From a virus, in the UHGV virus genome UHGV-1351333: a DNA stretch of 64,000 bases, one strand, 5' to 3'. Numbering within the stretch: position 1 is the stretch's first letter; every line of letters begins with the position of its first letter. This document shows, one piece after another, positions 1 through 64,000 of this stretch. Below the pieces are notes generated by a model, which searched no databases, was not told where the DNA came from, and saw nothing but the letters and a program-made list of their open reading frames with translations. The translations under genes were made by a program, and so were the position numbers.

Positions 1-1739
1 AGATAACCAGCGTGCCGGCCACAATCCGGGACAAAATCAACCGCATCATCCAGCGGGAATATGATAAAGGGTCCTCGGTGTTCGATACGATTGCCGCCGT
101 GCGCCGTCAGACCCCGTCACTGGCCGCCGGCCGCATAGCCACGATTGTCCGCACCGAACTTGGGCGGGCCGCGGATATTGCCAATATCCAGGCGGCCATG
201 GAAGGGACCTGCACGCACATGTCGGTTATCGGGTGCGAAACCATTGAACGCACCTACACCTACCGGGGTTTGCCGACGTGCAACATCCAAAATGTGCCAA
301 TCAACGAATGCATGAACGTCCGGTTCCATCCGAACCATACCGGCTGCTGGGTTCCGTCGGCGTTCAGGCAGTCGGACGGCTCGGTTCCGGAGCTGGACCC
401 CCGCAGCAATTCCGGCCACGGCACTTTTGAAACGCAGCAGGAAAACCCGGAAGGAAACAGCGCCCCGTTCCTGAATCCAAGACCGGCTCCCGGCCCGGAA
501 ATGGAAAACCCGGTAACGCTCGCTCCTACGCCGGAACCGCCTCCGGCTCCTATAGATATTCTTCCCCAGGGTTCATCATCGCCGGTACTGCCGACCACCC
601 CGGAAAACTGCGGGGCGCCGGTCGTAGGAAGGCCGCTTCCGTCAGGAAGGCCGCCGAAAAATGTAATTGATTTTGACGCGCTTCCGGCATCCTACCAGGA
701 CACGGAAGAAGTGCGCCATGCCGTTGAGGTGATTCGCAGCCGCGCCAGTTCGGTAACAAGATTCGTTGCGGACGATAAGGACATTTATGACTTTTTCCGG
801 ACGGTCGGAGTTCTTCCGGACGCTATGGAATCCCTTTTGCTCCAGGACATCCCCCTTAATCTGGCGGATTCGATGGAACTGGTTATTCGCGCCGGACGCA
901 CTTTTGACTGCATCGGCAGCGTAGGCGGAAAACAGTCATTTTTGTATCGGCGCACGATATGCGTAGATGAACAAGGCCGTCTGTACATCCACCACAACGA
1001 TTTTGAAATATGGGCGGAGTACCAGGGGAACGGGTACGCGAGAAAACTGCTGCAAAACCAGATTAACTTTTACGATGCTATCGAGGCCAATTACATCACG
1101 ATGGCGGCCAACATTGACGTAGGCGCTTACGCCTGGGCCAGATACGGATTTTATCTGACTGACGACGGCGCGGAGGCATTGACAAGGCAGCTGCGGCGGG
1201 GCTGGAACCGGATAATCACTAAAGATTTGGCTCCGGCCAATCCGACGGACAAGGAAGCGTTTGACGCGTCAATAGCCCGCTTGGAGCGGATTGTTGAAAA
1301 AAACCCGATGGAACCCAAAGACCTTTGGGCTATCGCGTCCGAACACATCAAAGTACGCACCCCGGGGGGCCAGGAACGGAAGCTGGGGTATCATGTGCTG
1401 TCCGGAACCTACTACAACGCCCGGCTGGACTTGAACGACCCGGAACAGTACGCGCGGCTGGTATCGTACATCAACCACAATCCCACAATTAACAAAGGGC
1501 GGGAATTGTATTCCGTCGTTGACGGACGCCGCCGGGACGCGCTGCTGCACGCGGAGTTTCTTTCCAGCGTATGGGGAAACTTCCGGGCAGACTTCGCCGG
1601 GGTGGAACAGGCCATACGTTCCGGCTGCCCGGAAGACGAGGCGCTGTGGCTTTACGCGTCTCCGGAATCCGTGGCGCTTATGGCCCCGCAGTTGCCGCAA
1701 GAACTGTACACCCGTTATTTGTCATTGCTTAACCGATGA
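1..1739 (+). CDS. Head morphogenesis protein, MuF-like domain (5' partial; ORF open to window start), with C-terminal GNAT-like acetyltransferase-like domain
   Basis: Reading frame open from position 3 with no upstream stop. N-terminal visible part has RTELGRA...C..C...FHPNHTGCWVP, resembling the Cys/His-rich C-terminal motif of the Mu F / SPP1 gp7 family (recalled consensus P.HPnCRC..P). A Pro-rich linker PAPGPE...PTPEPPPAP follows. The later segment YQGNGYARKLL...ANIDVGAYAWARYGF fits GNAT motif A (Q-x-x-G-x-A) and motif B. Confidence 0.5.
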   Translation, partial: ITSVPATIRDKINRIIQREYDKGSSVFDTIAAVRRQTPSLAAGRIATIVRTELGRAADIANIQAAMEGTCTHMSVIGCETIERTYTYRGLPTCNIQNVPINECMNVRFHPNHTGCWVPSAFRQSDGSVPELDPRSNSGHGTFETQQENPEGNSAPFLNPRPAPGPEMENPVTLAPTPEPPPAPIDILPQGSSSPVLPTTPENCGAPVVGRPLPSGRPPKNVIDFDALPASYQDTEEVRHAVEVIRSRASSVTRFVADDKDIYDFFRTVGVLPDAMESLLLQDIPLNLADSMELVIRAGRTFDCIGSVGGKQSFLYRRTICVDEQGRLYIHHNDFEIWAEYQGNGYARKLLQNQINFYDAIEANYITMAANIDVGAYAWARYGFYLTDDGAEALTRQLRRGWNRIITKDLAPANPTDKEAFDASIARLERIVEKNPMEPKDLWAIASEHIKVRTPGGQERKLGYHVLSGTYYNARLDLNDPEQYARLVSYINHNPTINKGRELYSVVDGRRRDALLHAEFLSSVWGNFRADFAGVEQAIRSGCPEDEALWLYASPESVALMAPQLPQELYTRYLSLLNR

Positions 1740-2452
1740 ACTTTGTCTGGCTTAACAACCAATTCGGCAACCAGCTATGGCAGATTGCCGTCGCGACGTT
1801 TTTTTTTGGCCGGGGAAACTTCGCCGCAATAACTTCCTATGCCGTGCCGCTGAAAGGAATCGGTTTCCATGCGTTCCTGCATGTGCCCTGCTTCCCGTTC
1901 AACCGGGAGACGAGCGCCTTAGCGCCGCAAACGGTTTACGTCAAAAGAGGAACGCCCCTGCCTCCCGGCACGAACTCTATCATTGACGGGCAGTTGCAGG
2001 ACGTAGCCTGGCTGCGCGGATTGAATATCCAGCAACTATTGACGTTTGACGGCATCGATAACGATTTTCGCATTGTCCATGTCCGGGGCGGCGATTACTT
2101 TACCAGCAAATCGCACAAGCCCTACGTCAAAAACCGAGACTGGTATCTTAAAGCCATTGCCGCTGTTCCTGATATGCGGAAGCATCAGGACAAAATAATC
2201 CTGTGCACGAATGATGGAAAATATGCGAAAAAAATCCTTCCTGAATTTCCTATACTGGACGTGCCGCCCTTGACTGCGTTCCGCCTGATGATGGGTTGCC
2301 GCTCCCTGGTAATATCCGCGTCGTCCTTTAGCTGGTGGGCCGGGTATCTAAATCCGTCAGCGCAGATTGCCGCCCCTTCCCGGTGGTGCGGCGCCGGAGA
2401 GGATTCGGCGAAATATTACGGACATAGCCGCTTGATGTTCATACCTGATTAA
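1736..2452 (+). CDS. Alpha-1,2-fucosyltransferase-like glycosyltransferase (GT11-like)
   Basis: Contains HVRGGDY (GT11 motif HxRRGDY) and SASSFSWWAGYL (GT11 C-terminal motif SSFSWWAAYL). Start ATG overlaps the upstream stop (ATGA). Confidence 0.6.
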   Translation: MNFVWLNNQFGNQLWQIAVATFFFGRGNFAAITSYAVPLKGIGFHAFLHVPCFPFNRETSALAPQTVYVKRGTPLPPGTNSIIDGQLQDVAWLRGLNIQQLLTFDGIDNDFRIVHVRGGDYFTSKSHKPYVKNRDWYLKAIAAVPDMRKHQDKIILCTNDGKYAKKILPEFPILDVPPLTAFRLMMGCRSLVISASSFSWWAGYLNPSAQIAAPSRWCGAGEDSAKYYGHSRLMFIPD

Positions 2453-2469
2453 CCCGGCAGACCGGCAAA

Positions 2470-2486
2470 TTTGCAATCATTGCAAA
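2470..2486. promoter_or_regulatory. 7-3-7 inverted repeat TTTGCAATCATTGCAAA
   Basis: Perfect palindrome in the intergenic region upstream of the 2666 gene. Confidence 0.7.
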
Positions 2487-2665
2487 TTCGTTTGTATAGA
2501 CCGAAAATGATTATATAGACCTTTTCCTTATTTTCGTTTTTCGTCATTTGCCCTATGGTCGGATAGTTCCCTCCCGCGAGGGCCGGGAACCCTGAAAACT
2601 TCCTGTGGTTTTCAGGAGCATCACAATTAAGCAGGACAAAAACCAAATAGAAAGACAGCACAAAA

Positions 2666-3583
2666 ATGTACGGCACCAGCCCTATGTTTACCATGCCCGT
2701 GTCCTCCGTGGATTCCGGGCGCAGCAATGATAACTACGGAAATTGGAACAATCCGTTTGTGTACCTCGTCTGGATGTGGGCGTTCTCCATGTTCGGCGGC
2801 AATGGCCTGTGGGGCAACAGGAACGGAGCGGGAACCGTAGAAACCCAAGCGATTACCGCGTCTCAGGTCGATGACATCAGGGCGCAGGTAGCCGCTATCC
2901 GTCAAGGGATTGAATGCGGCGACGCAAATATCATGCGGGCCGTTGACCAGCTCGCCGATACCGCACGCGCCAACCAGATTAAAATTGACGGAGGCTTTAC
3001 GTCCGTCAACCAGAACCTGTGCTCCGGCTTCGGCTCCGTCAACTCCAACATCTGCGACGCTAAGACGGCCGTTCTTGGCGCCCTCTGCAACATCGAGCAC
3101 AATCTCGCCATGCAGGGATGCCAGTTCGCCAACCAGATGCAGCAGTGCTGCTGCGAACTCAAGACCGCTATCGGCGATGTCGGATGCGGCGTAGAAAAAG
3201 GCCTCCTGAATCAGACGATTCAGCTCAACCAGGGACTGTGCGGCGTCAACCAGAACATTCAGCAGACCGGCGCGCAAATTGCCAATGGCATTTCCAACCT
3301 CGGATTTACCATTCAGCAGCAGTTCTGCAACACGAACAGCCTGATTGAGGCGAACACGAGAGCCGTGCAGGCGGAAGGCGCCATGACCCGCCAGCTGCTG
3401 GTTGACCAGGTGAAGGACGCCGAAATCTCCCGGCTTCGCGGCATCGTCGCTGAAAACAGCCAGCAAAGGCAGACTACGGAACTGTTTGCCGCCCAGCAGG
3501 CCCAGACGGCTACTCTGCTGCCCCTGTTGCAGCAGATTATCAACAACACGACGAAAACCACCAGCCCCGCGACAGCTGCCTAA
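2666..3583 (+). CDS. Hypothetical protein, N-terminal hydrophobic segment, Cys/Gln/Asn-rich
   Basis: 305-aa ORF after an intergenic promoter region. Hydrophobic WMWAFSMFGG segment near the N-terminus and 11 Cys in a Q/N-rich repetitive C-terminal region. No recognisable family. Confidence 0.45.
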   Translation: MYGTSPMFTMPVSSVDSGRSNDNYGNWNNPFVYLVWMWAFSMFGGNGLWGNRNGAGTVETQAITASQVDDIRAQVAAIRQGIECGDANIMRAVDQLADTARANQIKIDGGFTSVNQNLCSGFGSVNSNICDAKTAVLGALCNIEHNLAMQGCQFANQMQQCCCELKTAIGDVGCGVEKGLLNQTIQLNQGLCGVNQNIQQTGAQIANGISNLGFTIQQQFCNTNSLIEANTRAVQAEGAMTRQLLVDQVKDAEISRLRGIVAENSQQRQTTELFAAQQAQTATLLPLLQQIINNTTKTTSPATAA

Positions 3584-3599
3584 TCGTCAATTCAGGCTT

Positions 3600-3628
3600 C
3601 CCGCCTTTTACCGGGCGGGGGCCTTTTT
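3600..3628 (+). terminator. Intrinsic terminator
   Basis: CCCGCC-loop-GGCGGG followed by GCCTTTTTG, after the 2666-3583 gene. Confidence 0.55.
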
Positions 3629-3684
3629 GAATCCTGGGGCGGCAACGCCCCGAAACACCAATCCAGAAAGGAGAATTGACGATA

Positions 3685-4326
3685 ATGTTCGGAAATATGA
3701 TGCCCGGAATGCCGGGCGCAAATCCCGCCGCAGGAGGCATGGGCATGCCTCCCATGTTTCCAGGCATGCCGGGTATGGGTTCCGCCATGCCGACCCAAGC
3801 GGAGGTGCAGGCTCAAATTGAGCAGCATATCCAGGAGGCGATGGTCCGAATGCTCGAAGAACCGACCGCGGAAGTAGAAGCCGCCATATTGAAGGCGTGC
3901 AAAAAGCTGCTCCGCAAACACGGCTTCCTGGAATCGGACGCGATACGCAATAAGCACCGACGCGAGGAATCGGACAAGGAGGAACATGCCCATGACCCGT
4001 TTTCCGCGAACAGCGAAGAGACGGAAGACGAGGACCGCTGCCATGCCTGGGGCGAAAACCCCATGGGGCGGTTGTTCCTGCTCGTCGATGAATTGCAGGA
4101 ACTGGCCTACAAGGGCCACGGGCCGCAGGTCATCGAAAAACGCTTCCGGGAAGCATGCTCGGACGAAGTATGCGATGAAGAACTTAAAGTCATGGGCCGT
4201 CTGGTCCTGGCTGACGGGTTCCGAAAGCATGCGTCGGCCCTCGGAATGACCAAAGAAGCCTTCAAAAAGCATCTTGCGTCCATTGCCGACAAAATCAAAC
4301 GCAACGACACGGACGACGAAGACTGA
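3685..4326 (+). CDS. Hypothetical protein with Met/Pro/Gly-rich N-terminus
   Basis: ATG preceded by AAAGGAG about 12 nt upstream, one of few clear SD sequences in the window. Low-complexity MPGMPG repeats, acidic C-terminus. Confidence 0.5.
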   Translation: MFGNMMPGMPGANPAAGGMGMPPMFPGMPGMGSAMPTQAEVQAQIEQHIQEAMVRMLEEPTAEVEAAILKACKKLLRKHGFLESDAIRNKHRREESDKEEHAHDPFSANSEETEDEDRCHAWGENPMGRLFLLVDELQELAYKGHGPQVIEKRFREACSDEVCDEELKVMGRLVLADGFRKHASALGMTKEAFKKHLASIADKIKRNDTDDED

Positions 4327-4399
4327 CGGCTTTTTATATTGGTTATTGCGAGGTTGCGGGCTTGATTGGCTGAACGCCGTCAGGCCCGCAATTTTATTG
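4323..4399 (+). terminator. Structured terminator region
   Basis: Nested stems CTGACGGC/GCCGTCAG and GCGGGC/GCCCGC followed by AATTTTATT. Confidence 0.4.
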
Positions 4400-4430
4400 A
4401 CTTGACCCCACTTTGTGCTATCCCGGAATT

Positions 4431-4883
4431 ATGACTGGTATCACTATTTGCAATACAACCGCCATTGCCGCACTATGCGGCTCTCTGGCTATGTGCGTTT
4501 CGTCCTGCTCTCAAGTATGGGACGCTACGGCCCAGCGGCAGGCGAAAGAAGCCGCCATTTCCATTACCGTATCATCCAGGGTGCGCAATGACCCGAACCC
4601 CCCGCAGCGTGAAATCGCATATAAAACCGTAGCGGCGGTATTGAGCGAATACATTGATTCCGGGAATACCGATTCCGCTACGCTGAAATCCGGCATTTAT
4701 TCTGCGCTGGATAAAGTGTTTTCCGCTAAACTGGCCGATAAAATCACCGGAGAAATCATGGATATGATTACCGACCTGGCCGGTTCCGCTACAGACCAGG
4801 ACAAACTGCTCGCCGCGGAAAAGCTGGTGCTGGACAGCATCAAAGCGGGGCTTGACATGTCTGAAACGGTCGTAGTACAGTAA
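4431..4883 (+). CDS. Putative lipoprotein
   Basis: N-terminus MTGITICNTTAIAALCGSLAMCVSSC has a signal-peptide-like h-region and an LAMC lipobox-like motif. Confidence 0.45.
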   Translation: MTGITICNTTAIAALCGSLAMCVSSCSQVWDATAQRQAKEAAISITVSSRVRNDPNPPQREIAYKTVAAVLSEYIDSGNTDSATLKSGIYSALDKVFSAKLADKITGEIMDMITDLAGSATDQDKLLAAEKLVLDSIKAGLDMSETVVVQ

Positions 4884-4943
4884 AGGCCGTCCTGATAACC
4901 ACACAGGATTAAAAGCCCAGTTGGATCATGAGAGAGATGGCAG

Positions 4944-4991
4944 CCTGTCAGGGGAGTGGCGTGTAAAATCTCCTGACAGGTTGCTTTTTTC
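4944..4991 (+). terminator. Intrinsic terminator
   Basis: CCTGTCAGG-loop-CCTGACAGG followed by TTGCTTTTTTC. Confidence 0.7.
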
Positions 4992-5029
4992 TTGTTGACC
5001 TTCCTGTTTCCGCCTCGCAATATGCCGCT

Positions 5030-5845
5030 ATGCCGTTTGTTCGTGTTGTAAAAAAAGTTCCGGCTCATTTGGCGCCCATGATGGCGAAAGCGAATAATCC
5101 GCTAACCGGGAAAGTCGTTTTCTGGAAAACCCCGGAAGGTAAAACGCTGGCGGGAAAAGTAGCCTCTGTTCACGGCAATACGGCTTCCGTGCAGTTGGCC
5201 GCCCCTTACGGGAGAAAAGAACTCATGCTCTCGGATTCCACAGTTTCCGTTCCTGCGGATTTGCTGGGAACTGTTGACTTGCCCGTGCGTTCCGGAACCG
5301 CCAAGGCATGGGAGCAATCCTCATTTTTCAAAAAGTTTATCGCCGTCGTAGAAAAGGACGAGGGCAGCGACCGTGTCAAAGACTACCTGGACGTTGCCAT
5401 TGAGGGCTACGGCTCCACGTTTGAAAACTTTACCAAAGCCGACCGCGCCGGAGACTCCATTCTTCCTTCCGCCTTTGACCAGACCCTGGACGATTTTCGG
5501 CGCAATCCGGTCATGCTCCGGGACCACTGGATGGACACCGACCACACGATAGGCAAATGGACTGTCGTAGAGACTGACGCCAAGGGCCTGCACATGGTGG
5601 GAGTGCTCTCCAACGCCGACGACGTGCGGGACATCAGATTCAAAATCGCCGAAGGCATTTTGACCACCTTGTCCATTGGCGGCCTCTTCCTTTATCAGGA
5701 CGATAATTCCACCATTGAAAAGATTTACCTGTACGAAACGTCTGTGGTAGTCGTGCCGTGCAACCCGGACGCGACATTCACCGTGCGCTCGCTGGATATT
5801 GACACTGTTACCAAGGCATTCGATTTCAGGCGGTTTTTTTCGTAA
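5030..5845 (+). CDS. Prohead protease (HK97 gp4 / peptidase S78 family)
   Basis: AIEGYGSTFENF...GDSILPSAF, RDHWMDTDHTIGKW and IYLYETSVVVVPCNPDA match conserved blocks of HK97-type prohead serine proteases. Located immediately upstream of the capsid gene. Confidence 0.7.
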   Translation: MPFVRVVKKVPAHLAPMMAKANNPLTGKVVFWKTPEGKTLAGKVASVHGNTASVQLAAPYGRKELMLSDSTVSVPADLLGTVDLPVRSGTAKAWEQSSFFKKFIAVVEKDEGSDRVKDYLDVAIEGYGSTFENFTKADRAGDSILPSAFDQTLDDFRRNPVMLRDHWMDTDHTIGKWTVVETDAKGLHMVGVLSNADDVRDIRFKIAEGILTTLSIGGLFLYQDDNSTIEKIYLYETSVVVVPCNPDATFTVRSLDIDTVTKAFDFRRFFS

Positions 5846-6064
5846 ACAGTTTTCTTGCTCCGGATAGTCTGCCGGAATGTGAGGATAAACAAGGGAAACG
5901 CAGAGGGCCGGAACGCCGGGAGGCGCCCCGCAACCCTTCACATGCGCTTGCCTCGTAATAACAGGAATATTGACGGGATGTACCCGCCCCCTGTTCCGTT
6001 TCGCCGGTTCGGGGGCGGGTTTTCCTTTACTGGATTTGCCCGCGCCGATATTATGGCGCGGTAT

Positions 6065-6512
6065 GATTGATAAAACCCAAACCAGAAAAGACCCGCAGGC
6101 ATTCACACGCGCTATCGATTCCATGCACGATGCGCTGGAAACAGCCACCAGAAGTTTACGCCGGGGAGCGCAGGCATTCCGGTTTTCCGACCCCAAAGGG
6201 AACTACCCCCGCATTGATGACCTTTCTGACGCCGAACGGTCGGAGTTTCAGGAGAAGCTTGCGGCCGTATCAGACGCCTTGCAGGATTTATACGCCTTTT
6301 TCGGCTTTCCGGAAGACGTGCCTCCGGTAAAAAACGTCCTGCACCATATTTTGGTTAAAACGCCTGTTACTGTCACTATACCGAAAGTGATGGAACCCGT
6401 GCCCTGCGCCAAGCCGCCGACTCAGGCTCAGGCGTCGTGCCCGCTGGCAATCGCCACCCAGGACGAACAGGATAAACAACACATGGAGATTATTAAAATA
6501 AAGGTGGACTAA
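6065..6512 (+). CDS. Hypothetical protein
   Basis: ORF between protease and capsid genes. First ATG within the longer alt-start ORF 5970-6512. Confidence 0.35.
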
Positions 6513-6515
6513 AAA

Positions 6516-6532
6516 TTTGCAATCATTGCAAA
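6516..6532. promoter_or_regulatory. 7-3-7 inverted repeat TTTGCAATCATTGCAAA
   Basis: Intergenic, upstream of the capsid gene. Followed by TTTTATTGAC. Confidence 0.7.
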
Positions 6533-6688
6533 TTTTATTGACACCATATCGTCCCCTTGTTAATCGGACGTTAAGCACATGCGTATTTTTTACAAGCAGC
6601 GCGTTCCGAAATCCGCGAAAGTACGGCGGCTGACTGTGAGAATAATTGCAGCATTTTCGCTTAACAGTCTAACCGCTACAAAAAAACA

Positions 6689-8347
6689 ATGTTGACCGAA
6701 GAACAGAAAAAGCGCCTTGCCGCCCTTCATGCTAAGGATGCCGCAACCCTCACCGACCAGGAAAAGAAAGAACTTGCCGCACTGACCGGCATGGCCGAAG
6801 TAGCCGGGCTGGCTCTCGATGACGCCTTCATGGCGCAGTATGGCCCGACCGAAGACCGGCCCCTGACCGGCGATGAGCTGAAAAAGCATATTTCCGACGC
6901 CGTAACCGAGGGCCTGAAACACTACTCCGGAACTATGGACGTTTCCAAGCTGGCGGAAGAAATCACGAAAAGCCTGAACATTCCCGATACCCGGCAGGGC
7001 ATTACGCCCGAAGACCTGAAAACCGCAGTGGCGTCCGCCCTCAGCGCGGAAACTATCATTGAGGGTCTGCAAAGCAAACTGCCCGCCGTTCCGGGCGAAG
7101 ACCAAATCAAGAAACTGGTGGAAGAAGTCGTGAATACGAACCTGCGCACCCAATCCAAGGAGTTCTACCCCGTCGATGAAAACATCGAAGTGCCGCTCTC
7201 CGGCCACAAGGGGAACCTGTCCGTGGCGGAGTACCAGCTGCTGAACATCTGCAAGATGACCGGCAAGTTCATTGACGTGAAAACCGCTCCCGCGGACATA
7301 AACGACGGCATTCCGGAATCCACCCGGAAGGCTGCCGAACAGGCCGGGGCCAAGTTCATCCGGTCGTTGAGGATGGGCCGAAAGGACGTATTCACTACCA
7401 CCGACGGGCACATCTTCCCGTCTGACCTGTCCAGTACGTTGCTTTACCGGCTGTATCTTGAGTCCCAGTTGGCCGCCGCGCTGATTTCCCAGGAAGTGCC
7501 GATGCCGACCGACCCCTATACGCTGCCTATCGCTACCACCCGCATTCGTTACCGTAAGGGTTCCGAAGCCCCGGCTTCAACCACCGCGGACAAAATCGGC
7601 CTGTCTGACGTTACGCTGAAAACTGCGAAACTTATCGGCATTACCGATTTTTCCTACGAAGCGGCCGAAGATTCCATCATTCCGGTGCTTCCCATGCTCA
7701 TGGACGACCTGGCTAAGGGCGCTGTAGAATCCCTGGAAAGCGCCATTATCAACGGCGACACGGCGGAAACCCACCAGGACGCGGACGTTACGGCGACTGA
7801 CGACGCCGCCAAGCTGTTTGACGGTCTCCGCAAGTTCGCCCTGGCGCAGAATTCCTGTAAAGTCGATATGGCGACCGGCGGCATTTCCGCGGCTTCCATT
7901 CTCAGGATGAAAGCTTCCATGGGCAAGTACGGCCTGCGGCCCTCCGACCTGCTTCTGGTCGTTTCCGCCTCCGGCTACAACACAATGCTTGGGCTGGACG
8001 AAACGCTGACCGTGGACAAGGCAGGACCGGGAGCCGCGAGAATCCTTACCGGCATCGTGCCGTCTATCTACAACATTCCGATTATCGTGTCAGAGGCTAT
8101 CAAGGCCACAAACACTTCCGGCGTCGTAGACGGCACGAGCAGCAATAACGTCAAGGATTCCCTGCTGCTGCTTTACAAGCCGTCGCTGATTCTCGGCTCC
8201 CGCCGGGGCTTCACGGTGGAATCCGAAGTGGACAAGAAACGCCAGGTTAACAGCCTGATTGCTTCTTTCCGCCGGGACTTCAAACTTAAGGAGCCGCTTG
8301 CCAGCGCGCCTACGGTCATTCTCGGCTATGGTGCGCCTGTCCTGTAA
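6689..8347 (+). CDS. Major capsid protein, HK97 fold, with N-terminal coiled-coil delta/scaffold-like domain
   Basis: 552 aa. Charged coiled-coil N-terminus (EEQKKRLAALHAKD...) followed by a domain typical of HK97-family MCPs. Sits after the protease and is followed by a strong terminator. Confidence 0.8.
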   Translation: MLTEEQKKRLAALHAKDAATLTDQEKKELAALTGMAEVAGLALDDAFMAQYGPTEDRPLTGDELKKHISDAVTEGLKHYSGTMDVSKLAEEITKSLNIPDTRQGITPEDLKTAVASALSAETIIEGLQSKLPAVPGEDQIKKLVEEVVNTNLRTQSKEFYPVDENIEVPLSGHKGNLSVAEYQLLNICKMTGKFIDVKTAPADINDGIPESTRKAAEQAGAKFIRSLRMGRKDVFTTTDGHIFPSDLSSTLLYRLYLESQLAAALISQEVPMPTDPYTLPIATTRIRYRKGSEAPASTTADKIGLSDVTLKTAKLIGITDFSYEAAEDSIIPVLPMLMDDLAKGAVESLESAIINGDTAETHQDADVTATDDAAKLFDGLRKFALAQNSCKVDMATGGISAASILRMKASMGKYGLRPSDLLLVVSASGYNTMLGLDETLTVDKAGPGAARILTGIVPSIYNIPIIVSEAIKATNTSGVVDGTSSNNVKDSLLLLYKPSLILGSRRGFTVESEVDKKRQVNSLIASFRRDFKLKEPLASAPTVILGYGAPVL

Positions 8348-8386
8348 ATCTATGTAACGCCATAGATTGCTTGTAAACTGTATTTT

Positions 8387-8428
8387 AGCCGGGAGGCATA
8401 CGATGTATGCTTTCCGGCTTTTTCTTTG
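8387..8428 (+). terminator. Intrinsic terminator after capsid gene
   Basis: AGCCGG...nested GCATAC/GTATGC...CCGGCT followed by TTTTCTTTG. Confidence 0.65.
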
Positions 8429-8458
8429 ATTTACGATTTTTTCATACCAACCACTGCA

Positions 8459-8793
8459 TGAATTCACAGCAAATCAAGTTTTGGGCGCAACAACAGTCAG
8501 CGCTGGTCTGCGCCAACTTTATCGCCGACGCTTACGGCCTTGACGCGGCAGAAATCAATCTGCTGACGGAAAAACTCGACCGGAAAAGCCAGCTGGGAAA
8601 GCCAAAAAAAGTGTTAATCAGAACTTTGCAGCTTCTGAAATATCCGTCGATGGAAGTAGCCCAAGCATTCGACACTACGCCTAAATATATCACGCTAATC
8701 TGGGGGAAAGTCCGCAAAGACCCGGAACTGGAATTGGTGGCGAACCGCATTTATCAGAAAACGATGCAAACTATTAACCGTGCGAGACTGTAA
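8459..8793 (+). CDS. Hypothetical protein
   Basis: First ATG inside alt-start ORF 8407-8793. No family recognised. Confidence 0.3.
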
Positions 8794-8848
8794 TTACCGG
8801 AAAAAGGTTTGCCTTGTATTTTAGCTATTTTTTTTTACCGTTACAGCC

Positions 8849-9424
8849 ATGAGAAACGCTACTTATTTAGGCCCCGCAAAAAATATCGGCCGGTTTGGAT
8901 TGTTAAGAAAAAAAGATGTCGTAGCTCTGTATGAGTATGAAATCGAATCCATTGACGGAACCAGGATGTTTCAGGTAGCCGAGTTCGATTTTGGCGATTC
9001 CGTGCCAAAAGGCGTTCAGCCGCTGGGAACTCCCGTTTACGACCTCCGCACCATTCCCTGGAACCACCCCCATTTGTTCAAATGGCTGAAACGCCGCGGG
9101 CCTCAAACGCTGAAAAATATCGCCTGCGCCGTGGAAAGCCTGGGCATCCGTTTAACCTTGGACAGCCAAAAATCCGCCTTGTCCATAGCCGATGCCGTTT
9201 ATGCGGCCGCCAAGTATTTCAACTGGACGTCATTGACTGTTTCCGACGCTAAAAACCTGCCGTCCACCGTTGACCCGCCGGCAGCCGAAATCCCGCAAAC
9301 GGTCGGACCGGAGCCGGAACCCGAATCGCAGAAGGAAAAGGAAGCCGAAGAAACCAATGAAACGAAAGAATCATCCGCGATGTTTGGGAATCCGGACGCG
9401 CAAGAAAGACATAGAAGCCGATAA
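8849..9424 (+). CDS. Hypothetical protein
   Basis: 191-aa ORF with acidic, Pro/Glu-rich C-terminus. Confidence 0.4.
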   Translation: MRNATYLGPAKNIGRFGLLRKKDVVALYEYEIESIDGTRMFQVAEFDFGDSVPKGVQPLGTPVYDLRTIPWNHPHLFKWLKRRGPQTLKNIACAVESLGIRLTLDSQKSALSIADAVYAAAKYFNWTSLTVSDAKNLPSTVDPPAAEIPQTVGPEPEPESQKEKEAEETNETKESSAMFGNPDAQERHRSR

Positions 9425-9427
9425 ACG

Positions 9428-9619
9428 ATGACAATGAGCAACCATGATTTGAATATCGCCAGTTTCCGCAGGCTCGCCCTTGACAGCGGCCATTCCGGTG
9501 CGGCTCTGGATATGATGGTAAAGTCTTACGCCAAAGCATCCACTACCGCTAAACGCTGTATGGTTCAGGCGCTGATTCGCATTCAGGCGCAGAAAAGCAA
9601 GGCTCCGCAAACTAAATAA
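9428..9619 (+). CDS. Small hypothetical protein
   Basis: 63-aa ORF tightly packed between neighbours. Confidence 0.3.
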   Translation: MTMSNHDLNIASFRRLALDSGHSGAALDMMVKSYAKASTTAKRCMVQALIRIQAQKSKAPQTK

Positions 9620-9631
9620 TCTGTTCCGGTC

Positions 9632-10213
9632 ATGGTCACTCCACTGCCTTATTGCACGCTTAGCGAAGTGCAGGCGGAAATCCGCAATTACGACGCCAAT
9701 ATCAACGATAAGCTGATTTCGGCCATTGAACGGGCGACGGCGTACATTGACGAATACTGCCGGAAAACCTATCAGCCTGTCGACCGGGTGTCTGTCCCTT
9801 TCCGCGTTCCGTCTCCATGCGTTGCCGGAAAATCCGTGCTGCTGCCGTTTCCCGTCCGGGAATTACTGAGCATTGAAGACGGAGACCAGTATGGAGAGGC
9901 CCTGACCCCGCAGACGGTCGAATGGTACTCCGGTTCAACCCGCATTATCGCCCCAAGAACCCTCGTCAACCCGGTCAACATTTACGGCACGTTCGGCGGG
10001 GAATCGTCCAACAACGCACAGGAACCGCCATTAGATTTGCCTGCCGGCATACGACGCGCCGCCGTGCTAATTGCCGCCGCCTTTTCCGGCGAATACAACC
10101 GCGAGCGCATTGACATTAATGGCGAGCGGCAGAATGTCCTTGAGACGTGGATTCCGAAAGAGGCCAAGGAATTGCTGAACCGGTACGCCAGAACACCGGC
10201 ATCCTACATTTAA
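9632..10213 (+). CDS. Head-tail connector/adaptor protein (gp6-like)
   Basis: N-terminus LSEVQAEIRNYDANINDKLISAIERATAYIDEYCRKTY resembles the gp6-like head-tail connector family. Position after capsid genes. Confidence 0.45.
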   Translation: MVTPLPYCTLSEVQAEIRNYDANINDKLISAIERATAYIDEYCRKTYQPVDRVSVPFRVPSPCVAGKSVLLPFPVRELLSIEDGDQYGEALTPQTVEWYSGSTRIIAPRTLVNPVNIYGTFGGESSNNAQEPPLDLPAGIRRAAVLIAAAFSGEYNRERIDINGERQNVLETWIPKEAKELLNRYARTPASYI

Positions 10214-10218
10214 CGCTC

Positions 10219-10845
10219 ATGGGCTGGATGCGCTGCAAATATGCTTCCGGCAGTTTCAGTCGGGCGCTTTCCCGCATGGAAAAAGCCCTGTCGCCCCAGC
10301 GGCTGGACAGGGAGGTCGCTAAAAAGTGCGCGGATATTGTGAAGGCAAGGCTGGTGCGGCGCACCCCAAAACGCTGGACAGGCCAGCTTCGCCGCAACTG
10401 GCGCACAGTGCAATGGACAACCGGCATATGGGTGGTGGAAAACCCGTCTCCGGTCATGTCGTACCTGGAACACGGGACCAAGTCGCATGGCGCGCACGGA
10501 GTTCGGCGCACCAGCAGGGGGAAAGTTGTTAAAAGACGGCTGTTTATTCCCCTGAACCGTCAAACCGCTATGGCTTATGCTTCTCAGGGAGGCACGCTGG
10601 AATCAAAACGAAACCTGTTCCGGAACGGTCGGCTTGTAACGTCAATAAGAAAAAATCGCCACGGAATCAAATATCCGCGGACGACCCGAAAGAAACTTGT
10701 GTACGGAAAAGACTACATCCTGGCGAAACGGGTGAAAGGCATCCGGGCAAGGCACATTGTGGAGAGCATGCGGCCGTTCGCCCGGAAACTGCTTCAAATT
10801 GAAATGCGCCGGTACTTGCGCAAAGCGGTTCTTGGCCGTATGTGA
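10219..10845 (+). CDS. HK97 gp10-like head-tail joining protein
   Basis: VRRTPKRWTGQLRRNW resembles the P.dTG.LR.S motif of the HK97 gp10 family. First ATG, 6 nt after the previous stop. Confidence 0.4.
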   Translation: MGWMRCKYASGSFSRALSRMEKALSPQRLDREVAKKCADIVKARLVRRTPKRWTGQLRRNWRTVQWTTGIWVVENPSPVMSYLEHGTKSHGAHGVRRTSRGKVVKRRLFIPLNRQTAMAYASQGGTLESKRNLFRNGRLVTSIRKNRHGIKYPRTTRKKLVYGKDYILAKRVKGIRARHIVESMRPFARKLLQIEMRRYLRKAVLGRM

Positions 10846-10898
10846 TTCCATCTTTTTTATTTTGCCGCGAACTGTCACAGGTTAATGTTAACGCTATG

Positions 10899-11495
10899 AG
10901 CACTCAACCCCTCGACACCTCAAAACTGCCTATGGCCCTGGCGCCGCTCCACGTCCTGCTGAACCGGTTAACCGGGCACACGGATAAAGGACGCATGCTT
11001 TATGGCCTGCGCCTGGAACTCTCCCCGGCAATGGCCAGGGTTCAGGGAAAAAAAGATTATCCGGTGCTCCGGCTGCTGGTTCCGGCCCTCGGATGCAGGC
11101 CTTCTGATGCGGGTTCCGGAAAACGGGCGGCGCAAAACAGGGTCACGGAAGAATCCGCCTATCTCACCCCGGCGGACAATCTGATGACTGTAACCTTTCA
11201 GCTGGAAACTTCCGCCGAGTCCGGCTGGTTCGGTCCGGCAGTCCCCAGGGGCCGCGACCGGTGCGCGCTTGGTCATCTTGACTGGCAATGTCTGGTTATG
11301 GACGCAATGGAAACGGACTGGACCCGCGGAGATGATTTTATTGACATGAGACTTTGCAAGACGTTGCAATCGCCGTTTTCCATTGAGCTGACCGACGACC
11401 CTAACGTCAATGAATCCAGCATCGCGTCATTGATTGTCGTTAACATGACCCAATCATTTCTTCCGCGGGGTTCCCGGTACAGCACGATTGTATAG
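10899..11495 (+). CDS. Hypothetical protein (tail completion position)
   Basis: First ATG in ORF 10842-11495. Assigned by position only. Confidence 0.35.
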   Translation, partial: STQPLDTSKLPMALAPLHVLLNRLTGHTDKGRMLYGLRLELSPAMARVQGKKDYPVLRLLVPALGCRPSDAGSGKRAAQNRVTEESAYLTPADNLMTVTFQLETSAESGWFGPAVPRGRDRCALGHLDWQCLVMDAMETDWTRGDDFIDMRLCKTLQSPFSIELTDDPNVNESSIASLIVVNMTQSFLPRGSRYSTIV

Positions 11496-11569
11496 CTTTA
11501 TTTTTATTGACCTAGTATATAGCGGCTAGCAAACTCTCACACAAACGGAGGAACATTTTTTCTACTGCC

Positions 11570-11941
11570 ATGCCTGAAAGCAAATACAAACAATTTGGCG
11601 ACGAGCTTATTTGGGGCGTACCTAAAGATGAAATGAGCTTGGTAACACAGACTGTTACGTTTACTCAAAAATCCGACAAAAAGGAAGTGCGCGACCATGA
11701 AGGGGAAATACGTACCGTTACGTATTACAACCAATCCGCGGACGTTACCATTGAAGGTTTCGGCGACGCTTCCGCAAGCGTTGCTACCCGCATGACGATG
11801 CAAAACACGTTCCAGTCCGCCATGTCCGGGGCCTTGCTTATTGACCAGTGCCAGGTGTCCCTGTCAAATGAGGACCACATCAAGTCATCCATCACGGCAG
11901 TGCTCTATCCGAACATTGCCGCATCGGGTTCAGAACCGTAA
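11570..11941 (+). CDS. Hypothetical protein (possible tail tube subunit by position)
   Basis: 123 aa. Own upstream AT-rich region. Predicted function is positional only. Confidence 0.3.
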   Translation: MPESKYKQFGDELIWGVPKDEMSLVTQTVTFTQKSDKKEVRDHEGEIRTVTYYNQSADVTIEGFGDASASVATRMTMQNTFQSAMSGALLIDQCQVSLSNEDHIKSSITAVLYPNIAASGSEP

Positions 11942-12009
11942 GCGAATTTTCACGCTTTGAAAATTGACGCGCCCTTGCTGTTTTTTTACAGTAAGGGCGC
12001 ATTGCCGTT

Positions 12010-12516
12010 ATGACCGATACCCCGAACTCGTCCCCTCCCGCCGCGTTTGCTTTTGAGCAGGCGCAATTAGATGCCATGCGCCTTAATGGCCAGCACTTCG
12101 TCTACACAAAAGATACGGAAATCGCCGCCATGCTGGCGATATGCGGATATCGGCTGAAAAGCCCGAAAAACGATTATGTCATGGAGACCAAGGCGGGTAA
12201 AAAAGTGTATGCCTGGACATTTTATGATGACGTTATCGACATCAATCTTCCCCCCCCGTATAAAACGGCGTCGCTGAAAGCCGTTATGCAGCTTATTGCC
12301 AAGCACGGGGAATCGGGGTTTGCTTCCGAATTTCCCGACTGCATGCTTTCCCCGCTGCTCCTGCTGCGGACCACCCGGAACAAGTTCCAGCAGAAGCTTG
12401 ATTCCTGCGACCACACATACGTTGTTTTTCTCGCCGGAGCCTCTGACAGATACTGCTATCCTAAAAATTCTCCCAGAGCGAAACTTTTTCAGGAAAAGGG
12501 CATTCCGCAATTATAG
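12010..12516 (+). CDS. Hypothetical protein
   Basis: 168-aa ORF upstream of the tape-measure gene. Confidence 0.4.
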   Translation: MTDTPNSSPPAAFAFEQAQLDAMRLNGQHFVYTKDTEIAAMLAICGYRLKSPKNDYVMETKAGKKVYAWTFYDDVIDINLPPPYKTASLKAVMQLIAKHGESGFASEFPDCMLSPLLLLRTTRNKFQQKLDSCDHTYVVFLAGASDRYCYPKNSPRAKLFQEKGIPQL

Positions 12517-12535
12517 ATTTGATTTTCCCTGCGAA

Positions 12536-12552
12536 TTTGCAACGATTGCAAA
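12536..12552. promoter_or_regulatory. 7-3-7 inverted repeat, spacer variant TTTGCAACGATTGCAAA
   Basis: Intergenic, 27 nt upstream of the 12579 ATG. Confidence 0.65.
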
Positions 12553-12578
12553 TTATCCGTCCAATCGCATAACTTACT

Positions 12579-13154
12579 ATGGCTACACAATCATCCTCTG
12601 ATATTGCCTCTCTTGCCGCACAACTGGCGGCGGCGCCGCTTCCGGGAAACGAGGGGAAAACTTCCGCCATTTCCGAATCGTCCCGCATGCTTCCTCAGGA
12701 AAAATATGACCGGGATTTATCTGAACTGTTCCTCACGGAGGGCACGACGGAAATTGCCGGATATAAAGTCGCCTCGCCCACGCTGGCCTCGTTTATGCTG
12801 CTTGAATTGCTGGGCAACAGTTTCGTCATGGTTGAAAACCTTGGCCAGATTCCGGCAAACCTGTTCACGTTCACCACCGTCCAGGCGCTGGCCGTCCTGC
12901 GTTTCAAGGACACCTACAAACTGGTGAAAATGATTGCCGAAGACCGGGACGCTTTTGACCGTCTGGTGCTGCGCATGGCCGAAGAGCTTCCGGCATCAAC
13001 CCCCGTACTGGACATAGCCGTTGCCATCGTCGAATTGATGAATAACGGAAAACGGTCGAGTGCCAAGGAATCCCCCAACCCGAAAAAGCGTCAGGCCCCG
13101 GCAAAAGGAAAAAAAGCGTCAAGCCGCCGTGGTGGTTTATCACAGCCAGCATAG
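12579..13154 (+). CDS. Hypothetical protein (tail assembly chaperone position), Lys-rich C-terminus
   Basis: Preceded by 7-3-7 palindrome. Lies directly upstream of the tape-measure gene. Confidence 0.35.
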   Translation: MATQSSSDIASLAAQLAAAPLPGNEGKTSAISESSRMLPQEKYDRDLSELFLTEGTTEIAGYKVASPTLASFMLLELLGNSFVMVENLGQIPANLFTFTTVQALAVLRFKDTYKLVKMIAEDRDAFDRLVLRMAEELPASTPVLDIAVAIVELMNNGKRSSAKESPNPKKRQAPAKGKKASSRRGGLSQPA

Positions 13155-13307
13155 CGGCGAAACAGAGCGGAACAACGTTCCATCATTGCCTTTACCGGAT
13201 GCCCGCTATGGAGGCGTTTGCCCATGAGCATGTATGGATGCTGATGCAGGGCATTGAGTGCTATCTCCCGTTTTACGAGTCTTCATAAATCCATACACAC
13301 ACATTCT

Positions 13308-13336
13308 GGGTTGATTTACATCAACCCTTTTTTATT
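13308..13336 (+). terminator. Intrinsic terminator/attenuator upstream of tape measure gene
   Basis: GGGTTGAT-TTAC-ATCAACCC followed by TTTTTTATT, 12 nt before the 13348 ATG. Confidence 0.6.
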
Positions 13337-13347
13337 CTTTATCGTAT

Positions 13348-16300
13348 ATGGCCCAGGCGAATCAACAGGCGGAACGTATTATTTTTGACGCGGAGATTTC
13401 TTCCGCGCAGTCAAACCTGGCGAAGCTGCGCACGGAATTAAATCTGATAATAGCGGCGGCGACGCGAACCAATGCCGCCCTTTCGCGGATTAACCTGTCC
13501 GGCATGCTTGGCGGGGCCGGGGCAGCGGGAAAAGGGTTATCCGGATTGACTGGCGGCGGAACAGCGTCAAAGGCATTCGCCGCGGCGCAGAATGCCGCTA
13601 CCGCGGCAACGAACAGGCTGACTACAGCTATGCGGGCGGGCGTAGGCACGGCGGGAGCCTACAGCAGGGCGCTGGCCGGGGCCGCCGCGTCAGCCAGATT
13701 GCTGTCCGGAACCCGAATCGGCCAGACAATCAACACAACAAGAACGCCGTTGCGCGGGGCCAAAGCGGAATCCGACGGGCTACGTTCCAGCTTTTCCGGC
13801 ATGGGGCTTGCGGCTACAGGGGCCGCCGTGGCGGTATTGGGCTTCGCCACCAAGCTTACCGGAGTTATCCGGGAATCTTCGGAAGCGGCAGCCAGCATGC
13901 AGCGTCTGAACACTGTTTTTGGTGTATTGCTGCAAAGCCAGGCCAAAGGCTCTGCGCTGCTGGGAGAAGTCACGCAGTTCGCCAACGCCACGCCCATGAA
14001 CGTCCCGGAACTGGCTAACGCTACAAGAGTGCTGCTGGCCTACGGCGAAAGCTCCACAACCGTCATGGACACCCTACGGAGGCTCGGCAACATTGCGGCC
14101 GGCACGGGACAGCGCATTGATGAAATCGCCACGCTCATCGGTAAAGCCAGGCAGGCAGGACGCCTGTACGGGGATGACCTGAACCGCCTGAATGACCGGG
14201 GTATCCCCCTTACCGCTACATTGGCGAAAAACTTCGGCATCACCAGCATGGAAGTGCGGAAGCTTGTAGAGCAGGGCCAAGTAGGGTTTTCCGCTCTGGA
14301 CGACGCCATTAAAACAGTAACCAATGAAGGAGGGCTATTTTACGGCATGCTGGAAAAAACGTCCAAAGACTACGGCGGCGTCATGTCCAACCTGGAAGAT
14401 AACATTCTTACGGCGAAAAAGGCATTCGGCGCTCCTATCAATAATGCCCTGGTGCCCGTCATGCTCGACACGATTGAAATGCTTCAGCAAATGAAGCCTC
14501 AGTTTGCCGAATTGGGCGAGGCAATGGCCCCGGTAGTCGCCAGCCTGGCTACGGCATTCAAAGACATGCTCGCCTGGATTGCGGAAAACGGGAAACAGGT
14601 TTTAGCCCTGGTTCAAACCTATGGCCCTCTGGTAGCCAAGGCTTTGGCGTTGGCGACGGCGGTTAAAGCCGCTCAAATGGTGTTTGGCGCTCTCAGCGCC
14701 ATTGTCCGGGGGATTACCGGGACCATAAGCGGATTTACGTCAATAGTCACCGCAGCCGCCACAGCGGTGACGAATCTCGGTTCCACTCTTGACCGTCTTG
14801 CCGCCAAATACGCGACTGCCGGGACGGCGGCCAGAGCCGCAGGGTCGCAGATAGCCGCATCTTCCGCGGCAATGGGAGCCGCTGCCGGAGGTACTGCCGG
14901 GGCCGCTGCCGGAGCGGCAGGCGCCGCAGGCGCGGGAGCTGCCGCCGGGGCGGCGGGGGCGGCAATAGGGGCGCTTTCCACCGGCTCAAAAGTGTGGTCG
15001 GTCGTAAAGGGTGTGGGAGGCAAGGCGTTGAGCATAGTCGGTACCCTTGCCGCGCTGGATGCTTTAAGCAAAACCGTCAGCGGATTTGTTTCCGGGGATG
15101 CCCCCTTGTCCTGGGGAACCAAAATCAGCTATAGTTTAGCCGGTATTGCCGGCCTGGTAGGCCTTATCCCCGGAGTCGGAAGGCTTTTCGGCGTCGCGGC
15201 TGAAGGGCTTGCATGGCTGGGCGATACGCTTAAAGAGTCCGATACGCAAGAATATATGCGCGGCCAGTATTCACAAGCGCTTAAAGCCGCCCCGGGCCGC
15301 GGCATTAAACGCGTTTACCGGAAAAACCTGACGGAGTTGTTTCAGTCGGAAGAAGCGGGAACGCGGGGCAGCAGGACGGTTTCTTCTGTACAGGAGGAAC
15401 TTCGGGCCGAAATATCAAGGCAGACTGCAGTTCTTGATAAGCAACTCCGTGAAAACACGGCTATTTCCGATGCGCAGAAAGCCCTGCTCCAACGCAGGCT
15501 GGATTATCTCCGGAGCATTGACGATGCCACCATATCCCGATGGACGGAGCAGCTTCTCGACGAAACGAGGAACGTAGCCGGACGGGCCAAGTATGACGCG
15601 GCCATTGCCGCTGAACAGGAAGCCGCCAGACGGTCGAACGAGGAACGGAGGGCGGCTGAACGTTATGGTCAGGTTAAGGACAACCGCATTAAATTGCAGG
15701 AGGCGGAAATCAGGTATGCGTCCGGGATGGAACAGCGAATGTTCTGGTGGCGCAGGCGCCGTACCGCATTGCAGGAAGCGCAGCCTTATGTTCAGGATTT
15801 GCTGACCGGGCCGGACACCGGAGCCTACATGACGGAAAAGCTTGGAGCCGACTTCCGCATCCGGGGGACTGAAGACATTAAAAAGGTGCTGGACGCGGCG
15901 GGGGAATCGAAAGATACCGTGATTTTCGCCAGCGAAAACGTGTTGAACCTCCAGAAAGCCTACGAAAAAATCCTCGATTACGAAAAGGAAGAGCAAAAGC
16001 TTCGGGAAGCCAAGCAGGAATACGACAGGCAGGAAGAAGAGCGGGCACGGAATCTTGGCGTCCTTAAGCAGAAAATCTATCTCGACCAGGCTTACGCCGC
16101 CGGGCTTATCAATGCGGAACAGAGGACGCAGTACGAAGAGCAGCTTAAAGCCCTCGACACGGCAAAGTCGCTTATGGAAGCGGGCATGGGCCGGGAGGAA
16201 GCCATGCAGATGGGCCTGGCCTCGGTGGAAGCCGAACGGCGGGCCGCCGGGCAGGCCGCTATCGACAATGCGGCGGAAACCTATAAATCCGCGGCTACAG

Positions 16301-16518
16301 GGACCCTGGTGCGGCAAGGATGGATGGATGTCATCTCGCTTGGCTGGCGGAAGGATTCTGCCGGGGCGTATCTGGACCCGAACCGATATGACGAACAGAC
16401 CACAGGCCCGTACCAGAATGAGGACACGGATTTACTGAAAAAAATCAACGATACGCTTGAAGCTATCCAGGCGAACACCAACCCTGACCTGAAAAAATCC
16501 TCGGTTGTCTGGGGATGA
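13348..16518 (+). CDS. Tail tape measure protein
   Basis: 1056 aa, Ala/Gly-rich with long coiled-coil stretches and poly-Ala blocks. Typical position for a tape measure gene. Confidence 0.85.
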   Translation: MAQANQQAERIIFDAEISSAQSNLAKLRTELNLIIAAATRTNAALSRINLSGMLGGAGAAGKGLSGLTGGGTASKAFAAAQNAATAATNRLTTAMRAGVGTAGAYSRALAGAAASARLLSGTRIGQTINTTRTPLRGAKAESDGLRSSFSGMGLAATGAAVAVLGFATKLTGVIRESSEAAASMQRLNTVFGVLLQSQAKGSALLGEVTQFANATPMNVPELANATRVLLAYGESSTTVMDTLRRLGNIAAGTGQRIDEIATLIGKARQAGRLYGDDLNRLNDRGIPLTATLAKNFGITSMEVRKLVEQGQVGFSALDDAIKTVTNEGGLFYGMLEKTSKDYGGVMSNLEDNILTAKKAFGAPINNALVPVMLDTIEMLQQMKPQFAELGEAMAPVVASLATAFKDMLAWIAENGKQVLALVQTYGPLVAKALALATAVKAAQMVFGALSAIVRGITGTISGFTSIVTAAATAVTNLGSTLDRLAAKYATAGTAARAAGSQIAASSAAMGAAAGGTAGAAAGAAGAAGAGAAAGAAGAAIGALSTGSKVWSVVKGVGGKALSIVGTLAALDALSKTVSGFVSGDAPLSWGTKISYSLAGIAGLVGLIPGVGRLFGVAAEGLAWLGDTLKESDTQEYMRGQYSQALKAAPGRGIKRVYRKNLTELFQSEEAGTRGSRTVSSVQEELRAEISRQTAVLDKQLRENTAISDAQKALLQRRLDYLRSIDDATISRWTEQLLDETRNVAGRAKYDAAIAAEQEAARRSNEERRAAERYGQVKDNRIKLQEAEIRYASGMEQRMFWWRRRRTALQEAQPYVQDLLTGPDTGAYMTEKLGADFRIRGTEDIKKVLDAAGESKDTVIFASENVLNLQKAYEKILDYEKEEQKLREAKQEYDRQEEERARNLGVLKQKIYLDQAYAAGLINAEQRTQYEEQLKALDTAKSLMEAGMGREEAMQMGLASVEAERRAAGQAAIDNAAETYKSAATGTLVRQGWMDVISLGWRKDSAGAYLDPNRYDEQTTGPYQNEDTDLLKKINDTLEAIQANTNPDLKKSSVVWG

Positions 16519-16532
16519 TGTGGTATTAGAAA

Positions 16533-16549
16533 TTTGCAATCATTGCAAA
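16533..16549. promoter_or_regulatory. 7-3-7 inverted repeat TTTGCAATCATTGCAAA
   Basis: Between the tape-measure stop and the 16559 ATG. Confidence 0.7.
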
Positions 16550-16558
16550 TCGGGAATT

Positions 16559-17356
16559 ATGGCTATTTCACACAACGGACTTCGGGAACCCATTGAGCAG
16601 CCCGGAACGATGACCGTCGAACGGGTATCGGAAGACGGCGTCGTCCGGTATGAAAAATCGGCAACCAGAGTGTTTGAGGTTCCGAAAGACATGGCGGCGG
16701 CCTTCATGCTGACCCCTCCGGCCACTCCAATGCCGGGGACGATATTCCTTGAATCAAGGTGCGAAGAGGAAAATGCGGAGTGGTCTAAAGTGACGTTCAC
16801 TTACGGTGAAGACCCTGACGATTCTTCCGGAAGCGGTGGTGACGATTCGGTGCGCCGAACGGTCAACGTCACTACGTCCCTGGTGGATATCCCGATTCAG
16901 TGCTCCCCGAAGTACATTGATATGTCCGGAGATTCCCCAAAGTCAAAAATCCCTGACGAAGATTTGAAGCTTTTGGCCTACGCCATGTCCGGCCAGTTCA
17001 AAGACCCGCGAAACAATACCTATATCAAGGACAGCCTCACATCGGACCTGGCTCGTGAAATTTTCGACTATTTAACGCTCGGAATCACGCATTTCGCCTA
17101 TCCGCAGACGGTGATACGCATTTCTTACCCAAAATCCAAAGTAGGTTCCGGCCAGCAGTTCGGCGTTCCCACCAAGACGCCGGGGAAGAAGGGCGACGCT
17201 ATCCCGGTAAAGCTCCCGGAAGACAGCAAGATTGATTTCCAGCTGATTTCCCGGTCCATTAACTACGACGGAAAATACCACACAACGGATGAAGAATACC
17301 AGTCGTCATCCCCGCTGGGCTGGGCGAATGACCGGAAATTCTGGGGGGAAGAATAA
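16559..17356 (+). CDS. Distal tail protein candidate
   Basis: First ATG after the palindrome at 16533-16549. The ORF-table start at 16505 would translate the palindrome. Lies directly after the tape measure gene. Confidence 0.35.
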   Translation: MAISHNGLREPIEQPGTMTVERVSEDGVVRYEKSATRVFEVPKDMAAAFMLTPPATPMPGTIFLESRCEEENAEWSKVTFTYGEDPDDSSGSGGDDSVRRTVNVTTSLVDIPIQCSPKYIDMSGDSPKSKIPDEDLKLLAYAMSGQFKDPRNNTYIKDSLTSDLAREIFDYLTLGITHFAYPQTVIRISYPKSKVGSGQQFGVPTKTPGKKGDAIPVKLPEDSKIDFQLISRSINYDGKYHTTDEEYQSSSPLGWANDRKFWGEE

Positions 17357-17376
17357 TTCATTGATAAAATAACATT

Positions 17377-19827
17377 ATGGCATTACGGCGCGTACAGAGA
17401 GGCGAACCTCTGCGTATCGGTCAGATTAACCAATACGCCGAACTTCTTGGCCAAATGACCGGCGGGGGAAAACTCTTCCGGGCCAACAGGACCGGCTACC
17501 AGATGGACCGGGACCTGAACCCCCTGTTCCCGTTCGAGCTGATGGCCCTGGACGCGCAGTCGAGTACCGGAGGAAGCGCAAAAGGCGTGCCGTTGGCGGA
17601 ATCTAAAGACCTGGTCGCTTTTCTTCACCCCGGTTCCGTCACGTTTATCGGTCTGGACGGCATGGCCTCACAGGTGTTTCCCGTCATTAAAAACCCGAAA
17701 TACGCTCCTACGGATTCTCCCGGCGGAGGCAATGAAGATGGGGCCGCGGTCAACACCTGGCCCCGCCCCGGCATCCAGATTGAGCTTGATACGGTGTACG
17801 GCGTTCACCTGTTCGCCAAGCTGGAACGGGTGACGATGCAGATAGGCCGTGACCGGATAATTCAAGTGTCGGTCAAGAAATGGTGCCGTGACCGGACTCC
17901 ATTCATCGGCACGGAAGACGAAATGGACAGTTCCGCTTCGGATGACGAAGATATTATCCGGACGTTCATTCCGTTGTTCCGCCCCACGGAAGACAGCGCA
18001 ATCGAAGGAAACGTTTATGTGGAAAATCTGCATGAAAGCGATTTGATTCTGCCGGATATTCCGCTTGAAGGCGGATCGTCTTCATCTTCGGCGTCCTCTT
18101 CCTCGTCTTCCAGCAGTTCAAGTTCAAGCGGTGGAGTATCGTTCAGCAGCTCTTCATCAAAATCGGAAAGCTCGGAATCCGCGTCTTTTTCTTCCTCGTC
18201 TTCATCGTCAAGAGGCCCGTATATTGACCCGACGCTGATTTCCGTACCGGCGCGGGAAACCGATTCCGGATTCGGCGGCATCTACCGCACGCTGAAAGGC
18301 TTTAACTTCCCGCCCAGCGATGATAAGCCGGGCATGGCGTATATCATCATTTACAGTCCGGTCGAGGCCTGTGATTGGGTAAACTTTTCCACCGCCGGAT
18401 TGGCGGAAACGAAAACGGACCAGCAATGGGAAGGCTATGTCGCCATTGACGATAACGGAAATTGGGATTGCAATGTCATCATCGACGAATTCACAGACCC
18501 TGAAAATACGGGCGCTCACCGATTCAAGGATTTCAAAGTAGGCTACCGGGCAAAAAAACAAAATACGGCTGTCGATATTCTCATTGTTGACCAGTCGCCC
18601 CCGGAAATGTCCTCTTCCTCGTCCTCGTCGGCAGAAAGTTCGTCGTCGGAAGAAAAATATTATTTCCGCTTTGTTCCGAATAACATCACTGTAGACAGCC
18701 GGTGGCAGAAAGTTCAGGGCTATATCCGCACCGATTCCCCCTATGGGTGGAAAATCCCGGAAGATTTTGCAGCGCAGTTTCCTTCCGGAAAATGGGTATC
18801 TATCTCCCCGCTGACCGGGAAGGACCACGACAATTTTGAAGTCACGTTCCAGACGAACGAAGAAGGCGCCTCCCGCGATAATCTGGTGACAGGCTACGCG
18901 CTGACGTCGCGCGGCACGTTGATGCTGACGGCGACCGACACATTAAATGTCACCCAAACCTCGGAAGCTTCTTCTTCCTCATCGAGCAGTTCAAGCAGCT
19001 CGTCAAGTTCAAGTTCTTCTTCGTCTTCCGGTTCGTCGAGTTCATCCCAGGCGGATTGGTTTGAGGTGTTTCCCACGTCGATGGCTTTCGGCGCAGACGG
19101 CAAACCGAAAGATTCCAACAAGGTAAGGTTGCGCGGAACGGTCGAATGGTCAGCTGACACGCAAAGCGCCTGGTGTTCCATGTCTCCCACGTCAGGACCG
19201 GCGCCGGGGGATGCCGGGACGGAAGCCATAATCACCTGCCAGCCTAATGAGGGAGTAAATGGCCGGAGCACGCTCGTCGAGTTTACCGTTAGTTTGAACG
19301 GATCGCCGCAATATTACTATGTCAACGTTATCCAGGAGGGCAACCCTCCCGTGCCTTCATCGGGAAGCGAGTCCTCTTCCTCGGAAGCTTCTTCCGGGGC
19401 CAGCTCGGCCTCGTCAAGCAAGACCGCTATTTTGCCGGTCCGGGGAAAGTTCCTGGGCGTGATGTGCATGGAGTCCCCGGAAACATGGTTTGTGGACTTC
19501 GCCACCGTTCATTTTCCGCTTGGATTGGCGTTAATCGACCGGACGTTCATCGACGTCACCGAACCCGGTTCCATAGCGGTTGTTTCCGCTGTAGATGATA
19601 GGGGCCGCCCCGCGCGGGCATGGCTCCGGCAGGAAGGAAAGTACCTTACCCTGTACGCGAAGCCGCAGGGGTTAAGCCGCGTATTCCGGCCGCAGTCTGT
19701 TATTGTCCAGCTCATCGGCAAGCGTCTGGGCCACCGCGCGCGGTTTCCGGAATTTACGAAAGACCAGTTTATCGCCAATGAAGCGTTTTACGCTAAAGCC
19801 CACCAGCCGGAACCTCCGGAAAAGTAG
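17377..19827 (+). CDS. Tail fibre / receptor-binding protein with two BACON-like domains and four poly-Ser linkers
   Basis: 816 aa. Four Ser-rich linkers. WVSISPLTGKDHDNFEVTFQ...LNVTQ and WCSMSPTSGPAPGDAGTEAIITCQPNEGVNGRSTLVEFTVSLNG...YYVNVIQ match the BACON domain pattern W.S.SP.SG...TV......R.A.IT.. Confidence 0.65.
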   Translation: MALRRVQRGEPLRIGQINQYAELLGQMTGGGKLFRANRTGYQMDRDLNPLFPFELMALDAQSSTGGSAKGVPLAESKDLVAFLHPGSVTFIGLDGMASQVFPVIKNPKYAPTDSPGGGNEDGAAVNTWPRPGIQIELDTVYGVHLFAKLERVTMQIGRDRIIQVSVKKWCRDRTPFIGTEDEMDSSASDDEDIIRTFIPLFRPTEDSAIEGNVYVENLHESDLILPDIPLEGGSSSSSASSSSSSSSSSSSGGVSFSSSSSKSESSESASFSSSSSSSRGPYIDPTLISVPARETDSGFGGIYRTLKGFNFPPSDDKPGMAYIIIYSPVEACDWVNFSTAGLAETKTDQQWEGYVAIDDNGNWDCNVIIDEFTDPENTGAHRFKDFKVGYRAKKQNTAVDILIVDQSPPEMSSSSSSSAESSSSEEKYYFRFVPNNITVDSRWQKVQGYIRTDSPYGWKIPEDFAAQFPSGKWVSISPLTGKDHDNFEVTFQTNEEGASRDNLVTGYALTSRGTLMLTATDTLNVTQTSEASSSSSSSSSSSSSSSSSSSSGSSSSSQADWFEVFPTSMAFGADGKPKDSNKVRLRGTVEWSADTQSAWCSMSPTSGPAPGDAGTEAIITCQPNEGVNGRSTLVEFTVSLNGSPQYYYVNVIQEGNPPVPSSGSESSSSEASSGASSASSSKTAILPVRGKFLGVMCMESPETWFVDFATVHFPLGLALIDRTFIDVTEPGSIAVVSAVDDRGRPARAWLRQEGKYLTLYAKPQGLSRVFRPQSVIVQLIGKRLGHRARFPEFTKDQFIANEAFYAKAHQPEPPEK

Positions 19828-19836
19828 AAAAGTAAA

Positions 19837-20205
19837 TCAGGCCCATATTACGTTTCCGGATTCATCAATATCTACGGCTTTTTTGTGCGCCAGCCGAGCT
19901 TCATTTAATTTCCGGGAGTCCCGGATAACGTCGCCGGTTTCCGGGTATTCCTTGAATACGTTAATATAATTCAATAAACGTTCCTTGTCGGAATATACCA
20001 CGGCCGCATTTACAACATAGAACTTCCCTTTATCATCGTACCGACGGATAACGCTCGTATCCGTGGCGCAACGCCATGTGTCAAAGTCGCGGGTAATATA
20101 AACGCGCTCATGCGCTCTAAGCCATATCATTGTTTCCCTGGCGATAAACTCCGGAACAAGAGTAAAGAGCTGCTCTTTTGTTAAAGTAGTATTGCTTATA
20201 ATCAT
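19837..20205 (-). CDS. Hypothetical protein
   Basis: 122-aa minus-strand ORF driven by an inverted copy of the conserved promoter-leader element. Confidence 0.45.
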   Translation of the reverse strand: MIISNTTLTKEQLFTLVPEFIARETMIWLRAHERVYITRDFDTWRCATDTSVIRRYDDKGKFYVVNAAVVYSDKERLLNYINVFKEYPETGDVIRDSRKLNEARLAHKKAVDIDESGNVIWA

Positions 20206-20330
20206 ATTGACCCGTGGGGTTTCTTAATGAGAAGGTTTTTCCCTCCCTTTGATGAGAACAATTTAACACTATATTTTAAAAATTGCAAGAGAAAAAAGCA
20301 TAAAAATGATTTTTTATTACATCAAATCAA
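20206..20330 (-). promoter_or_regulatory. Inverted copy of promoter-leader element lacking the palindrome
   Basis: The reverse complement contains ...TCTTGCAATTTTTAAAATATAGTGTTAAATTGTTCTCATCAAAGGGAGGGAAAAACCTTCTC upstream of the 19837-20205 minus gene. Confidence 0.55.
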
Positions 20331-20510
20331 TCGGCAGCAAATAATACGCGCATTTAATCAGCACGATGCCCGCCAGCCAGTTAAGAACCGCCATAACCGG
20401 CATTCGGTGCTTGATGCAGGAAAAAGTGCAAAGCATCATTTGAGCGCCAAGAATCGTTATGGCCCCGGAAATTAAAAATTGCAAAAACATCGATTGGCGG
20501 TCAGCGCGTG

Positions 20511-20843
20511 CTAACGTCTTGAAACTTTTATCGCGGAAGGCTCGTATCGGTACACTATTTCCTCGAAACGCTTTTCAGCATCCGCCAGGGTAGTAAGCGT
20601 CCAGCCATAAGTTCCCCAGGAATTGGGGCCCGGAAGATACTCGTCGCCAATCTGGTGGAACTTCGTAGGGGACGTGACCGTTTGAACCCGCATAACTTCA
20701 TAGCTGATTTGTCCGTGTTTTTCCTGCTCATATATAACCACATTTCCCTGCCTTCGGATTAAACGATAATTAAACCCGTATTTCCGGAACTCGGATTTAA
20801 TTTTTCTTGATGGCGAAGTTATCGGCTTATCTTCCATGCTCAT
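20511..20843 (-). CDS. Hypothetical protein
   Basis: 110-aa minus-strand ORF in a three-gene minus operon. Confidence 0.4.
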   Translation of the reverse strand: MSMEDKPITSPSRKIKSEFRKYGFNYRLIRRQGNVVIYEQEKHGQISYEVMRVQTVTSPTKFHQIGDEYLPGPNSWGTYGWTLTTLADAEKRFEEIVYRYEPSAIKVSRR

Positions 20844-20871
20844 ATTATTTTTTTATTAAAAAAATTGTAGT

Positions 20872-21093
20872 TTAACTCCTAAACTTGCGCCTCACCCGGC
20901 GCATTTTCAGCTCCGAAGAAACAGAAGGAGTATTTGACGCTTTTCGCAGTTCCAGCAACTGGTCCACAGTGCGCTGTAGAGCAATTATGCCTTTCTCCAA
21001 TTCCACTTTATTTATCCGGTAATTATCCGCAATCCAGTCTATATTTCTGGACAGGTTGTGCCGGTGTGCGTCTATGTCCTGCCGCGGCTCCAT
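20872..21093 (-). CDS. Hypothetical protein
   Basis: 73-aa minus-strand ORF. Confidence 0.35.
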   Translation of the reverse strand: MEPRQDIDAHRHNLSRNIDWIADNYRINKVELEKGIIALQRTVDQLLELRKASNTPSVSSELKMRRVRRKFRS

Positions 21094-21114
21094 ACATTTA
21101 TTATTAACTTTTAT

Positions 21115-21143
21115 CCTCAGGGGGGGTAATTCCCCCCCCCTCC
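21115..21143. other. G7-TAATT-C9 homopolymer hairpin
   Basis: GGGGGGGTAATTCCCCCCCCC between two minus-strand genes. Confidence 0.5.
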
Positions 21144-21156
21144 CTGGAAGCAGGAA

Positions 21157-21432
21157 TTAACGCAGATTAAAGATGAACTCGTAGCCGCTGGAATACCGGT
21201 CAATATCTACGGATTCCACATCCATGCAGGTCATATCCCGCACAAGCTGTTTCAAATGGCGCAGGGCTTTTCCGCAGCGGGAATCGTCTTCAATATCCTT
21301 GGGGTCCAGTTTTACCATTATTGAAGTTTGAGAGATAAGAGAAGCGCTGCGTACTTCGCTGCTGCAAAAATACTTTTGAAAGTATTTATTGATTTCTGAA
21401 ACTCCGTTTTGCAGTGTGGTTTTAGTATTCAT
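21157..21432 (-). CDS. Hypothetical protein
   Basis: 91-aa minus-strand ORF immediately downstream of the inverted full promoter-leader element. Confidence 0.45.
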   Translation of the reverse strand: MNTKTTLQNGVSEINKYFQKYFCSSEVRSASLISQTSIMVKLDPKDIEDDSRCGKALRHLKQLVRDMTCMDVESVDIDRYSSGYEFIFNLR

Positions 21433-21567
21433 TTTTTTCTAACAGGTTTTTTGTTTTTTTTCTCTCAGGAGCTTTCCTCCCTTTGATGAATGTAATTTAA
21501 CACTATATCTTAAGAATTGCAAGAGAAAAAAGAGTTTTTCACGAAAAAAATTTGCAATCGTTGCAAA
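21433..21567 (-). promoter_or_regulatory. Conserved promoter-leader element, inverted (full copy) driving minus-strand operon
   Basis: The reverse complement of 21465-21567 reads TTTGCAACGATTGCAAA...CTCTTGCAATTCTTAAGATATAGTGTTAAATTACATTCATCAAAGGGAGGAAAGCTCC. Confidence 0.65.
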
Positions 21568-21620
21568 TTCCGAAAATCAATATTGCTCCTAAAAAATCAA
21601 GCAATTATATTGGCAAAGAC

Positions 21621-22673
21621 ATGATAACCTTAAACCATCTTGGAATATCCCACGCGGTCATCATTGCCTTGCCGGAACGCGCTGAACACGTCGCCCGCCT
21701 GAAAAACTCCATGGCCTCCGGGGGCATTGACCCGGAAAACAGCGTTACCCTGCTTCCCGCCTGGAACGGTCGAGAGCTGTTTCCTCCGAAAAGCTGGAAA
21801 GGGACCCGCGGCGCCTGGGGCTGTGTGCAGTCCCATATCCGGGCCTTGCGGCTTGCGGTTAAAAATAATTGGGAGTCAGTGCTCATCCTAGAGGATGACG
21901 CCCTGTTTTGCCGCAACGCCGCCGCCAGATTGCAGACGCTTTTTTCCGCGCTGCCGAAAGACTGGCGCCTGCTCTATCTCGGAGGGCATCACCAAAACTG
22001 GCCGAAGGAGGTCCACGCGGATTATATCCTGGCCTCCGGCATGACGGCCACTCATGCTTATATCGTCAAACGGGAATCTATCCCGTGGCTTATTAAGCAC
22101 ATCGCCTATTATCCCGACTACGAACAGCAGCAATGGGGAGTTGACCAGCAAATCCGGAACGCCGTTTACCGGGGCGACATCCTCCAATACGCCCCGCGCT
22201 GGAATATCGTAGGACAGCAGCGGCAGGAATACAGCACCATTGCCCATTCCAGGGCCGGGAACCGGGAGCGCTGGTGGGAGCATTCTCAAAATGACCAGTT
22301 CCGCCTGCTTCCGCTTCTGCTGCTGCGGGAGCCGCTAACCGTGGAGGACGTTGACGGGCTTGAGGAACTGGTGGACGTCGCCCCCGAAAAAAGCGTCGAA
22401 TGCCTTTTGGAGAAAACAGAAGATATGGCCGGCGCCATCATTGAGGCGCTTTCCTGCAGCGCGCGGGGGGCATTCAGCCATCGGCGCGTCCCTGCCCTGT
22501 ACTATACTGACCGTAAAGCCGCGGACAGGTGCGCCCGCCTATGGTCCGCGGAATGCCTGTTTGCTGATGTTGACGATTCCGAACAAACCAGGAAATCGCT
22601 TATTGCCGCCCTGCGCCGCATTGTCGACTATGCGGAAAATCCGGACATGAACCCGGACGTGAACAATGATTAA
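21621..22673 (+). CDS. Glycosyltransferase family 25-like (LPS glycosyltransferase-like)
   Basis: AVIIALPERAEHVARL...WKGTRGAWGCVQSHIRALRL...VLILEDDALF...WRLLYLGG matches the GT25 pattern VINL.R..dR......WkG..GalGC.lSH......LILEDD...dw.i.yLg. First ATG in ORF 21552-22673. Confidence 0.6.
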   Translation: MITLNHLGISHAVIIALPERAEHVARLKNSMASGGIDPENSVTLLPAWNGRELFPPKSWKGTRGAWGCVQSHIRALRLAVKNNWESVLILEDDALFCRNAAARLQTLFSALPKDWRLLYLGGHHQNWPKEVHADYILASGMTATHAYIVKRESIPWLIKHIAYYPDYEQQQWGVDQQIRNAVYRGDILQYAPRWNIVGQQRQEYSTIAHSRAGNRERWWEHSQNDQFRLLPLLLLREPLTVEDVDGLEELVDVAPEKSVECLLEKTEDMAGAIIEALSCSARGAFSHRRVPALYYTDRKAADRCARLWSAECLFADVDDSEQTRKSLIAALRRIVDYAENPDMNPDVNND

Positions 22674-23733
22674 CTTTCTTCGCTACACTGCTATGGATTA
22701 TTTATTTCCGCATTATTTCGACCGGATTGTCGTCATCAACCTTACTAAAAACCCCGAACGGTTTGCCCGCATTGCCGATGAATTGAAGTATAAATGCCTG
22801 GCGGGGCCTGATGATATTGTCAGGCATGAAGCCGTGCACGGGGATTCCATGCCGCATCCGGCGTGGTACAGGGCCGGAAACGGGGCGTGGGGGTGCTTGT
22901 CCAGCCATATCGAGGCGCTGGAAGACGCCTGGAACACCGGAAGCGAGCACACGCTGATTATCGAGGACGATGCCGTATTCGCCAATGACCTTTTGACGCG
23001 GTTCCCGGAAACCATGAAGGAAGTTCCGAAAGAATACGGGCAGTTGTACCTTGGGGGACAGCACCAGCAGGCCCCGGAGGCCCTCAGCGATACTTTGTGG
23101 CGCGGCACGTCTGTCAATCGGACGCATTGCTACGCCGTTACCCGGAAGTTCATTCCGGAGATTCTCGCCCATATCATGGATTGGGATACCCATATCAAGG
23201 CTGCCGGAAACCCGCTCCACATCGACCACACGCTGGAAATCGGGCATCAGCGCAGATACTGGCCCGTATTTTGCCCCCGGTTCTGGTTTGCCGGTCAGGG
23301 GGAAAACCAATCTGACATCAACGGCAGGCCCCAGCGGGAAATGTGGTGGGAGTACTCCGTGAAACAACAGCATTTAGAGCTTCCTTTGCTTGTGTTACGG
23401 ACCGCCGACATGCCGGAACACGTTAAAGACCTGGCGTTTGTCGGCTGGCCGTCGGATTTGGACGCCCGCGGCGTCAACAGGAAAATCGAAGAGGCTAAAA
23501 AAGACAAGGCTACCCTGTTGCGGGAAATCAGCTGGCTGGCGTATGTAGGATTCCAGCACCACAGCCTTCCGGCGGTTTATCTTCCGGAGCCGGAACCGGT
23601 TTCCGCATTGCAGCGCCTGTGGTCCGGTGAGGTTATCGACACGGCGCATGCGGATGATGCGGATATCCACCGGATGCGCCGCATCCTGGAATTCGCCGAT
23701 AATCCGGAAATGCTGAAATATAGATTCCGGTAG
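22666..23733 (+). CDS. Glycosyltransferase family 25-like, tandem paralogue
   Basis: RIVVINLTKNPERFARI...AWYRAGNGAWGCLSSHIEALE...LIIEDDAVF...GQLYLGG. Same domain order and similar C-terminal tail (ADNPEML vs AENPDMN) as the upstream gene. Confidence 0.6.
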   Translation: MINFLRYTAMDYLFPHYFDRIVVINLTKNPERFARIADELKYKCLAGPDDIVRHEAVHGDSMPHPAWYRAGNGAWGCLSSHIEALEDAWNTGSEHTLIIEDDAVFANDLLTRFPETMKEVPKEYGQLYLGGQHQQAPEALSDTLWRGTSVNRTHCYAVTRKFIPEILAHIMDWDTHIKAAGNPLHIDHTLEIGHQRRYWPVFCPRFWFAGQGENQSDINGRPQREMWWEYSVKQQHLELPLLVLRTADMPEHVKDLAFVGWPSDLDARGVNRKIEEAKKDKATLLREISWLAYVGFQHHSLPAVYLPEPEPVSALQRLWSGEVIDTAHADDADIHRMRRILEFADNPEMLKYRFR

Positions 23734-23770
23734 ATTGACGGTTTTTTCCGGCGCAAGTATCATGGCAGGC

Positions 23771-24379
23771 ATGAAACGATTACGTTTGATGCCTGTTTTT
23801 TTTATTATTGCCGGATGCGCCCAGCAGAATCAGGCGCCGTCCATTACAACGCCGGTTCCGGAGCCGGTCGTAGAAAAAACAGTCGTCCGGCCTGTGGCGG
23901 CGTCAACGGTCGAATGCGCGGCTACCGTTAAGGATGCGGCCAATGCCGTGCAGAACAGCATTACGGCCATCGTCTCCACGATACGGCAGGCGGAAACCGC
24001 CGCGCAAGAACAGCAAATCCCCGGCTGGGCAACATGGCTGTCCGAACTGGCGAATCAGGCCGGAAACGCGGATAAGCAGGCTGCCGTGCTGATGGACCGC
24101 TCTGACAATATGACCAAAAAAGCAGCCGCCTTGTCCGAAACGTGCGAGCAGCTGGCGGAAGAACGGGACACGGCAGTTAAAGCCGCGCAGGAATCCAGGG
24201 ACGCGGCAGCGGCAATCAAGGCGGAAGCCGCGGAAGTCAAAGCCGATGCCCAGGCCCGCCTGTCCTCCATGACGGATGAGCGTTCCTGGTGGCGGAAATG
24301 CGCTTTATGCACCTGGGCCGGCATAGCTGTTTTTTGTCTGGCGTGGCTCGGAATCCGACTGGCGAGGGCTGCCGGATAA
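23771..24379 (+). CDS. Unimolecular spanin candidate (N-terminal lipoprotein signal, C-terminal TM)
   Basis: MKRLRLMPVFFIIAGC has a lipobox, followed by a coiled-coil middle and a C-terminal hydrophobic segment WAGIAVFCLAWLGI. Lies upstream of the holin-endolysin pair. Confidence 0.35.
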   Translation: MKRLRLMPVFFIIAGCAQQNQAPSITTPVPEPVVEKTVVRPVAASTVECAATVKDAANAVQNSITAIVSTIRQAETAAQEQQIPGWATWLSELANQAGNADKQAAVLMDRSDNMTKKAAALSETCEQLAEERDTAVKAAQESRDAAAAIKAEAAEVKADAQARLSSMTDERSWWRKCALCTWAGIAVFCLAWLGIRLARAAG

Positions 24380-24395
24380 CAAAAATTTTCCTCAA

Positions 24396-24412
24396 TTTGC
24401 AATCATTGCAAA
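24396..24412. promoter_or_regulatory. 7-3-7 inverted repeat TTTGCAATCATTGCAAA
   Basis: Directly after the spanin-candidate stop, at the left edge of the AT-rich iteron region. Confidence 0.7.
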
Positions 24413-24505
24413 CCGGAAAAACCGGAGATTCAGGACCGTAATCCTACGGTCTTTTTTATTTGTCAATACTGTTTTTTACGCTTTTATAACTTATTAAACC
24501 TCATA

Positions 24506-24852
24506 CAGTTATAAATAATATGCACTGAGAAATCGCTAGTTTATTCATTTGTTATTCACTATTAACGAGTTATAAATAATTTGCACTTTTGAAAGTTCAG
24601 GGCATTCATAAGTATTTGCGTATCAGGCAGTTATAAACGCGATAAACCTGGAAAAACACGCTAAATTCTCATTTTACGTAAATATAACCGGCTAAGCTTC
24701 ATGCAGTTATAGATATTATGCCCTTTCACCGAAGTGCATTTATTTTGTAAATTACTGAAAGTGAAAGGGTTATAACTGCGGCCAAAGCGCGGAAACCTCA
24801 ATTTTTGCCTTTATAAGTGGCTGAACTGCATTTAGTTATAAATAATTTGCAC
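24506..24852. repeat. Iteron array (consensus CAGTTATAAATAAT[AT]TGCAC) in AT-rich non-coding region
   Basis: Direct copies at 24506, 24567, 24628 (degenerate) and 24704, with 61, 61 and 76 bp spacing. Inverted partial copy at 24779-24788. Best copy at 24834-24852. Confidence 0.7.
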
Positions 24853-25052
24853 TCTGAGAGTGCATTAATATAAATATATAATAATATTCGTTCCTCATAT
24901 TATTATACATTTACATTTCCCGTCCTGACCTAAAGGTCAGTACGTCGCCTGGGCTGTTCCGCCCAGGCACTCTGGGACAGGGACAGAGAGAGGGTTCCAG
25001 CCTGTGAAATTTCCGCTACTGTTCCGGCGGATTTCATGTTACGGTTCCGGAG

Positions 25053-25403
25053 ATGAAAAACCTTCCGCAAATCATCAAGGACAGTTGGCGCGATATTATC
25101 GCTTTTTTGTTCATCGGAATTTTCCTTTCCGTCGGGGTGGAATATCTGATTCGGCTTTCGGTCATCATGGATGTTACCGGGGCAGCTTCCTTCATCGCCT
25201 TGTTGCAGGGCTTCACCAAGTTTGCCGGGGCCAATCTCTGCGCATGGCTGCTGGGAGCCAATGTGGCCTTCCCGTATATTTCCCGTTGGGCCAGATTCGA
25301 CTTCAATGCGACCTGGCGCACGATGGAGGGGTTCCGGAAAGTCCAATGCTTCCTCGCGGTTGCCATCGGGGAATTGCTCATGGCCGCCATCTGCTTTGCC
25401 TGA
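25053..25403 (+). CDS. Holin candidate
   Basis: 116 aa with about three hydrophobic segments. Ends 10 nt before the lysozyme gene. Confidence 0.4.
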   Translation: MKNLPQIIKDSWRDIIAFLFIGIFLSVGVEYLIRLSVIMDVTGAASFIALLQGFTKFAGANLCAWLLGANVAFPYISRWARFDFNATWRTMEGFRKVQCFLAVAIGELLMAAICFA

Positions 25404-25412
25404 TACCGCCCC

Positions 25413-26105
25413 ATGAACGGTCAGAGTTTAATTGGTTTGGCCCTTGCGACCCTGTCCGCGTTTTTCGCCTGCGGGGATATGCCGGCTTCCGGTCTGGTCC
25501 TAAGTGACCGGGCCGTAGATATGATTATCCGGTACGAGACCGGAGGGAAGGCGTACTACGTGAAAAAGCTCGTTCGGCCTACATGGCCCGGAGGGGATAG
25601 CGGAGTGACCATCGGCATTGGTTACGACTTGGGATATTACTCGTCGGCGCAAATCCGTTCCGACTGGTCCTCCCTGCCGGAAAAAGACCTCCGGCTGCTC
25701 TGCACCGTAGCCGGATTGAAGCGTCAGGCCGCCCGTGCGTCTGTTAGCCGGGTGCGGTCTGTCACGGTTCCGTGGGAGTTGGCGTTGGACGTGTACCGAA
25801 AAAAGACGATTCCCGCCTATGCGTCCACGACTAAAACTGCGTTTCAGGGGCTGACCTTAACTCATCCCCATGTGCAGGGGGCTATGGTGTCTTTGGTGTA
25901 TAATCGGGGCGCTTCCATGTCAGGGGCCAGCCGGAAAGAGATGCGGGACTGCCGGGATGACATTAAAGCCGGGCAGGTGAAGCGGGTTCCCGCCCATATC
26001 CGAAGCATGAAACGGCTTTGGATTGGGAAGGGCCTGAATGGGCTGTTAATCCGCCGGGAAGAAGAAGCCTGCCTGGTTGAACTGGGGCTGAAAGAAAAAA
26101 ATTGA
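25413..26105 (+). CDS. Endolysin, phage-lysozyme-like, possible SAR type
   Basis: IRYETGGKAYY...GVTIGIGYD fits the phage lysozyme E...D...TIG.G pattern. N-terminal Ala/Gly/Leu-rich weakly hydrophobic segment SLIGLALATLSAFFACG is compatible with a signal-anchor-release domain. Confidence 0.6.
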   Translation: MNGQSLIGLALATLSAFFACGDMPASGLVLSDRAVDMIIRYETGGKAYYVKKLVRPTWPGGDSGVTIGIGYDLGYYSSAQIRSDWSSLPEKDLRLLCTVAGLKRQAARASVSRVRSVTVPWELALDVYRKKTIPAYASTTKTAFQGLTLTHPHVQGAMVSLVYNRGASMSGASRKEMRDCRDDIKAGQVKRVPAHIRSMKRLWIGKGLNGLLIRREEEACLVELGLKEKN

Positions 26106-26149
26106 TAAAATGTCTTGCAATTTTTTTGTGTTGTGGGTATAGTTTTCTC

Positions 26150-26359
26150 ATGCCTTACGATAAACACACGTTAGAACTTACTCTGGAAGAGCTTACGATG
26201 TTTGCCTCGAAGAATCCGAACTCTGATGCCGGATTTGTCGAAGCGTTGAATGTGGTTCGTGATTTTCAGCGTCAAGGGAAGCCTGTGGTTATTCTCTGGC
26301 CCAGCCGGAAGCCGGTGGAGGTCCATGAGAGGGTCGAAAGGCGCCAAGAAGCGGAATAA
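26150..26359 (+). CDS. Small hypothetical protein
   Basis: 69 aa. Upstream TTGCAAT...TATAGTTT promoter-like motif. Confidence 0.3.
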   Translation: MPYDKHTLELTLEELTMFASKNPNSDAGFVEALNVVRDFQRQGKPVVILWPSRKPVEVHERVERRQEAE

Positions 26360-26366
26360 TCGAAAA

Positions 26367-26383
26367 TTTGCAATCATTGCAAA
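26367..26383. promoter_or_regulatory. 7-3-7 inverted repeat TTTGCAATCATTGCAAA
   Basis: Intergenic, 34 nt upstream of the AAA+ ATPase ATG. Confidence 0.7.
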
Positions 26384-26416
26384 TTTTCATAATCCATAGC
26401 TATCGAGGGATACATC

Positions 26417-28090
26417 ATGACATCACAAGAAAAATACATTCAAAAATTGGACGACATGTTCGCCAGCGCGGTGAGTGTCGTATTTACGCCAAGCCGTGAA
26501 CCGCGCAGAACTGTAGAGGCTGTCAAGGCAATGGGGGCGCGGGACAATGTGCCGGTGTTCGTCTGGAACGATGTGTACGGCTGGAAAGTTTTTACCGGAC
26601 AGGACCGTACCGTAGGAGTTCCGGTTGACGCGGATTCCCCGGTAGGCAATTTTTATCAGGCGTTGCGCCGCATCCTGGGATTTAAAATCGGGGAAAACAC
26701 CAGTAACGCGTCTTCTCGGTTTGATTATGAAAAAGGCGCGGCATATATCGTCATGGAGGGCACTAGCCCGCATCTTGGTTTGCTTCCAATGACGACAACG
26801 CTTCTCAAGGATTACGCCTATTCCTTCCCGGAAACGCTCATGAGCCTTGTGTTGATTACGTCGGAATCCTACACCATTCCGGAAGAGCTGGCCCACGACA
26901 TTCTGGTTGTGGATTTTGACCTGCCGACAAAAACCGACTTGCGCCACGCATGGGAAAGCACCGTAGTCAATCAGTACGAGTCCAAGAACCTTCCGATTCC
27001 CGAAACCTATATTCCGGGGGACAGCGTGGATGCGCTGGTCAATGCAGCATCCGGCATGACGATTCTGGAAGCGGAAACTGCGTATTCAAGGGCTTTTACC
27101 CTCAATGACCGCCTGTTCCCGGATATTCCCGTTGAAAACCTTCTCGCGCAGGTCCACCGCTCGAAGGAAGACATTGTGAAAAAGTCACAGACACTGGAAA
27201 TGGTTAACCCCATTCCGGTTGATTCCATCGGCGGCCTGGAATTGCTGAAAGACTGGTTTATCACGCGGTCGGTATGTTTCAGCGAAGAGGCCCGCAAGGC
27301 GAAAGTTGATGCGCCTAAAGGCGTAGCCCTTATCGGGCCGCCTGGAACGGGTAAGTCGGTATGCTCCAAGGCGGTGGCATCCATTCTCAATCTTCCCCTC
27401 GTGCGGGTGGATTTGGGGCGGCTGTTCGGGTCTCTTATCGGTCAGACGGAAGCCCGCACCCGGACCATGTTGAAGGAATTGGAAGCTATGGCCCCCTGCA
27501 TTGTCTGGGTGGACGAAGTTGACAAGGCGGGCTTGTCTTCCGGGGCTAATGGAGATTCCGGCGTATCTTCCCGCCTGCTGGGTTCTCTGCTGACCCACAT
27601 GTCGGAAAATGAGTCTGGCTTGTTCTGGATTTTCACCGCCAACCGGACGGAGAATCTGCCGTCGGAATTCTTGCGGAAGGGGCGGCTGGATGAAGTCTTT
27701 TCCGTTCTGCCTCCGACTTGGGCCGAACGCCGCCAGATTTTTGACATCCACTTGAGCAAGCGCGGAATCAATATTGATGATATTGCCGACTTTGACCAGG
27801 TGCTGACGGAAAGCCGGGGATTCGTATCTGCGGAAATTGAAGCCGCGTGCAAGGAAGCGAAAGTGCTTTCTTTTTATCGGAACGTTCCGGTTACGAGCAG
27901 CCTTTTGCGGTCCACCCTTAAAGGCATCATTCCAATTTCGGAAGCGTACAAAGACCAGTTTGACGCTATGACCGAGTGGGCGCAGAATAACGCGAGGCCG
28001 TCTTCCGAGCAAGAGGTTGACGTTGATGCTTCCAGCCCGCTTCCGTCCAGCATTCCGGAATCGTTGCGTGCCCGCCGCCGCAGGCATTGA
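26417..28090 (+). CDS. AAA+ ATPase (Ycf46-like architecture)
   Basis: Walker A GPPGTGKS, Walker B IVWVDEVD, sensor/arginine region FTANRTENLPSEFLRKGRLDEVF. A 300-aa N-terminal domain precedes the AAA module. Confidence 0.75.
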   Translation: MTSQEKYIQKLDDMFASAVSVVFTPSREPRRTVEAVKAMGARDNVPVFVWNDVYGWKVFTGQDRTVGVPVDADSPVGNFYQALRRILGFKIGENTSNASSRFDYEKGAAYIVMEGTSPHLGLLPMTTTLLKDYAYSFPETLMSLVLITSESYTIPEELAHDILVVDFDLPTKTDLRHAWESTVVNQYESKNLPIPETYIPGDSVDALVNAASGMTILEAETAYSRAFTLNDRLFPDIPVENLLAQVHRSKEDIVKKSQTLEMVNPIPVDSIGGLELLKDWFITRSVCFSEEARKAKVDAPKGVALIGPPGTGKSVCSKAVASILNLPLVRVDLGRLFGSLIGQTEARTRTMLKELEAMAPCIVWVDEVDKAGLSSGANGDSGVSSRLLGSLLTHMSENESGLFWIFTANRTENLPSEFLRKGRLDEVFSVLPPTWAERRQIFDIHLSKRGINIDDIADFDQVLTESRGFVSAEIEAACKEAKVLSFYRNVPVTSSLLRSTLKGIIPISEAYKDQFDAMTEWAQNNARPSSEQEVDVDASSPLPSSIPESLRARRRRH

Positions 28091-28168
28091 TTAGCGTGGT
28101 GATTTTTTATCCTGCATTTTTTCAATATTTGTCTTGCAATTCTTAAATTAAAAGGGTATATTACTGAC

Positions 28169-28810
28169 ATGAGCAATGATTTAAGCACTCTTGATACCGT
28201 CACCGGGGAAATGCAGACGCTGGTGAATGGGTATGTTAAAGTGATTTTATTCAAGGTTCAGCTTCCGGGGCCGGGAACGCTGTACAAGGAAGATGGCATT
28301 TTCCGCAACAACGTTCCGGGCGTGAACCGCATCGGGTTCCCTGGGTCTATCGCCTCCCTGCAAAATGGGAGGCCGGAAGTGTGCGGAACGGTTTTTTCCG
28401 GGAAGTACAGCCTGACCCCAGGTTCTTTCCTTAAAATTTTTGTCAAGGCGCATCGGCGCAGGTCATTTCCGGAATCGGCCAGCCTGTTCATCAGGATGCG
28501 CCCTTCGGCCGCCTTGCGGCGTATCACTGTTTCCTGCCCGGAAGACCCTAAAGCCACCATTTCCGAGTTCAGCATTACCGGACGCTTCGACCTGGTAAAA
28601 CCCATTGAGGCCATTGCCGCCGGGTGTAGAATCCCTGAGCAGTTCAAGCTTGGGTACGCTCCCACAGTGGTAAACCGTTTGATGCGGTTTAGCGTTCTGT
28701 CTCCGGAAACAGCCACCCGGACCGTAGTCCGCACGGCTTCCGGGGAAGAAAAAGAAGTCATTGTCGCCAAGAGGCGGCGGCGTTTGGGCGGGGTACGTTC
28801 CCACTCCTGA
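28169..28810 (+). CDS. Hypothetical protein
   Basis: 213-aa ORF between the AAA+ gene and the DUF1257-like gene. Upstream solitary TTGCAAT promoter element. Confidence 0.4.
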   Translation: MSNDLSTLDTVTGEMQTLVNGYVKVILFKVQLPGPGTLYKEDGIFRNNVPGVNRIGFPGSIASLQNGRPEVCGTVFSGKYSLTPGSFLKIFVKAHRRRSFPESASLFIRMRPSAALRRITVSCPEDPKATISEFSITGRFDLVKPIEAIAAGCRIPEQFKLGYAPTVVNRLMRFSVLSPETATRTVVRTASGEEKEVIVAKRRRRLGGVRSHS

Positions 28811-28848
28811 AAAAAATCTCTCTCATTATCACCAACAAAAAATAAACC

Positions 28849-29334
28849 ATGAGCCATACAACCAAAGTCAAATCCGTAGTTATCCGGGACGTCCGGGCCA
28901 TTCGCGCCGCTGTGCAGGAACTCCAACGCGAGGGGCGGAAAATCGCCCTGAAAGAAAACGCCGTTCCGCGGATGTATTACAAGGACCAGTTCCAGTCGAG
29001 CACCAAACGCCAGCAGGCGGAATTCGTCATCGAATGTCAGGGAATGTCCGTCAGTACTGGAAAACCGTGTGACGTGGGCCTGGTCAAGCAGGACGACGGG
29101 ACGTTCATTCCGTATCTCGATACGTGGGGCGGGTACGTCAAAGAGCATTGCGGGAATCCGAAACTGACTGCCGGAAACGGCCTTACGGATTCGGATATTG
29201 CCATTGCCGCTTTTTCCCAGGCGTATTCCAAACATGCGGCTATTTTCGCGGCAACCGACCAGGGCTATACTGTCCAGGACTGTTATCTTGACTCCGCGGG
29301 CAACGTGCAGTTGACCGTAGCCACCGGATTTTAA
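28849..29334 (+). CDS. DUF1257 (Ycf35)-like protein
   Basis: MSHTTKVKSVVIRDVRAIRAAVQEL...AEFVIECQGMSVSTGKPCDVGLVKQDDGTFIPYLDTWGG follows the remembered DUF1257 pattern MSH..I.T.I.d...L..A...L....aefVI....yDvGf..q.dGsy....D.w. Based on recollection, not a search. Confidence 0.4.
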   Translation: MSHTTKVKSVVIRDVRAIRAAVQELQREGRKIALKENAVPRMYYKDQFQSSTKRQQAEFVIECQGMSVSTGKPCDVGLVKQDDGTFIPYLDTWGGYVKEHCGNPKLTAGNGLTDSDIAIAAFSQAYSKHAAIFAATDQGYTVQDCYLDSAGNVQLTVATGF

Positions 29335-29342
29335 TTCTGAAA

Positions 29343-29359
29343 TTTGCAACGATTACAAA
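29343..29359. promoter_or_regulatory. Degenerate 7-3-7 inverted repeat TTTGCAACGATTACAAA
   Basis: One mismatch in the right arm. 11 nt upstream of the DUF2997-like ATG. Confidence 0.5.
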
Positions 29360-29369
29360 AATCAAAAAC

Positions 29370-29573
29370 ATGGAGACAATTCACATTACGATTGACCCGG
29401 CAGGCCGTCCGACCCTGAAAGGGGAAGGGTTCACCGGCACAAAATGCAACGACCGCATGAAGGCTATCGAGGACAAGCTCGGCGCCGGAAAGGGAGCTAC
29501 GCGAACCGACCATCCGGAAATGTACGCGCCGGAAGAGACGACCAGCACGGAGCAGCCGATTCACATGTGGTAA
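29370..29573 (+). CDS. DUF2997-like small protein
   Basis: METIHITIDPAGRPTLKGEGFTGTKCNDRMKAIEDKLG matches the remembered DUF2997 pattern I.I.i..dG.v..ev.Gf.G..C...T..lE..LG. Lies next to the DUF1257-like gene, as is commonly seen. Confidence 0.4.
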   Translation: METIHITIDPAGRPTLKGEGFTGTKCNDRMKAIEDKLGAGKGATRTDHPEMYAPEETTSTEQPIHMW

Positions 29574-29593
29574 AAAATCAAACTGTCATTGTT

Positions 29594-29914
29594 ATGAGCC
29601 AGCAAATCACCATTTATCCGGACGGCGGCATGGAATCGCTCAGGGTAGCTTCCGGGAACGGGCTGGACCTGCGGATGTTCGGAACCGTAGAAGCCCGGCG
29701 CGTGTCTGATATAGTTTTCGACGATGCGGCGCAGAAGTGGAAAATTGACATACTTGGGCAGGGCCTGCTGACCTTTTCCGAGTGGGCCAATGTGGCGAAA
29801 AAGCCTTTGCCGCACTTTGCGCGGCTGGCGGCGGACGGCGTGATTTTGCTGGCGGAATACGAACAGGCAGTTGACGTTGAAGTGCAGTATTTTAACGCCC
29901 GGAGGATTAAATGA
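29594..29914 (+). CDS. Hypothetical protein
   Basis: First ATG in frame of ORF 29444-29914 after the upstream gene. Followed by a hairpin. Confidence 0.4.
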   Translation: MSQQITIYPDGGMESLRVASGNGLDLRMFGTVEARRVSDIVFDDAAQKWKIDILGQGLLTFSEWANVAKKPLPHFARLAADGVILLAEYEQAVDVEVQYFNARRIK

Positions 29915-29923
29915 GCAAAAAAA

Positions 29924-29957
29924 GACCCTCGACCAGCCGGAATCACTGGTCGAGGGC
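29924..29957. other. 13-bp-stem hairpin with A7 tract on 5' side (minus-strand terminator-like)
   Basis: GACCCTCGACCAG-CCGGAATCA-CTGGTCGAGGGC preceded by AAAAAAA and not followed by a T run. Confidence 0.35.
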
Positions 29958-30003
29958 CTGATACAAGTTACGCTGAAAACACTTTAATCGTGCGCCGTGA
30001 ATT

Positions 30004-30912
30004 GTGCCAAAATCTCATGTACAGTCAAGCGGAATTCAGGATTTTCACAAAATCTGGTGCTGGCTGTACCGAACGGTCCGCCCCGCGCTGGAAGCGGAAT
30101 CCGTTACATTGTTTCCCGTGCTGGAATTTGTGTTCGACCGGACATTGGCCCGCGGAAAGCCCTGGGAAGTTATCAGGCTTTTTCAGTTTTCGCAAAATCT
30201 GGCGTTGCACCGGAACACTATTTCCCGGAATATCAAGCGGCTGGTTGCGCTGGGGCTTGTTCTTGCCCGGAGTCCGAAACATGGCCGGGCGGTTTATTCC
30301 ATCAATTTAACCTGGACTGACACCGATATGATGAAAACACCGAAACGGGGCCGGACGGAAGCCCCTGTAATTCCCCTTTCCGAGATAGGCCGCATGGCGG
30401 CGGAAAAAGCGGCGGAAGCCAAAAAGAGAAAGCAGCGTAAATTGTCGTTTGACGCGGTTTCCGGTTTTTGGGCTTCTACCGTCATAGATTTGCTGGGAAA
30501 AGACGCTTTTATTGCGCCGACGAAAACGAATTACATGACGTTATTCGCCTACGCGAAACGGTTTACGTCCGGGGACAAAACTTTTTCTGATTTTAAGGAT
30601 TTTTTAACCTGGGCAATCGGCCGCTGGCAGCTTGTCATGCGAGATTCTTTCCGGTGGACAAAAAACACCGCCCCGAAAGTGCCGTCTATCGGCTGGCTGG
30701 TGAAATTTTCCGCTCAATTCGAGGAAGCTTATTTGCTTTATCTCAATCCGGTCGCGGGAAAAAACCTGTCTGCCGACCCAGCGGCCAAACCGGAGAGCAG
30801 CCGCCCCCGAACGGTCAGACCGAAAACGGCAAAGCCTAAACCACAGCCGCCGAAACTCCTGAGGCCGTCAGGCGCCGAGGCCGGAATTGACGAGCTTCCG
30901 GAGTGGCGATAA
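30004..30912 (+). CDS. Putative winged-HTH DNA-binding protein (replication initiator/organiser candidate)
   Basis: LFQFSQNLALHRNTISRNIKRLVALGLV is an HTH-like segment. Basic Pro-rich C-terminus. Sits upstream of the helicase gene. GTG start as in the ORF table; true start uncertain. Confidence 0.35.
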   Translation: MPKSHVQSSGIQDFHKIWCWLYRTVRPALEAESVTLFPVLEFVFDRTLARGKPWEVIRLFQFSQNLALHRNTISRNIKRLVALGLVLARSPKHGRAVYSINLTWTDTDMMKTPKRGRTEAPVIPLSEIGRMAAEKAAEAKKRKQRKLSFDAVSGFWASTVIDLLGKDAFIAPTKTNYMTLFAYAKRFTSGDKTFSDFKDFLTWAIGRWQLVMRDSFRWTKNTAPKVPSIGWLVKFSAQFEEAYLLYLNPVAGKNLSADPAAKPESSRPRTVRPKTAKPKPQPPKLLRPSGAEAGIDELPEWR

Positions 30913-30935
30913 TCCTCTACTGCTTTTTCAAAAAA

Positions 30936-31499
30936 ATGAATAACGCGATTTCCTGTGACGAAGTGGCCGCCGTGTTACGGCGCAACGGCGTTCCGAGAAT
31001 GTTTACCCGCCCTGGATATTCCGGGCTTTCGGACATTAAAAGCCGTCAGGCCAGCAATACGCGCGTATTGCTCCTTGACCGCGTAGCCGGATGTTCGGCC
31101 GCCGCCCCATTGGTGCTGGAATTGTCCGGAGACGGAAAAACGCCGACGGAAATATTTTACGGGGCGATACGGGTGCTGGTCCTCCGGTACAGATTTTCGG
31201 TGTTGGCGTCGAACCCGGCAGACCTGCTTTCCCGCATTGAGTCGTATTTCGATTTTTTGAAGACGGACAAGTACCATGTGCTGGCCTTATCTCCGCTGGT
31301 AGAGGACGACCGGACGGCGGGGTATCTTTCCCGGCCTGAGCTGTACCGGTTCGAGCGGTGCATTCAGAATTGGCTGTTGAGCGGAAGGCATCTTATCTTC
31401 AATGGGGCCAGACCGTTGAAAGATTCGGAAATGTTCAGCCGGGGCTTTATAAACTTTTTGACCAGTCAGGATAATTACATTTTCGTTCCGGAGGATTGA
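30936..31499 (+). CDS. Hypothetical protein
   Basis: First ATG in ORF 30903-31499. Ends 4 nt before the helicase gene. Confidence 0.4.
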   Translation: MNNAISCDEVAAVLRRNGVPRMFTRPGYSGLSDIKSRQASNTRVLLLDRVAGCSAAAPLVLELSGDGKTPTEIFYGAIRVLVLRYRFSVLASNPADLLSRIESYFDFLKTDKYHVLALSPLVEDDRTAGYLSRPELYRFERCIQNWLLSGRHLIFNGARPLKDSEMFSRGFINFLTSQDNYIFVPED

Positions 31500-31502
31500 C
31501 TT

Positions 31503-32774
31503 ATGGCCGTAGGCATTGATTTTTTGCGCGCCGTCTGCGCCGAACAGAACGTGTCCCTGCTCCACCAGGTGGACGCCACTTATTTTCTCGATGACGAGCA
31601 GCCTTTTTACCGGTTTGTCCGCAACCATTACGACAATTATCATTCATTGCCGGACGCGAGGGCGCAGGCCATTGGGCGGTTTTCCTTTAATACGCCGCTG
31701 GTCAACAACGGGCAATACTGGTTTGCCACGCTCGTCAACCGGACGCGGTACAATGCCGTGCGGAGATATTACTCTCAATTCCAGACGGCGATAAAGACCT
31801 ACGATTGGGAGCAGCTGCTTGGCATTACGTCGGCAATACAGTCATCAGTGCTCGCTGTCGGCGCCAGTCAGGGCTATACCAATATGCACCAGCAGGCCCA
31901 AGCGGTGTGGGAAGATTACCAGATTGCCAGACGGTCGTCTGACATGCGGGGCATCCCTACTCCGTGGGAGACGCTGAATCAGGCGACCGGGGGCTGGGCC
32001 GGGGGCGATTTGGTAGTGATTGCCGGACGTCCCGGCATGGGCAAATCGTGGTCGCTGCTCAAATGTATGGAGGCGGCCTTTACGGCGGGAAAAAAATGCG
32101 GATTCGTTTCTATGGAAATGTCGCCGATTCAAATCGCCCGCCGTTGGATAGGGCTTCGGGCCGGCATCAACCCGAACCTGATTAGGCAGGGGACTATGAC
32201 GACGTACTCGGAGCGCCGGATGCGGGATTTGATTGCCCGGATGGCGGACGAAGAAGCCCTCCATATCCTTTCCGGCGATATGTCGAAAACGACCGACAAA
32301 GTAGTGGGGATGATCGACCAGCTTCATCCGGACATCATGTTTGTTGATGCGGTTTATCTGCTTTCGCCGTCCGGGATGCGGCTTGGGTACGTGAAACGGT
32401 GGGAAGCGCTGACGGAAGTTATCCGGGAGCTAAAACAGTGCGCCATTAAAAATGGGATTCCGATTGTGATTACCGTGCAACTTAACCGGAACGTGAAAAC
32501 GAACTCAAGGCGGGAACTGGATTCCGGGGATATTTCCGGCTCGGATTCCATTCCGCAGGACGCGTCTATTTTGCTCGGTCAAAGACACGGGCCGGGTCCT
32601 TTCGGCTATCGCTACCGGTATTACGACTTTATGAAAAACCGGGACGGCGAAACTCCCGATTTCATGACCAATTTTGTTTTCGACCCCCCTAATTTTGATG
32701 AGGTTCCCATACCGGACGATGAGGCTTCCGGGGAACCTGTGGAGCCTGATTCGGCTACCGGTTACACTTACTAA
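31503..32774 (+). CDS. dnaB: Replicative DNA helicase, DnaB family
   Basis: LVVIAGRPGMGKSWSLL (DnaB Walker A G.RP.MGKT), FVSMEMS (DnaB SLEMS motif), and the RecA-like C-terminal domain. Confidence 0.8.
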   Translation: MAVGIDFLRAVCAEQNVSLLHQVDATYFLDDEQPFYRFVRNHYDNYHSLPDARAQAIGRFSFNTPLVNNGQYWFATLVNRTRYNAVRRYYSQFQTAIKTYDWEQLLGITSAIQSSVLAVGASQGYTNMHQQAQAVWEDYQIARRSSDMRGIPTPWETLNQATGGWAGGDLVVIAGRPGMGKSWSLLKCMEAAFTAGKKCGFVSMEMSPIQIARRWIGLRAGINPNLIRQGTMTTYSERRMRDLIARMADEEALHILSGDMSKTTDKVVGMIDQLHPDIMFVDAVYLLSPSGMRLGYVKRWEALTEVIRELKQCAIKNGIPIVITVQLNRNVKTNSRRELDSGDISGSDSIPQDASILLGQRHGPGPFGYRYRYYDFMKNRDGETPDFMTNFVFDPPNFDEVPIPDDEASGEPVEPDSATGYTY

Positions 32775-32791
32775 CCATTCCCGCCCTAAAA

Positions 32792-35623
32792 ATGATGAGA
32801 AAAACCAATACCGCCAACTTAAACCTGTTGCTTCAAAGTGACCGTAAAACGGTCAAGCCCCCGATTCTGGTCGTGTGCGAACCGCCCGGAGAACAGACCT
32901 TTTCCCAGGGCGGCGTCATGTCCCAATTCCACATGAGCCGGTTTAACCGGATGTGCAATGACTGCGGCATCCCGCTTTCAATGCTGGAATTCATTACGCC
33001 GTGCCCCCCGGTTCCGGAGGCCATTACCAAACGGGAAAAAAAGGTGCTTGAGTATTTGAGCCAGTACCGGGACGAGTTTATAACCGCCCTGAACAGGCTG
33101 CTTCCCGGAAAGCGCCTTGTTATCTTTTTAGGCAAAAACGCATTGAGACAGTTCGCCGGAAAGAATGTCTCGATTAAAGAATTGCGTGGGTCGTTCGAGC
33201 GTATTGACCCGAAGCTGATGGCCGTACCGGCATCCTTGCGTACCGTAGCTATCTACGGGCCGGGGCATTTCACCCGGTCGCCGGAAGTGCTTCCGGTCGT
33301 GGAGGCTGATATGCGCCAGATTGGCAACCTGATTAAAAATAATTGGGATTACTCCTGCTTCCGCTCGTCTATCGAGAGCGGCGAGTATGTCTGGTGCCGG
33401 GATTTATCGCCGCTGCTGGCAAACCCGCCGAAGTTTATCGGGCTTGACACGGAAACGCGGGGCCTGGATTACGCGATGGGACGGAAAGCCGTCCTGACTG
33501 TGCAGATGACCGTCAAGGATGGGAAAAGCCTGATTATTCCGTTAGACCCGGAGTTTTACAACAACAAAGTTTTACGCGATGAAACAGTCGATTACGGGGA
33601 AGACCTGACCCCGGATGAGGTGCGGAAAATCATTGGCCAATTGAAACAGCTTTTCGCCAATCCGGCCATTAAAGTTTTCGGCCATAATCTCAAGTTCGAC
33701 CTGCACCACCTGAAAAATTACGGAATCGAGGTGGCGAACTGGTTTGCGGACACGATGCAGCTTTCTTATGTTGTCGATGACAACATGCAGGAGCGGAATC
33801 TTGACGAGTGCACCCGCCGCTGGGTTAAGCCGATGGCCGGGTATGCCGACGAGTTTAACAAAAAAGTGGATAAAAGCCACATGGAGACGGTGCACCACCG
33901 CGAGTTTCTGCGCTATGCCGGAGGCGACACGGACGCCGTGTTTCGGCTTTACCGTGAGCTTGTCATTCTGGCCAAGCAGGACAGACGGAACTGGAATTGT
34001 TTTTTACGGGTGCAAATGCCCGCCCTGCGGGCGTTTTTGAAGATGGAGCATGTCGGCATGAATGTGGACCAGCAGTCCCTGCGTTCCTTGGGTGATGAGC
34101 TGGATGTGATGAACGCCGACCTGGAACGGGAACTTTCCGAAACGGTCAAACGTGATGTGCCCCAGGCGGTGAAAGAGTTGTTCGCTGACGGAAAGCCGCT
34201 TGATTTTAACTCGCCCAAATGCGTATCGCACTTGCTGTTCAGCCGCTCCGGGTACGGACTCGCCCCGAAAGTGTTTACTCAAGGCAGCACCAAAGATTCG
34301 CTGGTGCCGTCCGTGTCCATAAAAACGCATCTTCCTTTTTTTTCCGATTCCTGCCCGTTTGTTGCCCGATATATTGAGTATAAACAGCTTCAAATGCTTC
34401 GGAATACCTACGTCGGAAAGCCGCGCCAGAGCAAGGAGACGCCTATTGCCCGCCTGAAAAACGGCAATTATCCCGCGGTGTACAAAAAGGCGCTTGAAGA
34501 GATAGACGCTCAAATCATGGCTAAAGTCCCCGCGTTTACCCGGACGAGGGCCGCGGGCGGGGAATCTTCCCCGGACGGTCGGACCGTGTTGGCGCGGGCC
34601 GCAGTCCCAAAGGGCACTGTGGCGCTATATCGGGGCGGTCAGGCCACCATCACCACCGAGCAGCCTCCGTCCGGATTCTGGCAGAACATTTGCGCCGACG
34701 GGTCCATACACGCTACATTCCGGTTGGATAAAACCGTCACCGGGCGGTCGTCCTGCCAGAATCCGAATTTGCAGAATATTCCCAAGCGGGGGCGGCTGGC
34801 AAAAATGTTCCGCAGGGTGTTCACCGCCAGGCCGGGAAAAGTCATCATCGAATGCGACCTTTCTCAAGCCGAGCTGCGTATCGCAGCCTGGATGGCAAAT
34901 GAGCGGCACATGATTGAGCTGTACCGGAATGGCGTGGATATTCACGCCGCTACGGCGGCCAAGGCGGCGCAGATGACTTTGGAGCAGTTTCAGGCGCTTC
35001 CGCATGACCAATACAAAAAACTTCGTCAAAACGGGAAGCCCGTCAACTTCGGTTTTTTGTACGGCATGGGATGGGACAAATTTATGCGGTTCGCCAGAAC
35101 CGATTATGGCGTGACGTTTACTCCGGAAGAGGCTCAAAATATGCGCAAGCATTTTTTCGAGGCGTATCCGGCGCTTCAAATATGGCACAAAAATATGCGG
35201 GCTTTTGTCCGCAAACATGGGTACGTGCGCGCCCTCCACGGCAGCCTGCGGCGGCTTCCCGGCATCTATTCTACAGATGAGGCGGTCGTAGCTGAATGCG
35301 AGCGTCAGGCCATTAACTCGCCTGTTCAAAAATTCGCGTCGGATATAGGGCTTATGGCCCTTGCGGAATTTTCCAAGCATGACACTCCGGATTATTACGG
35401 CATTTCGTTTATTCACGACGCGAACTACATCGAGGTCAACGCCGAGGCGGCGTATGAAGTTACCGGGTGGCTGAAATGGCAAATGCAGAATATCCCGTTT
35501 TATGACTGGTTCGGCTTGGAGCCTCCGCTTCCCATCATAGCGGACGCGGCTGTAGGCCCCAGTCTGGACAAAACGGAGGAGCAGGAAAATCAGGAGGTTA
35601 TTGTTCCGCCGTGGGCAAAATAG
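32792..35623 (+). CDS. polA: DNA polymerase I-like (family A) with 3'-5' exonuclease domain
   Basis: Exo motifs FIGLDTETRGLD, FGHNLKFDLHHL and YAGGDTDAVFRLY. Pol motif A ECDLSQAELRIAAW, motif B RQNGKPVNFGFLYGMG, motif C FIHDANYIEV. Also NPNLQNIPKR. Confidence 0.9.
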   Translation: MMRKTNTANLNLLLQSDRKTVKPPILVVCEPPGEQTFSQGGVMSQFHMSRFNRMCNDCGIPLSMLEFITPCPPVPEAITKREKKVLEYLSQYRDEFITALNRLLPGKRLVIFLGKNALRQFAGKNVSIKELRGSFERIDPKLMAVPASLRTVAIYGPGHFTRSPEVLPVVEADMRQIGNLIKNNWDYSCFRSSIESGEYVWCRDLSPLLANPPKFIGLDTETRGLDYAMGRKAVLTVQMTVKDGKSLIIPLDPEFYNNKVLRDETVDYGEDLTPDEVRKIIGQLKQLFANPAIKVFGHNLKFDLHHLKNYGIEVANWFADTMQLSYVVDDNMQERNLDECTRRWVKPMAGYADEFNKKVDKSHMETVHHREFLRYAGGDTDAVFRLYRELVILAKQDRRNWNCFLRVQMPALRAFLKMEHVGMNVDQQSLRSLGDELDVMNADLERELSETVKRDVPQAVKELFADGKPLDFNSPKCVSHLLFSRSGYGLAPKVFTQGSTKDSLVPSVSIKTHLPFFSDSCPFVARYIEYKQLQMLRNTYVGKPRQSKETPIARLKNGNYPAVYKKALEEIDAQIMAKVPAFTRTRAAGGESSPDGRTVLARAAVPKGTVALYRGGQATITTEQPPSGFWQNICADGSIHATFRLDKTVTGRSSCQNPNLQNIPKRGRLAKMFRRVFTARPGKVIIECDLSQAELRIAAWMANERHMIELYRNGVDIHAATAAKAAQMTLEQFQALPHDQYKKLRQNGKPVNFGFLYGMGWDKFMRFARTDYGVTFTPEEAQNMRKHFFEAYPALQIWHKNMRAFVRKHGYVRALHGSLRRLPGIYSTDEAVVAECERQAINSPVQKFASDIGLMALAEFSKHDTPDYYGISFIHDANYIEVNAEAAYEVTGWLKWQMQNIPFYDWFGLEPPLPIIADAAVGPSLDKTEEQENQEVIVPPWAK

Positions 35624-35643
35624 TTCTGTTCTCTTCCTCGAAA

Positions 35644-35764
35644 TTTGCAATGATTGCAAATTTTTTTCGTGAACAGGATTTTTTATCTTGCAATTTCCAT
35701 TTTTTAGTGATATAAAAAAGCCATCACAGAGCGAAAGCCCTGAATCAATAAAAACACCACTATT
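35644..35764 (+). promoter_or_regulatory. Palindrome plus downstream TTGCAAT promoter element (non-conserved leader)
   Basis: TTTGCAATGATTGCAAA at 35644-35660, TTGCAAT at 35688-35694, then a unique leader to the 35765 ATG. Confidence 0.6.
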
Positions 35765-37045
35765 ATGAGCAAGACCGAAATTGATATTACCAAGCCGCTT
35801 AATTTGGCTGACCGACAAGAACTCCGTTTTATCGGATACGCCACGCAAAACGCTGACCCGAAGCTGTCTCCGGGAGACGTCATTTATTTTTTGAAGCAGG
35901 CGCGGGATGATAAAAATATCCCTGTGTACGATGTCGCCACCACCAAAAAAGGCAAGGTGGCCGTTGAAAGCCTTTACGCCGACGAGTTTGAGGTTGTAGA
36001 TGCGGATTCCGCAGCGGAAGCCGCCCCTGTTGCGGCGCCGGTTAAAAAGAAAAAAGCCGAACTTAAAAAAGTGGAAGAACCCGACGAGGAACAGCCTGCC
36101 GCCAAGCCCAAGAAGGTCAAGGCCGCCAAAGCGGAAGTTGTTGCCCCTAAAAAAGGAAAGAAGGAAAAAACGAAGGCGGCGGAACCCGTGGAAGAGCCTG
36201 TGGAAGTTCAGGAGCCGCAGGAAGTTCAGGAAGCCGCAACTGAGATTGAACCTGCGGCTGTCGTCCAGCCCGAACCGGTTAAAGAGGCTGCGGACATCAA
36301 GCCCGCTTCTACTCCGGAGCTGGGAATGGACGCCGTAACCCTTAATCTGATTCAGGAGCACGGCGGAAACGCCTGCGCCGCGGCTCTCGCCATCGCCAAA
36401 GATTCCGAGGCTAAACGATTCCTGCTTGGCGGCATCCTGCTTTATATCCAAAAAACGAAAGTTTACGAGGAGGAAAAAGATTCTGCCGGCGCCCCGCGTT
36501 TTACCGGGCAAAAGGGCTTTGCCCTGTTCTGCGAGCAGTATATCGGCCTTTCCTATTCTTCTGCAAAATTGTACCAGCGCATCTACGCCAGTTTCACCAG
36601 CATGGGCCTTGGCGTTGAGGACTTCCGGCGGGTTGGCACGGCCAAAGCCCGTGAAATCGTGCAAATGATTGAGCTGGATTTTTCCAAGGCGGAAGTTGAA
36701 GAGGCTATCCAAATCGGCGAAACGAAAACGCATGACGAACTGCATTCCCACGTGAGTTCGAAAATGCAGGATGCGGAAATTGAGGGTCATGGGCTGCGGG
36801 ATAAAGTCAAGTGCACGCTTTACCGTTTTGAGGTGTTTGCCGACCAGGAGGACATCATCAACGCGGCTATCCGGCTGGCAATGGACAATGGCGACATCAA
36901 GGAGACCGACCAGAACGCCCTTGGACGCGCATTCGTCTCTATCTGCTCCGATTATTTGCAGGCGTACAGCAAAGTGGCGCAGCCCGTGGTGGACGAAAAC
37001 GAAGAGTTCCAGGAATCCGTAGCCCAGGAATCAGTCAATGCCTGA
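35765..37045 (+). CDS. Hypothetical protein with histone-H1-like Lys/Ala/Pro-rich low-complexity region
   Basis: AAPVKKKKAELKKVEEP...AAKPKKVKAAKAEVVAPKKGKKEKTKAAEP repeats. Preceded by palindrome plus TTGCAAT promoter element. Confidence 0.5.
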   Translation: MSKTEIDITKPLNLADRQELRFIGYATQNADPKLSPGDVIYFLKQARDDKNIPVYDVATTKKGKVAVESLYADEFEVVDADSAAEAAPVAAPVKKKKAELKKVEEPDEEQPAAKPKKVKAAKAEVVAPKKGKKEKTKAAEPVEEPVEVQEPQEVQEAATEIEPAAVVQPEPVKEAADIKPASTPELGMDAVTLNLIQEHGGNACAAALAIAKDSEAKRFLLGGILLYIQKTKVYEEEKDSAGAPRFTGQKGFALFCEQYIGLSYSSAKLYQRIYASFTSMGLGVEDFRRVGTAKAREIVQMIELDFSKAEVEEAIQIGETKTHDELHSHVSSKMQDAEIEGHGLRDKVKCTLYRFEVFADQEDIINAAIRLAMDNGDIKETDQNALGRAFVSICSDYLQAYSKVAQPVVDENEEFQESVAQESVNA

Positions 37046-37757
37046 CATTTCCAGATTTCGGTCTGAACTGGCCCGTTTCTTTTCGGAGAGCGGGCCAGGC
37101 TCGCGGCCTGTATTTCCCGACGTCAATGAGGGCGACTTGTGTTTGTGGACGGACGGGTCGGCCCTCGGAGACGCGAGGCAGTTAGGCACGGGCGGAGGGG
37201 CCGCGTTCGTCGTGACGCTGATGGCCGGAGGTGTGGAGCATTATGTAATTTCCTATGCTGAGCGGCTGGACCATCAATCGGATTTTTTTGATTATGGGGT
37301 GACGGTAAATTGCGCGGAAATCAAGGCAATCAACAACGGGCTTTCCTACCTCCAAAAACTGGACTGCGCGGAAGATGCGACGGTGCATGTGTTTTCCGAT
37401 TCCGCTTACGCTGTTTCCGTCCTGTCCAAATGGGTACATGTTTGGGAACGGTCGGAGCGTAAACAGGAATCATGCGCGAAATCCGGCTGGCTGTGTTCTG
37501 ACGGGTGGCCGGTGGCTAACGCCCGATTGATAAAAGATACGCATCGCCTACAGCAAATTTTTCTCCGGGTCGTATATCATAAAGTCGCCGGGCATGCCGG
37601 GTACTTTTTCAATGAGCACGCCGATAATCTGGCGTCAATCGCCCGGAACGGTCAGCTTTCCGACCCGCTGGCGGCAGATTTTAGCTGGTCAGGCCAAAAG
37701 GCGAAATCGGTCCGTTTTGATTATGCCTCCGGAAAAGTCGCGTTGGAGGAATATTAG
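37038..37757 (+). CDS. rnhA: Ribonuclease H
   Basis: LWTDGSALGD (DGS), NCAEIKAINNGL, VFSDSAYAV and HKVAGHAGYFFNEHADNLA match the RNase HI D-E-D-D architecture. Confidence 0.7.
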   Translation: MPDISRFRSELARFFSESGPGSRPVFPDVNEGDLCLWTDGSALGDARQLGTGGGAAFVVTLMAGGVEHYVISYAERLDHQSDFFDYGVTVNCAEIKAINNGLSYLQKLDCAEDATVHVFSDSAYAVSVLSKWVHVWERSERKQESCAKSGWLCSDGWPVANARLIKDTHRLQQIFLRVVYHKVAGHAGYFFNEHADNLASIARNGQLSDPLAADFSWSGQKAKSVRFDYASGKVALEEY

Positions 37758-37774
37758 CTTCTTCATTTTTTCAA

Positions 37775-37928
37775 TTTGCAACGATTGCAAATTTTTTTCG
37801 TGAAAAACTCTTTTTTATCTTGCAATTTATAAAAAACAATGCTAAATTACATTCATCAAAGGGAAGGAAAAACCTTCCCGCACAGCTAAAAAACCTGAAA
37901 GTTAAATTAAAAAAAGGAACTAAAAAAA
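37775..37928 (+). promoter_or_regulatory. Conserved promoter-leader element (palindrome, TTGCAAT box, TAAATTAC box, leader hairpin)
   Basis: TTTGCAACGATTGCAAA, then ...TCTTGCAATTTATAAAAAACAATGCTAAATTACATTCATCAAAGGGAAGGAAAAACCTTCCC... before the ATG at 37929. Leader hairpin GGGAAGG/CCTTCCC. Confidence 0.7.
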
Positions 37929-38261
37929 ATGATTATTAGCATGAATCCTTGCAGCTCCTGGATGATTGAAGTCAGCGAATTTTCTCATCTTAATTTGGGC
38001 ATTGAAAATTCCGAATCAATCCAGCTCGAAGATGAAACGGAAGTAACGTGGTTCCGGGAAAAGCTGGAATCCAGAATGGAAGAAATAGAAGACCAGATTG
38101 ATACGCATCCTGAAGATAAAATTTTGGAAGACAAATACAACGAACTGAACGAAGCGCTGGAAGACCTTGCCGCGGCTCGTGAAGAACAGGAAGAATACGA
38201 AGTCAGGGAAGCGGAAGCTTTTTTGCAGGAACGCTATGAAGAAAAGCTCTGCTGCTATTGA
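37929..38261 (+). CDS. Small highly acidic protein
   Basis: 110 aa, about 30% Asp/Glu, predicted helical. Immediately downstream of a full conserved promoter-leader element. Confidence 0.5.
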   Translation: MIISMNPCSSWMIEVSEFSHLNLGIENSESIQLEDETEVTWFREKLESRMEEIEDQIDTHPEDKILEDKYNELNEALEDLAAAREEQEEYEVREAEAFLQERYEEKLCCY

Positions 38262-38293
38262 TTAAAAAAATCTTAAAAAACCTATTAAACAAA

Positions 38294-38743
38294 ATGAAAA
38301 AGAACACATACGTTAGAAATCGCCGTCAGGAACCGCTGAATTCCGAAGTGAAGCAGCCGACTTCCAAGGAGCTGGAGGACATCGCTACGTTGGCCTGCCA
38401 GTTTTATCAGCAAAACAAGATTAAAAATGCCGCCGCGGCCAAAGAACGCTCCATACGTTCCCGGCTGCTTTCCCTGTGCGTGGAAGCCGGCGTGAAGTCC
38501 CAGGAAGTGACCTGCGTTTCCGAAGACGGTTCCAAGCTGGTTCTTTCCGTTACCGTGGCTCCGGGGCAGAAGAGCGTCATTGACCTGGATACGCTGAAAA
38601 GGCTCATCCCCGCGGAACAGTATGAAAAATGCCTGTCCGCGACCCAGACGAGGGTTGAAGAAGTGGCTGGAAAAACTATCGCGCTGGCCGCAAGGCGCGT
38701 AGTGTCCACGGAAATGAACGTGTCCGTTTCCACGAAAAAATAA
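38294..38743 (+). CDS. Hypothetical protein
   Basis: First ATG in ORF 38258-38743; the 38258 ATG overlapping the upstream stop is also possible. Confidence 0.4.
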   Translation: MKKNTYVRNRRQEPLNSEVKQPTSKELEDIATLACQFYQQNKIKNAAAAKERSIRSRLLSLCVEAGVKSQEVTCVSEDGSKLVLSVTVAPGQKSVIDLDTLKRLIPAEQYEKCLSATQTRVEEVAGKTIALAARRVVSTEMNVSVSTKK

Positions 38744-38766
38744 TTAACCGAAGCCGGGGCGAGGGT

Positions 38767-39786
38767 ATGAGAGAATCCAGCATTCGGGAAATTTTAGCCG
38801 AATTGGGGATAGATGCGGCCCATCTGTCCCCCACCGGCTGGCTAATCTGCTCCTGCCCGTTCGCCCCGGCGACACACCAGTATGGGACTGACCGCAGGCC
38901 GTCTTTCGGTGTCAAGGTAGATTTGGAATCCCCGTCGGCGTACAAATGTTTCACGTGCCATGAACACGGATTGTTCACCGGGCTTCCCATCCGGCTGGGC
39001 GCCTTGCTGGGCGACCCCGGCATGTACAAGCAAGTCCGCAACCGGGCCGTTTTTTTGGAATCCGCCACCCTTCCGGATTTTGACGAAGGCGTGAACGCGC
39101 AAACGGTCGAATCTCTGAGGGTGCTTGACGTGTCGATGCTGGACATATACCCGTCGCCGATGGATGCGGAAGCCCCGCGGAAGTATTTGTTTGAGCGCGG
39201 AGTTTCAGAACATGCCGCGCTTGTCATGGACCTGCGGTTTGACCCGCAGGAAAGCCGGATTCTTTTTCCGCTGTTTTCCAGGGACCGGGAGTTGCTTGGA
39301 TTTTCCGGGCGGTCTATCCTGTCCCCGCTTCCGGAGGGCGCTCCAAAGATAAAAAACTATGCGGGAGTGAAAACCGATCGATGCTTGCTGGGCGCCCATT
39401 TGATTCCGCATCAGCCGGACGGCAAACCGGTATTTGTCGTCGAGGGCCTGTTTGCTTATGCTCACTTAATCTCGATTGGCGCCCGCAGATTCTGCCACCC
39501 GGTAGCCACTCTTGGCAGCCATTTGTCTTTCCCGCAGCGGGATTTATTGGCGATGCTGGGGCGGCCTGTGTTTCTTTGCTACGACGGCGACGCCGCCGGG
39601 ACAATAGGCCTGTTCGGTCAATGGAACCGGCAGGCGAAGAAGTTTATGGGCGACGGGGCGGTGGACAGATTAAAAGACCATGTGCCGACATTCGTCTGCA
39701 AGTACCCGGCGGGGCGTTCCGACCCTGATGCCTTGAGGCTGTCGGACGTAACCCAGATGCTCGATAAATGGAACATCAGCTATTAA
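38767..39786 (+). CDS. dnaG: DNA primase, DnaG-like (zinc ribbon + TOPRIM)
   Basis: CSCPFAPATHQYGTDRRPSFGV (DnaG zinc-binding CPFH.E.TPSF-like) and KCFTCHEHG. TOPRIM FVVEGLFAYAHL and FLCYDGDAAG. Confidence 0.75.
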   Translation: MRESSIREILAELGIDAAHLSPTGWLICSCPFAPATHQYGTDRRPSFGVKVDLESPSAYKCFTCHEHGLFTGLPIRLGALLGDPGMYKQVRNRAVFLESATLPDFDEGVNAQTVESLRVLDVSMLDIYPSPMDAEAPRKYLFERGVSEHAALVMDLRFDPQESRILFPLFSRDRELLGFSGRSILSPLPEGAPKIKNYAGVKTDRCLLGAHLIPHQPDGKPVFVVEGLFAYAHLISIGARRFCHPVATLGSHLSFPQRDLLAMLGRPVFLCYDGDAAGTIGLFGQWNRQAKKFMGDGAVDRLKDHVPTFVCKYPAGRSDPDALRLSDVTQMLDKWNISY

Positions 39787-39899
39787 AATTTTTTTCATTT
39801 TTTTCTTGCAATAAAATAATGTCATGCTTTACTTTCAATGTTCCCATCATGGAACATCAATAAAAACAACACTCCCATTGGAGCTATTAAAAAAATAAA

Positions 39900-40931
39900 A
39901 TGAACTCAAATCAATCATCACAAAGCGCACGGCGCGGCAAATCCGTATTGGAGCAGGCCGCGAAAAGTCAGCAGCAGCAATTCAGCCGGCAGCGTATGCC
40001 GTTCAGGTTCTTCCTCGCCAAAGGCGGCGAGGCTAAAATCGTCATCCTTGATTACGCTTTCGCCACCGACGACGGAAACGGGAATGGGCTGGTTATCAAA
40101 GAGCACAATTTGAAAAAGCCCGATGGAACGTTTGGAAACTTCCAGCCCTGCACCTCGGAACGCGGCCATTGCGATATTTGCGAGACCTACAAAAAAGAGT
40201 TCGCACCGTACTACGCCGTCGTCATGTCCATTATCGACTGGCGGCCTTACACCAACAAAAACGGGGAAACTGTCCAAGGCTCTAAAAAACTGCTCGTCAT
40301 TAAAATGTGGCAGCGGGACAAGTGGTACGAGCTTCAGGAAGTCGCGTTCGCCCAGAACGGCAAGCGCGGCATGCGCGGCATGGTGTTGCGGATGAAGCGA
40401 AGCGAGGACGCGAAGAGCAGCAGCATCGGCGAGCCGGTAGCGTTTACTTCCCCGGCGTCGCTGGCCGGGCGCATGTGCGGATTCCTGTCGGAGGAAGCCA
40501 TGTTGAAAAAGTTTGGCGGGCAAGACATCGTTGGTCGTGACGGCAAGGTTTATCAAAAGGCCGGGGACGGCATCAAGCCGTTTAATTATGAGGAACTATT
40601 TCCGGAACCGGAACCGATTAACGAGTTTTCCAACTCCAATTCCCGGTCTTCCGGGGATGCGGATTTCGGCGATGACGACGATTTTGGTCAGGATTTACAA
40701 GGCGGCGACAACGCCTCGGAGGACTTTGACCCGGATGATTTTCGCCCCGCGGCAGGTCAGGACGGCGACGGAGAGGATTGCCTCAACGCCGATGTGGATT
40801 TTGCGGGGGATGAAGATTTCAGCCAGGAGCCTCCGGCCCGCACCAGAGGGCGCCGTGTGCCTGACCCGGAAGAGCCGGGCAACCAGCCCCAGACCGGAGA
40901 TGATTTCGATGATGACGACATCCCTATGTGA
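39900..40931 (+). CDS. Single-stranded DNA-binding protein candidate (gp32-like Zn motif, acidic tail ending DDDDIPM)
   Basis: CTSERGHCDICETY has C-x5-H-C-x2-C spacing reminiscent of T4 gp32 Zn site. About 110-aa Asp-rich C-terminal tail ends DDDDIPM (compare bacterial SSB DDDIPF tip). Confidence 0.5.
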   Translation: MNSNQSSQSARRGKSVLEQAAKSQQQQFSRQRMPFRFFLAKGGEAKIVILDYAFATDDGNGNGLVIKEHNLKKPDGTFGNFQPCTSERGHCDICETYKKEFAPYYAVVMSIIDWRPYTNKNGETVQGSKKLLVIKMWQRDKWYELQEVAFAQNGKRGMRGMVLRMKRSEDAKSSSIGEPVAFTSPASLAGRMCGFLSEEAMLKKFGGQDIVGRDGKVYQKAGDGIKPFNYEELFPEPEPINEFSNSNSRSSGDADFGDDDDFGQDLQGGDNASEDFDPDDFRPAAGQDGDGEDCLNADVDFAGDEDFSQEPPARTRGRRVPDPEEPGNQPQTGDDFDDDDIPM

Positions 40932-40972
40932 TTTTCGTTTTTAACTGTTAATTGTTAATTTATTTGCCGGAA

Positions 40973-42397
40973 ATGGACGCGGTTTTGTCTCAACTTTGCT
41001 GGATTCCGAAAATGCGGCTGACTCCGACCCAGGAAGCGGAATTGATTTCCGACCTGACTATTTACCCTCGGATTTCCGGGTTTTCGGACAACGCGCCGTT
41101 GAAGAAGATTCAAACGTTCATTTCCGGCAAAACGTATCTTGGCGTGCCGTGTTTCTACGGGCGGCAATGGTGTGATAAGCACCGCATTGCAGTCAAAGAC
41201 GACACGTCTTCCGGCTTTAATATTTCCAAATACATCCGGGCGTTGCCTGACCCGCATCATCCGTCCGCTTCCCAGGGGCAGGAAGAATTCTTTTCTTCCA
41301 TGCTGGAAGCGGTCAAGGCCAACAACACCGTACTGGCCGAAGCTCCTACCGGGAGCGGAAAAACCGTAACGGCGTTAAATGCCATTGGCCGTCTAGGCCG
41401 CTCGGCGCTGATAATCGTCCCGAATGGTCCGCTGATGGAACAGTGGAAAAAAGAGGCTATCCGGCATTTGGGCCTGAAAGACGGGGAAGTCGGCGTGATT
41501 GGTGGCGGCAAATCCTCCTGGCGGGATAAGCCGGTGGTAGTGGCTATCATCCACAATATCTGCATGGCGTCCATGCCGGATGCGTTTTACAGGTCGTTCG
41601 GAATCACGGTATGGGATGAGGCCCATGTCGTGGGGGCGGAGTGGTTCAGTTTGTCGACGCAGCATTTGCGTTCAAAATACCGGATTGCCATTACCGCCAC
41701 CCCAAACCGTTCGGACGGGTGCATGCGGATTGTCACCGACGCTTTCGGCCCCGTTGCCGTGAAGCATAGCGGGAACGCGGTACCTGTGATTTACGCTCCG
41801 TTGAGCTATAGTCTCCCGGCTAAACTGCGGGCCTGGGCCGACCGCGCCCAGGGCAAAGAAATGTCCAGAGTGCTAAAGGCGCTGACTGCCGACGCGGCGC
41901 GGAATATTAAAATCGGAAGGCTGGCGCTTGCCGGGTACAAAAAAAACCGTAACATCCTGCTGATTTCCGACCGCATTTCCCATTTGGAGGCGATGCACGA
42001 CATTTTGACCCATCTGGGCGTTCCGCCTGAACACATAGGCATGTTTTCCGGGGCGGTGAAAGGCGATAAAGCCGCGGACGGAAAGAAAAAGCTGACCAAA
42101 AAACAGAAACTGGATGATGTGGTCAAAAATCCGAAGTACCGGGTGATTTTAGCTACCTACGCGATGATGAAACTCGGAATTGATATTCCGCGGCTCGACA
42201 TGGGAATCGACATCAGCCCGAAAAGTGAAGCCGTGCAGACGGTGGGGCGTATCAGGAGGCCGTTTCTGAATAAGCCGACCCCGGTCTGGTTCACAGTTGT
42301 CGATTCGGGCCGGAGATTCCAGGCGTTGTATCGTAGCCGGGAAATGGAGCTGCTGTCAAAAGGCAGCGTGGAAATAAAACCGATTAAAACTTTATGA
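40973..42397 (+). CDS. Superfamily 2 DEAH-box helicase
   Basis: Walker A AEAPTGSGKT, motif II VWDEAHVV, motif III ITATPNRSD, motif VI TVGRIRR. First ATG in ORF 40952-42397. Confidence 0.7.
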   Translation: MDAVLSQLCWIPKMRLTPTQEAELISDLTIYPRISGFSDNAPLKKIQTFISGKTYLGVPCFYGRQWCDKHRIAVKDDTSSGFNISKYIRALPDPHHPSASQGQEEFFSSMLEAVKANNTVLAEAPTGSGKTVTALNAIGRLGRSALIIVPNGPLMEQWKKEAIRHLGLKDGEVGVIGGGKSSWRDKPVVVAIIHNICMASMPDAFYRSFGITVWDEAHVVGAEWFSLSTQHLRSKYRIAITATPNRSDGCMRIVTDAFGPVAVKHSGNAVPVIYAPLSYSLPAKLRAWADRAQGKEMSRVLKALTADAARNIKIGRLALAGYKKNRNILLISDRISHLEAMHDILTHLGVPPEHIGMFSGAVKGDKAADGKKKLTKKQKLDDVVKNPKYRVILATYAMMKLGIDIPRLDMGIDISPKSEAVQTVGRIRRPFLNKPTPVWFTVVDSGRRFQALYRSREMELLSKGSVEIKPIKTL

Positions 42398-42939
42398 CAT
42401 TGAGCGAAACTAACAAACCCGCTGTGGAGGCCGGGGCCGGGCATGATTCTGCGCGGCTTCATGGCCGCAAAAAAAAATACGAAACAAAGCGTGAAATGCA
42501 GATAGCGAAAAACCGCTACCACAAAACGCTGACTTATAAAGTCAAAAACCGGGCGCGGTATCATGTGGATTCCGATTACCGGGAATCGGTGCGACTGCAA
42601 AACCGGAAAGCAAATGAACGGAAGAAACGCATCATGCTGGCGCAAGCAGTCGTCCGGGGAGGGAAGTACCTGCGTGCGGTGATGAATGAACCGCCCATTG
42701 TCGTTGCCGGGGAAGAGCTGATAACAAGAAAAAGATTTTTGGAGTTAATCAGCCGGTCATATCCAACCCTGGTACGGTGGAGGGTACACAGGAAATTCAC
42801 CGTGGAGGAAGTGCACATTTCCGTGGTCCGGAACGGTCGGATTGTCCCCCGTCTGGAACAGATCGCCTACCGGAAAAAAGACCTAATCCAGTTCATCGAC
42901 GCCAACCGAGAATATGTCGGGTTGACGAAAACGAATTAA
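42394..42939 (+). CDS. Hypothetical basic protein
   Basis: 181 aa, Arg/Lys-rich. ATG overlaps the upstream stop. Confidence 0.4.
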   Translation: MTLSETNKPAVEAGAGHDSARLHGRKKKYETKREMQIAKNRYHKTLTYKVKNRARYHVDSDYRESVRLQNRKANERKKRIMLAQAVVRGGKYLRAVMNEPPIVVAGEELITRKRFLELISRSYPTLVRWRVHRKFTVEEVHISVVRNGRIVPRLEQIAYRKKDLIQFIDANREYVGLTKTN

Positions 42940-42951
42940 ACATTTCCTCAA

Positions 42952-42968
42952 TTTGCAACGATTGCAAA
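42952..42968. promoter_or_regulatory. 7-3-7 inverted repeat TTTGCAACGATTGCAAA
   Basis: Intergenic, 34 nt upstream of the 43002 ATG. Confidence 0.65.
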
Positions 42969-43001
42969 TTTTTTTATCAAAAACCAGAAACAAAAATAAC
43001 C

Positions 43002-43379
43002 ATGAGTCAAGAAACATCCAGCCGTTCCAGAGCGTTGCCGCCGCAAGGCGGTTCAGCTATCGTGGAAACCGCCGTCACGCAGAACCGCGTCCCAGTAACC
43101 GGCGGGGCGCATTCCATGCCGCTGAATCCGTTGTACAATGATAACCGCCCGTCAAATAATCCGGCGTATGTAGCCGTTGGCGCGTCCCTGACGCTTCCGG
43201 GGCTGCAAATGTATTCATCCGTGAAAATCATGGCTACAGTCACCCTTCCGGCTTTTCCGGATGATGAATCCATTCAGGCTGCGGCGCAGGCCGCCGGAAA
43301 TATGGCGGAGACGTTTTTATACGAAGAAGCCGACCGTTTTAAAGATTTTCTTCCGGAAGAAGGGAGGGGGCGTTGCTGA
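43002..43379 (+). CDS. Hypothetical protein
   Basis: First ATG after the palindrome 42952-42968. The ORF-table 5' extension translates the palindrome. Confidence 0.4.
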   Translation: MSQETSSRSRALPPQGGSAIVETAVTQNRVPVTGGAHSMPLNPLYNDNRPSNNPAYVAVGASLTLPGLQMYSSVKIMATVTLPAFPDDESIQAAAQAAGNMAETFLYEEADRFKDFLPEEGRGRC

Positions 43380-44605
43380 TGGCCGGGGAATCGCCAAAAC
43401 GGTCGAGGTCGCAAAAAGTATCTGCCCCGGCGGGGCTGGCCGAACTGCGTGCCGACCTTGTGAAAGGCGGGCGTGGGCGGGCTATGGACGGCAGCCGCAT
43501 CGGCGTAGATGACTGGATGATTCCCACGGGAATCTTCCACTTGGATTACGCTTTTTTGGGCGGCATCCAGGAAGGCCAGGTGACGATGTTCCTGGGGCTT
43601 CCGTCCGCGCATAAAACGACTATCGCCCTGAAAACCATTGCCGGGCTGCACCGGAAATACCCGAATAAATGGGCAGTGCTTGTGGACGCGGAAGACAACT
43701 ACGACCAGAAATATTCCCAGGATTTGGGCATTGATACCGACCGCCTGGAAGTCATCAAACCCTTTGACGGGCCTACCGCCGTTGATGCGCTGGAAGCCGC
43801 ATTGCGCGTCCCGGAAGTAGGGCTTGTCGTGTTGGATTCTATTCCCGCCTGTTCTGGGATGCAGGTGCTTACCAAATCGGCGGAAGATGCCAGCGTGTCG
43901 GAATTGGCGACAATCATGAGCCGGATGGCCAGCAAAATCACGTCAACACTGGTAAGCGAAAAAGAAAAAGGCCATTTGGTGTCGGTCATTCTGCTGAATC
44001 AGTTCCGGTCTAAAATTGGCGTGATGTTCGGCAATCCGCTGACCAGCCCCGGAGGCTATTTTATCAATCATCTGGCGACGAGGAAAATCGTATTCCGTTC
44101 CAAGGCTATCCTTCAAAGCACGAGCCTCGATGAAAAAGCGGAAGGCGTGGCCCAGATTTCTTTCACCGTGGAAAAATCAAAGTTCGGCGGCCCTGTCCGG
44201 GCTGGGGAATTTTTCATGTCGCATCTTCCGCAGGGCTACCCGGTGATGAACCCGTCGGCAACCAAGGAAAGCACCCGCATCTGCGTCAACCGCCCCTATT
44301 TACAGGGGGAGGTGATTGAAGAGCCGCAGGTAGTCCAGCTGGCCGTGAAATACGGGCTGCTTTCCGGCGCGGGCGCCAACATGGCCTGTCCGCTCATATC
44401 CCAGGAAAAAATGTCCAAAACGCAATGGATGCTATGGCTTAGAGACCATCCGGAAGAATCGGACATCCTCAAAGCGAATCTTATCGCGTTGTACCGGGCG
44501 TACTCAAACCGCCAGCCGATTCCGGTTGACGGGTATTTGCTCGGAGTGGGGAAAGACAAGATTTTGCCGGAGGAAAGCCTCCGGAAGATTATCGCCAACA
44601 TGTGA
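43379..44605 (+). CDS. RecA-like recombination ATPase
   Basis: IPTGIFHLDYAFLGGIQEGQVTMFLGLPSAHKTTIAL parallels RecA ISTGSL.LD.ALG.GG.P.GRI.EI.G.ESSGKTTL. LVVLDSIPA parallels RecA VVDSVAAL. Walker A has H in place of the second Gly. Confidence 0.6.
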   Translation: MAGESPKRSRSQKVSAPAGLAELRADLVKGGRGRAMDGSRIGVDDWMIPTGIFHLDYAFLGGIQEGQVTMFLGLPSAHKTTIALKTIAGLHRKYPNKWAVLVDAEDNYDQKYSQDLGIDTDRLEVIKPFDGPTAVDALEAALRVPEVGLVVLDSIPACSGMQVLTKSAEDASVSELATIMSRMASKITSTLVSEKEKGHLVSVILLNQFRSKIGVMFGNPLTSPGGYFINHLATRKIVFRSKAILQSTSLDEKAEGVAQISFTVEKSKFGGPVRAGEFFMSHLPQGYPVMNPSATKESTRICVNRPYLQGEVIEEPQVVQLAVKYGLLSGAGANMACPLISQEKMSKTQWMLWLRDHPEESDILKANLIALYRAYSNRQPIPVDGYLLGVGKDKILPEESLRKIIANM

Positions 44606-44617
44606 GGTGGGGGGGGT

Positions 44618-44986
44618 ATGAAACAACCAAAACGTTTAGGGGTTTTGACACAGAGCCGGGCCTATAACCACGCCCCGGTACAGGAGCGGGAAGCCGCGAA
44701 AAGGCTTGGCGGGCGTACCACCCCGGCATCTGGCTCCCTTCGGGAAAAAGGTGATGTGCGCGTTTCCGGCATTCTTCGTTTGGAGTGCAAGGCCACTTCA
44801 AAAAAATCGTTTTCCGTCACCAGGGACATGGTGCGGAAAATCACGGAAGCCGGGGAACTTTCCGGGGAACTGCCCGCCATTGAAATTGAGTTTCTTCCCC
44901 TGGCCGGGCAATTTCACGGGAGGGTTGCCGTTGTCCCGGCATACGTCCTGAATCAACTTGTTACCGGAGAAAAACAGCATGGATAA
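44618..44986 (+). CDS. Putative PD-(D/E)XK nuclease (Holliday-junction-resolvase-like)
   Basis: GDVRVSGILRLECKAT fits a D...E.K catalytic arrangement. A G8 tract lies directly upstream of the ATG. Lies within the recombination cluster. Confidence 0.35.
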   Translation: MKQPKRLGVLTQSRAYNHAPVQEREAAKRLGGRTTPASGSLREKGDVRVSGILRLECKATSKKSFSVTRDMVRKITEAGELSGELPAIEIEFLPLAGQFHGRVAVVPAYVLNQLVTGEKQHG

Positions 44987-45935
44987 GCAACAATTACTCC
45001 GCCGCCTTGGCTGGGAGCGTTCCCAGCCCCGGATAACTATATCGGAAGCGGCGCATCCGACACAGGGGCCGTCATCATCATTGGGGAGGGTTGACCTCCC
45101 CTCGGCGATTTCCGGAACGGTCGAACTTGAGTCGCTGTCCGATATTTTAAACCGGGCCAGCAGGCAGCTTCACGAGTCTGAAAGGGTGCATGCGGACTGC
45201 CTGCACGTATCAAGTCTAATAGGCGATTATTTATGCCCCCGCCGGATTTGGCTCGCGAGGCATCACCACCTCACGGCTATCAGCCGGGTCAGCCCCGCGA
45301 TGAAAATTGTGTGGGACATGGGCCGGGCATGCGAAAAAACTGTCCGCGATTTGCTGATTGCTGGGATGGGCCGGTCAAGAGTTCTTGGAAAGTGGTCATG
45401 CGCGTGCGGAAAAACGTCGCACGTCGGGCAGGGTCAGGAAATTCATTGCAGCATTTGCGATACCGACTGCGCTATTTATGGCGAAGCCGACCTGTACTAT
45501 TCGCCGCTAAAAATTTTCGGGCATTCCGATTTTATCTATCTGGACGAAAACCGGAACGTCAATGTCGTGGAGATTAAATCTATCAATAAATCCGACTGGC
45601 TTGCACTATCAGAGCCGAAACACGACCACGTTGCCCAGGTTTCTATGTATTACGTTATGTTGCGGGAGTCGGTAGGGCAGGAGCGCATGTATCCGGGCGC
45701 GCAGATTATTTATGTGTGCAAAGATTACATTACGCGGCAAATGCCGTGGAAGTGTTACACTGTCTCGCAAAGAACCTGTGAAGCCGTATCCGAAGAGGTT
45801 TTACGCACGGCAACCGCAGTCCAGAGCGGATACGCTCCCGCCTGCCCGCCCCGGCTGATGTGCTGCACGTCGCCGGATTGCCTCACGTCCCGAAATTGTA
45901 TTGCATGCGCCGTCTGTTTTATGCACAATGATTAA
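44979..45935 (+). CDS. Cas4/RecB-like PD-(D/E)XK exonuclease with Cys cluster
   Basis: HSDFIYLDENRNVNVVEIKS (D...E.K). N-terminal Cys DCLHVSSLIGDYLCP and C-terminal Cys cluster CPPRLMCCTSPDCLTSRNCIACAVC are compatible with an Fe-S Cas4-like nuclease. Confidence 0.45.
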   Translation: MDKQQLLRRLGWERSQPRITISEAAHPTQGPSSSLGRVDLPSAISGTVELESLSDILNRASRQLHESERVHADCLHVSSLIGDYLCPRRIWLARHHHLTAISRVSPAMKIVWDMGRACEKTVRDLLIAGMGRSRVLGKWSCACGKTSHVGQGQEIHCSICDTDCAIYGEADLYYSPLKIFGHSDFIYLDENRNVNVVEIKSINKSDWLALSEPKHDHVAQVSMYYVMLRESVGQERMYPGAQIIYVCKDYITRQMPWKCYTVSQRTCEAVSEEVLRTATAVQSGYAPACPPRLMCCTSPDCLTSRNCIACAVCFMHND

Positions 45936-45959
45936 ACATTAAAGATAGATAGACGATTT

Positions 45960-46187
45960 ATGTTTTCACAGCCAGTATCTTCTGCCGTAGTCCGTACTTG
46001 CCGGATGTACGGAGTTCCTGATGCCCTTGCCCCGATATGTCGGAATTTGACGAAGACGGGAATCAAAAAATTAGGAAGAGCGTATAAGGACTATACCGTC
46101 AAATGCGGAGCTGACCTGACCCGCGCTGATGCCAGCAACTGGGGCGGAACCGTCATGCGAATCTTACGTGATTATCGGAAAAAATGA
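45960..46187 (+). CDS. Small hypothetical protein
   Basis: 75-aa ORF, tightly packed; its stop overlaps the RuvC start. Confidence 0.35.
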   Translation: MFSQPVSSAVVRTCRMYGVPDALAPICRNLTKTGIKKLGRAYKDYTVKCGADLTRADASNWGGTVMRILRDYRKK

Positions 46188-46753
46188 ACATCCTCGGCAT
46201 TGATCCGTCCCTGACTGCTACAGGGCTTTATTTGCGAGAAACGGAATCCTGGACCGCCCCGGAATGCACGTTGATTTCCCCGAAAAACCTGAGGGACATG
46301 GAACGGCTGTGTTTTATCCGGGATTTTCTGCTCGGATTTATCAACAAGAACCGGGGTTTCCCCCTTGACCTGGCGGTGATTGAAGGCTACGCGATGGGGG
46401 CGAAAACCCATACGCATGACCTTGGGGAGGCCGGGGCTATGCTGAAAACTGCGATTTATGAGGCGGGGATTGATTTGTTGATAGTTCCGCCCGCTACGCT
46501 GAAAAAGTTTATTACGGGAAGCGGAAACAGCAAAAAGCAGGTAATGATGGTGGAAGCCTTGTCCCGGTATCACGTTAAAATCACGGATGACAATATATGT
46601 GATGCGTTTTGCCTGACGCATTTCGGAGAGGCCTGGCAGGCGGTTAATCATTTTGGCCGCTCTGCGGAGCAAATGCGCATTACAAAAAATCAGCATGCCT
46701 GCCTGTCCGCCGCCCGGCTGGTTCCTGGCCGCAAACGGTCGTCCCGGAGATAG
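46184..46753 (+). CDS. ruvC: RuvC-like Holliday junction resolvase
   Basis: MNILGIDPSLTATGL (RuvC ILGIDPG motif), LAVIEGYAM and downstream acidic catalytic residues. 189 aa. Confidence 0.7.
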   Translation: MNILGIDPSLTATGLYLRETESWTAPECTLISPKNLRDMERLCFIRDFLLGFINKNRGFPLDLAVIEGYAMGAKTHTHDLGEAGAMLKTAIYEAGIDLLIVPPATLKKFITGSGNSKKQVMMVEALSRYHVKITDDNICDAFCLTHFGEAWQAVNHFGRSAEQMRITKNQHACLSAARLVPGRKRSSRR

Positions 46754-46781
46754 GCAACCGCTGATTTCTTGTCTTTTTCAA

Positions 46782-46919
46782 TTTGCAATCATTGCAAATT
46801 TTTTTCTCAAAAAAGTTCTTTTTTCTCTTGCAATTTATAAAATATAATGTTAAATTGTTTTCATCAAAGGGAGGGAAACTCCTGAGAGAAAAACAAAAAA
46901 CCTGAACATTATTAATACC
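46782..46919 (+). promoter_or_regulatory. Conserved promoter-leader element (full copy)
   Basis: TTTGCAATCATTGCAAA...TCTTGCAATTTATAAAATATAATGTTAAATTGTTTTCATCAAAGGGAGGGAAACTCCTGAGAG..., then ATG at 46920. Confidence 0.7.
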
Positions 46920-47132
46920 GTGAACAACAAAGAAACATCCTATCTGGTTGAAGTTTACCACATCGGAACCGCTACAGGGAGCCTGCTTTCCCTTGACCAT
47001 GTGCGCAAGTGTTCCTCGCTGGAAGCCGCAATGAACTTCGGGTCCGACATGAAGGAAAATAATGGGTGGTTCACAGTAACGAAAATCGATTCTTGCGGCC
47101 GGGTTATCGTATTTGATTCCAGCAACAACTAA
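46920..47132 (+). CDS. Small hypothetical protein
   Basis: 70 aa. Immediately downstream of a full conserved promoter-leader element. Confidence 0.45.
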   Translation: MNNKETSYLVEVYHIGTATGSLLSLDHVRKCSSLEAAMNFGSDMKENNGWFTVTKIDSCGRVIVFDSSNN

Positions 47133-47223
47133 AAATTAAAGATATTAAACTGCATCGATATTTAATTCTCCTTGCCCCCCCCAGAAGGGAGGCTGCCTCG
47201 CAACCTGAAAATCTTTAGCAGAA

Positions 47224-47652
47224 ATGAAGAAAAAACGTATCCGCCAGTTCGGTTCCAGGTGCGTCCATGCGCTTCTCCATCAAAAGGCCGGTGTTGAATC
47301 TATGCCTGATTCCGTGCATAAAACAACCGTGCGTTTGTCTGTGATCCGCATAACGGATTGCCCGGATTCGTCGTCTTATATGGTCTGTGCGACCATAGAA
47401 AATGTTGACGGGGTGGAGATTCCGAAATCAGCGCAAGACTGCGGTTCGGTTCTGGGTGTTCCGTGCGATTTCTTTTCCAGCTCTACGTCGGAAGATGAAA
47501 GCGTTGAGCGCGTCCGGAACGATGAAGCCGCCGCTCATGTCTGGGTAAACGTTAAAAGCATGATGTCGGCAATAAGGGCGTTGAATGCGGCTGAGGAAAT
47601 TCGAGATAAGGTATTGCGGTCATCAAAAATGTTTTCCGGCGATAGGGGATAA
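47224..47652 (+). CDS. Hypothetical protein
   Basis: 142 aa. Followed by a terminator at 47683-47730. Confidence 0.45.
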   Translation: MKKKRIRQFGSRCVHALLHQKAGVESMPDSVHKTTVRLSVIRITDCPDSSSYMVCATIENVDGVEIPKSAQDCGSVLGVPCDFFSSSTSEDESVERVRNDEAAAHVWVNVKSMMSAIRALNAAEEIRDKVLRSSKMFSGDRG

Positions 47653-47682
47653 TAAAAAATCTTCGGTGGTATTATACAGGTT

Positions 47683-47730
47683 CTGCCTCCTTTTTCGGCA
47701 TTTCGTTGCCGGGAAAGGGGGCAGTTTTTT
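47683..47730 (+). terminator. Intrinsic terminator
   Basis: CTGCCTCC...GGGGGCAG followed by TTTTTTG, after the 47224-47652 gene. Confidence 0.55.
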
Positions 47731-47897
47731 GCGTCAATTTGTAGCGGTATTTTTCCTTTTAAGACTGCGCACAACTATATGTTGCGGCTATTTTCGCGAA
47801 CGGTCGACCCCGGAAAAATAGAGACTTGAACCGGCTTGGCGGTAAGTTAAGATGCCGAAGGTTAAACACTAGTTTGGCTGTCTTTATCTATCTTTTG

Positions 47898-47940
47898 CCC
47901 CTAATCCGGAGTGATGCCCGGATTAGGGGATTTTTTATTT
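47898..47940 (+). terminator. Intrinsic terminator
   Basis: CCCCTAATCCGG-AGTGATGC-CCGGATTAGGGG followed by ATTTTTTATTT. Confidence 0.8.
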
Positions 47941-47945
47941 CTCAA

Positions 47946-48080
47946 TTTGCAATCATTGCAAATTTTTTTCGTGAAAAACTCTTTTTTCTCTTGCAATTCT
48001 TAAGATATAGTGTTAAATTACATTCATCAAAGGGAGGAAAGCTCCTGAGAGAGAAAAAACAAAAAACCTGTTAGAAAAAA
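47946..48080 (+). promoter_or_regulatory. Conserved promoter-leader element (full copy)
   Basis: Same architecture as 46782-46919. Leader hairpin GGGAGG-AAAG-CTCCT. ATG at 48081. Confidence 0.7.
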
Positions 48081-48347
48081 ATGAATACTGTAACTGAAAA
48101 TGAAATCAAATTAGGCTCCAAAGTCAAACCGAACTGGAAGCTTTCCAGGGTGCGCGCGATTGTTGGAAAAGAGACCGAAAAAGCAATCCGCATCGACCTT
48201 AGTTACAGCAGCGGGTCTGAATATCATTGGATTCCGAAAAGCCTCATTATGGCTATCGAAGAAAAAGAGGACGGAATCTGGGCCGGGGATTCCTACTTGA
48301 CGCTTCCCACCTGGTTCTGCACCGAAAACGGCTTTGTAACCGAATAA
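48081..48347 (+). CDS. Small hypothetical protein
   Basis: 88 aa downstream of a full promoter-leader element. Confidence 0.45.
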   Translation: MNTVTENEIKLGSKVKPNWKLSRVRAIVGKETEKAIRIDLSYSSGSEYHWIPKSLIMAIEEKEDGIWAGDSYLTLPTWFCTENGFVTE

Positions 48348-48351
48348 CAAA

Positions 48352-48552
48352 ATGCGTATGAAATTCTTTCTGTTCTTCGTTTCCGAAATAATAGGCGTCG
48401 CCGCGATTGGGTACATCGCTATATGTTCTTACTGGCTTTTATTCTGCTATCTGGCAACCGACCAGGAGTTCAACTCGACTCTTTACCCGCCCCCGGCATA
48501 CGTTCAGGCCGCTTTTAATGCGGCGGATTCCTTTTACCATTTAATATTTTAA
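48352..48552 (+). CDS. Small membrane protein
   Basis: 66 aa with two hydrophobic segments. Confidence 0.35.
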   Translation: MRMKFFLFFVSEIIGVAAIGYIAICSYWLLFCYLATDQEFNSTLYPPPAYVQAAFNAADSFYHLIF

Positions 48553-48554
48553 CT

Positions 48555-49160
48555 ATGAAACCGATTGCTCAACTCCAAATGACCGATTTGCTGCACGACG
48601 CCGATTGCCTTTCAGAAGAGGCGTACCGTTCCCGGCTGCGCTACCTTGGCAGGCTGGTCGATTCGCCCCGGAACAGCTCTATGGCGCGAAAAGTGCGGAA
48701 CACGAGCGCTAAACGCTGGAACCGTTTGATTCAGCTTGTGCATAATGGTTATATTGCCTCCGACGATTCCCTGGACCGCCACAGCCGCAGCTGGCTGGAA
48801 CCGGCGCTAGGCTATACGGCGCTGCACGTTTTCATTTCCGCCGGAAGAAGGCGGCTGTTGTTTGCCCAGATTATGATGGACGAGCTTTTTTCCGGGCGGG
48901 AGCCTGCCGGTTTTGCCGAACTTATCGCTCTTGTAGCCAAAGGGGTGGCCTTCGGACGCTGTAGTCCCGGAATCCGGTACGAACTGCCCCCGAAAATCAG
49001 GCAGGAGCTGGAATTGAACGCCGGAAAGGGGTGCGGGACGAGCGTCCGGAAAAATCTGGAAGACAGCATTCGGCATCTGGACGGCATCAGCCGGAAGTGC
49101 ACCGGGGAACCTGTCATTACTCACATGCTTTACTATGGCCTCCGATTGTTCTCCTGCTAA
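48555..49160 (+). CDS. Hypothetical protein
   Basis: 201 aa. Its 3' end overlaps the HsdM-like ORF by 26 nt in another frame. Confidence 0.4.
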   Translation: MKPIAQLQMTDLLHDADCLSEEAYRSRLRYLGRLVDSPRNSSMARKVRNTSAKRWNRLIQLVHNGYIASDDSLDRHSRSWLEPALGYTALHVFISAGRRRLLFAQIMMDELFSGREPAGFAELIALVAKGVAFGRCSPGIRYELPPKIRQELELNAGKGCGTSVRKNLEDSIRHLDGISRKCTGEPVITHMLYYGLRLFSC

Positions 49161-49905
49161 GCCTGCCGCGGACCATTCGGCGAAACCGAGTTTCTATTCG
49201 GTATTGGAAAAACTGCCGCTGGACCACCTGCGCTCGTCCGAACGGTTTTTTCTGTGGCTGGAATTCGTTTTTTCCGTCATGTCCGGAACGCCCCTGGATT
49301 CGTCCGCCGCTGAAAAAATGGGCAGGGGCAGGAGCAGTTACGAGACCGTTCAGCGGGGATTCCTGGACTGCATTGCGCTTCTTGGTGACGAGATGGAGCG
49401 GAGGCCGTATGAAGACCTGCTGGGCGGGTACCATGAAATGCTGAACAGCCGGATAGACCGGACCGTAAACGGTCAATTTTATACTCCGACAAACATTTGC
49501 CGCATGATGGCCCGCATTACCGTATCAGAGCAGTTTGCGGAAAACCTGAAACCGGGGGAAGTCATATCGCTAAGCGAACCTTCTTGCGGCTCCGGGCGGA
49601 ATGTGCTTGCCGCGGCGGAAGTCCTTGGCCGCCACCGCTCCAAAATGAGAGTAACCTGCACCGATATTGACATCCGGGCGTGCTGGATGTGCTACATCAA
49701 CCTGACCATGTGGGGGATTCCGGCAACAGTCGTCCACGGAGATTCCCTGCGCCTGAAAGAATGGGGGCGCTGGGTCAACATGTTCTGGCAGCTTGGGGAG
49801 GCGGAAAGAAAGCAGCAGCTTAAATCAAAAAAAATCATGGATGCGATTAAAAACCTTCAATTTGCCGAATCGGACTCCCCGGCTTTTCCCCGAAGCCGAA
49901 ATTGA
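49135..49905 (+). CDS. HsdM-like N6-adenine methyltransferase-like protein lacking NPPF/Y catalytic motif
   Basis: GQFYTPTNICRMM (gamma-class motif X), EPSCGSGRNVL (motif I), CYINLTMWGI and HGDSL blocks as in HsdM. No NPP[FY] motif before the stop. Confidence 0.5.
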   Translation: MASDCSPAKPAADHSAKPSFYSVLEKLPLDHLRSSERFFLWLEFVFSVMSGTPLDSSAAEKMGRGRSSYETVQRGFLDCIALLGDEMERRPYEDLLGGYHEMLNSRIDRTVNGQFYTPTNICRMMARITVSEQFAENLKPGEVISLSEPSCGSGRNVLAAAEVLGRHRSKMRVTCTDIDIRACWMCYINLTMWGIPATVVHGDSLRLKEWGRWVNMFWQLGEAERKQQLKSKKIMDAIKNLQFAESDSPAFPRSRN

Positions 49906-49936
49906 TAAAAAAACCTGATAGAAACCTGACAAAAAA

Positions 49937-50515
49937 ATGAAAGCTAAAAAAGTGTTTACTCCGGAAACGCGTGAAAGAATCGTCCAGTTCATCACTGAGT
50001 TGATAAGTCAGGGGGCGTGCTATAATTCCCTTGATTTTCTACTGGATTCTTTAAGCGATGACATTAAGCGCATGCGGGAATCCCTGGATGCGACGCCAAG
50101 GAGAGCGGAAATTGAAAGCGCCATTATGTGGTGTGAAGTGCTCTGCAAACAGCTTGAGCCGTTGCGGGGGAAATATAAATCCGTAAAAAATCCGTATGAT
50201 GAAGGTTTGGCGGCATACAACGCGCTGGCCCAAATCCGGATGGACCTGATTGAGCGCTTCGCTTCAAAAGAGTTTCACCGATACAACGACCCGGACGGGA
50301 AAACCATGCAATCAGACCCTAACGTCAATTACGAGTTGCTTATCTCCATCACATCCGGCGCCATGAATAATTTGCATCGCCAAATTGACGCGGCGGCAAG
50401 CCTTCACAGTTTAAATGTCATTTTGGGCATTTACGACGATATGCAAAATAACCGCATCACGCCCCATCTCACCGGCTGGTCAAAAGTCCCCGGCGAAGAA
50501 CCCAAAATTCGTTAA
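49937..50515 (+). CDS. Hypothetical protein
   Basis: 192-aa ORF. Confidence 0.45.
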   Translation: MKAKKVFTPETRERIVQFITELISQGACYNSLDFLLDSLSDDIKRMRESLDATPRRAEIESAIMWCEVLCKQLEPLRGKYKSVKNPYDEGLAAYNALAQIRMDLIERFASKEFHRYNDPDGKTMQSDPNVNYELLISITSGAMNNLHRQIDAAASLHSLNVILGIYDDMQNNRITPHLTGWSKVPGEEPKIR

Positions 50516-50542
50516 GTTTATTTACCGCTAAAAAATAAAAAG

Positions 50543-51175
50543 ATGAATACAGCGCCGAAAAAGAGTTTTTGGGTAAGCTGGTTTTACCCTTTTCCTCCGC
50601 ATTGCACCGTTCTGAATACGATTTTTTGCAGGCTTGCCCTGGCAAGTTTGACGCTTCTGGTCTGCTTGCCCGTTTACTGGTTTTTCTTTCCGGAATTGTG
50701 GGCTGAATGGGCAACGGTCGGACAATCCCTGTATTGGGCAATGGTCGTTCTCGTTTGCCTGTCGGAGTGCTCCGTCGTCTGGCTGGACCGCCTGAAAATA
50801 TCTCTGTGCCGGATGCAGTGCCATAAGGAGAAAATGCACGATTTATATTTCCGCCAGCAGGTGCGGCAGCTTATCGGTCAGGAGCGGGGCGTCGTTTATT
50901 TCGCCTGGTATCTGATTGACGGAAATCCGGTGAAAAAACATTTCCTGTTTGCATATTGGGAATTTCACTGGGGTCGTTTTTTGCTGCTCCGGGAACCGTG
51001 GCAGCTCCACCTTGTGATGCATGAGGACAAAGATTGCGCAACCATTTATTCCCGTGAGGCGGCCGCGGATTTTCATTTAATGCTTGCCAGTTATATGTCA
51101 AACATTAGCATGGCTGACGCCTACGTCTGCGACCGCGCCATTTGCATTGATTATGACCATCCCATTGTTTCGTAA
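50543..51175 (+). CDS. Hypothetical membrane protein
   Basis: N-terminal hydrophobic segments; Trp/Cys-rich. Confidence 0.4.
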   Translation: MNTAPKKSFWVSWFYPFPPHCTVLNTIFCRLALASLTLLVCLPVYWFFFPELWAEWATVGQSLYWAMVVLVCLSECSVVWLDRLKISLCRMQCHKEKMHDLYFRQQVRQLIGQERGVVYFAWYLIDGNPVKKHFLFAYWEFHWGRFLLLREPWQLHLVMHEDKDCATIYSREAAADFHLMLASYMSNISMADAYVCDRAICIDYDHPIVS

Positions 51176-51185
51176 AAAAAAATAT

Positions 51186-51620
51186 GTGCCAAATCCCCGC
51201 CTGATTTTTCCCGATACGCAGGAAGACTACCTGCTGCGATTCCAGGAGGCCGTGCTTGCGTACAAAGCTATTCATTTCGAGATAACCGGGTATCCGGGGG
51301 ATTCAAGAGCGTTCTTGTATAAAGTCCATCATCTTGACGGTACCTGCATAGAACATCGTTGCCCTAACAGGCGGGCAGTTAGCCGACTGTCCGCTTATGA
51401 CGATTTGTTTTCAGTTTATTGCAATCGGAAATTCTGGTTGTACGTTAAAGATTTTGTTGACCAAAAATGGTTCAGGTCCATGAGCACGGTTTTGTTCCTG
51501 GCCGCGAAAAAAGGGCATCGGATGTGCCGGGAGAATTTAATTTACAGAGTATTCCTGGAAGGCTACTGCTACGACCCGGATGTCGATTACGACGGGTTGA
51601 CGGTGGCTTTATTTTCCTGA
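51186..51620 (+). CDS. Hypothetical protein (start uncertain)
   Basis: Frame of ORF 51084-51620. GTG at 51186 is the first start after the upstream gene ends; real start not resolved. Confidence 0.25.
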   Translation: MPNPRLIFPDTQEDYLLRFQEAVLAYKAIHFEITGYPGDSRAFLYKVHHLDGTCIEHRCPNRRAVSRLSAYDDLFSVYCNRKFWLYVKDFVDQKWFRSMSTVLFLAAKKGHRMCRENLIYRVFLEGYCYDPDVDYDGLTVALFS

Positions 51621-51635
51621 TAGATTTTCCGGCGT

Positions 51636-51848
51636 ATGGCAAATGACACCGACGACGAGTTTTCCGGTTTTTCCAGTGATGATTTCAGTGAATTTTTCGA
51701 TGAGCCGCAGGAATCTTCCAGCGTTTCGGAGGTTCCGGGTTCACAGGAACGCTCCCCCCCCTCCGGGAAGAAACCGGCGAAGACGATGACGGCGATGGGG
51801 AACTCAATGAGCTTGCCGGGACCGGCGCCGGAACGGTCGCGCGCCTGA
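51636..51848 (+). CDS. Small acidic protein
   Basis: 70 aa. N-terminal DDEFSGFSSDDFSEFFDE. Contains a C8 tract in the coding sequence. Confidence 0.35.
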   Translation: MANDTDDEFSGFSSDDFSEFFDEPQESSSVSEVPGSQERSPPSGKKPAKTMTAMGNSMSLPGPAPERSRA

Positions 51849-51856
51849 ATCCGGAA

Positions 51857-52498
51857 ATGCGGGGCATGATTATGTCCCAGGCCAATTCCCGTGCCTGGAC
51901 GCGGCATGAACGGCATGTTGTCATGCGCCGGGCCTTGTCGATGGGAAAGCTGGAAGAGCTTATTGACTGGTACCCGCGGCCCGGACAGAGCATCCATATC
52001 CTATCGTGCGGGGAAATAGACCTGTTTTCTTATCTCCATTTCATGCTCCGGCAACGCCCCTATGCTTATATCCTGATTTCAACGTTCAGCCTCGGCTACA
52101 TGGAAATTCGCGCCCTGCACGATTATCTGGAAAAGGGCGTGATTGGGCGGCTGGATGTGTACGCGAGAAGCATCTTCCGCAACCGGACTATTCGGACGCG
52201 GGAATACGATGCGCTGGTTGCTTTACACAAAAGATTTCCGCATTGTTTCTGCGGGCTGGCGAATGTTCACGCGAAAATCATTGCCGGAATCGACCGAGAA
52301 CAGGGGGAGGGCGATTTTGTTGTGGAGGCCAGCGCCAACGCCAACCTGAACTTCCGCATTGAACAGGCGTGCCTGACAATGGATACCGACCTGGCGCTTT
52401 TTTATAAAGACGCGATGGACGGGGTCGAGTGTCCGCAGGACGCGCAATATTTCAGGAACGTGAGAAAAACCCCATGGGCGGTTGACCGAAAAAATTAA
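51857..52498 (+). CDS. Hypothetical protein
   Basis: 213-aa ORF. Weak HxK...D resemblance only. Confidence 0.45.
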   Translation: MRGMIMSQANSRAWTRHERHVVMRRALSMGKLEELIDWYPRPGQSIHILSCGEIDLFSYLHFMLRQRPYAYILISTFSLGYMEIRALHDYLEKGVIGRLDVYARSIFRNRTIRTREYDALVALHKRFPHCFCGLANVHAKIIAGIDREQGEGDFVVEASANANLNFRIEQACLTMDTDLALFYKDAMDGVECPQDAQYFRNVRKTPWAVDRKN

Positions 52499-52628
52499 TT
52501 TGCAACGATTGCAAATTTTTTTCGTGAAAAACTCTTTTTTCTCTTGCAATTTTTAAAATATAATGCTAAATTACATTCATCAAAGGGAGGGAAACTTCCT
52601 GAAATTAAAAAACCGAAAATTAAAGATA
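52499..52628 (+). promoter_or_regulatory. Conserved promoter-leader element (full copy)
   Basis: TTTGCAACGATTGCAAA...TCTTGCAATTTTTAAAATATAATGCTAAATTACATTCATCAAAGGGAGGGAAACTTCCTG... ATG at 52629. Confidence 0.7.
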
Positions 52629-53003
52629 ATGAGCAATAAAGAAACATACTGCCTGAAAGTTTCCAGTCAGCAGCTTGCCAGGCTTGCGGAGCTAATGGAC
52701 GAGCGTTCCAGGGCCACCGGGTTCGATGAACCGGTTGTATACCTGGGAACCCCATACCTGCTGGACCCCATTCCTTTTTCCGGCTCGGAAAAAACCTGTG
52801 ACACGCCCCGGATATTCTCTGCATGCCTGGTGGACGAATCCCGCGCTCATGATTTGTCGGAGCTGGTTAATCTGCTCAATGAGGCGGGTATCGTTTTTCC
52901 TCCCGGCCGGACAGTTCAGGAATATTTCAATGTTCAAAAGGTAAAATTCTGCGGGGAGTACGTTTCAACGTATTGCGCGTACATATACGTTCCGGAAAAT
53001 TAA
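52629..53003 (+). CDS. Hypothetical protein
   Basis: First ATG after a full promoter-leader element, in frame of ORF 52563-53003. Confidence 0.45.
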   Translation: MSNKETYCLKVSSQQLARLAELMDERSRATGFDEPVVYLGTPYLLDPIPFSGSEKTCDTPRIFSACLVDESRAHDLSELVNLLNEAGIVFPPGRTVQEYFNVQKVKFCGEYVSTYCAYIYVPEN

Positions 53004-53020
53004 TTTGCAATGATTGCAAA
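53004..53020. promoter_or_regulatory. 7-3-7 inverted repeat TTTGCAATGATTGCAAA
   Basis: Intergenic, 40 nt upstream of the 53060 ATG. Confidence 0.65.
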
Positions 53021-53059
53021 TTTCAAAAACTTTTTTATCCACTCCATTAAATCAAGCTA

Positions 53060-54139
53060 ATGAAATTTTACGCGAAAGTTCCTAAGAATGCTCACCATAT
53101 TTCTTATGCCCCGTCCGATTCGGACGAATACCAGGAATATCTTGAACGCGGATTTGTTTTTGACAAGCTTCCGTCTTACCGTCCAAAGCGCATAACGCTT
53201 TTTCAGGCGTTGTCTTCCGTGGCGGGGCTTAAAGCGTCCTGGAATCCCTGCTATATTTCTCCGGTAGTGCATAACAATGTCGCCTACGCCACAAACGGTC
53301 GCATTCTGGTCTGGATAGACTTGTCTCTGGTGGATGAGTCGCAGAAGTTAAGCGAAGGCATACATTTTAATCCGGATTTGTGGCCGGGAAACCTGGATAA
53401 AACGGAAAATGTGGAAGCGTCAATTTGTTCCCTGGCGGAATCCTCCTGGGAAGGGCTTAATTTTTTACGGCAGGAAAAATCCGGGGACGCTGATTACGTT
53501 ACACGGCGCTTTAATCCTAAACACATGCCAGTGCTGAAAAAGGCCGCGCAAAGCTTTTACTGCATAAAGTCCGACCTTAAAGGCGGGGTTTGGGCGTCAG
53601 TCAATATCCCGGTATGCCCGACAGTCCATATCGCAGGCGCATCCCTGTACACGCTGATGGACGTTTTTTACTCTCTGATGCCGGGAAAACAGCTTCCCGG
53701 CGTTACCGCTCATTTGCGCGTCCCCGAAACGTCCGGATGCAAGAACAACGTTTATTTGTCTGTGGACGGATTTGAGTTTAACCGCCTTGGCGCCCTCATT
53801 ATGGGCACTGACCATGTTCCGGGAATGCTGACCTATTTATGGACTGACCCGGATGCCGATTCCGGGGATGAAGAATTGCCCAGGTTGACCACCAACGGAG
53901 GTTTGAAAGCCGGGGAGCTGGATTGGGGCGAAGCGCGTCTGGTTCCCGCCCAGGATTCAACAGACCCTGCCCTGGTTATTTCCGTTCCGGGACAGAGAAT
54001 AGGCCATTGCGTCCAGTCGAAAGACGTTAACGGGTGTCCGGTGATGCACTTTTACTGCGACGAGTACACTATGCGGCGCTTTTATCGTCAGTTGGCGGAT
54101 TATTTTGCCATGCGGGACGCGGAGAAAGATAAAGCGTAA
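53060..54139 (+). CDS. Hypothetical protein
   Basis: 359 aa. Preceded by palindrome 53004-53020. Followed by a strong terminator. Confidence 0.5.
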   Translation: MKFYAKVPKNAHHISYAPSDSDEYQEYLERGFVFDKLPSYRPKRITLFQALSSVAGLKASWNPCYISPVVHNNVAYATNGRILVWIDLSLVDESQKLSEGIHFNPDLWPGNLDKTENVEASICSLAESSWEGLNFLRQEKSGDADYVTRRFNPKHMPVLKKAAQSFYCIKSDLKGGVWASVNIPVCPTVHIAGASLYTLMDVFYSLMPGKQLPGVTAHLRVPETSGCKNNVYLSVDGFEFNRLGALIMGTDHVPGMLTYLWTDPDADSGDEELPRLTTNGGLKAGELDWGEARLVPAQDSTDPALVISVPGQRIGHCVQSKDVNGCPVMHFYCDEYTMRRFYRQLADYFAMRDAEKDKA

Positions 54140-54162
54140 GCCGAAAGCAAAAACGTAAGCAA

Positions 54163-54208
54163 AACCCCGGAAGTGGCTTCCCTCTCTTCCGGGGTTTTAT
54201 CTTTTTTC
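54163..54208 (+). terminator. Intrinsic terminator
   Basis: AACCCCGGAA...TTCCGGGGTT followed by TTATCTTTTTTC, after the 53060-54139 gene. Confidence 0.75.
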
Positions 54209-54218
54209 ATCCTTTCAA

Positions 54219-54354
54219 TTTGCAATCATTGCAAATTTTTTTCTCAAAAAAGTTCTTTTTTCTCTTGCAATTTATAAAAAACAATGCTAAATTACATTCA
54301 TCAAAGGGAGGAAAGCTCCTGAGAGAAAAAAAACAAAAAACCTGAAACAAGACA
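54219..54354 (+). promoter_or_regulatory. Conserved promoter-leader element (full copy)
   Basis: Nearly identical to the 46782 and 47946 copies. ATG at 54355. Confidence 0.7.
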
Positions 54355-54747
54355 ATGGCTAAATACGAAATCAATTATACTTGCGGGCATACTTCCACGG
54401 TCCAGCTTTTCGGAAAATGCAGTGAACGTGAACGCAAAATCGAATGGATGGAACGTCAGGAATGCCCCGAATGCCGTCGTAAGCGTGAAGCGGAAGAAGC
54501 CGTGAAAGTTACGGAAGGCCTGGAACTTCCCGAACTGGAAGGAAGCGAAAAACAAGTTGCCTGGGCTAATTGCATCCGAGCCAGGTTTGCCGAGGAAATC
54601 AGCTCGAATGAAAAATACCAGAACGGCAACCCCATGAAAGTTTTGAAGTCTGTTACTTCCGCAAAAACGTTCATCGACAACAGGGATTCAACGCTCTATG
54701 GGTTTTTGACGGACATTCTGCGCCAGAACCCCGCTCTGATGAACTGA
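54355..54747 (+). CDS. Hypothetical zinc-ribbon protein
   Basis: CGH...C...ECPECRRK gives two CxxC-like pairs. Downstream of a full promoter-leader element. Confidence 0.45.
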   Translation: MAKYEINYTCGHTSTVQLFGKCSERERKIEWMERQECPECRRKREAEEAVKVTEGLELPELEGSEKQVAWANCIRARFAEEISSNEKYQNGNPMKVLKSVTSAKTFIDNRDSTLYGFLTDILRQNPALMN

Positions 54748-54806
54748 TTTAACGCAACCAGAAAGCAAACAGATACGAAAAAAACAAAAAACCGAGATAA
54801 GCCGAC

Positions 54807-55310
54807 ATGAAGAAAGAAGATTGCAAAGTAGGAACCCTTGTGAGAGCCCGTAATGGCAGCAGCGTTGGAAAAATTGTTGAAGTTAATGACGAAACGAGCA
54901 CCTTGTCGGTTGCCGTTGTGCCGCTTGACAGGCATGACAGTGCGATATGGTATGAACCTGGACAGCTGACCTGCCTTGGAGACTTGCCGACGCGCACATT
55001 CTGCGTAGGCGACAAGGTGCGCTATGTGCCGCGGGGCCGGAGCAAATACCTTTATGCGCCGAAGAAAGATAAAATATACGATGTTGTGACCAGAGAATCC
55101 GAATCCGGCCAGGTCGGGATTTCAGGGCATGGGTTTAACGATGATATTAACTGGTATGACCTGGAACTTGTCGAACCCGTCGCCAAGCCTCCCTACTATG
55201 CGGAAACCGGCCTTGTCCGCAGAAGAAAAGATGGGAAATGCGTGGTTACTTTTCTTTATAGTAGGTTGAGCAAAGAGACGGCAGATCGGTTGGCGCAGGG
55301 TGTGCGATAA
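54807..55310 (+). CDS. Hypothetical protein
   Basis: 167-aa ORF. Confidence 0.45.
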   Translation: MKKEDCKVGTLVRARNGSSVGKIVEVNDETSTLSVAVVPLDRHDSAIWYEPGQLTCLGDLPTRTFCVGDKVRYVPRGRSKYLYAPKKDKIYDVVTRESESGQVGISGHGFNDDINWYDLELVEPVAKPPYYAETGLVRRRKDGKCVVTFLYSRLSKETADRLAQGVR

Positions 55311-55511
55311 ATTAAATGAACTGGAAGGAGAAAAAGCATGAGCAGGGAGAATGAAGAAATCAGGAATACGCAGGAAAAATGCACCAGCTGCTACTATTGG
55401 GACTAGGAAGACCATTGCTGCTGGAATCTGTGGAGTCTCAAGTACCGTACCGAAGTAGGCAAAGATGATGCCTGCGAGGAATACGAGCCGGATTGAAAAC
55501 CAAAAAGCATA

Positions 55512-55742
55512 ATGACAATGAAAGCTTATAAATGTCCGCTGTGCGGAAATGAGCTGGTAATAAAATACACCCCATCCCAAAGATACCGGGCCGGGTGCTA
55601 CCATTGCGGCTGGGAAACCTATAAATCCGCGCATTCCAGGGAGGGTGCGTTGGAAACGGCGGAAAAGTTCATGGCAAAGATTCCTTCCTCCCTGAGGGTG
55701 CGGGAAGGAGAACAGAAAGGAGAAACCGATAATGATGTATGA
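55512..55742 (+). CDS. Small zinc-ribbon protein
   Basis: CPLCGNEL...CYHCGW gives two CxxC pairs. Confidence 0.4.
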   Translation: MTMKAYKCPLCGNELVIKYTPSQRYRAGCYHCGWETYKSAHSREGALETAEKFMAKIPSSLRVREGEQKGETDNDV

Positions 55743-55932
55743 TATTTTTCAACTTGTAGTTCTTTTGGCTAACGTTGCCGCAATGGGCTATTACTGTTAT
55801 CTGTCGGGCAAGGCTAAAGGTGTTCTTAAAGCGATTGAAATCGTCTTGGCCCAGAGGGAAGAAGAGGAAAAAATAAAACCGGCTCTGAACAACGCCCCGA
55901 AAAACCATTATGAGCGAACAAGCATTGTTTAG
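55732..55932 (+). CDS. Small membrane protein
   Basis: 66 aa with one hydrophobic helix. Overlaps the upstream stop. Confidence 0.3.
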   Translation: MMYDIFQLVVLLANVAAMGYYCYLSGKAKGVLKAIEIVLAQREEEEKIKPALNNAPKNHYERTSIV

Positions 55933-56263
55933 CGGTATCGCAGCCGGAACAGTCGTCCGTTTATTCCTGTTTGACGGACTATCCACTTTTGGTGTTGTGC
56001 ATCGGCGCCATCCGCATCACTTTGTGGTCCGCCCTGTAGGTTTTCCGTATGTCGCCGAAGAAAGATTCCGCTATGACGGCCTTATGGACGGAGGCAAGGA
56101 CGCCCCTCAAATCGTGTTCTTTCTTACCCCGGAAGAAGAGCAAAGCCCTTTGATTCAGGAGTACAAAAATATCCTCAAGGACCAATACGAGGTGAACCAA
56201 AAGCAATGGAGCCTCTGGACGAACATCAGGGACGCGCAGCTGACGGAAAAAGAAGAGAATTAA
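55910..56263 (+). CDS. Hypothetical protein
   Basis: 117-aa ORF. Confidence 0.4.
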   Translation: MSEQALFSGIAAGTVVRLFLFDGLSTFGVVHRRHPHHFVVRPVGFPYVAEERFRYDGLMDGGKDAPQIVFFLTPEEEQSPLIQEYKNILKDQYEVNQKQWSLWTNIRDAQLTEKEEN

Positions 56264-56267
56264 AAAA

Positions 56268-56606
56268 ATGAAACTGACGCCTGAACAAAAAGCCTTTTTG
56301 GAGTACGGGAAAGCTATTGCGACCCTTGAATACAGGATTGAGCGCATCCGTTTTACCGCCCGAATGTTGTTCAAGAAGGAATACCGGGAACTTTCGCTCC
56401 GGTTCCGCGGAGGCCTGAGGGACGACTTTCAACTGTACTACGCTATCGGCGATGTTCGCCGGAAACGGGCCGGGTGCAAAAGGTGGAATCCTCCCGGAGG
56501 AAAAGCGTGCGAGAACTGCAAGCACACCGGAACGGTCGTAGGAGACCCTTGTTTTTCCTGCTGTTTCCCGTACCAAGGGAACCCTGATTACTGGGAGCCG
56601 AGATAA
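56268..56606 (+). CDS. Hypothetical Cys-rich protein
   Basis: C-terminal CKRW...CENCKHTG...CFSCCF cluster. Confidence 0.4.
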   Translation: MKLTPEQKAFLEYGKAIATLEYRIERIRFTARMLFKKEYRELSLRFRGGLRDDFQLYYAIGDVRRKRAGCKRWNPPGGKACENCKHTGTVVGDPCFSCCFPYQGNPDYWEPR

Positions 56607-56757
56607 AAAAGAACCGGGAGAGAAAAATGAAGGGACTCCGGCTTCCCGCGGCCGAACGGTCGGATGCCTGCCCCCGGAACATGAAACCGGAATGAGAGGA
56701 TTTTACAGGCAGACGTTTGTTGCCGCTCAAGCCATGCGCATGCGCGTAAACGTGAAC

Positions 56758-56787
56758 AAAAAAAGCGGGCTTGCTTTTTCAGCCCGT
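56758..56787 (-). terminator. Minus-strand intrinsic terminator
   Basis: On the minus strand ACGGGCT-GAAAAAGCA-AGCCCGC followed by TTTTTTT. No T tract for the plus strand. Confidence 0.45.
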
Positions 56788-56925
56788 AAAATATAGGCTG
56801 GGGCCGTTTCCCCGGCAGGAAAAAAGGGAAGGGGAACAGGCGTTCTTTCTTTCCTTTTTTTTCGGGCCTGAAATCTGCGTCACCACTACCACAGGCCGGG
56901 CGGGGACGGAAAGACAAATATCGCC

Positions 56926-57624
56926 ATGCAGGAAAAAAATCCTAATACATCCGTCGGTCCAGTCCCGCACCGGGGCCGGAAAAAGCGCAGAAACCTTCCT
57001 TCCCCGGCTGATTTGCCCGCCCCTCCGTCCAACAGGATTATAGGCCGCGTTATTTCTGACGACAGCATCCGACAGAAGGCTTTGGAGATTCAACGGGCCG
57101 CTCAGGAGCAGAAAAAGAAGGAAGAGCAGGAAGCGTTCTTGAACGCCTATAAGGAGTCGTTCGCGCTGCCGCATATTGCCGCGAAAAAGTGCCGCGTTTC
57201 CATCAGCAAGCACAATTACTGGTTTAATTCGGATTCGGACTACCGCCGCCGCGCGCAGGAAATCCGCGAGTTCTGCGCCGAGCATTTGCAGGCTAAAATG
57301 TACAAGAGCGCCCTTGCCGGAGACGGCCAGATGCTCCGGTATCTGGACCAGCGGCGCATTGCCGCCGAGCAGAATAACGCGTTGAAGATTGCCGTCGAGC
57401 ATTCCGGAACGGTCGGATGCTCGTTTACGTCGGAAGAAGAACTGAAGGAGAAAACGGGCTTTACCGTGAGCCGCATGGAACACACTCTGAAAATGCTCGC
57501 TGACTACGCCCCGGAAGCGTTGCGTCAGATTCTCGTCGCGCCGGAAGAAATACCGGACACGGCCCCGGCCCTCCGGAGGAAGGGAAGGCCGTCGTCAGAG
57601 GGGCGCCGCAACAACACTCTATAA
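56926..57624 (+). CDS. Terminase small subunit candidate
   Basis: Directly upstream of the large terminase. Basic N-terminus. HTH-like AFLNAYKESFALPHIAAKKCRVSISKHNYW. Confidence 0.4.
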   Translation: MQEKNPNTSVGPVPHRGRKKRRNLPSPADLPAPPSNRIIGRVISDDSIRQKALEIQRAAQEQKKKEEQEAFLNAYKESFALPHIAAKKCRVSISKHNYWFNSDSDYRRRAQEIREFCAEHLQAKMYKSALAGDGQMLRYLDQRRIAAEQNNALKIAVEHSGTVGCSFTSEEELKEKTGFTVSRMEHTLKMLADYAPEALRQILVAPEEIPDTAPALRRKGRPSSEGRRNNTL

Positions 57625-57628
57625 TAAT

Positions 57629-57651
57629 AGCGCGTGCGCGTACGCGCGTAC
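57629..57651. repeat. GCGCGT(AC) tandem/palindromic repeat between small and large terminase genes
   Basis: AGCGCGTGCGCGTACGCGCGTAC contains the CGCGTACGCG palindrome. Followed at 57687-57705 by a C11T8 tract ending 1 nt before the TerL ATG. Confidence 0.6.
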
Positions 57652-57706
57652 AAAGAGCGTTCCTTTTCCCGGTTTTCATCTTTTCTCCCCCCCCCCCTTT
57701 TTTTTC

Positions 57707-59206
57707 ATGCACGATACCACCATCACCGCAGAAGACGGCGCGCCCGGCTGCCGGAGCCGCCTGGAAGAAACCGCCATGCTGGTCCCCCGGCTGCTGTTAA
57801 AAGCCCGTACCGATTTTACCGCGTTCCTGCTCGCCATTTCCGACGAGGAATCCGGTTACATCCTGTCCCGAATGCACCTGTTCATCGCGGGCAAGCTCAA
57901 TGATACTGTCACCCGGCGGGACGCGCCGAGGAATTACACCATTTCCGTGCCGCCCCAGCATGGGAAATCTTCCTTGATTGTGCGGTATGTCGCGTGGCTG
58001 GTAGGGGCTTATCCGAGATTGTGCGTCGCCCTGACCGGCTTTTCCGCCGAACTGATGGGCCAGATGCTCCGGCAAGTCACGTCCATTATGGATTTGCCCG
58101 TGTATCAGGTGATTTTTCCGGGGGTGAAAGTAAAGCCGAAGGATGACCGCTGGGATTACAAGCGTTTTACCAACGACGCTATCATTTACGCCAAACCGGC
58201 AGGTTCCAAGCTGACCGGGAGGCGGGTGGACATCCTCATCATCGACGACCCCCATGCCGGACGCGCCGAAGCGGAATCCCCCACTATCCGCAACCGCGTC
58301 GTGCAGTGGGCCGTTGCAGACTGCTTTTCCCGCCTTTCGCCCCATTGGCGGGTGTTCGTCATCGGCACCCGGTGGCATCCGGAAGACCTCATCGGACACC
58401 TTACCGGGAGAGAGTACAACAAACGCCTTGAAATGCTGGGCAACACCGCCATGAAATTTGAGGTCATCAAAATTCCGGCCATTTGCGAAGACCCGGCTAC
58501 CGACCCGCTGGGGCGGGAGGCCGGAGAAGTGGCGTTTCCGGAAGAACGCGACCTGGAGTTTCTAACTTCCATCCGGGGGGCCATGACCACGACGGAGTGG
58601 AAATCGCAATACCAGCAGGAGCCGGTCACGTCCAAGGGCGGGCAGGTCAACGCGGATGACTTTAACATTATTTCCCCGGACGAAGTGCCGTGGGGCGAGC
58701 TGACGGCCATCGGCTCCGGCTGGGATTTGGCCGCAACCGACAAAACGGCTTCCGACTGGACCGTAGGCACGTGCGGGGCGAGAACGAGGGATGGCCGTTT
58801 GTACATCTTCGACCAGTTCCGCAGGCAGATGCAGATTCCGAAACTGCTTCCGGCCATCGAAGCCCGCGCCCTGGCGTGGAAAGACGCGCATGGGGCCAAC
58901 CAACTGGGCGTGGAAGGCGTCGGGGGCATGGTCGGATATTATCAGCAGCTTCGCCAAATGCTTCTGGGGAAAATCAGCGTGCGGCTCAAAAATCCCCCGG
59001 TCAAAGGAGGAGGAAAGCTGGTGCGGGCGCAGAACTGGCTGGCCCTGGTCGAGGCGAAAAAAGTGTATCTGGTGCAAGCCCCGTGGGTGCGGGCGTTTCT
59101 GGAAGAAGTAGAAGTGTTCCCTGACGGTGACCATGACGACCAGGTGGACAGCGTTTCCATCCTTTATGAGCTTCTGTTCCTGTCTACCCGTATTCTGGTT
59201 GGATAG
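57707..59206 (+). CDS. Terminase large subunit
   Basis: Walker A VPPQHGKSS, Walker B ILIIDDPHAG. C-terminal nuclease-domain acidic residues (GSGWDLAATDK... FPDGDHDDQVDSVS). Confidence 0.85.
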   Translation: MHDTTITAEDGAPGCRSRLEETAMLVPRLLLKARTDFTAFLLAISDEESGYILSRMHLFIAGKLNDTVTRRDAPRNYTISVPPQHGKSSLIVRYVAWLVGAYPRLCVALTGFSAELMGQMLRQVTSIMDLPVYQVIFPGVKVKPKDDRWDYKRFTNDAIIYAKPAGSKLTGRRVDILIIDDPHAGRAEAESPTIRNRVVQWAVADCFSRLSPHWRVFVIGTRWHPEDLIGHLTGREYNKRLEMLGNTAMKFEVIKIPAICEDPATDPLGREAGEVAFPEERDLEFLTSIRGAMTTTEWKSQYQQEPVTSKGGQVNADDFNIISPDEVPWGELTAIGSGWDLAATDKTASDWTVGTCGARTRDGRLYIFDQFRRQMQIPKLLPAIEARALAWKDAHGANQLGVEGVGGMVGYYQQLRQMLLGKISVRLKNPPVKGGGKLVRAQNWLALVEAKKVYLVQAPWVRAFLEEVEVFPDGDHDDQVDSVSILYELLFLSTRILVG

Positions 59207-59219
59207 CCGGGAAATAAAA

Positions 59220-59316
59220 TTTGCAATCATTGCAAATTTGCAAGCCATGGCTAAATAGTTTCTTTTTTTTCTTGCAAAATGTTATATATGCGTTTCTTTG
59301 TATAGATTAAACAGCC
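59220..59316 (+). promoter_or_regulatory. Palindrome plus adjacent third TTTGCAA half-site and promoter-like boxes
   Basis: TTTGCAATCATTGCAAA followed directly by TTTGCAAGCC, then ...TTCTTGCAAAATGTTATATATG. At the left border of the AT-rich island, upstream of the ParB-like gene. Confidence 0.6.
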
Positions 59317-59856
59317 ATGGAAAATAATAAAATTATTTATTTATCGCCTGATAAACTTATTGAGTATGATAATAATACCCGTCTTCATGATGAGGAGCAG
59401 ATTAACCAAATTTGTAGGTCTATTCGTGAATTTGGATTTACAAATCCTATTCTTATCGATGAAAACAATATTATTATTGCTGGACACGGACGTAAAGCCG
59501 CCGCAATTAGGCTTGGGCTAAAAACAATCCCCGCTATCCGATTATCTGGATTAACGGATAAGCAAATAAAGGCACTGCGTATTGCCGATAATAAGCTTGC
59601 ACTTAATGCGGGCTGGGATGATGAGCTATTAAAGTTTGAGATTTTAAGTCTGCAAGAGAGCGATTTTGACTTAGAGTTATTAGGCTTCTCCGTGGATGAA
59701 ATTGACAGCTTTCTTGTCGCAGAGGAAGAAATAAAAGAGGAAGGAGAATTAAAATGCGAAGAAGCTAAAGAAAAAATACCAAATGATTTTAAAACTGTAG
59801 AAGAAACAAAACTAGTTCATAGATGCCCGCGATGCAATTATGAATTTAATGACTAA
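59317..59856 (+). CDS. ParB-like nuclease domain protein
   Basis: IEYDNNTRLHDEEQINQICRSIREFGFTNPILIDENNIIIAGHGRKAAAIRLGLKTIP matches the ParB N-terminal (ParBc) domain. Lies in an island of about 30% GC. Confidence 0.6.
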   Translation: MENNKIIYLSPDKLIEYDNNTRLHDEEQINQICRSIREFGFTNPILIDENNIIIAGHGRKAAAIRLGLKTIPAIRLSGLTDKQIKALRIADNKLALNAGWDDELLKFEILSLQESDFDLELLGFSVDEIDSFLVAEEEIKEEGELKCEEAKEKIPNDFKTVEETKLVHRCPRCNYEFND

Positions 59857-59876
59857 CAATGAACGGATAGCTATTT

Positions 59877-60941
59877 ATGGAGTATAAGATTCCGACAGTT
59901 TTAGAAATCAAAGAGCGTCTTGCCAAGGAGGGGCCATTATTTAATGTTGTTTCATTGTTTGCCGGTGGCGGAGGAAGTTCATGCGGCTATAGAATGGCCG
60001 GAGCCAAGGTACTCGCAATAAATGAATTTATACCTGAAGCAAGAAATACTTATCATGCTAATTGGCCAGATACTACAATCTTTCCTTGCGACGTGCGAGA
60101 CTTAGACGCAAATGATATTTTAAGAGCTATTAATATGGCGCCGGGTGAACTTGATGTACTTGACGGGTCTCCACCCTGTTGCGGGTTTTCTTCTTCCGGA
60201 AAAAGAAGTAAAGGATGGGGGCAAAATAGGAGATATTCTGACTCAGCCCAGGTAGGAGTTGAAACTCTTTTTTTTGAGTACATCCGAATTTTGCGAGAAT
60301 TAAAGCCTAAATGTTTTATCGCTGAAAATGTTGCTGGATTAGCACAAGGCGTATCACGCGGTTATCTTAATGAATTTCTAAGAGCATTCTCCGCATCTGA
60401 TTATATATGTAAAGCAAAAATCCTTAATGCACAGTATCTTGGTGTACCACAGTGCCGACATAGACTTATTTTTGTCGGTGTTAGAAAAGACTTATGGCGT
60501 TCAGAGTTTGAAAATAAAACGCATCCGAAACCGTTTAGCTATTTAATACCGCTCAAAGATGCTTTTCGCGGTATTATAAATACGTCAGAAGAGCTTGCGC
60601 AGGTTGATATATCAAAATACGTGATTTATCAACGTCTTATAAAGTTGAAAAAGGGGAAATCTGACTCTGAAAGGTTTAATCTGGTAAAAGCTGATGATAA
60701 TAGGCCGTCTCCGTGCATAACGGCGTCCACTGGACGTTTAGGGTGCGCTTGTGCCTGTCATTGGGACAATAGAGCTTTTACACTTAAAGAGCTTAAAAGA
60801 ATAACAAGCGTACCAGACGATTATATATTAACAGGAACATATAGCCAGCAGGTTGAACGGCTCGGACGTATGGTCCCACCCTTGATGATGAAAGCAGTCG
60901 CAGCAAATCTTTATACTAATATTTTAAAGGAGTTAAAATGA
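59877..60941 (+). CDS. DNA cytosine-5 methyltransferase
   Basis: Motif I FAGGGGSSCGY, motif IV GSPPCCGFSSSG (PC catalytic dipeptide), motif VI IAENVAGL. Lies in the AT-rich island. Confidence 0.8.
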   Translation: MEYKIPTVLEIKERLAKEGPLFNVVSLFAGGGGSSCGYRMAGAKVLAINEFIPEARNTYHANWPDTTIFPCDVRDLDANDILRAINMAPGELDVLDGSPPCCGFSSSGKRSKGWGQNRRYSDSAQVGVETLFFEYIRILRELKPKCFIAENVAGLAQGVSRGYLNEFLRAFSASDYICKAKILNAQYLGVPQCRHRLIFVGVRKDLWRSEFENKTHPKPFSYLIPLKDAFRGIINTSEELAQVDISKYVIYQRLIKLKKGKSDSERFNLVKADDNRPSPCITASTGRLGCACACHWDNRAFTLKELKRITSVPDDYILTGTYSQQVERLGRMVPPLMMKAVAANLYTNILKELK

Positions 60942-61594
60942 AAATTCCAAAGAGCTGGACATTTAAAGATAACCAAGTCGCAAAGAAATTTGACTCTCAT
61001 GTACGAGAGCAGTTGCCGTGGTATAACATTCTTACAAATCTTGTGGCTATTGTAGCTAAACATTACATGCCGGAGAATGGCATTGGATATGATATTGGCG
61101 CAAGTACAGGCAACCTCGGCAATGTACTTAAAGATATTATAAAATCCAGAAGATTTAACTGGATAGGAATCGATAATTCTGAGCAAATGAAAGCGTATTA
61201 TCGTGCTCCCGGAAAGCTTGAAATTTGTGATGCTATAGATTACGATTTTCAATCTTTCGATATTGCAGTCTGTTTTTTAGTCCTTATGTTCTTTCCTAAA
61301 GATAAGCGAGAACTCTGGTTAAAAAATCTTATTGAAAAAGCAAAGTTTGGAGCTGCGATAATTATCGTAGATAAAGAAGAATTAAAGGGTGGAATTTTAT
61401 CGACAGCTTTATACCGAGCAACAGTTTTAAGTAAGTTAGAATATACGACTGCTGAGAAAATTCTTGAAAAAGAATCATCTCTTTGCGGTATTCAAAACCC
61501 ATTGCCTCGTGATTTTATGCTGCAATTTGGCGCAACAGAGATTTTCAGGTTTGGTGATTTTGCCGCATGGGTTATCGAGAAAAAATGGCATTAG
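60938..61594 (+). CDS. Class I SAM-dependent methyltransferase, CmoA-like layout
   Basis: WTFKDNQVAKKFDSHV...LPWY..., YDIGASTGNLG (motif I), WIGIDNSEQM, VCFLVLMFFP...AAIIIVDK parallel CmoA blocks (WTFDERVAEVFPDM, YDLGCSLG, IAIDNSPAM, LNFTLQFL...LVLSEK). SD-like AAAGGAG upstream. Confidence 0.5.
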   Translation: MKIPKSWTFKDNQVAKKFDSHVREQLPWYNILTNLVAIVAKHYMPENGIGYDIGASTGNLGNVLKDIIKSRRFNWIGIDNSEQMKAYYRAPGKLEICDAIDYDFQSFDIAVCFLVLMFFPKDKRELWLKNLIEKAKFGAAIIIVDKEELKGGILSTALYRATVLSKLEYTTAEKILEKESSLCGIQNPLPRDFMLQFGATEIFRFGDFAAWVIEKKWH

Positions 61595-61861
61595 TCTATT
61601 TAACATTTACATTCATAATAATAAAATTATTCGTCCGAAGTATCGGAAGCCGAAAAAAACAGCTTGCAATTTCAGCCCCTTGATGCGATATTGCCAGTGT
61701 TGCCCGCGTTGACGGGAACCTGATTCATGCCTTGAAAATTTAAAGTAAAGGCGCAACAACCGATAAATAGCTGCTATCAAGAAAGACAAGCCCCCGGCCT
61801 TCTCCTGCATCCCATCGCGCATATCAAAAGCCTGTCATGCGTTCCGCAGGAAACCGGGGGC

Positions 61862-62218
61862 TTGTTTTATGCCGCCCCTCCGGATATAACGGACGGCGTC
61901 ATGATTGTCTTAAATACTCCCATTGCTACCATACCGGGACGCCGGTACTGCATTACCACCGTATCATCCGTTCAGGTGATAGCTGCCATTGACGGGGAAG
62001 AATTCGACCTGCTGGGGGGCCTTCCCGTTTCCGGCCAGGCGCAGTTCGTCGCTCCGACGGACCACATTGAAGTGCGGGACGCATCAACCCCGGAAGAAGA
62101 AACGGCCAGCGCGGCTGAACCGTCCGCGGAACCGTCAAGCGCCATGTTCGGCACAGTGTCCCTTGCCGGGGATGCGGCTTCCGTAGCCGGGAACATTGTC
62201 GAGATTGTGCGCAGTTGA
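61862..62218 (+). CDS. Hypothetical protein
   Basis: ORF-table coordinates; alternative start codon. Ala/Ser/Glu-rich C-terminus. Confidence 0.3.
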   Translation: MFYAAPPDITDGVMIVLNTPIATIPGRRYCITTVSSVQVIAAIDGEEFDLLGGLPVSGQAQFVAPTDHIEVRDASTPEEETASAAEPSAEPSSAMFGTVSLAGDAASVAGNIVEIVRS

Positions 62219-62484
62219 CAAGCTATCCCGGATTTGGCAGGATGCTCCCCGCATGCACGATTCGCTTCAAAGGCGTGGATTGAAACGATAAGGGCATGCG
62301 CTCTAGGTGTGTGCCTATTCCCGCCCTGTTCTGCGGACGGGAACAACAAGGGGTGCCCTTCCTTTTTTTCCAGGATGGCTGCGGCTGAAAAACCGCGGGG
62401 GAAGAAGGAAGGGCATTTTGCCGTGTTCATTCTTTTTTGTTTCTCGATTTTTTTATGTCTGAATCTGCTGCCCCCCCCTGCCGG

Positions 62485-63219
62485 ATGCACTGCATTATTC
62501 CGCTGAAAGCCCGCTCCGTGCGTTGTCCGGGAAAGAATTTCAGAACCTGCAACCCGTATCTTTCCGGGGGCCTGTTCTCTTTGTGGGAGGTGACGGCCAG
62601 ATACATCAGGGCGGAGGGCTGGGAGCCGGTCATCTCCTGTGACAGCCCGGAACTGCTGCGCGGCATTGCCCGGCGCGGATATGAACGCACCGTCTTATGG
62701 CGCCCTGACCCGGAATCCCCCTACATGCAGGGACACATCAGCCAGGTTGCCTTTAATATTGAAGCCAAAGATTCAGACCTGGTTTGCATAGCCCAGGCAA
62801 CTTCCCCGGTGCGCCGCTCCGGACTGCTCCGGGCCATGTACGCCCTGATGTCTTCCGATACCGCCATTCAGGCGGCGTTCACAGCGGAACGCCTGAAAAT
62901 CTGCGGCGTCCTGAACGGCGCAGTTTTCGGTCAGGATGAAAGCCAGTCCGCCCGGCACTGGTACGACCATTATGACGGGGGGCTTCTCCTGCTGCGCTAC
63001 GGAACCCTGAAACGCTGCCCTGCCCGGACGGTCGTGCATCCTGGGCTGCTGTCCGGCTCCGGCGACCGGGTGGCCGTGTTTTACCAGTTTTTGCCCTGGT
63101 CATTTCAAATTGACACGGAAGACGACTATTCCTTTTATCTGCAAATGCGTCCTGACGGGAATGAAAGCCCCCCCCTTTCCCGGACGGCCGAACACCCGTA
63201 CCGGATATACCCGGACTGA
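62485..63219 (+). CDS. Cytidylyltransferase (CMP-ulosonic/nonulosonic acid synthetase-like, CTP_transf_3)
   Basis: MHCIIPLKARSVRCPGKNF parallels IIPAR.GSKG...KN of KdsB/NeuA-type enzymes. AQATSPVRR parallels LQPTSPLR. A C8 tract lies 7 nt upstream of the ATG. Confidence 0.6.
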   Translation: MHCIIPLKARSVRCPGKNFRTCNPYLSGGLFSLWEVTARYIRAEGWEPVISCDSPELLRGIARRGYERTVLWRPDPESPYMQGHISQVAFNIEAKDSDLVCIAQATSPVRRSGLLRAMYALMSSDTAIQAAFTAERLKICGVLNGAVFGQDESQSARHWYDHYDGGLLLLRYGTLKRCPARTVVHPGLLSGSGDRVAVFYQFLPWSFQIDTEDDYSFYLQMRPDGNESPPLSRTAEHPYRIYPD

Positions 63220-63224
63220 CCAAT

Positions 63225-63824
63225 ATGATTGTGCTGATAGGCAACGCCCAGGAATCCGAGCACCGGCTTAACGACTGCTCCGCCATAATTGATTCCGGCA
63301 AGCCCCGGCTGGTGGTGAGGGTGTCGAAAATGTGCAACTACGATTCCGGGAAAACCGGAACGCGTTGTGACTGGGTATTCCTCAACCCCAATCCCGCCTA
63401 CTGGACATTCCCGCCGGAGCGCCGCCATTGGGGCGTCCTCGCCGGCGCCAGTAAAATCATCATCACGTACCCGCCGCCCGGAACCATGAAAGACGGGCCC
63501 TGCATCCCTCCGTACTGGCGCGGGGAAGAGTACCGTTTCCTGCACCAGCACCCCTTTCTGGAATATTTGCCGGAACCGGTATTCCGGGAAGGAATGTCCC
63601 GGCGGTTTACGACATTCGCCTTTGCCCTGTGGGTGCTTTCGCGGCGTTTCCCGCACGAACAGATAGCCTTGCACGGATGCATCACCTCACAGGACGTCTG
63701 GCGCCGCGTCCGCTGGTGTCCCTGGCATAATGGCGTCGGAGAGTTTGCATTGTACGCCGACCTGTTCCGGAACGGTCGGATTTTCAGACTGGACGGCGAT
63801 GAATTATGCTTTGATGACTGCTGA
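63225..63824 (+). CDS. Hypothetical protein (possible partner of cytidylyltransferase)
   Basis: 199 aa, Trp/Pro-rich. Starts 6 nt after the cytidylyltransferase gene. Confidence 0.4.
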   Translation: MIVLIGNAQESEHRLNDCSAIIDSGKPRLVVRVSKMCNYDSGKTGTRCDWVFLNPNPAYWTFPPERRHWGVLAGASKIIITYPPPGTMKDGPCIPPYWRGEEYRFLHQHPFLEYLPEPVFREGMSRRFTTFAFALWVLSRRFPHEQIALHGCITSQDVWRRVRWCPWHNGVGEFALYADLFRNGRIFRLDGDELCFDDC

Positions 63825-63922
63825 TAACTGTACGAAAAAATCGTACAGTTGATATTCCTCCCATCAGGCCCTGCCCGGAAGCGCTTACCGGCAGGGCCGC
63901 AATATATCTTGTCCCCCCCCAA

Positions 63923-64000
63923 TTTGCAATCATTGCAAATTTTTTTTCGTGAAAAACTCTTTTTCCTCTTGCAATTTATAAAAAACAATGCTAAATTGTT
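63923..64000 (+). promoter_or_regulatory. Conserved promoter-leader element (truncated by window end)
   Basis: C8 tract then TTTGCAATCATTGCAAA...TCTTGCAATTTATAAAAAACAATGCTAAATTGTT. Confidence 0.65.

Follow-up and report, generated by a model that had tools for sequence, protein, structure and literature searches.

The octamer AACGGTCG constitutes a lineage-specific, polar signal that is selected at the nucleotide level in this phage, and it represents neither a coding artefact nor a host-wide word. In the window, i.e., the entire analysed stretch of 64,000 nt, 23 exact copies were found, 22 of which are located on the plus strand and a single one on the minus strand. Due to the use of all three reading frames, the approximately 7-fold over-representation compared to a protein- and codon-preserving null, and the constraint on synonymous positions, selection is attributed to the nucleotides and not to the encoded proteins, in agreement with the DNA-level selection proposed in the initial annotation. 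The phage is uncultured and derives from the human gut; its host is probably Akkermansia, as judged by composition only.

Abundance, orientation, and location of the octamer

Expected numbers were obtained from 500 shuffles that kept the protein sequence and codon usage of each gene. Under this null, 2.97 copies of AACGGTCG are expected on the plus strand (sd 1.3, maximum 8) versus 22 observed (Poisson P ~1e-12), and 0.77 on the minus strand versus one observed. Dinucleotide shuffles gave a mean of 2.6 and a maximum of 6 copies on both strands. For the looser core RACGGTCR, 35 plus-strand sites were observed versus 7.5 expected, and 6 minus-strand sites versus 4.5 expected (codon-preserving null). 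AACGGTCG ranks first among the 8-mers by z-score under the codon-preserving null and second among the plus-strand octamers by frequency. The enriched one-strand octamer reported earlier is thus real and stronger than described (22:1 versus 3.0 and 0.8 expected).

The exact plus-strand copies are located at 4865-4872 (frame 2 of the ORF 4413-4883), 6235-6242, 9298-9305, 10624-10631, 13051-13058, 19137-19144, 21765-21772, 23905-23912, 37447-37454, 39102-39109 (within the primase gene), 42832-42839, 43398-43405 (at the start of the RecA-like gene), 45116-45123, 46734-46741, 47799-47806, 50713-50720, 51832-51839, 53294-53301, 56531-56538, 56655-56662, 57408-57415, and 63771-63778. The sole copy on the minus strand is situated at 43331-43338 (chance expectation 0.8). 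Copies 10624 and 37447 lie within the 11-mer GGAACGGTCGG, which occurs exactly five times (10622, 37445, 42830, 57406, and 63769), and copies 42832, 57408, and 63771 within the 16-mer TCCGGAACGGTCGGAT (42827-42842, 57403-57418, and 63766-63781), which is exact three times and never appears in shuffles. The flanks are weak, i.e., 5'-C-S-S-R-AACGGTCG-R-A-3'. According to our gene calls, RACGGTCR sites are distributed 16/9/9 over the reading frames, with one further, intergenic copy at 56655, consistent with the different frames and the single non-coding copy noticed before.

The initial annotation had listed at least 15 plus-strand copies, a number exceeded here; it overlooked those at 4865, 6235, 13051, 23905, 45116, 51832, and 56531 as well as the reverse-complement copy, which it had presumed to be lacking. 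Several of its coordinates deviated by 1-20 nt, including some starts of the 11-mer and those of the 16-mer, whereas its counts of both longer words hold. Furthermore, the feature does not start at 9299 but at 4865, or at 800 once variants are counted.

The density amounts to approximately one site per 1.8-2.9 kb (RACGGTCR, 1 per 1.8 kb), and the spacing is a little more regular than random (CV 0.73 versus 0.97, P = 0.03). Except for approximately five small genes (19837-21432), all genes are encoded on the plus strand, including the terminase, head, and tail genes. This co-stranding of almost all genes with the motif had been missed previously.

A strand bias alone could result incidentally, without any function, from codon or amino-acid usage or from the avoidance of one orientation, as for a Type III-like restriction site. 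The 36 EcoP15I sites (CAGCAG) of T7, all in one orientation, are likewise copies of an asymmetric word on one strand, but there the absence of the inverse word suffices, whereas here the forward word is enriched and the inverse is at expectation and not depleted. The codon-preserving null, the three-frame use, and the synonymous constraint refute this explanation, to which we assign a negligible probability.

Conservation among relatives and occurrence in the probable host

In relatives with 84-90% nucleotide identity, 24 out of 28 alignable sites are intact. Third codon positions diverge in 5 of 76 cases (6.6%) within the motif compared to 25.3% outside (P = 2e-5), and no such constraint was seen in two other abundant octamers taken as controls, GGGCCGGG (7/27) and TTCCGGAA (9/45). 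The copy at 9298 is conserved in a relative, that at 50713 is lost in a relative, and in case of 23905 one relative has AATGGTCG. Variants in which position 1 is changed to G or position 8 to A are tolerated. On the plus strand, variant GACGGTCG occurs at 800-807 and 9913-9920 (both AACGGTCG in a relative), 15629-15636, 31930-31937 (conserved), 34574-34581 (in the PolA gene; AACGGTCG in relatives), and 63027-63034. Variant AACGGTCA occurs on the same strand at 16858-16865, 30810-30817 (AACGGTCG in relatives), and, conserved, at 25416-25423, 32848-32855, 34141-34148, 37647-37654, and 49468-49475. In an 83.6-kb relative, of which 71 kb were covered, plus- to minus-strand counts are 31:2 for AACGGTCG and 45:3 for RACGGTCR.

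The motif is absent from approximately 50 loci of more distant relatives (26-51% TerL identity) and from Pseudomonas phage SM1 (2:3), which is cultured and matched by gene order. This distribution bears on the possibility that the copies are signals for packaging or ejection, dispersed over the genome and sensed by the terminase or portal during one-way passage of the DNA. The uniform orientation throughout the genome on the strand of the terminase gene would be consistent with this, but the word is missing from relatives with a similar TerL (40-51% identity), and tens of such signals in a single genome have no precedent known to us; we consider this role extremely unlikely.

In 63 kb of Akkermansia chromosome, sampled as one 21-kb locus from three species, AACGGTCG occurs three times (one plus, two minus) compared to ~2.3 copies expected by composition. 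If the word were as dense as Chi in E. coli, a sample of this size would contain at most 3 copies with a probability of 6e-4; at one copy per 10 kb, this probability is 0.13. An over-representation in the chromosome of the probable host, for which the initial annotation had suggested a test, was not seen in this sample. This chance level, the phage's own recombination genes, and the situation in SM1 weaken another of its proposals, namely a Chi-like attenuator of a host end-processing helicase-nuclease (AddAB or RecBCD type). The enzyme would recognize such a site from its 3' side, on the strand whose 3' terminus lies at the double-strand end, and would thereby be switched from degradation to RecA loading; phage DNA in linear or rolling-circle form, with a single fixed entry end, would in this way be protected and recombined.

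[quoted passage not shown] As here, an octamer present about once per 1.9 kb lies (nearly) exclusively on the strand of the late genes, and near-miss variants are frequent too (PMC12315714); the even spacing and the high rank of AACGGTCG among plus-strand octamers fit as well. However, the word of these phages is the Chi of the host (GCTGGTGG, or GCTGGCGC in Pseudomonas), of which the host chromosome has many copies, and the Chi sites of these phages concentrate toward the right end instead of being evenly spread. They also lack recombination modules (PMC12315714), whereas a full set is encoded here, comprising a RecA/UvsX-like protein, RuvC, a second resolvase, a Cas4-like exonuclease, and an SF2 helicase. 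SM1 does not accumulate the Pseudomonas Chi either (GCTGGCGC 3:3, 3.3 expected). Known Chi sequences are, moreover, more G-rich than AACGGTCG. Several distant relatives possess marginal one-strand 8-mers of their own, as a Chi-like role would predict if every lineage followed its particular host. By analogy, a Chi-like role is the main alternative to nicking, conceivable but unlikely.

FtsK/SpoIIIE-orienting and architecture-imparting octamers of bacterial chromosomes likewise show a strand skew and serve a translocating enzyme, but they are G-rich, occur throughout the host chromosome, and switch strands at origin and terminus (PMC5993296, PMC3384302). Here, neither a host excess nor an FtsK-like gene was observed, the motif does not switch strands at the cumulative GC-skew minimum (near 12-14 kb), and AACGGTCG was not found in the supplementary lists of PMC5993296. 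A translocase signal, likewise proposed in the initial annotation, gains no support from these data.

Proposed strand-specific nicking and other candidate roles

Of four functions named without ranking in the initial annotation, a nicking enzyme provides the best fit, and we tentatively propose, by analogy to phages tf, T5, and phiKMV, that the AACGGTCG copies may be recognized by a strand-specific nickase which the phage itself specifies. The closest precedent is tf of the LUZ24-like group, in which the 9-mer 5'-TACT/RTGMC-3' with two degenerate positions occurs 14 times, always on the top strand and always nicked, and never on the bottom strand (PMC3517423). Both phages share a short asymmetric word (9 nt in tf, 8 nt with two tolerated variants here) that exceeds chance on one strand (14 copies in 46 kb versus 22-35 in 64 kb) and is situated within genes, at positions similar in related phages and with a consensus differing between lineages, slightly so in tf (PMC3517423). 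In contrast to the present motif, known from sequence alone, the nicks of tf were physically demonstrated; 11 of its 14 sites fall into the left half instead of ~45-55 evenly spread ones, and its two convergently transcribed gene sets reveal independence from transcription direction, which is not separable here (PMC3517423). The two phages are unrelated (46-kb LUZ24-like versus 84-kb siphovirus-like).

T5/BF23 and phiKMV-like phages also exhibit strand-specific, sequence-defined nicks as a systematic group trait, with the consensus R/GCGCRGG for the major nicks of T5 and CGACxxxxxCCTA/CTCCGG in the phiKMV group; their function is still unknown, T5 included (PMC3517423, PMC10644984). Unlike here, the T5 consensus is short and recurs on the opposite strand without being nicked, a long bipartite consensus marks no more than 3-4 sites in phiKMV-like phages, and the nicks were reported on the non-coding or minus strand (PMC3517423, PMC10644984). 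The number of sites, higher than in tf (14) or among the major nicks of T5 (5), argues against nicking, and the density suits Chi-rich phages such as LLS and P1 equally well (1 per 1.9 kb; PMC12315714). In a weak test, contig ends of related assemblies did not coincide with the motif.

In favour of a nickase, an endonuclease gene is located in the early region (51857-52498, plus strand; phrog_16945 'endonuclease', E = 7.6e-8). An HKD-like (PLD-family) motif was read in its product by eye; Pfam, PDB, and PADLOC gave no match, and the structure model (pLDDT 47) was too poor for use. It is tempting to speculate that this protein is the enzyme acting on the motif.

A DNA-modification enzyme with an asymmetric one-strand target could be either an HsdM-like N6-adenine methyltransferase (49135-49905) or a C5-cytosine methylase (59877-60941), and CCGG directly precedes 10 of the 22 exact copies. 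The former is, however, a fragment of 256 aa without a recognizable specificity domain, the CCGG in front of the motif mirrors a symmetric excess of TTCCGG across the entire genome, and modification by itself accounts for neither over-representation nor strict co-orientation, which renders this role very unlikely.

The phage furthermore encodes a DnaB-like helicase, a DnaG-like primase, PolA, and RNase H, which would fit a replisome signal on the lagging-strand template with forks moving along transcription. Such a signal could be a site at which primase preferentially starts, a loading site for helicase or primosome, or a polar barrier that keeps the forks moving one way. The fairly regular spacing of ~1.8 kb is within the range of Okazaki fragments, and GGTC in the core resembles the T7 primase sites (G/T)GGTC. 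Yet GGTC is under-represented on the plus strand (175 versus 297), known primases read 3-5 nt and not 8-12, the motif keeps its strand across the GC-skew minimum, and SM1, with the same set and order of replication genes, lacks such a motif. We regard a replisome signal as distinctly improbable.

Due to the fact that nearly all genes share the strand of the motif, it might also be a sense-strand signal that is recognized co- or post-transcriptionally, as non-template DNA or mRNA (AACGGUCG), by a phage or host factor controlling pausing, antitermination, processing, or stability. Every plus-strand copy is in sense orientation, as is one of the six minus-strand RACGGTCR copies (20682), inside the minus-strand module; but this copy is a weak variant, and the module is replaced in a relative. 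Twenty sequence contexts fold no better than shuffles (z mostly >0), no Rfam family matched, and gene ends or starts are not significantly preferred (17 of 34 sites within 310 nt of a stop versus ~13 expected, a rough estimate). Precedent motifs of such anatomy, i.e., the nick sites of tf and Chi, act on DNA. A transcript-level role appears quite unlikely.

Returning to the nickase, an enzyme particular to this phage lineage would read the word as linear sequence, as suggested by the lack of a shared hairpin, and would act on a single strand. The virion DNA of roughly 84 kb would then carry localized single-strand interruptions at ~45-55 fixed places, all in the same strand. As recombination and replication genes of the T4-like type and a PolA-type polymerase are present, it is plausible that nicks furnish 3' ends at regular intervals, from which recombination- or nick-primed replication would proceed in the direction of transcription; alternatively, they may relieve torsional stress in packaging or ejection. 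In either case, selection would retain the sites because some polar step of the phage cycle makes use of the nicks or of the enzyme bound there.

Strand bias and selective constraint of the octamer

The octamer AACGGTCG occurs 23 times in the window, with 22 copies on the + strand and a single copy on the - strand (43331-43338), compared to a mean of 2.6 and a maximum of 6 copies in dinucleotide shuffles with both strands summed. The strand-biased excess described in the initial annotation is thus real and exceeds the 15 copies listed there. Seven + strand copies were absent from that list, several of its coordinates were wrong by up to 20 nt, and the reverse-complement copy had been overlooked. 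The 11-mer GGAACGGTCGG is present in five exact copies, as claimed, and the three exact + strand copies of the 16-mer TCCGGAACGGTCGGAT (0 in shuffles) were recovered as well, albeit with true starts at 42827, 57403, and 63766 instead of the positions originally assigned. Among + strand octamers, AACGGTCG ranks second in frequency. Counts of single-base variants reveal a strict ACGGTC core, with G tolerated at position 1 (6:0) and A accepted at position 8 (7:1), which led to the working definition RACGGTCR (35 copies on the + and 6 on the - strand). The bias is confined to the full 7- to 8-mer; CGGTC occurs 91 times on the + versus 94 times on the - strand, and GGTC 175 versus 297 times. The latter counts bear on a replisome signal, an improbable reading of the motif: a primase site, i.e., a short template word of 3-5 nt, fails because GGTC is not enriched on the + strand.

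Due to the fact that nearly all genes of the window share the + strand, a null model was chosen in which synonymous codons were permuted within each gene, retaining protein sequences and per-gene codon usage (500 shuffles). For AACGGTCG, 2.97 copies (sd 1.3, maximum of 8 in 500 shuffles) are expected on the + strand and 0.77 on the - strand, and 22 and 1 were observed, respectively. The corresponding values for RACGGTCR are 7.5 and 4.5 expected versus 35 and 6 observed. The Poisson probability of the + strand count is ~1e-12. The k-mer enrichment and strand-skew analysis proposed along with the initial annotation hence spoke in its favor, with a 5-7 fold excess of the forward orientation only and AACGGTCG as the 8-mer of highest z-score under the codon-preserving null. 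An orientation bias of Type III restriction sites was rejected, since the inverse orientation is at expectation (1 vs 0.77; 6 vs 4.5) and thus not depleted. The 34 genic RACGGTCR sites are distributed over the three reading frames in a ratio of 16/9/9 and encode unrelated peptides, in agreement with the earlier statement on different frames of unrelated genes, and the one copy described as non-coding (56655) is intergenic by our own gene calls. The motif is not a by-product of coding, and we attach practically no weight to an artefact devoid of function.

Among close relatives, i.e., human-gut assemblies with 84-90% nucleotide identity, the orthologous position still matches RACGGTCR at 24 of the 28 alignable window sites. 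Third-codon positions are changed in 5 of 76 cases (6.6%) inside the motif compared to 25.3% elsewhere (binomial P = 2e-5), and several of these five changes are tolerated A/G swaps. Control octamers subjected to the same treatment are unconstrained (GGGCCGGG, 7/27; TTCCGGAA, 9/45). The motif is under selection, and frame independence, excess over the codon null, and synonymous constraint agree with the earlier view insofar as this selection acts on the nucleotide sequence rather than on the proteins. In an 83.6-kb contig of the close clade, of which 71 kb are readable, strand ratios are 31:2 for AACGGTCG and 45:3 for RACGGTCR, so the feature spans the whole genome and extends beyond the window.

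A second candidate for a polar word was GGGCCGGG, with a ratio of 14:2 in the window and 4.0 copies expected on the + strand (e.g., at 2337, 2580, 13514, 16188, 22252, and 28268). It is enriched, yet its synonymous positions are not conserved between close relatives and it is therefore probably non-functional. In a distant relative (L169), GGCCGGG occurs in a ratio of 19:0.

Surroundings of the sites and other sequence elements

The flanks of AACGGTCG are low in information (C-S-S-R before, R-A after), and part of their signal is due to a genome-wide excess of TTCCGG. Sites are spaced by 1.85 kb on average and slightly more evenly than at random (CV 0.73 vs 0.97, P = 0.03), and the motif stays on the same strand across the minimum of the cumulative GC skew near 12-14 kb. 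By a rough estimate, association of the sites with gene ends or promoters is not significant. A hairpin with TCCG...CGGA arms was rejected, as flank positions are not consistently complementary and show no co-variation. The 20 motif contexts fold no better than shuffles, and neither Rfam families nor tRNAs were found. These results count against an RNA or ssDNA hairpin and thereby against a sense-strand transcription or RNA signal, which we consider rather improbable. It is retained as a candidate since gene strand and genome strand are hardly separable: a single block of 1.6 kb is transcribed oppositely, and this block is replaced in one relative. This block (19837-21432), the only minus-strand gene block of the window, comprises ~5 small ORFs between tail genes and glycosyltransferase genes. 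In the relative L348, one unrelated-looking position is not kept; a single, different minus-strand gene takes its place, and the block hence represents a variable accessory region.

Apart from the octamer, a 21-bp near-palindrome AATTTGCAATCATTGCAAATT occurs at 12 sites, with its core GCAATCATTGC on the + strand at 2473, 6519, 16536, 24399, 26370, 46785, 47949, 54222, 59223, and 63926, and on the - strand at 35657 and 53017. The sites are mostly situated between genes, and the element probably serves as an operator or as a binding site for a regulator. In distant relatives and in the cultured Pseudomonas phage SM1, words of the TTGCAA type likewise lead the strand-biased lists, so that the near-palindrome looks like a family-wide regulatory element. 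A cassette of ~150 nt is located upstream of early genes (46760-46925, 47925-48085, 54200-54360, and 63900-64000), with variants at 35630-35770 and 59210-59320. It is composed of the palindrome, a T-run, a promoter TTGCAA-N17-TAAATT, a GGGAGG...CTCC segment, AAAAACAAAAAACCTG, and the start codon, in this order. In most genes, no Shine-Dalgarno sequence is clearly recognizable and the leaders are rich in A. C homopolymers of 8-11 nt occur almost exclusively on the + strand (57687-57705, 21110-21141, 12250, 47175, 51754, 62471, 63168, and 63913) and are possible slippage-prone or regulatory tracts. One of them is a C11 run that passes directly into T8 shortly before the start codon of the terminase gene, and a G7...C9 inverted pair is found at 21.1 kb.

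Gene content, relatives and probable host

The genome is that of a tailed phage. Structural genes of the window encode the major capsid protein, a prohead protease, a tape measure protein, the large terminase, and a BACON-domain tail protein. Among the deposited phages no close relative of this genome was found; the gene order matches that of SM1 (Samunavirus), whose genes are likewise all located on one strand. Downstream of an AAA+ ATPase gene (26417-28090; phrog_8638, IetA-like in PADLOC), a T4-like replication/recombination module (28169-46753) is arranged in the SM1 order. The ATPase is also common to 80-110 kb phages of Rhizobium, Aeromonas, and Rhodobacter. Replication proteins are a DnaB-like helicase, a DnaG-like primase, PolA, and RNase H, and recombination proteins are a RecA/UvsX-like protein, RuvC, a second resolvase, a Cas4-like exonuclease, and an SF2 helicase. 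The module also includes a putative SSB (39900-40931), recognized by eye from its acidic tail and a CxxC motif resembling a zinc ribbon. Furthermore, a C5-cytosine methylase, an HsdM-like N6-methylase fragment, and a ParB-like protein are encoded; we regard it as quite improbable that the octamer is a one-strand modification target. Glycosyltransferases are encoded at 1736-2452, 21552-22673, and 22666-23733 (one GT11, fucosyltransferase-like, and two GT25), and the relative L223 carries genes for a DXD glycosyltransferase, a CysN-like GTPase, and an APS kinase (131-2473) just upstream of the position corresponding to the window start. Together, these genes form an apparent set for sulfate activation (PAPS synthesis) and glycan building, carried by the phage of a probable mucin degrader.

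The early promoters are sigma-70-like (TTGCAA-N17-TAAATT). The promoter consensus of the Bacteroidota differs from this shape, which counts against a host of this phylum even though a BACON domain is present. Among terminases in genome assemblies, the nearest one (44% identity) belongs to a prophage-like region in a Chthoniobacteraceae (Verrucomicrobiota) genome bin. Akkermansia DNA was found with an Amuc_1100 protein query, which had a 99% match to a family with a partial member named 'Amuc_1100 family pilus-like protein [uncultured Akkermansia sp.]' in one source. The resulting host sample consists of one chromosomal locus from three Akkermansia species with a total of 63 kb. TTCCGG/CCGGAA shows a symmetric excess in the window (126/140 observed vs 55/77 expected under the codon-preserving null), which is shared by the A. 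muciniphila locus L358 (35+31 in 21 kb). Tetranucleotide correlation with the window is highest for the A. muciniphila locus (0.85-0.87), compared to at most 0.82 for more than 350 unrelated loci. Both features point to Akkermansia, and A. muciniphila is probably the host, judged solely by composition. A tail protein search yielded four close relatives and nothing else, and comparison of the C5-methylase to plasmids gave no host information. Endolysin matches fall into the same clade, followed by matches of at most 57% identity over at most partial length, situated on contigs of very different G+C (26-40% or 64%).

In the 63 kb of Akkermansia DNA, AACGGTCG occurs three times (1 on the +, 2 on the - strand) with ~2.3 copies expected. 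For one locus in three species, a count of three or fewer has a probability of 6e-4 if sites were as dense as Chi in E. coli, and of 0.13 at one site per 10 kb. At least in the sampled locus of this composition-inferred host, AACGGTCG is not a host-wide over-represented word, which weakens the Chi-like reading. Of the proposed polar sequences for a translocase, the FtsK/SpoIIIE type does not fit: such sequences switch orientation at origin and terminus, occur host-wide and have a cognate translocase, whereas the motif exhibits neither a strand switch nor a host excess in the 63-kb sample, and no FtsK-like domain was detected among the proteins scanned.

The motif is missing from relatives whose TerL is 26-51% identical (~50 loci), and in SM1 it occurs in a ratio of 2:3, i.e., without one-strand excess. 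It is restricted to the close clade. Several distant relatives (L154/L215, L155, L162, L165, L198, and L204; TerL identity about 40-46%) have one-strand 8-mers of their own, namely TGAGCTTG (7:0), TGCGCGTG, GGCGGGTG, and CGCTGGTG (8:0 each), and CTAACAGT (10:0). Each of these exceeds all 60 codon-preserving shuffles, with a slight margin in 20-kb pieces; by the same statistic, which has little power, thirds of the window itself are barely significant. This suggests that lineage-specific polar words may be a habit of the family. The known Chi words GCTGGTG and GCGCGTG were rejected in distant relatives, since codon usage explains most of their occurrence.

An exact 14-mer scan of viral contigs returned almost exclusively single, chance matches, and several copies were found only in the phage's own relatives and in an unrelated siphovirus-like contig (L074 = L349 = IMGVR_UViG_3300029286_000263). 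The latter contains five copies of AACGGTCG antisense to its genes (0.5 expected), the remainder of the contig being free of copies. Four of the five share one frame of + strand genes, read as x-Thr-Val-Thr. Of the viral contigs compared, it comes closest to Akkermansia or to the window in tetranucleotide usage (r = 0.82). The contig may represent another phage of this host, or the similarity may be coincidental, and the case is ambiguous. Metagenome contigs gave at least 120 matches, mostly environmental chance, and among the matches listed no bacterial contig with many co-oriented copies was present. AACGGTCG is mentioned neither in the literature searched nor in published lists of skewed chromosomal octamers. 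The motif can also serve as a simple sequence marker of this phage lineage.

Strand-specific nicking and Chi-like readings

Tentatively, we favor recognition of the motif by a DNA enzyme that is specific to this lineage and to one strand. Such an enzyme would most likely be a nickase and leave fixed single-strand interruptions. In phage tf, the 9-mer TACTRTGMC occurs in 14 copies on the top strand only, all of which are nicked, and in tf-related phages comparable sites occupy comparable positions, the consensus deviating slightly (PMC3517423). Strand-specific nicks of unknown purpose are also described for T5/BF23 and phiKMV-like phages (PMC3517423, PMC10644984). The motif resembles the tf-type sites in strand exclusivity, density, and near-miss variants; likewise, its one-strand excess is accompanied by positions common to relatives, a lineage-specific consensus, and independence of host composition, the nicks themselves being predicted from sequence. 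Such nicks could provide 3' ends at regular intervals, from which PolA and the UvsX-like machinery might carry out recombination- or nick-primed replication. Contig ends of related assemblies are located 327-2691 nt from the nearest site; they do not coincide with sites and are uninformative on nicking. A candidate endonuclease gene (51857-52498; phrog_16945), in which an HKD-like motif was recognized by eye, has no match in Pfam, PDB, or PADLOC, no related loci were retrieved, and its structure model (pLDDT 47) is too poor for use.

The Chi-like attenuator put forward in the initial annotation is unlikely, albeit a serious candidate. [quoted passage not shown] All copies considered share their strand with the genes for terminase, head, and tail, which is also the case in LLS and MD8; whether this is the active orientation would depend on the packaging direction. 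A packaging or ejection signal as such is very improbable. LLS, MD8, and P1 have no recombination genes and use the Chi of their host, whose chromosome contains many copies of it (PMC12315714). Chi-rich phages are also devoid of a RecBCD inhibitor. In contrast, a full phage recombination module is present here, and the 63 kb of the probable host (composition-inferred, one locus, three species) show no excess. Moreover, the gene-order-matched SM1 ignores the Chi of its own host (GCTGGCGC, 3:3 vs 3.3 expected). As of 2010, no Chi had been identified for the AddAB enzyme of Bacteroides (PMC2887965). For Akkermansia none was found in the literature.

There is a slim chance that the octamer is a phage-owned, Chi-like self/non-self mark independent of the host Chi. 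A phage helicase-nuclease would then degrade DNA without AACGGTCG, i.e., the host chromosome with its chance-level content, and would be attenuated or sent to recombination on meeting AACGGTCG from one side in phage DNA. Candidates would be the SF2 helicase (40952-42397) together with the Cas4-like exonuclease (44958-45935), or the HKD-like endonuclease.

The phage appears to join the uncharacterized phages of Akkermansia muciniphila, a bacterium of medical interest; according to a 2026 paper, no phage of this species has been characterized (PMC13184272). If the octamer is Chi-like, it would be the first candidate Chi for Akkermansia or the Verrucomicrobiota. If it marks nicks, as we tentatively favor, strand-specific nicking as in T5, phiKMV-like, and tf-like phages, which still awaits an explanation, would also occur in a large siphovirus of the gut whose host belongs to another phylum. 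With ~50 sites per genome, this phage would then offer a convenient system for identifying the nickase and for learning what purpose the nicks serve.

Follow-up and report, generated by a model that had tools for sequence, protein, structure and literature searches.

A Lineage-Specific Repeat Array in a Gut Phage Lysis Cassette Resembles a Transcription-Control Region More than a Classic Iteron Origin

A Non-Coding Gap within the Lysis Cassette

In the genome of phage UHGV-1351333, a non-coding gap of about 670 bases (positions 24380–25052 of the window, i.e., the whole 64,000-nucleotide stretch analyzed) runs from the stop codon at 24377–24379 to the ATG at 25053 and, in our best reading, is a control region interrupting a lysis cassette that would otherwise be contiguous. 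Tentatively, we favor its interpretation as a lineage-specific transcription-control region, in which a terminator, tandem promoter-like units and a leader would precede the holin-like and lysozyme genes. An AT-rich non-coding region of low local GC had been claimed earlier and is borne out: GC content in 100-bp windows is 0.26–0.40 between 24400 and 24899 (26–40%) as compared to about 0.53 (53%) for the whole window. The original prediction further saw in this region the classic architecture of an iteron-type replication origin; it looks more like a transcription-control region.

The last gene before the gap (23735–24379, plus strand), recognized as an ORF and by its translation, codes for a 214-aa protein with a lipoprotein signal (lipobox IIAGC) and a C-terminal TM segment. 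The architecture read from its sequence is unimolecular-spanin-like, and it is a putative spanin for which a family search recovered no significant match. On the other side, translation and family searches identify a holin-like protein of 116 aa with three hydrophobic segments (25053–25403, plus strand), whose position and hydrophobicity suggest a holin. It is followed by a lysozyme-like gene (25413–26105, plus strand) with a Pfam match at E = 4.6e-4, which is under the Pfam cut-off. The array is flanked by genes for membrane and lysis-type proteins. We compared two lineages, that of the window and the common one, with 14 genomes aligned. No ORF of at least 20 aa within the gap is common to both; hence, a hidden small protein gene was rejected.

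Architecture of the Repeat Array

A scan of the window finds exact copies of AGTTATAAATAATWTGCAC at 24507, 24568 and 24834, and one with three mismatches at 24705. It is absent elsewhere in the window, where 0.01 matches are expected by chance, and from another 18 kb of this genome (about 82 kb scanned in total, out of 84.5 kb), while comparison of the array with the rest of the genome recovers nothing above chance similarities of 11–17 nt. A repeat of about 20 bp had been proposed for this array. The array itself is real, but its unit is about 60 nt long and the similarity spans the whole in-register unit: in-register 61-nt units are 43–69% identical as compared to 28 ± 7% for pairs drawn at random within the region. 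The unit alignment confirms the proposed five direct copies (plus strand) and one inverted copy, and the first three copies are indeed exactly 61 bp apart if the weaker copy at 24629 is counted.

Each unit follows a plan in which 18 nt separate a TATAAC box from an AT-rich 12-mer that is followed by TGCAC; only the 12-mer and TGCAC form the invariant core. Unit U1 (24466–24526, plus strand) has its TATAAC at 24484, the 12-mer at 24509–24520 and TGCAC at 24521. In U2 (24527–24587, plus strand) the 12-mer at 24570–24581 and TGCAC at 24582 are followed by a weak palindrome, TGCACTTTTGAAAGTTCA. U3 (24588–24648, plus strand) is degenerate in the window (…GTTATAAACGCGATAAAC) and better preserved in the common lineage (…GTTATAAATGCACT). 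U4 (24664–24724, plus strand) shows TATAAC at 24685, the 12-mer at 24707–24718 and, at 24719, a TGCCC that is TGCAC in the common lineage. U6 (24793–24853, plus strand) combines TATAAG at 24811 with the 12-mer at 24836–24847 and TGCAC at 24848. The remaining unit, U5 (24733–24793), lies on the minus strand. The inverted copy previously noticed at 24769, GGTTATAAC, is genuine, but it is the upstream box (TATAAC, 24769–24776) of this complete minus-strand unit, the TGCAC of which occupies 24738–24734.

TGCAC is retained at 13 of 14 sites, counting both strands and both lineages, while its AT context varies. The start-to-start distances between TGCAC sites are 61, 61, 76 and 129 bp without a common helical phase; on a 10.5-bp helix the sites are out of phase by as much as about 0.4 turn, and one unit is inverted. 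Three TGCAC sites form the start of short hairpins, across which U5 and a partial unit copy at 24864 oppose other units. In folding z-tests, U1 has no hairpin and that of U2 is not significant.

Palindromes, Terminators and the AT Core

The 7-3-7 palindrome described as the left boundary of the region is real (AATTTGCAA-yrA-TTGCAAA(TT), 24394–24412) but not specific to it, being one of 22 copies of a AATTTGCAA-yrA-TTGCAAATT palindrome in about 82 kb of genome. These 22 palindromes contain 40 of the 45 AATTTGCA 8-mers; two of the five outside them fall in the array, where AATTTGCAC is one base off the palindrome half-site. Adjacent to the palindrome is a small CCGG hairpin, CCGGAAAAACCGG (24413–24425, plus strand), with a sequence that is invariant in 14 of 14 aligned genomes; the two together (24388–24425) are 95% conserved between the lineages. 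The terminator scan then recovers an intrinsic terminator at 24432–24460 on the plus strand, with a 9-bp stem, AGGACCGTA/TACGGTCTT, followed by TTTTTTATTT. Its RNA fold has −11.5 kcal/mol (z = −4.6), it is 91% conserved between the lineages, and it is the predicted terminator of the upstream operon.

Two further hairpins lie within the array. HP-A (TGCCCTT…AAGTGCA, then TTTATTTTG; 24719–24747, plus strand) is common to the convergent units U4 and U5 and, together with its U-tract, is terminator-like on the plus strand in both lineages. The version of the common lineage has a perfect 7-bp stem (−8.2 kcal/mol, z = −3.3) and is called by the terminator scan, and the window copy is weaker (−4.8 kcal/mol). 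In the common lineage, six terminator-like sites are observed as compared to 0.9 ± 1.0 expected. HP-B (TGCACTC-TGA-GAGTGCA; −9.2 kcal/mol, z = −3.8, in both lineages) scores as terminator-like on the minus strand, and the AT-rich 12-mers of the units are likewise readable as U-tracts of minus-strand terminators. HP-B corresponds to the originally reported palindrome TGCACTCTGAGAGTGCA, which exists, albeit at 24848–24864, one base off its reported place; CCTTTCAC and GTGAAAGG lie at 24722–24729 and 24761–24768.

Next to HP-B is an AT core (24865–24917), an inverted repeat with arms at 24867–24887 and 24897–24917 around the loop TCGTTCCTC (folding z = −4.0 and −3.8). One of its arm-closing pairs is changed from A-T to G-C between the lineages. 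Over about 82 kb of genome, duplex stability is lowest at 24859–24920 for lengths of 30 and 60 bp and at 24454–24754 for 300 bp.

The Leader of the Holin-Like Gene

RNA folding predicts a structured 5′ leader (24920–25052, plus strand) composed of hairpins at 24920–24945 and 24947–24968, which match the two hairpins originally placed just before the holin-like gene, and a helix. In the predicted fold of this helix, 24970–24978 pairs with 25044–25052, i.e., the 9 nt directly before the ATG at 25053. The fold of 24885–25060, which contains the leader, has an MFE of −62.2 kcal/mol (z = −3.3 versus shuffles), and the consensus fold has two compensatory pairs between the lineages in the first leader hairpin. 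Because of these compensatory changes and a stability above that of shuffled sequences, we argue that 24920–25052 is transcribed and functional as RNA.

Conservation and Phyletic Distribution

Between the lineages the repeat boxes are 85% identical as compared to 70% for the spacers (Fisher p = 2e-4). Four-fold sites in the flanking genes are 67–81% identical, placing the spacer rate near neutral. The boxes of U6 are 92–100% conserved as against 53% for the segment between them, and the 12-mer of U2 is conserved at 12 of 12 positions. In three units, the AT box has been rewritten between the lineages (TAATAT to TAGTAT, TATTAT to TAACTT, and TAATTT to AAATTT); the first two of these retain TAnnnT directly before GCAC, and the upstream ‘GTTATAAA’ is gone in two of the three.

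The source phage is uncultured and abundant in the human gut. It has no close cultured-phage relatives at the DNA level, no related prophage or plasmid was recovered in 185,579 species genomes, and its assemblies are frequently circular. Membership in the ‘Flandersviridae’ was rejected: members of that family reportedly have a contractile-tail sheath, and no gene of sheath size lies ahead of the tape-measure gene here. In five distant metagenomic relatives, the two genes that flank the gap lie 1–80 bp apart and the region is missing at their junction; no large gap is seen in the corresponding gene block of two cultured relatives that share the gene order. Another relative, L032, has a shorter AT-rich region at the matching position, with different repeats and a similar TTAATATATATA core. 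Since the gap is absent from most relatives, it would be an added control element rather than part of the core machinery.

A Tentative Model of Transcription Control

In the scenario we favor, transcription of the long upstream operon (structural, glycosyltransferase and spanin-like genes) would end at the terminator at 24432–24460, and that of the holin-like and lysozyme-like genes would be re-started from within the AT-rich region. The six units of about 60 nt might represent duplicated promoter-type modules, with a T-rich upstream part, TATAAC, a weakly conserved −35-like TGAAC/TAAAC, an AT-rich TAnnnT and a TGCAC start region in that order. U1–U4 face HP-A with its hairpin and U-tract and may yield only short non-coding transcripts; U6 and the AT core would feed a leader of 130–200 nt. 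The predicted pairing of the 9 nt before the start codon could then hold back translation of the holin-like gene until the leader is opened or processed. That the units are promoters or transcription-factor sites is something we infer, as are the polymerase or sigma factor used and the direction and timing of control.

Several observations are consistent with this model. The terminator that precedes the array is strong and conserved. The phage has its own promoter family, TCTTGCAA-N14-TGnTAAATT, with 12–14 copies, the next member of which lies only at 26109, past the lysozyme gene; the holin-like and lysozyme pair would therefore need a start site inside the gap. Five of the six units point toward the downstream genes, and a unit of about 60 nt is promoter-sized. 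TAnnnT stands directly before GCAC in most units, with a weak −35-like TGAAC/TAAAC.

Other features fit less well. A sigma-70-like candidate, CTGAGA-17-TATAAT (24854–24882, plus strand), matches at 10 of 12 positions and is the sole consensus-level match in the gap; its TATAAT is kept in the common lineage, its −35 element is not, and this one site found by a generic sigma-70 scan of the gap is no more than is found in shuffled sequence. The units do not match the phage’s own TCTTGCAA…TGnTAAATT promoter family and have no consistent −35 element across them, and the repeat motif is not seen upstream of other late genes in the window and the further 18 kb of genome. The opposition of U5 and the partial copy at 24864 to other units across shared hairpins would be odd for promoters, and a conserved 5-bp TGCAC core amid changing AT surroundings resembles a protein half-site no less than a start region. 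T4-type late promoters were rejected: TATAAATA occurs four times, but never ahead of a structural gene. We also rejected TGCAC as a sigma-54, ECF-type or NtrC-type site, since the spacings, judged by eye, do not fit at any but one TGCAC-N7-GTGCA site.

The A1-A2-A3 early promoters of T7 are a tandem promoter cluster at a module boundary of a lytic phage. Like such clusters, the array consists of similar promoter-sized units in one orientation, in AT-rich non-coding DNA, after a terminator and immediately upstream of its putative target genes. Unlike them, it departs from the sigma-70 consensus and from the phage’s own promoter family, includes one inverted copy, and lies inside a lysis cassette rather than at the genome end. 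For the leader, a parallel is offered by the sdi stem-loop of lambda S, which occludes the RBS of a phage lysis gene. The leader shares with it a conserved predicted RNA helix over the nucleotides just before the holin-like start codon, but is much longer, has several hairpins, and shows neither sequence relation nor an evident dual-start motif.

Alternative Readings of the Array

A replication origin, possibly coupled to a promoter, is the main rival reading; it appears to us rather unlikely, even though several features speak for it. Thus formulated, the units or their TGCAC cores would bind a phage initiator, such as the O-like winged-helix protein encoded at 30004–30912, upon which the AT core (24865–24917) would melt and the DnaB-type helicase (31503–32774), primase and PolA would be loaded; in a variant, as in lactococcal c2-type phages or T7, a non-coding transcript from the array would open or prime the AT core. 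The array is exclusive to this region, clustered and selected, and adjoins an AT core that is flanked by inverted repeats and contains the least stable short duplex noted above; the phage does encode an O-like wHTH protein, DnaB, primase and PolA. In these respects (direct repeats by a meltable AT tract, with a winged-helix initiator-like protein and a DnaB-type helicase in the same genome) the region is like the iteron origins of theta plasmids and lambdoid phages. Nevertheless, the units of 17–22 bp, close phased spacing, DnaA boxes and neighboring rep gene of those origins were not found here. Classic iterons are 17–22 bp long, closely spaced and helically phased, and usually accompanied by DnaA boxes, with a rep gene next to them or overlapping them (PMC4980987). 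Iterons can reach 76 bp (PMC4980987), so unit length alone does not exclude the repeats from this class; however, the spacing of 61, 61, 76 and 129 bp is unphased, and cooperative Rep binding depends on phasing (PMC4980987). DnaA boxes (TTWTNCACA with at most one mismatch) number 109 in the window as compared to 100 ± 10 expected, and the gap has two with one mismatch, no perfect one and no cluster, with the proviso that this consensus may not be the host’s box. The protein at 30004–30912, the sole initiator-like one, has weak MarR_2 and Phage_rep_O/wHTH matches below cut-offs (family match at E = 0.059), and its gene is 5 kb downstream. Together with units of about 60 nt, and with a region that most relatives lack, namely the five metagenomic ones and, as far as a large gap is concerned, the two cultured ones, these points tell against the claim of a classic iteron-type origin. 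A cumulative GC-skew check, which had been suggested for this claim and was run, shows minima at 13 and 22 kb. The GC-skew change-point is compatible with the site but spread over 16.5–26.4 kb. The best-fitting left boundary of a positive four-fold GC-skew segment is at 25.4 kb, just right of the array, but the likelihood stays flat over the whole stretch between 16.5 and 26.4 kb, and as this segment (25.4–54.1 kb) coincides at both ends with the early-gene module it need not reflect replication. Promoter-coupled phage origins do exist, and those of the c2 type sit between the first two early promoters; the c2 origin was shown to drive plasmid replication (PMC7150918). Like the c2-type (Ceduovirus) origin region, which lies between the late and early modules with promoters, the gap is non-coding and ORF-free (PMC7150918). 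Related phages of the c2 type have origins that are wholly different in sequence yet preserved in location and role (PMC7150918), and the different repeats of the L032 counterpart match this ‘sequence diversity, functional conservation’ (PMC7150918). On the other hand, the c2 modules are divergent and the genes here co-directional, and most relatives are without the region.

We consider it unlikely that the units are non-promoter binding sites, arrayed as operators, activator sites or a ‘sink’, for a DNA-binding regulatory protein of the phage, possibly the same one that reads the 22 AATTTGCAA-yrA-TTGCAAATT palindromes. Such an array would account for the constancy of TGCAC amid its varying AT context, the presence of units in both orientations, the conservation of boxes among near-neutral spacers, and the two non-palindrome AATTTGCA 8-mers in the array. 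Conversely, the spacers within inverted TGCAC pairs measure 7, 8 and 10 nt, which is at odds with any one dimer geometry, and the excess of AATTTGCA outside palindromes is small (five versus an estimated two or so expected). The operator array offered originally as an alternative is, as a protein-binding or regulatory array with conserved boxes, close to the reading we favor, but no candidate regulator was found among the neighboring small proteins. Very doubtful, in our view, are one or more small non-coding RNA genes, giving an RNA of 100–250 nt that starts from or upstream of U1–U4 and ends at HP-A and its U-tract (about 24750), or short hairpin RNAs, conceivably decoys that mimic CRISPR repeats. 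The terminator-like HP-A of both lineages and the enrichment of terminator-like sites in the common lineage are in keeping with this, and ‘AAATAATTT + 5-bp stem + AT’ presumably resembles a type V-A CRISPR repeat, the 61-bp period fitting an array. Yet, Rfam yields no family at threshold and no CRISPR-DR match even at E ≤ 5; units that are 43–69% alike are unlike CRISPR or ToxI-type repeats; U1 is without a hairpin and that of U2 is not significant; and scans of viral contigs for the hairpin motif give single chance matches only. Among the matches listed, the bacterial arrays bearing AATTTGCACT come from Firmicutes and consist of unrelated 36-nt repeats (GTTT…CTCTCAAAC). A CRISPR array or type V-A mimic was rejected given the lack of an Rfam match and of matching arrays among the matches listed, and a type III antitoxin-like repeat RNA given the dissimilarity of the units and the lack of a toxin gene. 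A plasmid-type partition (centromere) site, also raised originally, is scarcely credible: an array with short palindromes in some units is superficially like sopC-type sites, and frequent circular assemblies would suit it, but no ParA/ParB operon is present in the window and the further 18 kb of genome. The sole ParB_N protein (59317–59856) is encoded 35 kb away, next to a C5 DNA methylase within a low-GC island; neither an integrase nor a lysogeny module was observed, and no prophage or plasmid relative was recovered in the species genomes mentioned above.

Other identities were also considered and rejected. For a cos or pac site, TerL (57707–59206) is 33 kb away, and the contig ends of 82–88-kb assemblies fall at many positions, several at dispersed repeats and none at the array; for an attP site, no integrase was seen. 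Elsewhere in the window, a 363-aa minus-strand ORF (28258–29349) is spurious because relatives have plus-strand genes there. As a speculation, which we rate as quite improbable, the array and AT core might be a promoter-coupled origin or hairpin-RNA mini-genes whose conserved AATTTGCAC/GTGCA stems imitate the 22-copy AATTTGCAA palindrome, a lineage-specific add-on that would titrate or redirect the palindrome-reading factor and thereby time the lysis switch.

Implications

In scanning genomes, the ‘largest AT-rich gap with direct repeats’ is an insufficient basis for calling an iteron origin, and such calls also require a check of how long the units are, whether they are phased, where the initiator gene lies and whether relatives conserve the region. 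The UHGV-1351333 phage is very common in gut metagenomes, with one variant of its AAA ATPase being present on 407 contigs. Its control regions, namely the proposed dedicated switch before the lysis genes, the 22-copy palindrome and the 12–14-copy promoter family, are targets for metatranscriptomics and, once the host is found, for engineering.

A repeat array between the spanin-like and holin-like genes

The AT-rich interval at 24380–25052 is a real, selected and lineage-specific non-coding repeat region, situated between the gene for a lipoprotein with a C-terminal TM segment (spanin-like; 23735–24379) and that for a holin-like 116-aa membrane protein (25053). The non-coding gap and clustered repeat of the original prediction are borne out, as the interval has no ORF conserved between the two lineages of the species, a GC content of 26–40% as compared to ~53% for the window, and all copies of a 19-mer, AGTTATAAATAATWTGCAC (three exact and one with three mismatches; chance expectation 0.01). 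Nothing similar to the array repeat is present in the rest of the pseudo-genome, which comprises the window and two loci of a 99.98%-identical contig (84.5 kb with one 2.4-kb hole).

The original prediction was also correct in spacing the first three copies 61 bp apart and, to within one base, in its palindromes and hairpins; the proposed ~20-bp unit is too short. The similarity runs over 61-nt units which, placed in register with TGCACT at their ends, are 43–69% identical; random pairs drawn from this AT-rich DNA reach 28 ± 7%. Their layout is a T-rich tract, a TATAAC box, 18 nt, an AT-rich 12-mer and TGCAC. Units U1 (24466–24526), U2 (24527–24587), U3 (24588–24648), U4 (24664–24724) and U6 (24793–24853) lie on the plus strand and U5 (24733–24793) on the minus strand. 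This agrees with the earlier count of five direct copies and one inverted copy, the latter being only the TATAAC box of the full U5. U4 and U5 converge on a hairpin, HP-A (24719–24738), while at another, HP-B (24848–24864), U6 faces a partial copy on the minus strand. Both of these and a weak hairpin after U2 have TGCACTY at the start and RAGTGCA at the end but differ in loop length, which favors a hairpin or half-site over a fixed dimer site.

On the left, the array is preceded by a copy of a genome-wide palindrome (24394–24412) and an intrinsic terminator rated as good (24432–24460; −11.5 kcal/mol, z = −4.6). On the right are a near-pure A/T inverted repeat (24867–24917; hereinafter the AT core), where duplex stability over both 30 and 60 bp is the lowest in the entire genome, and a leader (24920–25052) extending to the ATG of 25053. 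The stretch 24885–25060, containing the leader, folds far better than its shuffles (z = −3.3). When both lineages are folded to a consensus, two compensatory changes preserve the pairing of the first leader hairpin, and a helix pairs 24970–24978 with 25044–25052, the nine bases 5′ of the ATG.

Conservation between lineages and in relatives

Comparison of the window type (including contigs L271, L275 and L276) with the common type (including L001–L003, L035–L044 and L273–L279) shows ~80% identity across the gap. Identity is 85% in the TATAAC boxes, AT 12-mers, TGCAC cores and hairpins as against 70% at the remaining gap positions (p = 2e-4), and four-fold-degenerate sites of the flanking genes are 67–81% identical. 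Thus, the spacers drift more or less neutrally, and the boxes are moderately constrained. Where AT boxes were rewritten, a TAnnnT directly before GCAC is kept in two of three (TAATAT/TAGTAT and TATTAT/TAACTT) and lost in the third (TAATTT/AAATTT), while GTTATAAA, the core presumed earlier, has disappeared from two of these boxes. The divergence is mosaic: against L035, four-fold identity is 93–95% in the AAA ATPase and next gene (26417–28810) as compared to 67–81% in the genes on either side, pointing to recent recombination between the lineages.

In five metagenomic relatives (holin-like protein 35–66% identical), the upstream and holin-like genes are only 1–80 bp apart. The closest cultured relatives are distant, their AAA ATPases being 40% (Rhizobium phage L338C) and 34% (Aeromonas phage HJ05) identical; both retain the block of tail genes, AAA ATPase and replication genes, with no large gap inside it. 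In L338C this block has an annotated peptidoglycan hydrolase; in HJ05 it is annotated only as hypothetical proteins. The sole counterpart among relatives is in L032 (52% identical, 42% GC), an AT-rich gap of 355 bp whose repeats are quite unlike those of the array (CCCGTCTAAATTTTA thrice, CTTGCAAACAGArTAAAT as an inverted pair and AAAATACAGnnGAAATA as a direct pair) and whose TTAATATATATA core is similar. Some relatives have a much longer AAA ATPase (L032 8853–11234, 793 aa, with a match to an intein-splicing domain; L286 4364–6351, >832 aa).

Genome organization

This uncultured tailed phage from human-gut metagenomes is apparently lytic and very common, with a single AAA variant present on 407 contigs. 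Its genome is 84.5 kb, most of which the window covers, and the 82–88-kb assemblies are circularly permuted with ends scattered over many positions. Head and tail genes (0–20 kb; major capsid 6689, tape measure 13348) are followed by two GT25 glycosyltransferases, the lipoprotein and the gap. Beyond the holin-like gene come a lysozyme-like gene (25413), the AAA ATPase (26417) and a replication block with an O-like winged-helix protein (30004), DnaB (31503), PolA (32792), and then RNase H, primase, helicase and RecA; TerL is at 57707. Membership in the 'Flandersviridae', reported to have a contractile-tail sheath (PMC8008677), was rejected, there being no sheath-sized gene ahead of the tape-measure gene.

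Directly 3′ of TerL is a low-GC island (59317–61594; ~40% GC, GC3 ~0.3), apparently inserted from a foreign source, with genes for a ParB_N-domain protein, a C5 DNA methylase and a 218-aa protein. Outside the window, a sulfur-activation cluster (L046 18909–20388; L048 1–1416) codes for a CysN-like GTPase, APS kinase, PAPS reductase and sulfotransferase, which, together with the GT25/GT11 glycosyltransferases, suggests that the phage modifies host surface glycans. A GC-rich 19–23-nt motif, (A)CCTGTTCCGGAACGGTCGGATT, has six copies inside different genes (10613, 34135, 42821, 45110, 57402 and 63760), two copies being 96% alike. The minus-strand 363-aa ORF at 28258–29349 is probably spurious, since plus-strand genes called there in relatives match the window ORFs 28169–28810 and 28849–29334.

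Dispersed palindromes and the standard promoter family

The palindrome left of the array, AATTTGCAA-yrA-TTGCAAATT, is perfect over 21 bp and almost always intergenic. With 22 copies in ~82 kb (2468, 6514, 12534, 16531, 21549, 24394, 26365, 29341, 35642, 37773, 42950, 46780, 47944, 52497, 53002, 54217, 59218 and 63921, and four outside the window), it is no private boundary of the gap; the original prediction was right as to its presence, not its role. A T-run follows about half of the copies, and 40 of the 45 AATTTGCA 8-mers in the genome fall within them. Such strict conservation of sequence in so weak a hairpin (−6.5 kcal/mol) points to a reader that is sequence-specific, either a regulator or an RNase, instead of plain terminators.

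A standard promoter family consists of a T-run, TCTTGCAA-N14-TGnTAAATT, ~15 nt and AAAGGGAGG. About 14 copies lie within 26.1–64 kb (plus strand: 26109, 28128, 35682, 37814, 39793, 46822, 47985, 52538, 54259, 59259 and 63963) and two on the minus strand near 20–21.5 kb (20239–20298 and 21473–21532); the gap has none. The family is thus restricted to the early/replication half and two small minus-strand genes. As none stands 5′ of the structural genes, late transcription must use something else. Palindrome, T-run and promoter also form dispersed ~125-nt cassettes, 68–92% alike (37768–37892, 46776–46900, 47939–48063, 52492–52616, 54213–54337 and 63920–64000), at or near which several metagenome contigs of the phage end.

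Alternative functions of the array

The label of a classic iteron-type origin is not earned, for there is neither a DnaA-box cluster nor a common helical phase in the repeat spacing. Nevertheless, the extreme meltability of the AT core, the phage's own replisome and, as a precedent, the c2-type phages, where the origin is a non-coding, promoter-flanked intergenic region differing wholly in sequence between related phages (PMC7150918), speak for an origin, which, even counting a promoter-coupled variant, we consider a doubtful though serious candidate. The cumulative GC skew of the pseudo-genome reaches minima at 13 and 22 kb and levels off at 62–67 kb; its sustained rise begins ~2.5 kb left of the gap. 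At four-fold sites of plus-strand genes, the best two-state model gives +0.11 in 25413–54139 and −0.02 elsewhere (delta-logL 15, significant overall), the left boundary lying within two log units anywhere in 16.5–26.4 kb. Both ends of this segment match the early-gene module with the standard promoters, and the difference exists although nearly all genes share one strand. The skew thus speaks neither for nor against the site. Within the O-like gene, which is just upstream of DnaB, no iterons are convincing; its 5′ end carries just three loose CAAAATCTGG repeats (TTTTCrCAAAATCTGG; 30001–30015, 30041–30062 and 30187–30207), a possible alternative initiator-binding site.

As promoters, the units fall short of consensus scores, one is inverted, and their AT 12-mers would also fit the U-tracts of terminators on the minus strand. 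The invariant TGCAC is one base off the half-site of the 22-copy palindrome and could equally be a putative protein half-site; an array binding a regulator, without promoters, is still rather unlikely. That the array is a non-functional, decaying duplication appears improbable, that its units are small-RNA genes a little more so, and a partition site is highly implausible. Searches gave no support to a likeness to the repeats of type V-A CRISPR systems. We also considered, and set aside, T4-type late promoters, sigma-54 or ECF promoters, a cos/pac or attP site, a hidden small gene and repeats of the type III antitoxin kind.

A proposed transcription-control region ahead of the lysis genes

We infer, tentatively, that the gap is an intergenic transcription-control region. 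In its favor are the strong terminator that closes the upstream operon, the lack of a standard promoter for the two downstream genes, and the selection that the leader shows at the RNA level. The repeat unit has the size of a promoter and points downstream in most copies, the conserved element nearest TGCAC is a −10-like TAnnnT, and the whole block is inserted where most relatives have a tight junction. HP-A with its U-tract resembles a plus-strand terminator, and a terminator scan calls it in the common lineage; hence, transcripts from U1–U4 may be short, with U6 and the AT core as the proximal start. With the insertion, the holin-like and lysozyme genes would no longer be coupled to the late operon and might have their own starts and a translational brake. 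Most likely, the gap of this abundant yet unstudied phage is an intergenic control region, a phage feature of an ordinary kind.

Follow-up and report, generated by a model that had tools for sequence, protein, structure and literature searches.

The DNA at positions 46782–46919 recurs, with small differences, upstream of several different small genes in the stretch of phage DNA analysed here (64,000 nt; hereafter, the window), and this raises the question of what the repeated unit does and what keeps its copies alike. We consider it probable (roughly 0.6) that, in this new phage lineage, the repeats are standardised promoter-plus-leader cassettes similar to the promoter-early stem-loop (PeSL) cassettes of T4-type phages.

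The phage and its repeated promoter-plus-leader units

The window encodes tape-measure, capsid and large terminase proteins, a BACON-domain protein, DnaB, PolA and an AAA ATPase, together with RecA, RuvC, RNase H, a lysozyme, several DNA methylases and a ParB-like protein. It represents approximately three-quarters of the ~83-kb genome of an uncultured tailed phage of the human gut and has a GC content of ~53%. No integrase and no repressor were seen in the phage. A megablast search of the window against INPHARED yielded no match to cultured phages, and because the best protein identities to cultured phages were only 32% (terminase) and 40% (AAA ATPase), no annotated relative was of help. Close relatives are contigs of 82–92 kb from human-gut metagenomes and IMG/VR. 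The phage is apparently widespread: an assembly collection indexes one of its proteins in 80 blocks.

One of the relatives, OGTL01000081.1, is listed by Benler et al. (2021; supplement) as unclassified and as an 'Outlier', with NZ_CP015409 as its host by CRISPR spacer. CP015409 is Akkermansia muciniphila YL44 (GC content, 55.7%). Because of this CRISPR assignment of a single relative, the host of the phage is probably Akkermansia (A. muciniphila). The genome layout is similar to that of the Flandersviridae, but the same relative was left as an unclassified outlier in that study, and the phage was therefore not assigned to this family.

A first-pass annotation of the window had listed eight copies of the repeated unit, and all eight are present. 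It had also described an upstream palindrome as common to all of them; this is true of seven, but the minus-strand copy at 20206–20330 consists of the promoter and leader without the palindrome. The window contains nine copies, the majority of which lie within 46–54 kb: seven complete cassettes, an eighth that runs into the window end and a ninth that has diverged. The palindrome, followed by a T7 tract (a run of seven Ts), is located upstream of eight of the nine, namely seven of the eight listed earlier and the diverged copy at 35644. Pairwise identity among the six full-length, palindrome-bearing copies is 83–98% over ~105 columns. The repeats are genuine and far more frequent than chance would allow: in the window, TCTTGCAATTNWTAARA, the promoter core, matches nine times (0.18 expected), and TTGCAA-N17-TANNNT matches 11 times (0.6 expected), with 10 of the latter pointing toward a downstream gene.

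The elements of a cassette follow one another in the order T-rich tract, TCTTGCAAT (−35), 17-nt spacer, TGnTAAATT (−10), leader (starting with AUCAAAGGGAG) with a hairpin, A-rich tract and start codon. The reference cassette (46782–46919, plus strand) extends from the palindrome to the base before a GTG codon (46920; 70-aa ORF). Its 17-bp palindrome, TTTGCAATCATTGCAAA (46782–46798), is centred at approximately −73 from the predicted transcription start and is followed by the T7 tract (46799–46805). A T6 tract and CTC then lead into the −35 hexamer TTGCAA (46828–46833); this 46819–46833 segment is at least 90% conserved among 83 unique cassettes of the phage group. The extended −10 element TGtTAAATT (46848–46856) is followed by the predicted start, A46863, 7 nt past the hexamer, and by the leader hairpin GGGAG-GGAAA-CUCCU (46869–46883), which may be extended by an outer U-A/C-G closure between 46864–46865 and 46886–46887. 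Across the same 83 cassettes, the T tract with TCTTGCAATT, TG.TAAATT and TTCATCAAAGGGAG are each conserved at 90% or more, whereas both spacers, the loop, the 3′ arm and the A-rich tract are far less conserved.

Four further cassettes on the plus strand are complete. The cassette at 37775–37928 precedes a 110-aa ORF (37929) and has the hairpin GGGAAGG/CCUUCCC (37861–37879). That at 47946–48080 precedes an 88-aa ORF (48081), with its hairpin at 48032–48046 and a GC-rich terminator upstream (47898–47929). In the cassette at 52499–52628 (124-aa ORF at 52629; hairpin, 52584–52600), the palindrome adjoins the upstream TAA stop codon, and the one at 54219–54354 (130-aa ORF at 54355; hairpin, 54306–54320) is preceded by a GC-rich hairpin with a T run (54165–54207). 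The plus-strand cassette at 63923–64000 is ended by the window edge; near-identical contigs continue with GGGAAGG/CCUUCCC and an 84-aa ORF. On the minus strand, the copy at 21433–21567 (91-aa ORF, 21432–21157; hairpin, 21481–21467) is 98% identical to the 47946 copy, and the palindrome-less promoter and leader (20206–20300) precede a 122-aa ORF (20205–19837) and contain the hairpin GGGAGGG/CCUUCUC (20247–20229). The diverged ninth copy (35644–35764, plus strand) comprises the palindrome, the T7 tract, TTGCAA-N17-TATAAA and a hairpin around GAAA with one A·C mismatch (35726–35741), and it precedes a 426-aa ORF. Relatives carry AGGGC-GAAA-GCCCU at this position.

Three other plus-strand sites contain the promoter without the common leader. 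At two of them, 26115–26152 (TTGCAA-N17-TATAGT) and 28134–28171 (TTGCAA-N17-TATATT), the ATG codons at 26150 and 28169 lie exactly 7 nt past the −10 hexamer, a spacing that is retained in the relatives, and the genes at 26150 and 28169 look leaderless. This exact spacing supports the assignment of the −10 element and of a start 7 nt downstream; the predicted transcription start of the cassettes is thus the A of CATCAAAGGG (CATC), located at 46863, 48026, 52579, 54300, 37855, 21487 and 20253. The third site (39806–39899) has the same −35 element and an unrelated leader with the hairpins GUUCC-CAUCAU-GGAAC (39840–39855) and CUCC-CAUU-GGAG. From these features, the cassette is predicted to act as a promoter for the main RNA polymerase of the host. 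Its −35 and −10 hexamers match the Escherichia coli consensus at only eight of 12 positions and were not listed by a consensus scan. Our literature search found no paper on Akkermansia promoters and none on the palindrome motif.

The description of these units as repeated promoters and leaders in front of different small genes of no recognisable family agrees with our searches of Pfam and PHROGs. The cassette-driven ORFs (70–130 aa) are mutually different, with no paralogy detected by BLASTP, no match in Pfam and no function in PHROGs. The A-rich tract of the cassette lacks a Shine-Dalgarno site, as is the case for most genes of this phage, whose start codons are mostly preceded by A-rich sequence. 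If early, host-directed or anti-defence functions are sought, the approximately ten small genes are the obvious candidates. The only hint of such functions is one predicted Acr candidate in a relative, given in a published supplement. A scan of viral contigs with the leader pattern TTCATCAAAGGGARG was too unspecific, yielding mostly chance matches similar to Shine-Dalgarno sites.

Recombination at the cassettes and comparison with PeSL

The proposal that the cassettes are recombination substrates gained support from two types of evidence, breakpoints located at cassettes and block conversion inside an orthologous cassette. The relatives cease to be homologous to the window at 46906, 52619/52535, 54346 and 20234/21568, and each of these points is a cassette edge. 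Relative OGTL01000081.1 has an extra gene and cassette after 46906, and the gene following 54346 is replaced. In at least five relatives, the minus-strand module at 20234–21568 sits within the 52.5-kb cassette and in the same orientation, and the crossover of this 20.2–21.6 kb module falls within the 64-nt promoter/leader core. Furthermore, two contigs that differ at 0–2 positions per 100 nt in a flanking gene show nine changes within a ~50-nt stretch of the orthologous cassette, and the alternative version of this stretch matches other cassettes. As near-identical genomes thus differ by block swaps within a cassette, the cassettes recombine. The region at 46–54 kb, with most of the cassettes, is 71–78% identical to the relatives, as compared with 82–93% elsewhere. 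A four-gamete reading of the alignment of the window copies finds cassette sub-blocks in all combinations.

PeSL cassettes were described in T4-type phages (Arbiol et al. 2010, PMC2839356; Comeau et al. 2014, PMC4122927). The present units share with them a repeated intergenic series of stop codon, AT-rich region, host-type promoter, stem-loop and start codon, a concentration, within a variable region, in front of small genes that lack homologues, and the location of indel and replacement breakpoints between related phages at the cassettes. Further characteristics of the PeSL class are mini-circles bounded by cassettes and promoter and terminator activity shown by experiment. The likeness of the promoter is a prediction from sequence, namely from the T-rich tract and TTGCAA-N17-TGnTAAATT, which are at least 90% conserved. 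Several differences are apparent. The phage lineage and the host phylum are unrelated, the copies number ~10 rather than ~50, and no Shine-Dalgarno site is present. The conserved unit also reaches into the transcript here and includes a fixed 5′ sequence as well as a 5′ hairpin. Finally, the stem-loop of PeSL is a GC-rich terminator, whereas the upstream element here is an AU-rich invariant palindrome (−6.5 kcal/mol) that also stands alone at ten gene boundaries.

In the proposed mechanism, the cassette would consist of three parts. The T-rich upstream tract, the −35 hexamer TTGCAA, the 17-nt spacer and the extended −10 element TGnTAAATT would form a promoter for the main RNA polymerase of the host. 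The transcript would start with the fixed purine-rich sequence, and variable downstream pyrimidines would pair with its G run to form a 4–7 bp hairpin within ~6 nt of the 5′ end. The unstructured A-rich tract would be the translation initiation region, without a Shine-Dalgarno site. The hairpin may shield the 5′ end from 5′-end-dependent decay and insulate the A-rich initiation region, so that the cassette could make any small gene an insulated, well-expressed unit. Recombination and gene conversion would keep the copies alike (the phage encodes RecA and RuvC), and the copies would in turn serve as crossover points for the insertion, replacement, movement and inversion of genes. The palindrome would be a separate module, often placed between the previous stop codon and the promoter.

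If this reading is correct, the concept of gene shuffling driven by mobile promoter cassettes would extend from T4-type coliphages to an unrelated gut phage. The probable host is of medical interest and few genetic tools exist for Akkermansia, and the predicted promoter, the 5′ hairpin and the leader lacking a Shine-Dalgarno site may be of use as parts.

A palindrome at gene boundaries

The palindrome TTTGCAA-N3-TTGCAAA (TTTGCAA-YSA-TTGCAAA) is an element independent of the cassette and distributed genome-wide, which the first-pass annotation had overlooked. The window contains 18 sites (0.04 expected), ten of them without a cassette, and 451 kb of relatives contain 163 perfect copies. Its hexamer TTGCAA is identical to the −35 hexamer. 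At most sites, the palindrome lies 0–28 nt past the upstream stop codon, and a U tract follows at 10 of the 18 sites.

The stand-alone sites occur throughout the window. The palindrome at 2470–2486 is separated by 17 nt from the preceding stop codon and by 179 nt from the next ATG; for that at 6516–6532, the distances are 3 nt to the preceding stop codon and 156 nt to the capsid gene. Another occupies a 62-nt gap of the tail module (12536–12552), and a fourth lies 14 nt past the tape-measure stop codon and 9 nt before the next ATG (16533–16549). The site at 24396–24412, 16 nt past a stop codon, marks the edge of a 1-kb non-coding repeat region. The site at 26367–26383 lies 33 nt before the ATG of the AAA-ATPase gene, that at 42952–42968 is followed by a T7 tract, with no promoter, 33 nt before an ATG, and that at 53004–53020 adjoins a TAA stop codon, 39 nt before an ATG. 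A degenerate palindrome, TTTGCAACGATTACAAA, is present 10 nt before an ATG (29343–29359), and its mismatch is also seen in relatives. The site following the terminase gene (59220–59243) has a third TTGCAA hexamer and lies upstream of the ParB-like gene.

Several candidate identities of the palindrome were rejected. Its 7–9 bp stem contains two G-C pairs, and it was missed by a scan that found terminators at 47683 and 47898, which argues against an intrinsic terminator. By reading of the sequence, its spacing is off by 2 nt for a sigma-54 site, and neither a −35 element nor a class II activator site fits, as the stand-alone sites have no consistent −10 element at the required distance. An N4-type hairpin promoter was discarded since no virion or single-subunit polymerase was found in the window or the next 10 kb, and a Fur-family 7-1-7 box was discarded since position 8 switches between T and C in ~40% of sites. 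Avoidance of TGCA does not drive the palindrome variants, as TGCA is not depleted (0.95 of expectation). The ParB-like protein (59317–59856) matches only the N-terminal domain, and its gene lies beside methylase genes; it was therefore not retained as the binder.

Two readings of the palindrome were rated about equal, and we put forward each of them tentatively. The first is that the palindrome is an operator. A dimeric phage or host protein would bind TTGCAA-N3-TTGCAA at ~22 gene boundaries and touch the −35 element, switching early promoters off or on and acting as a roadblock elsewhere, in a global network similar to that of KorB sites or stoperators. The sheer excess of sites over expectation is consistent with this reading, as are the arms, which are at least 90% invariant around a variable centre triplet, and the half-site centres, which are 10 bp apart. 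However, the centre triplet is strand-biased, and the variants of one lineage break the DNA symmetry but keep G·U pairing in the sense RNA. The palindrome and the −35 element have TTGCAAT in common and are separated by 25–29 nt, mostly 26–27 nt, despite differing spacer sequence; yet units with predicted promoters exist without the palindrome (20290, 26115, 28134 and 39806), and at six stand-alone sites the next ATG is 9–39 nt from the palindrome, too close for a promoter to fit between them.

Transcription also bears on the operator reading. GC-rich canonical terminators, which the first-pass annotation had not noted, precede the palindrome at two cassettes (47898–47929, found by the scan, and 54165–54194, found by reading of the sequence), and because they lie upstream, the palindrome would be mostly untranscribed there. 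As to a binder, a scan of 185,579 bacterial species genomes for the 21-mer form of the palindrome, AATTTGCAATCATTGCAAATT (AA/TT flanks included), found three chance matches only; this near-absence, which speaks for an operator, indicates that there is no prophage and that the 21-mer form is not a host motif. Searches of Pfam and PHROGs with ~70 ORFs of the window and the next 10 kb revealed no regulator, sigma factor, repressor or RNA polymerase, which counts against an operator, and a PDB sequence search for a palindrome binder likewise gave no regulator. An archaeal helix-turn-helix dimer that binds TTGCAA-N3-TTGCAA is documented (PMC2715240).

The proposed network would have well-known counterparts. 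The KorB O_B palindromes of plasmid RK2 and the stoperators of cluster A mycobacteriophages are global operator sets with 12–30 repeats; stoperators are asymmetric and occur in temperate phages with a repressor. The palindrome resembles both in that one short sequence occupies short intergenic gaps replicon-wide, often near stop codons or upstream of promoters at varying distances. It differs in that Pfam, PHROGs and the PDB sequence search provided no cognate binder and neither an integrase nor a repressor was seen.

The second reading, equally tentative, is that the palindrome and T7 tract correspond to the PeSL stem-loop, that is, to a weak terminator or attenuator or a 3′-end protective RNA hairpin that ends the upstream unit and owes its uniform sequence to common descent and gene conversion. 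The position 0–28 nt past stop codons, even where the next gene is 156–1000 nt away, favours this reading. T7–8 follows the palindrome in all ten cassette-linked copies, but there is no U tract at eight of the 18 sites. The hairpin has a predicted energy of −6.5 to −12 kcal/mol (−6.5 in the cassette context), with z down to −4.8; nevertheless, with only two G-C pairs it fails as a terminator, although the phage has canonical terminators, and it would be redundant behind them. The variants also point in both directions: A-to-G changes in one lineage keep U·G pairs in the sense strand only, together with one fully compensated C-G pair, whereas G13-to-A variants produce C·A mismatches in the sense strand. 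Block conversion between cassettes was seen directly and could account for the uniformity, but a plain hairpin would not hold its sequence while the flanks diverge to 71–78% identity. The palindrome is also absent from the convergent junction at 19827/19837.

It is also conceivable, if rather doubtful, that the palindrome and the identical −35 hexamer form one regulatory code, in which an unrecognised phage or Akkermansia protein would bind TTGCAA-N3-TTGCAA at ~22 gene boundaries and compete with or recruit RNA polymerase at TTGCAA −35 elements. If so, this code would time the whole programme of a phage that appears to encode no RNA polymerase, sigma factor or known regulator, and an apparently lytic gut phage would have a global switch similar to KorB or the stoperators, with the cassette hairpin as the matching module at the RNA level. 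The palindrome network offers a handle on the organisation of gene expression in a phage in which no transcription factors of its own were found.

Pairing and role of the leader hairpin

The first-pass annotation had claimed that the leader hairpin varies between copies and yet stays paired, and that its changes are compensatory and point to a selected RNA structure. The pairing itself was borne out: 38 of 39 distinct leaders beat 95% of the shuffles of the downstream segment. In a covariance-model alignment of 37 distinct leaders, 97% of the cells pair, as compared with 51–86% when the 3′ partner is slid by 1–3 columns. Among ~40 distinct leaders from related gut-metagenome phages, the stem has 4–7 bp and the loop 4–10 nt, and there are ~12 different 3′ arms, CUCC(U/C), CUUCCU, CCUCCC, CCUUCCC, CCUUCUC, CCCUCC(U/C), CUCUCCU, UCCCU, GCCCU, CCCU and CCUU. 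Because loop and arm lengths vary, a naive alignment (MAFFT and RNAalifold) missed the hairpin and found only three pairs. In one leader variant, most of the stem is gone (−1.2 kcal/mol).

The term 'compensatory' was too strong, because the near-invariant G-rich 5′ arm pairs with either C or U; as this arm is a fixed G-rich run, opposite C/U changes are always tolerated. Most of the leader variation consists of C/U swaps facing G or of changes in arm length. The example given earlier, GGGAAGG/CCTTCCC versus GGGAGGG/CCTTCTC, represents one-sided A-U/G·U changes. Only one pair has a two-sided change (two cells), and shuffles were not clearly exceeded; the best two-sided case is AGGGA/UCCCU versus AGGGC/GCCCU among orthologues of the 35644 copy. 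In the alignment of 37 leaders, covariation was not significant (paired percentage, 58 of 500 shuffles; covariation score, 38 of 500 shuffles), and the shuffle figure within the 7-bp hairpin class was 260 of 500. The G-rich arm pairs easily with any C/U-rich stretch, which also counts against the claim. Thus, one part of the argument for a selected hairpin stands, the pairing that persists through ~12 3′ arms and loops of 4–10 nt, and the other, formal covariation, does not; selection on the leader RNA hairpin is plausible, though the case for it is weaker than had been claimed.

The stem begins at +5 to +7 from the predicted start, and the outer pairs U2-A and C3-G are possible in approximately half of the variants. 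Variants in which AAA is changed to GGG (poly-G) lengthen the helix to nucleotide 2, and the unrelated leader at 39840 likewise opens with a hairpin; a real 5′ structure is favoured for these two reasons. The hairpin is not followed by a U tract. Its most likely role would be to protect or insulate the 5′ end of the mRNA, and the fixed 5′ arm is probably constrained as a purine-rich initial transcribed sequence. Transcripts from T7 A1 and T5 N25 begin in a similar purine-rich manner. The leaders of E. coli ompA and T7 gene 10 are stabilising stem-loops at the 5′ terminus of highly expressed mRNAs, and the latter pairs its GGGAGA start with a downstream pyrimidine run. The cassette leader resembles them in having a short hairpin near the mRNA 5′ end followed by an unstructured initiation region. 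The difference is that the start is a predicted one here and that, counted from it, many copies have ~6 unpaired nucleotides before the stem; protective 5′ hairpins in E. coli tolerate 2–4 unpaired 5′ nucleotides, and the longer stretch counts against the 5′-protection reading.

It is improbable that the hairpin is instead an RNA recognised by a protein, either an antitermination site similar to boxB/nut or the target of a phage nuclease acting at GGAG. A short stem with A-rich loops (GAAA, GGAAA, GAAAG and AAAAA) located just past each predicted early promoter would suit such a site, as would the possible terminators that separate the units, and the invariance of the 5′ arm exceeds what pairing needs. 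However, loop length (4–10 nt), loop sequence and stem length vary freely, which a reader of the lambda N type would not tolerate, and the GGAG core is absent in several variants (GGGC and GGGAAA). The variable loop length argues against both a loop-reading protein and a DNA operator at the hairpin. No conserved partner similar to boxA was noted. A search of the whole window against Rfam gave no match at gathering thresholds, and relaxing the E-value for 46.7–48.2 kb gave only matches far under the family thresholds. In comparison with the lambda nut site (boxA and boxB), the leader has a small hairpin with a purine-rich loop in an early leader, upstream of terminator-like hairpins, but its loop and stem are unconserved, and neither a boxA nor an N-like protein was seen; membership in the lambda-type nut/boxB class was rejected on the grounds of the free loops and the Rfam result.

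Returning to the preferred reading of promoter-plus-leader cassettes with a 5′ hairpin, the least probable alternative, and a very unlikely one, is that the copies resemble one another solely through recent duplication and that the hairpin is an incidental, functionless pairing of a G run with pyrimidines: the non-significant covariation statistics and the ability of gene conversion to keep copies alike without selection would agree with it, but all of the ~12 distinct 3′ arms and loops restore pairing in register, slid registers pair far less, promoter, 5′ arm and pairing are all retained where the flanks are 71–78% identical, and the unrelated leader has a 5′ hairpin of its own.

Rearranged module and palindrome variants

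The three genes at 20206-21567 form a minus-strand module with tail genes on one side and glycosyltransferases on the other. In several relatives (related phage contigs), this module belongs to the early region, where it lies co-oriented within the 52.5-kb cassette, which is the copy of the repeated promoter-plus-leader unit found at 52499-52628 (+) in the window. The two arrangements differ by a translocation and inversion bounded by cassettes. After the tail module, two neighbouring genes resembling family-25 glycosyltransferases are present (21552-23733), and sulfotransferase and PAPS-reductase-like proteins are encoded by the relatives in the region past the window end. These genes may have functions in modification of the host surface or of DNA.

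The palindrome (TTTGCAA-N3-TTGCAAA) varies in one relative, ERZ1673702.282 (loci L134, L167, L187 and L205), in which 7 of the 10 copies carry TTGCAA-to-TTGCGA changes. Both hexamers are often affected, and one palindrome is fully compensated (TTCGCAA...TTGCGAA). This pattern suggests that a lineage-specific variant is spreading among sites in this relative. In the window, the region upstream of the ParB-like gene (59220-59316) contains the palindrome and two additional TTGCAA hexamers, the third of the region and, 34 nt beyond it, the fourth; this arrangement could reflect autoregulation or coincidence.

Probable leaderless genes and homopolymer runs

Two genes in the window (promoter-to-start segments 26138-26152 and 28157-28171) have an ATG exactly 7 nt past the -10 hexamer, and their mRNAs are therefore probably leaderless. 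Under this start assignment, the ORF at 26102-26359 is shortened to 26150-26359.

The window also contains ten C or G runs of 7-11 nt (12250, 21120-21140, 44609, 47175, 51754, 57687, 62471, 63168 and 63913), eight of which are at least 8 nt long, compared with approximately three expected. Several lie within ORFs, and a C11 run is located directly upstream of the terminase ATG. Such runs may be prone to slippage or may mark assembly-sensitive positions. At the cassette without a palindrome, which consists of promoter and leader only (20206-20300, minus strand, in the window), the leader G run at +4 ranges in relatives (L001 4448, L135 341 and others) from GAAGGG to G8 (CATCGGGGGGGGAGAG); it is a homopolymer of variable length at the predicted transcript start.

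Non-coding regions

A gap of ~1 kb between annotated genes (24380-25412) includes ~0.5 kb of non-coding sequence (24400-24930) with four to five direct repeats (24474-24853), each ending in AGTTATAAATAATWTGCACT, and an AT-rich inverted repeat (24867-24917). This repeat region could serve as an iteron-bearing replication origin or, alternatively, hold several clustered late promoters of the TATAAATA type.

A second stretch, 293 nt without genes (47653-47945), has a strong GC-rich terminator at either end (47683-47724 and 47898-47929). Its folding z-score is -5.2, and a search of Rfam gave no match to it; the stretch may encode a phage small RNA.

Tetranucleotide depletion, methylases and an anti-CRISPR candidate

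GATC is nearly missing from the window as a whole, with 9 occurrences versus 212 expected; CTAG is also under-represented (11 versus 44). The window encodes an N6-methylase-like protein (49135-49905), a ParB-like protein (59317-59856), a C5 methylase (59877-60941) and a further methyltransferase (60938-61594). For the relative OGTL01000081.1, the supplement of Benler et al. 2021 (PMC8008677) gives gene 17 as a predicted anti-CRISPR candidate with a score of 0.92.
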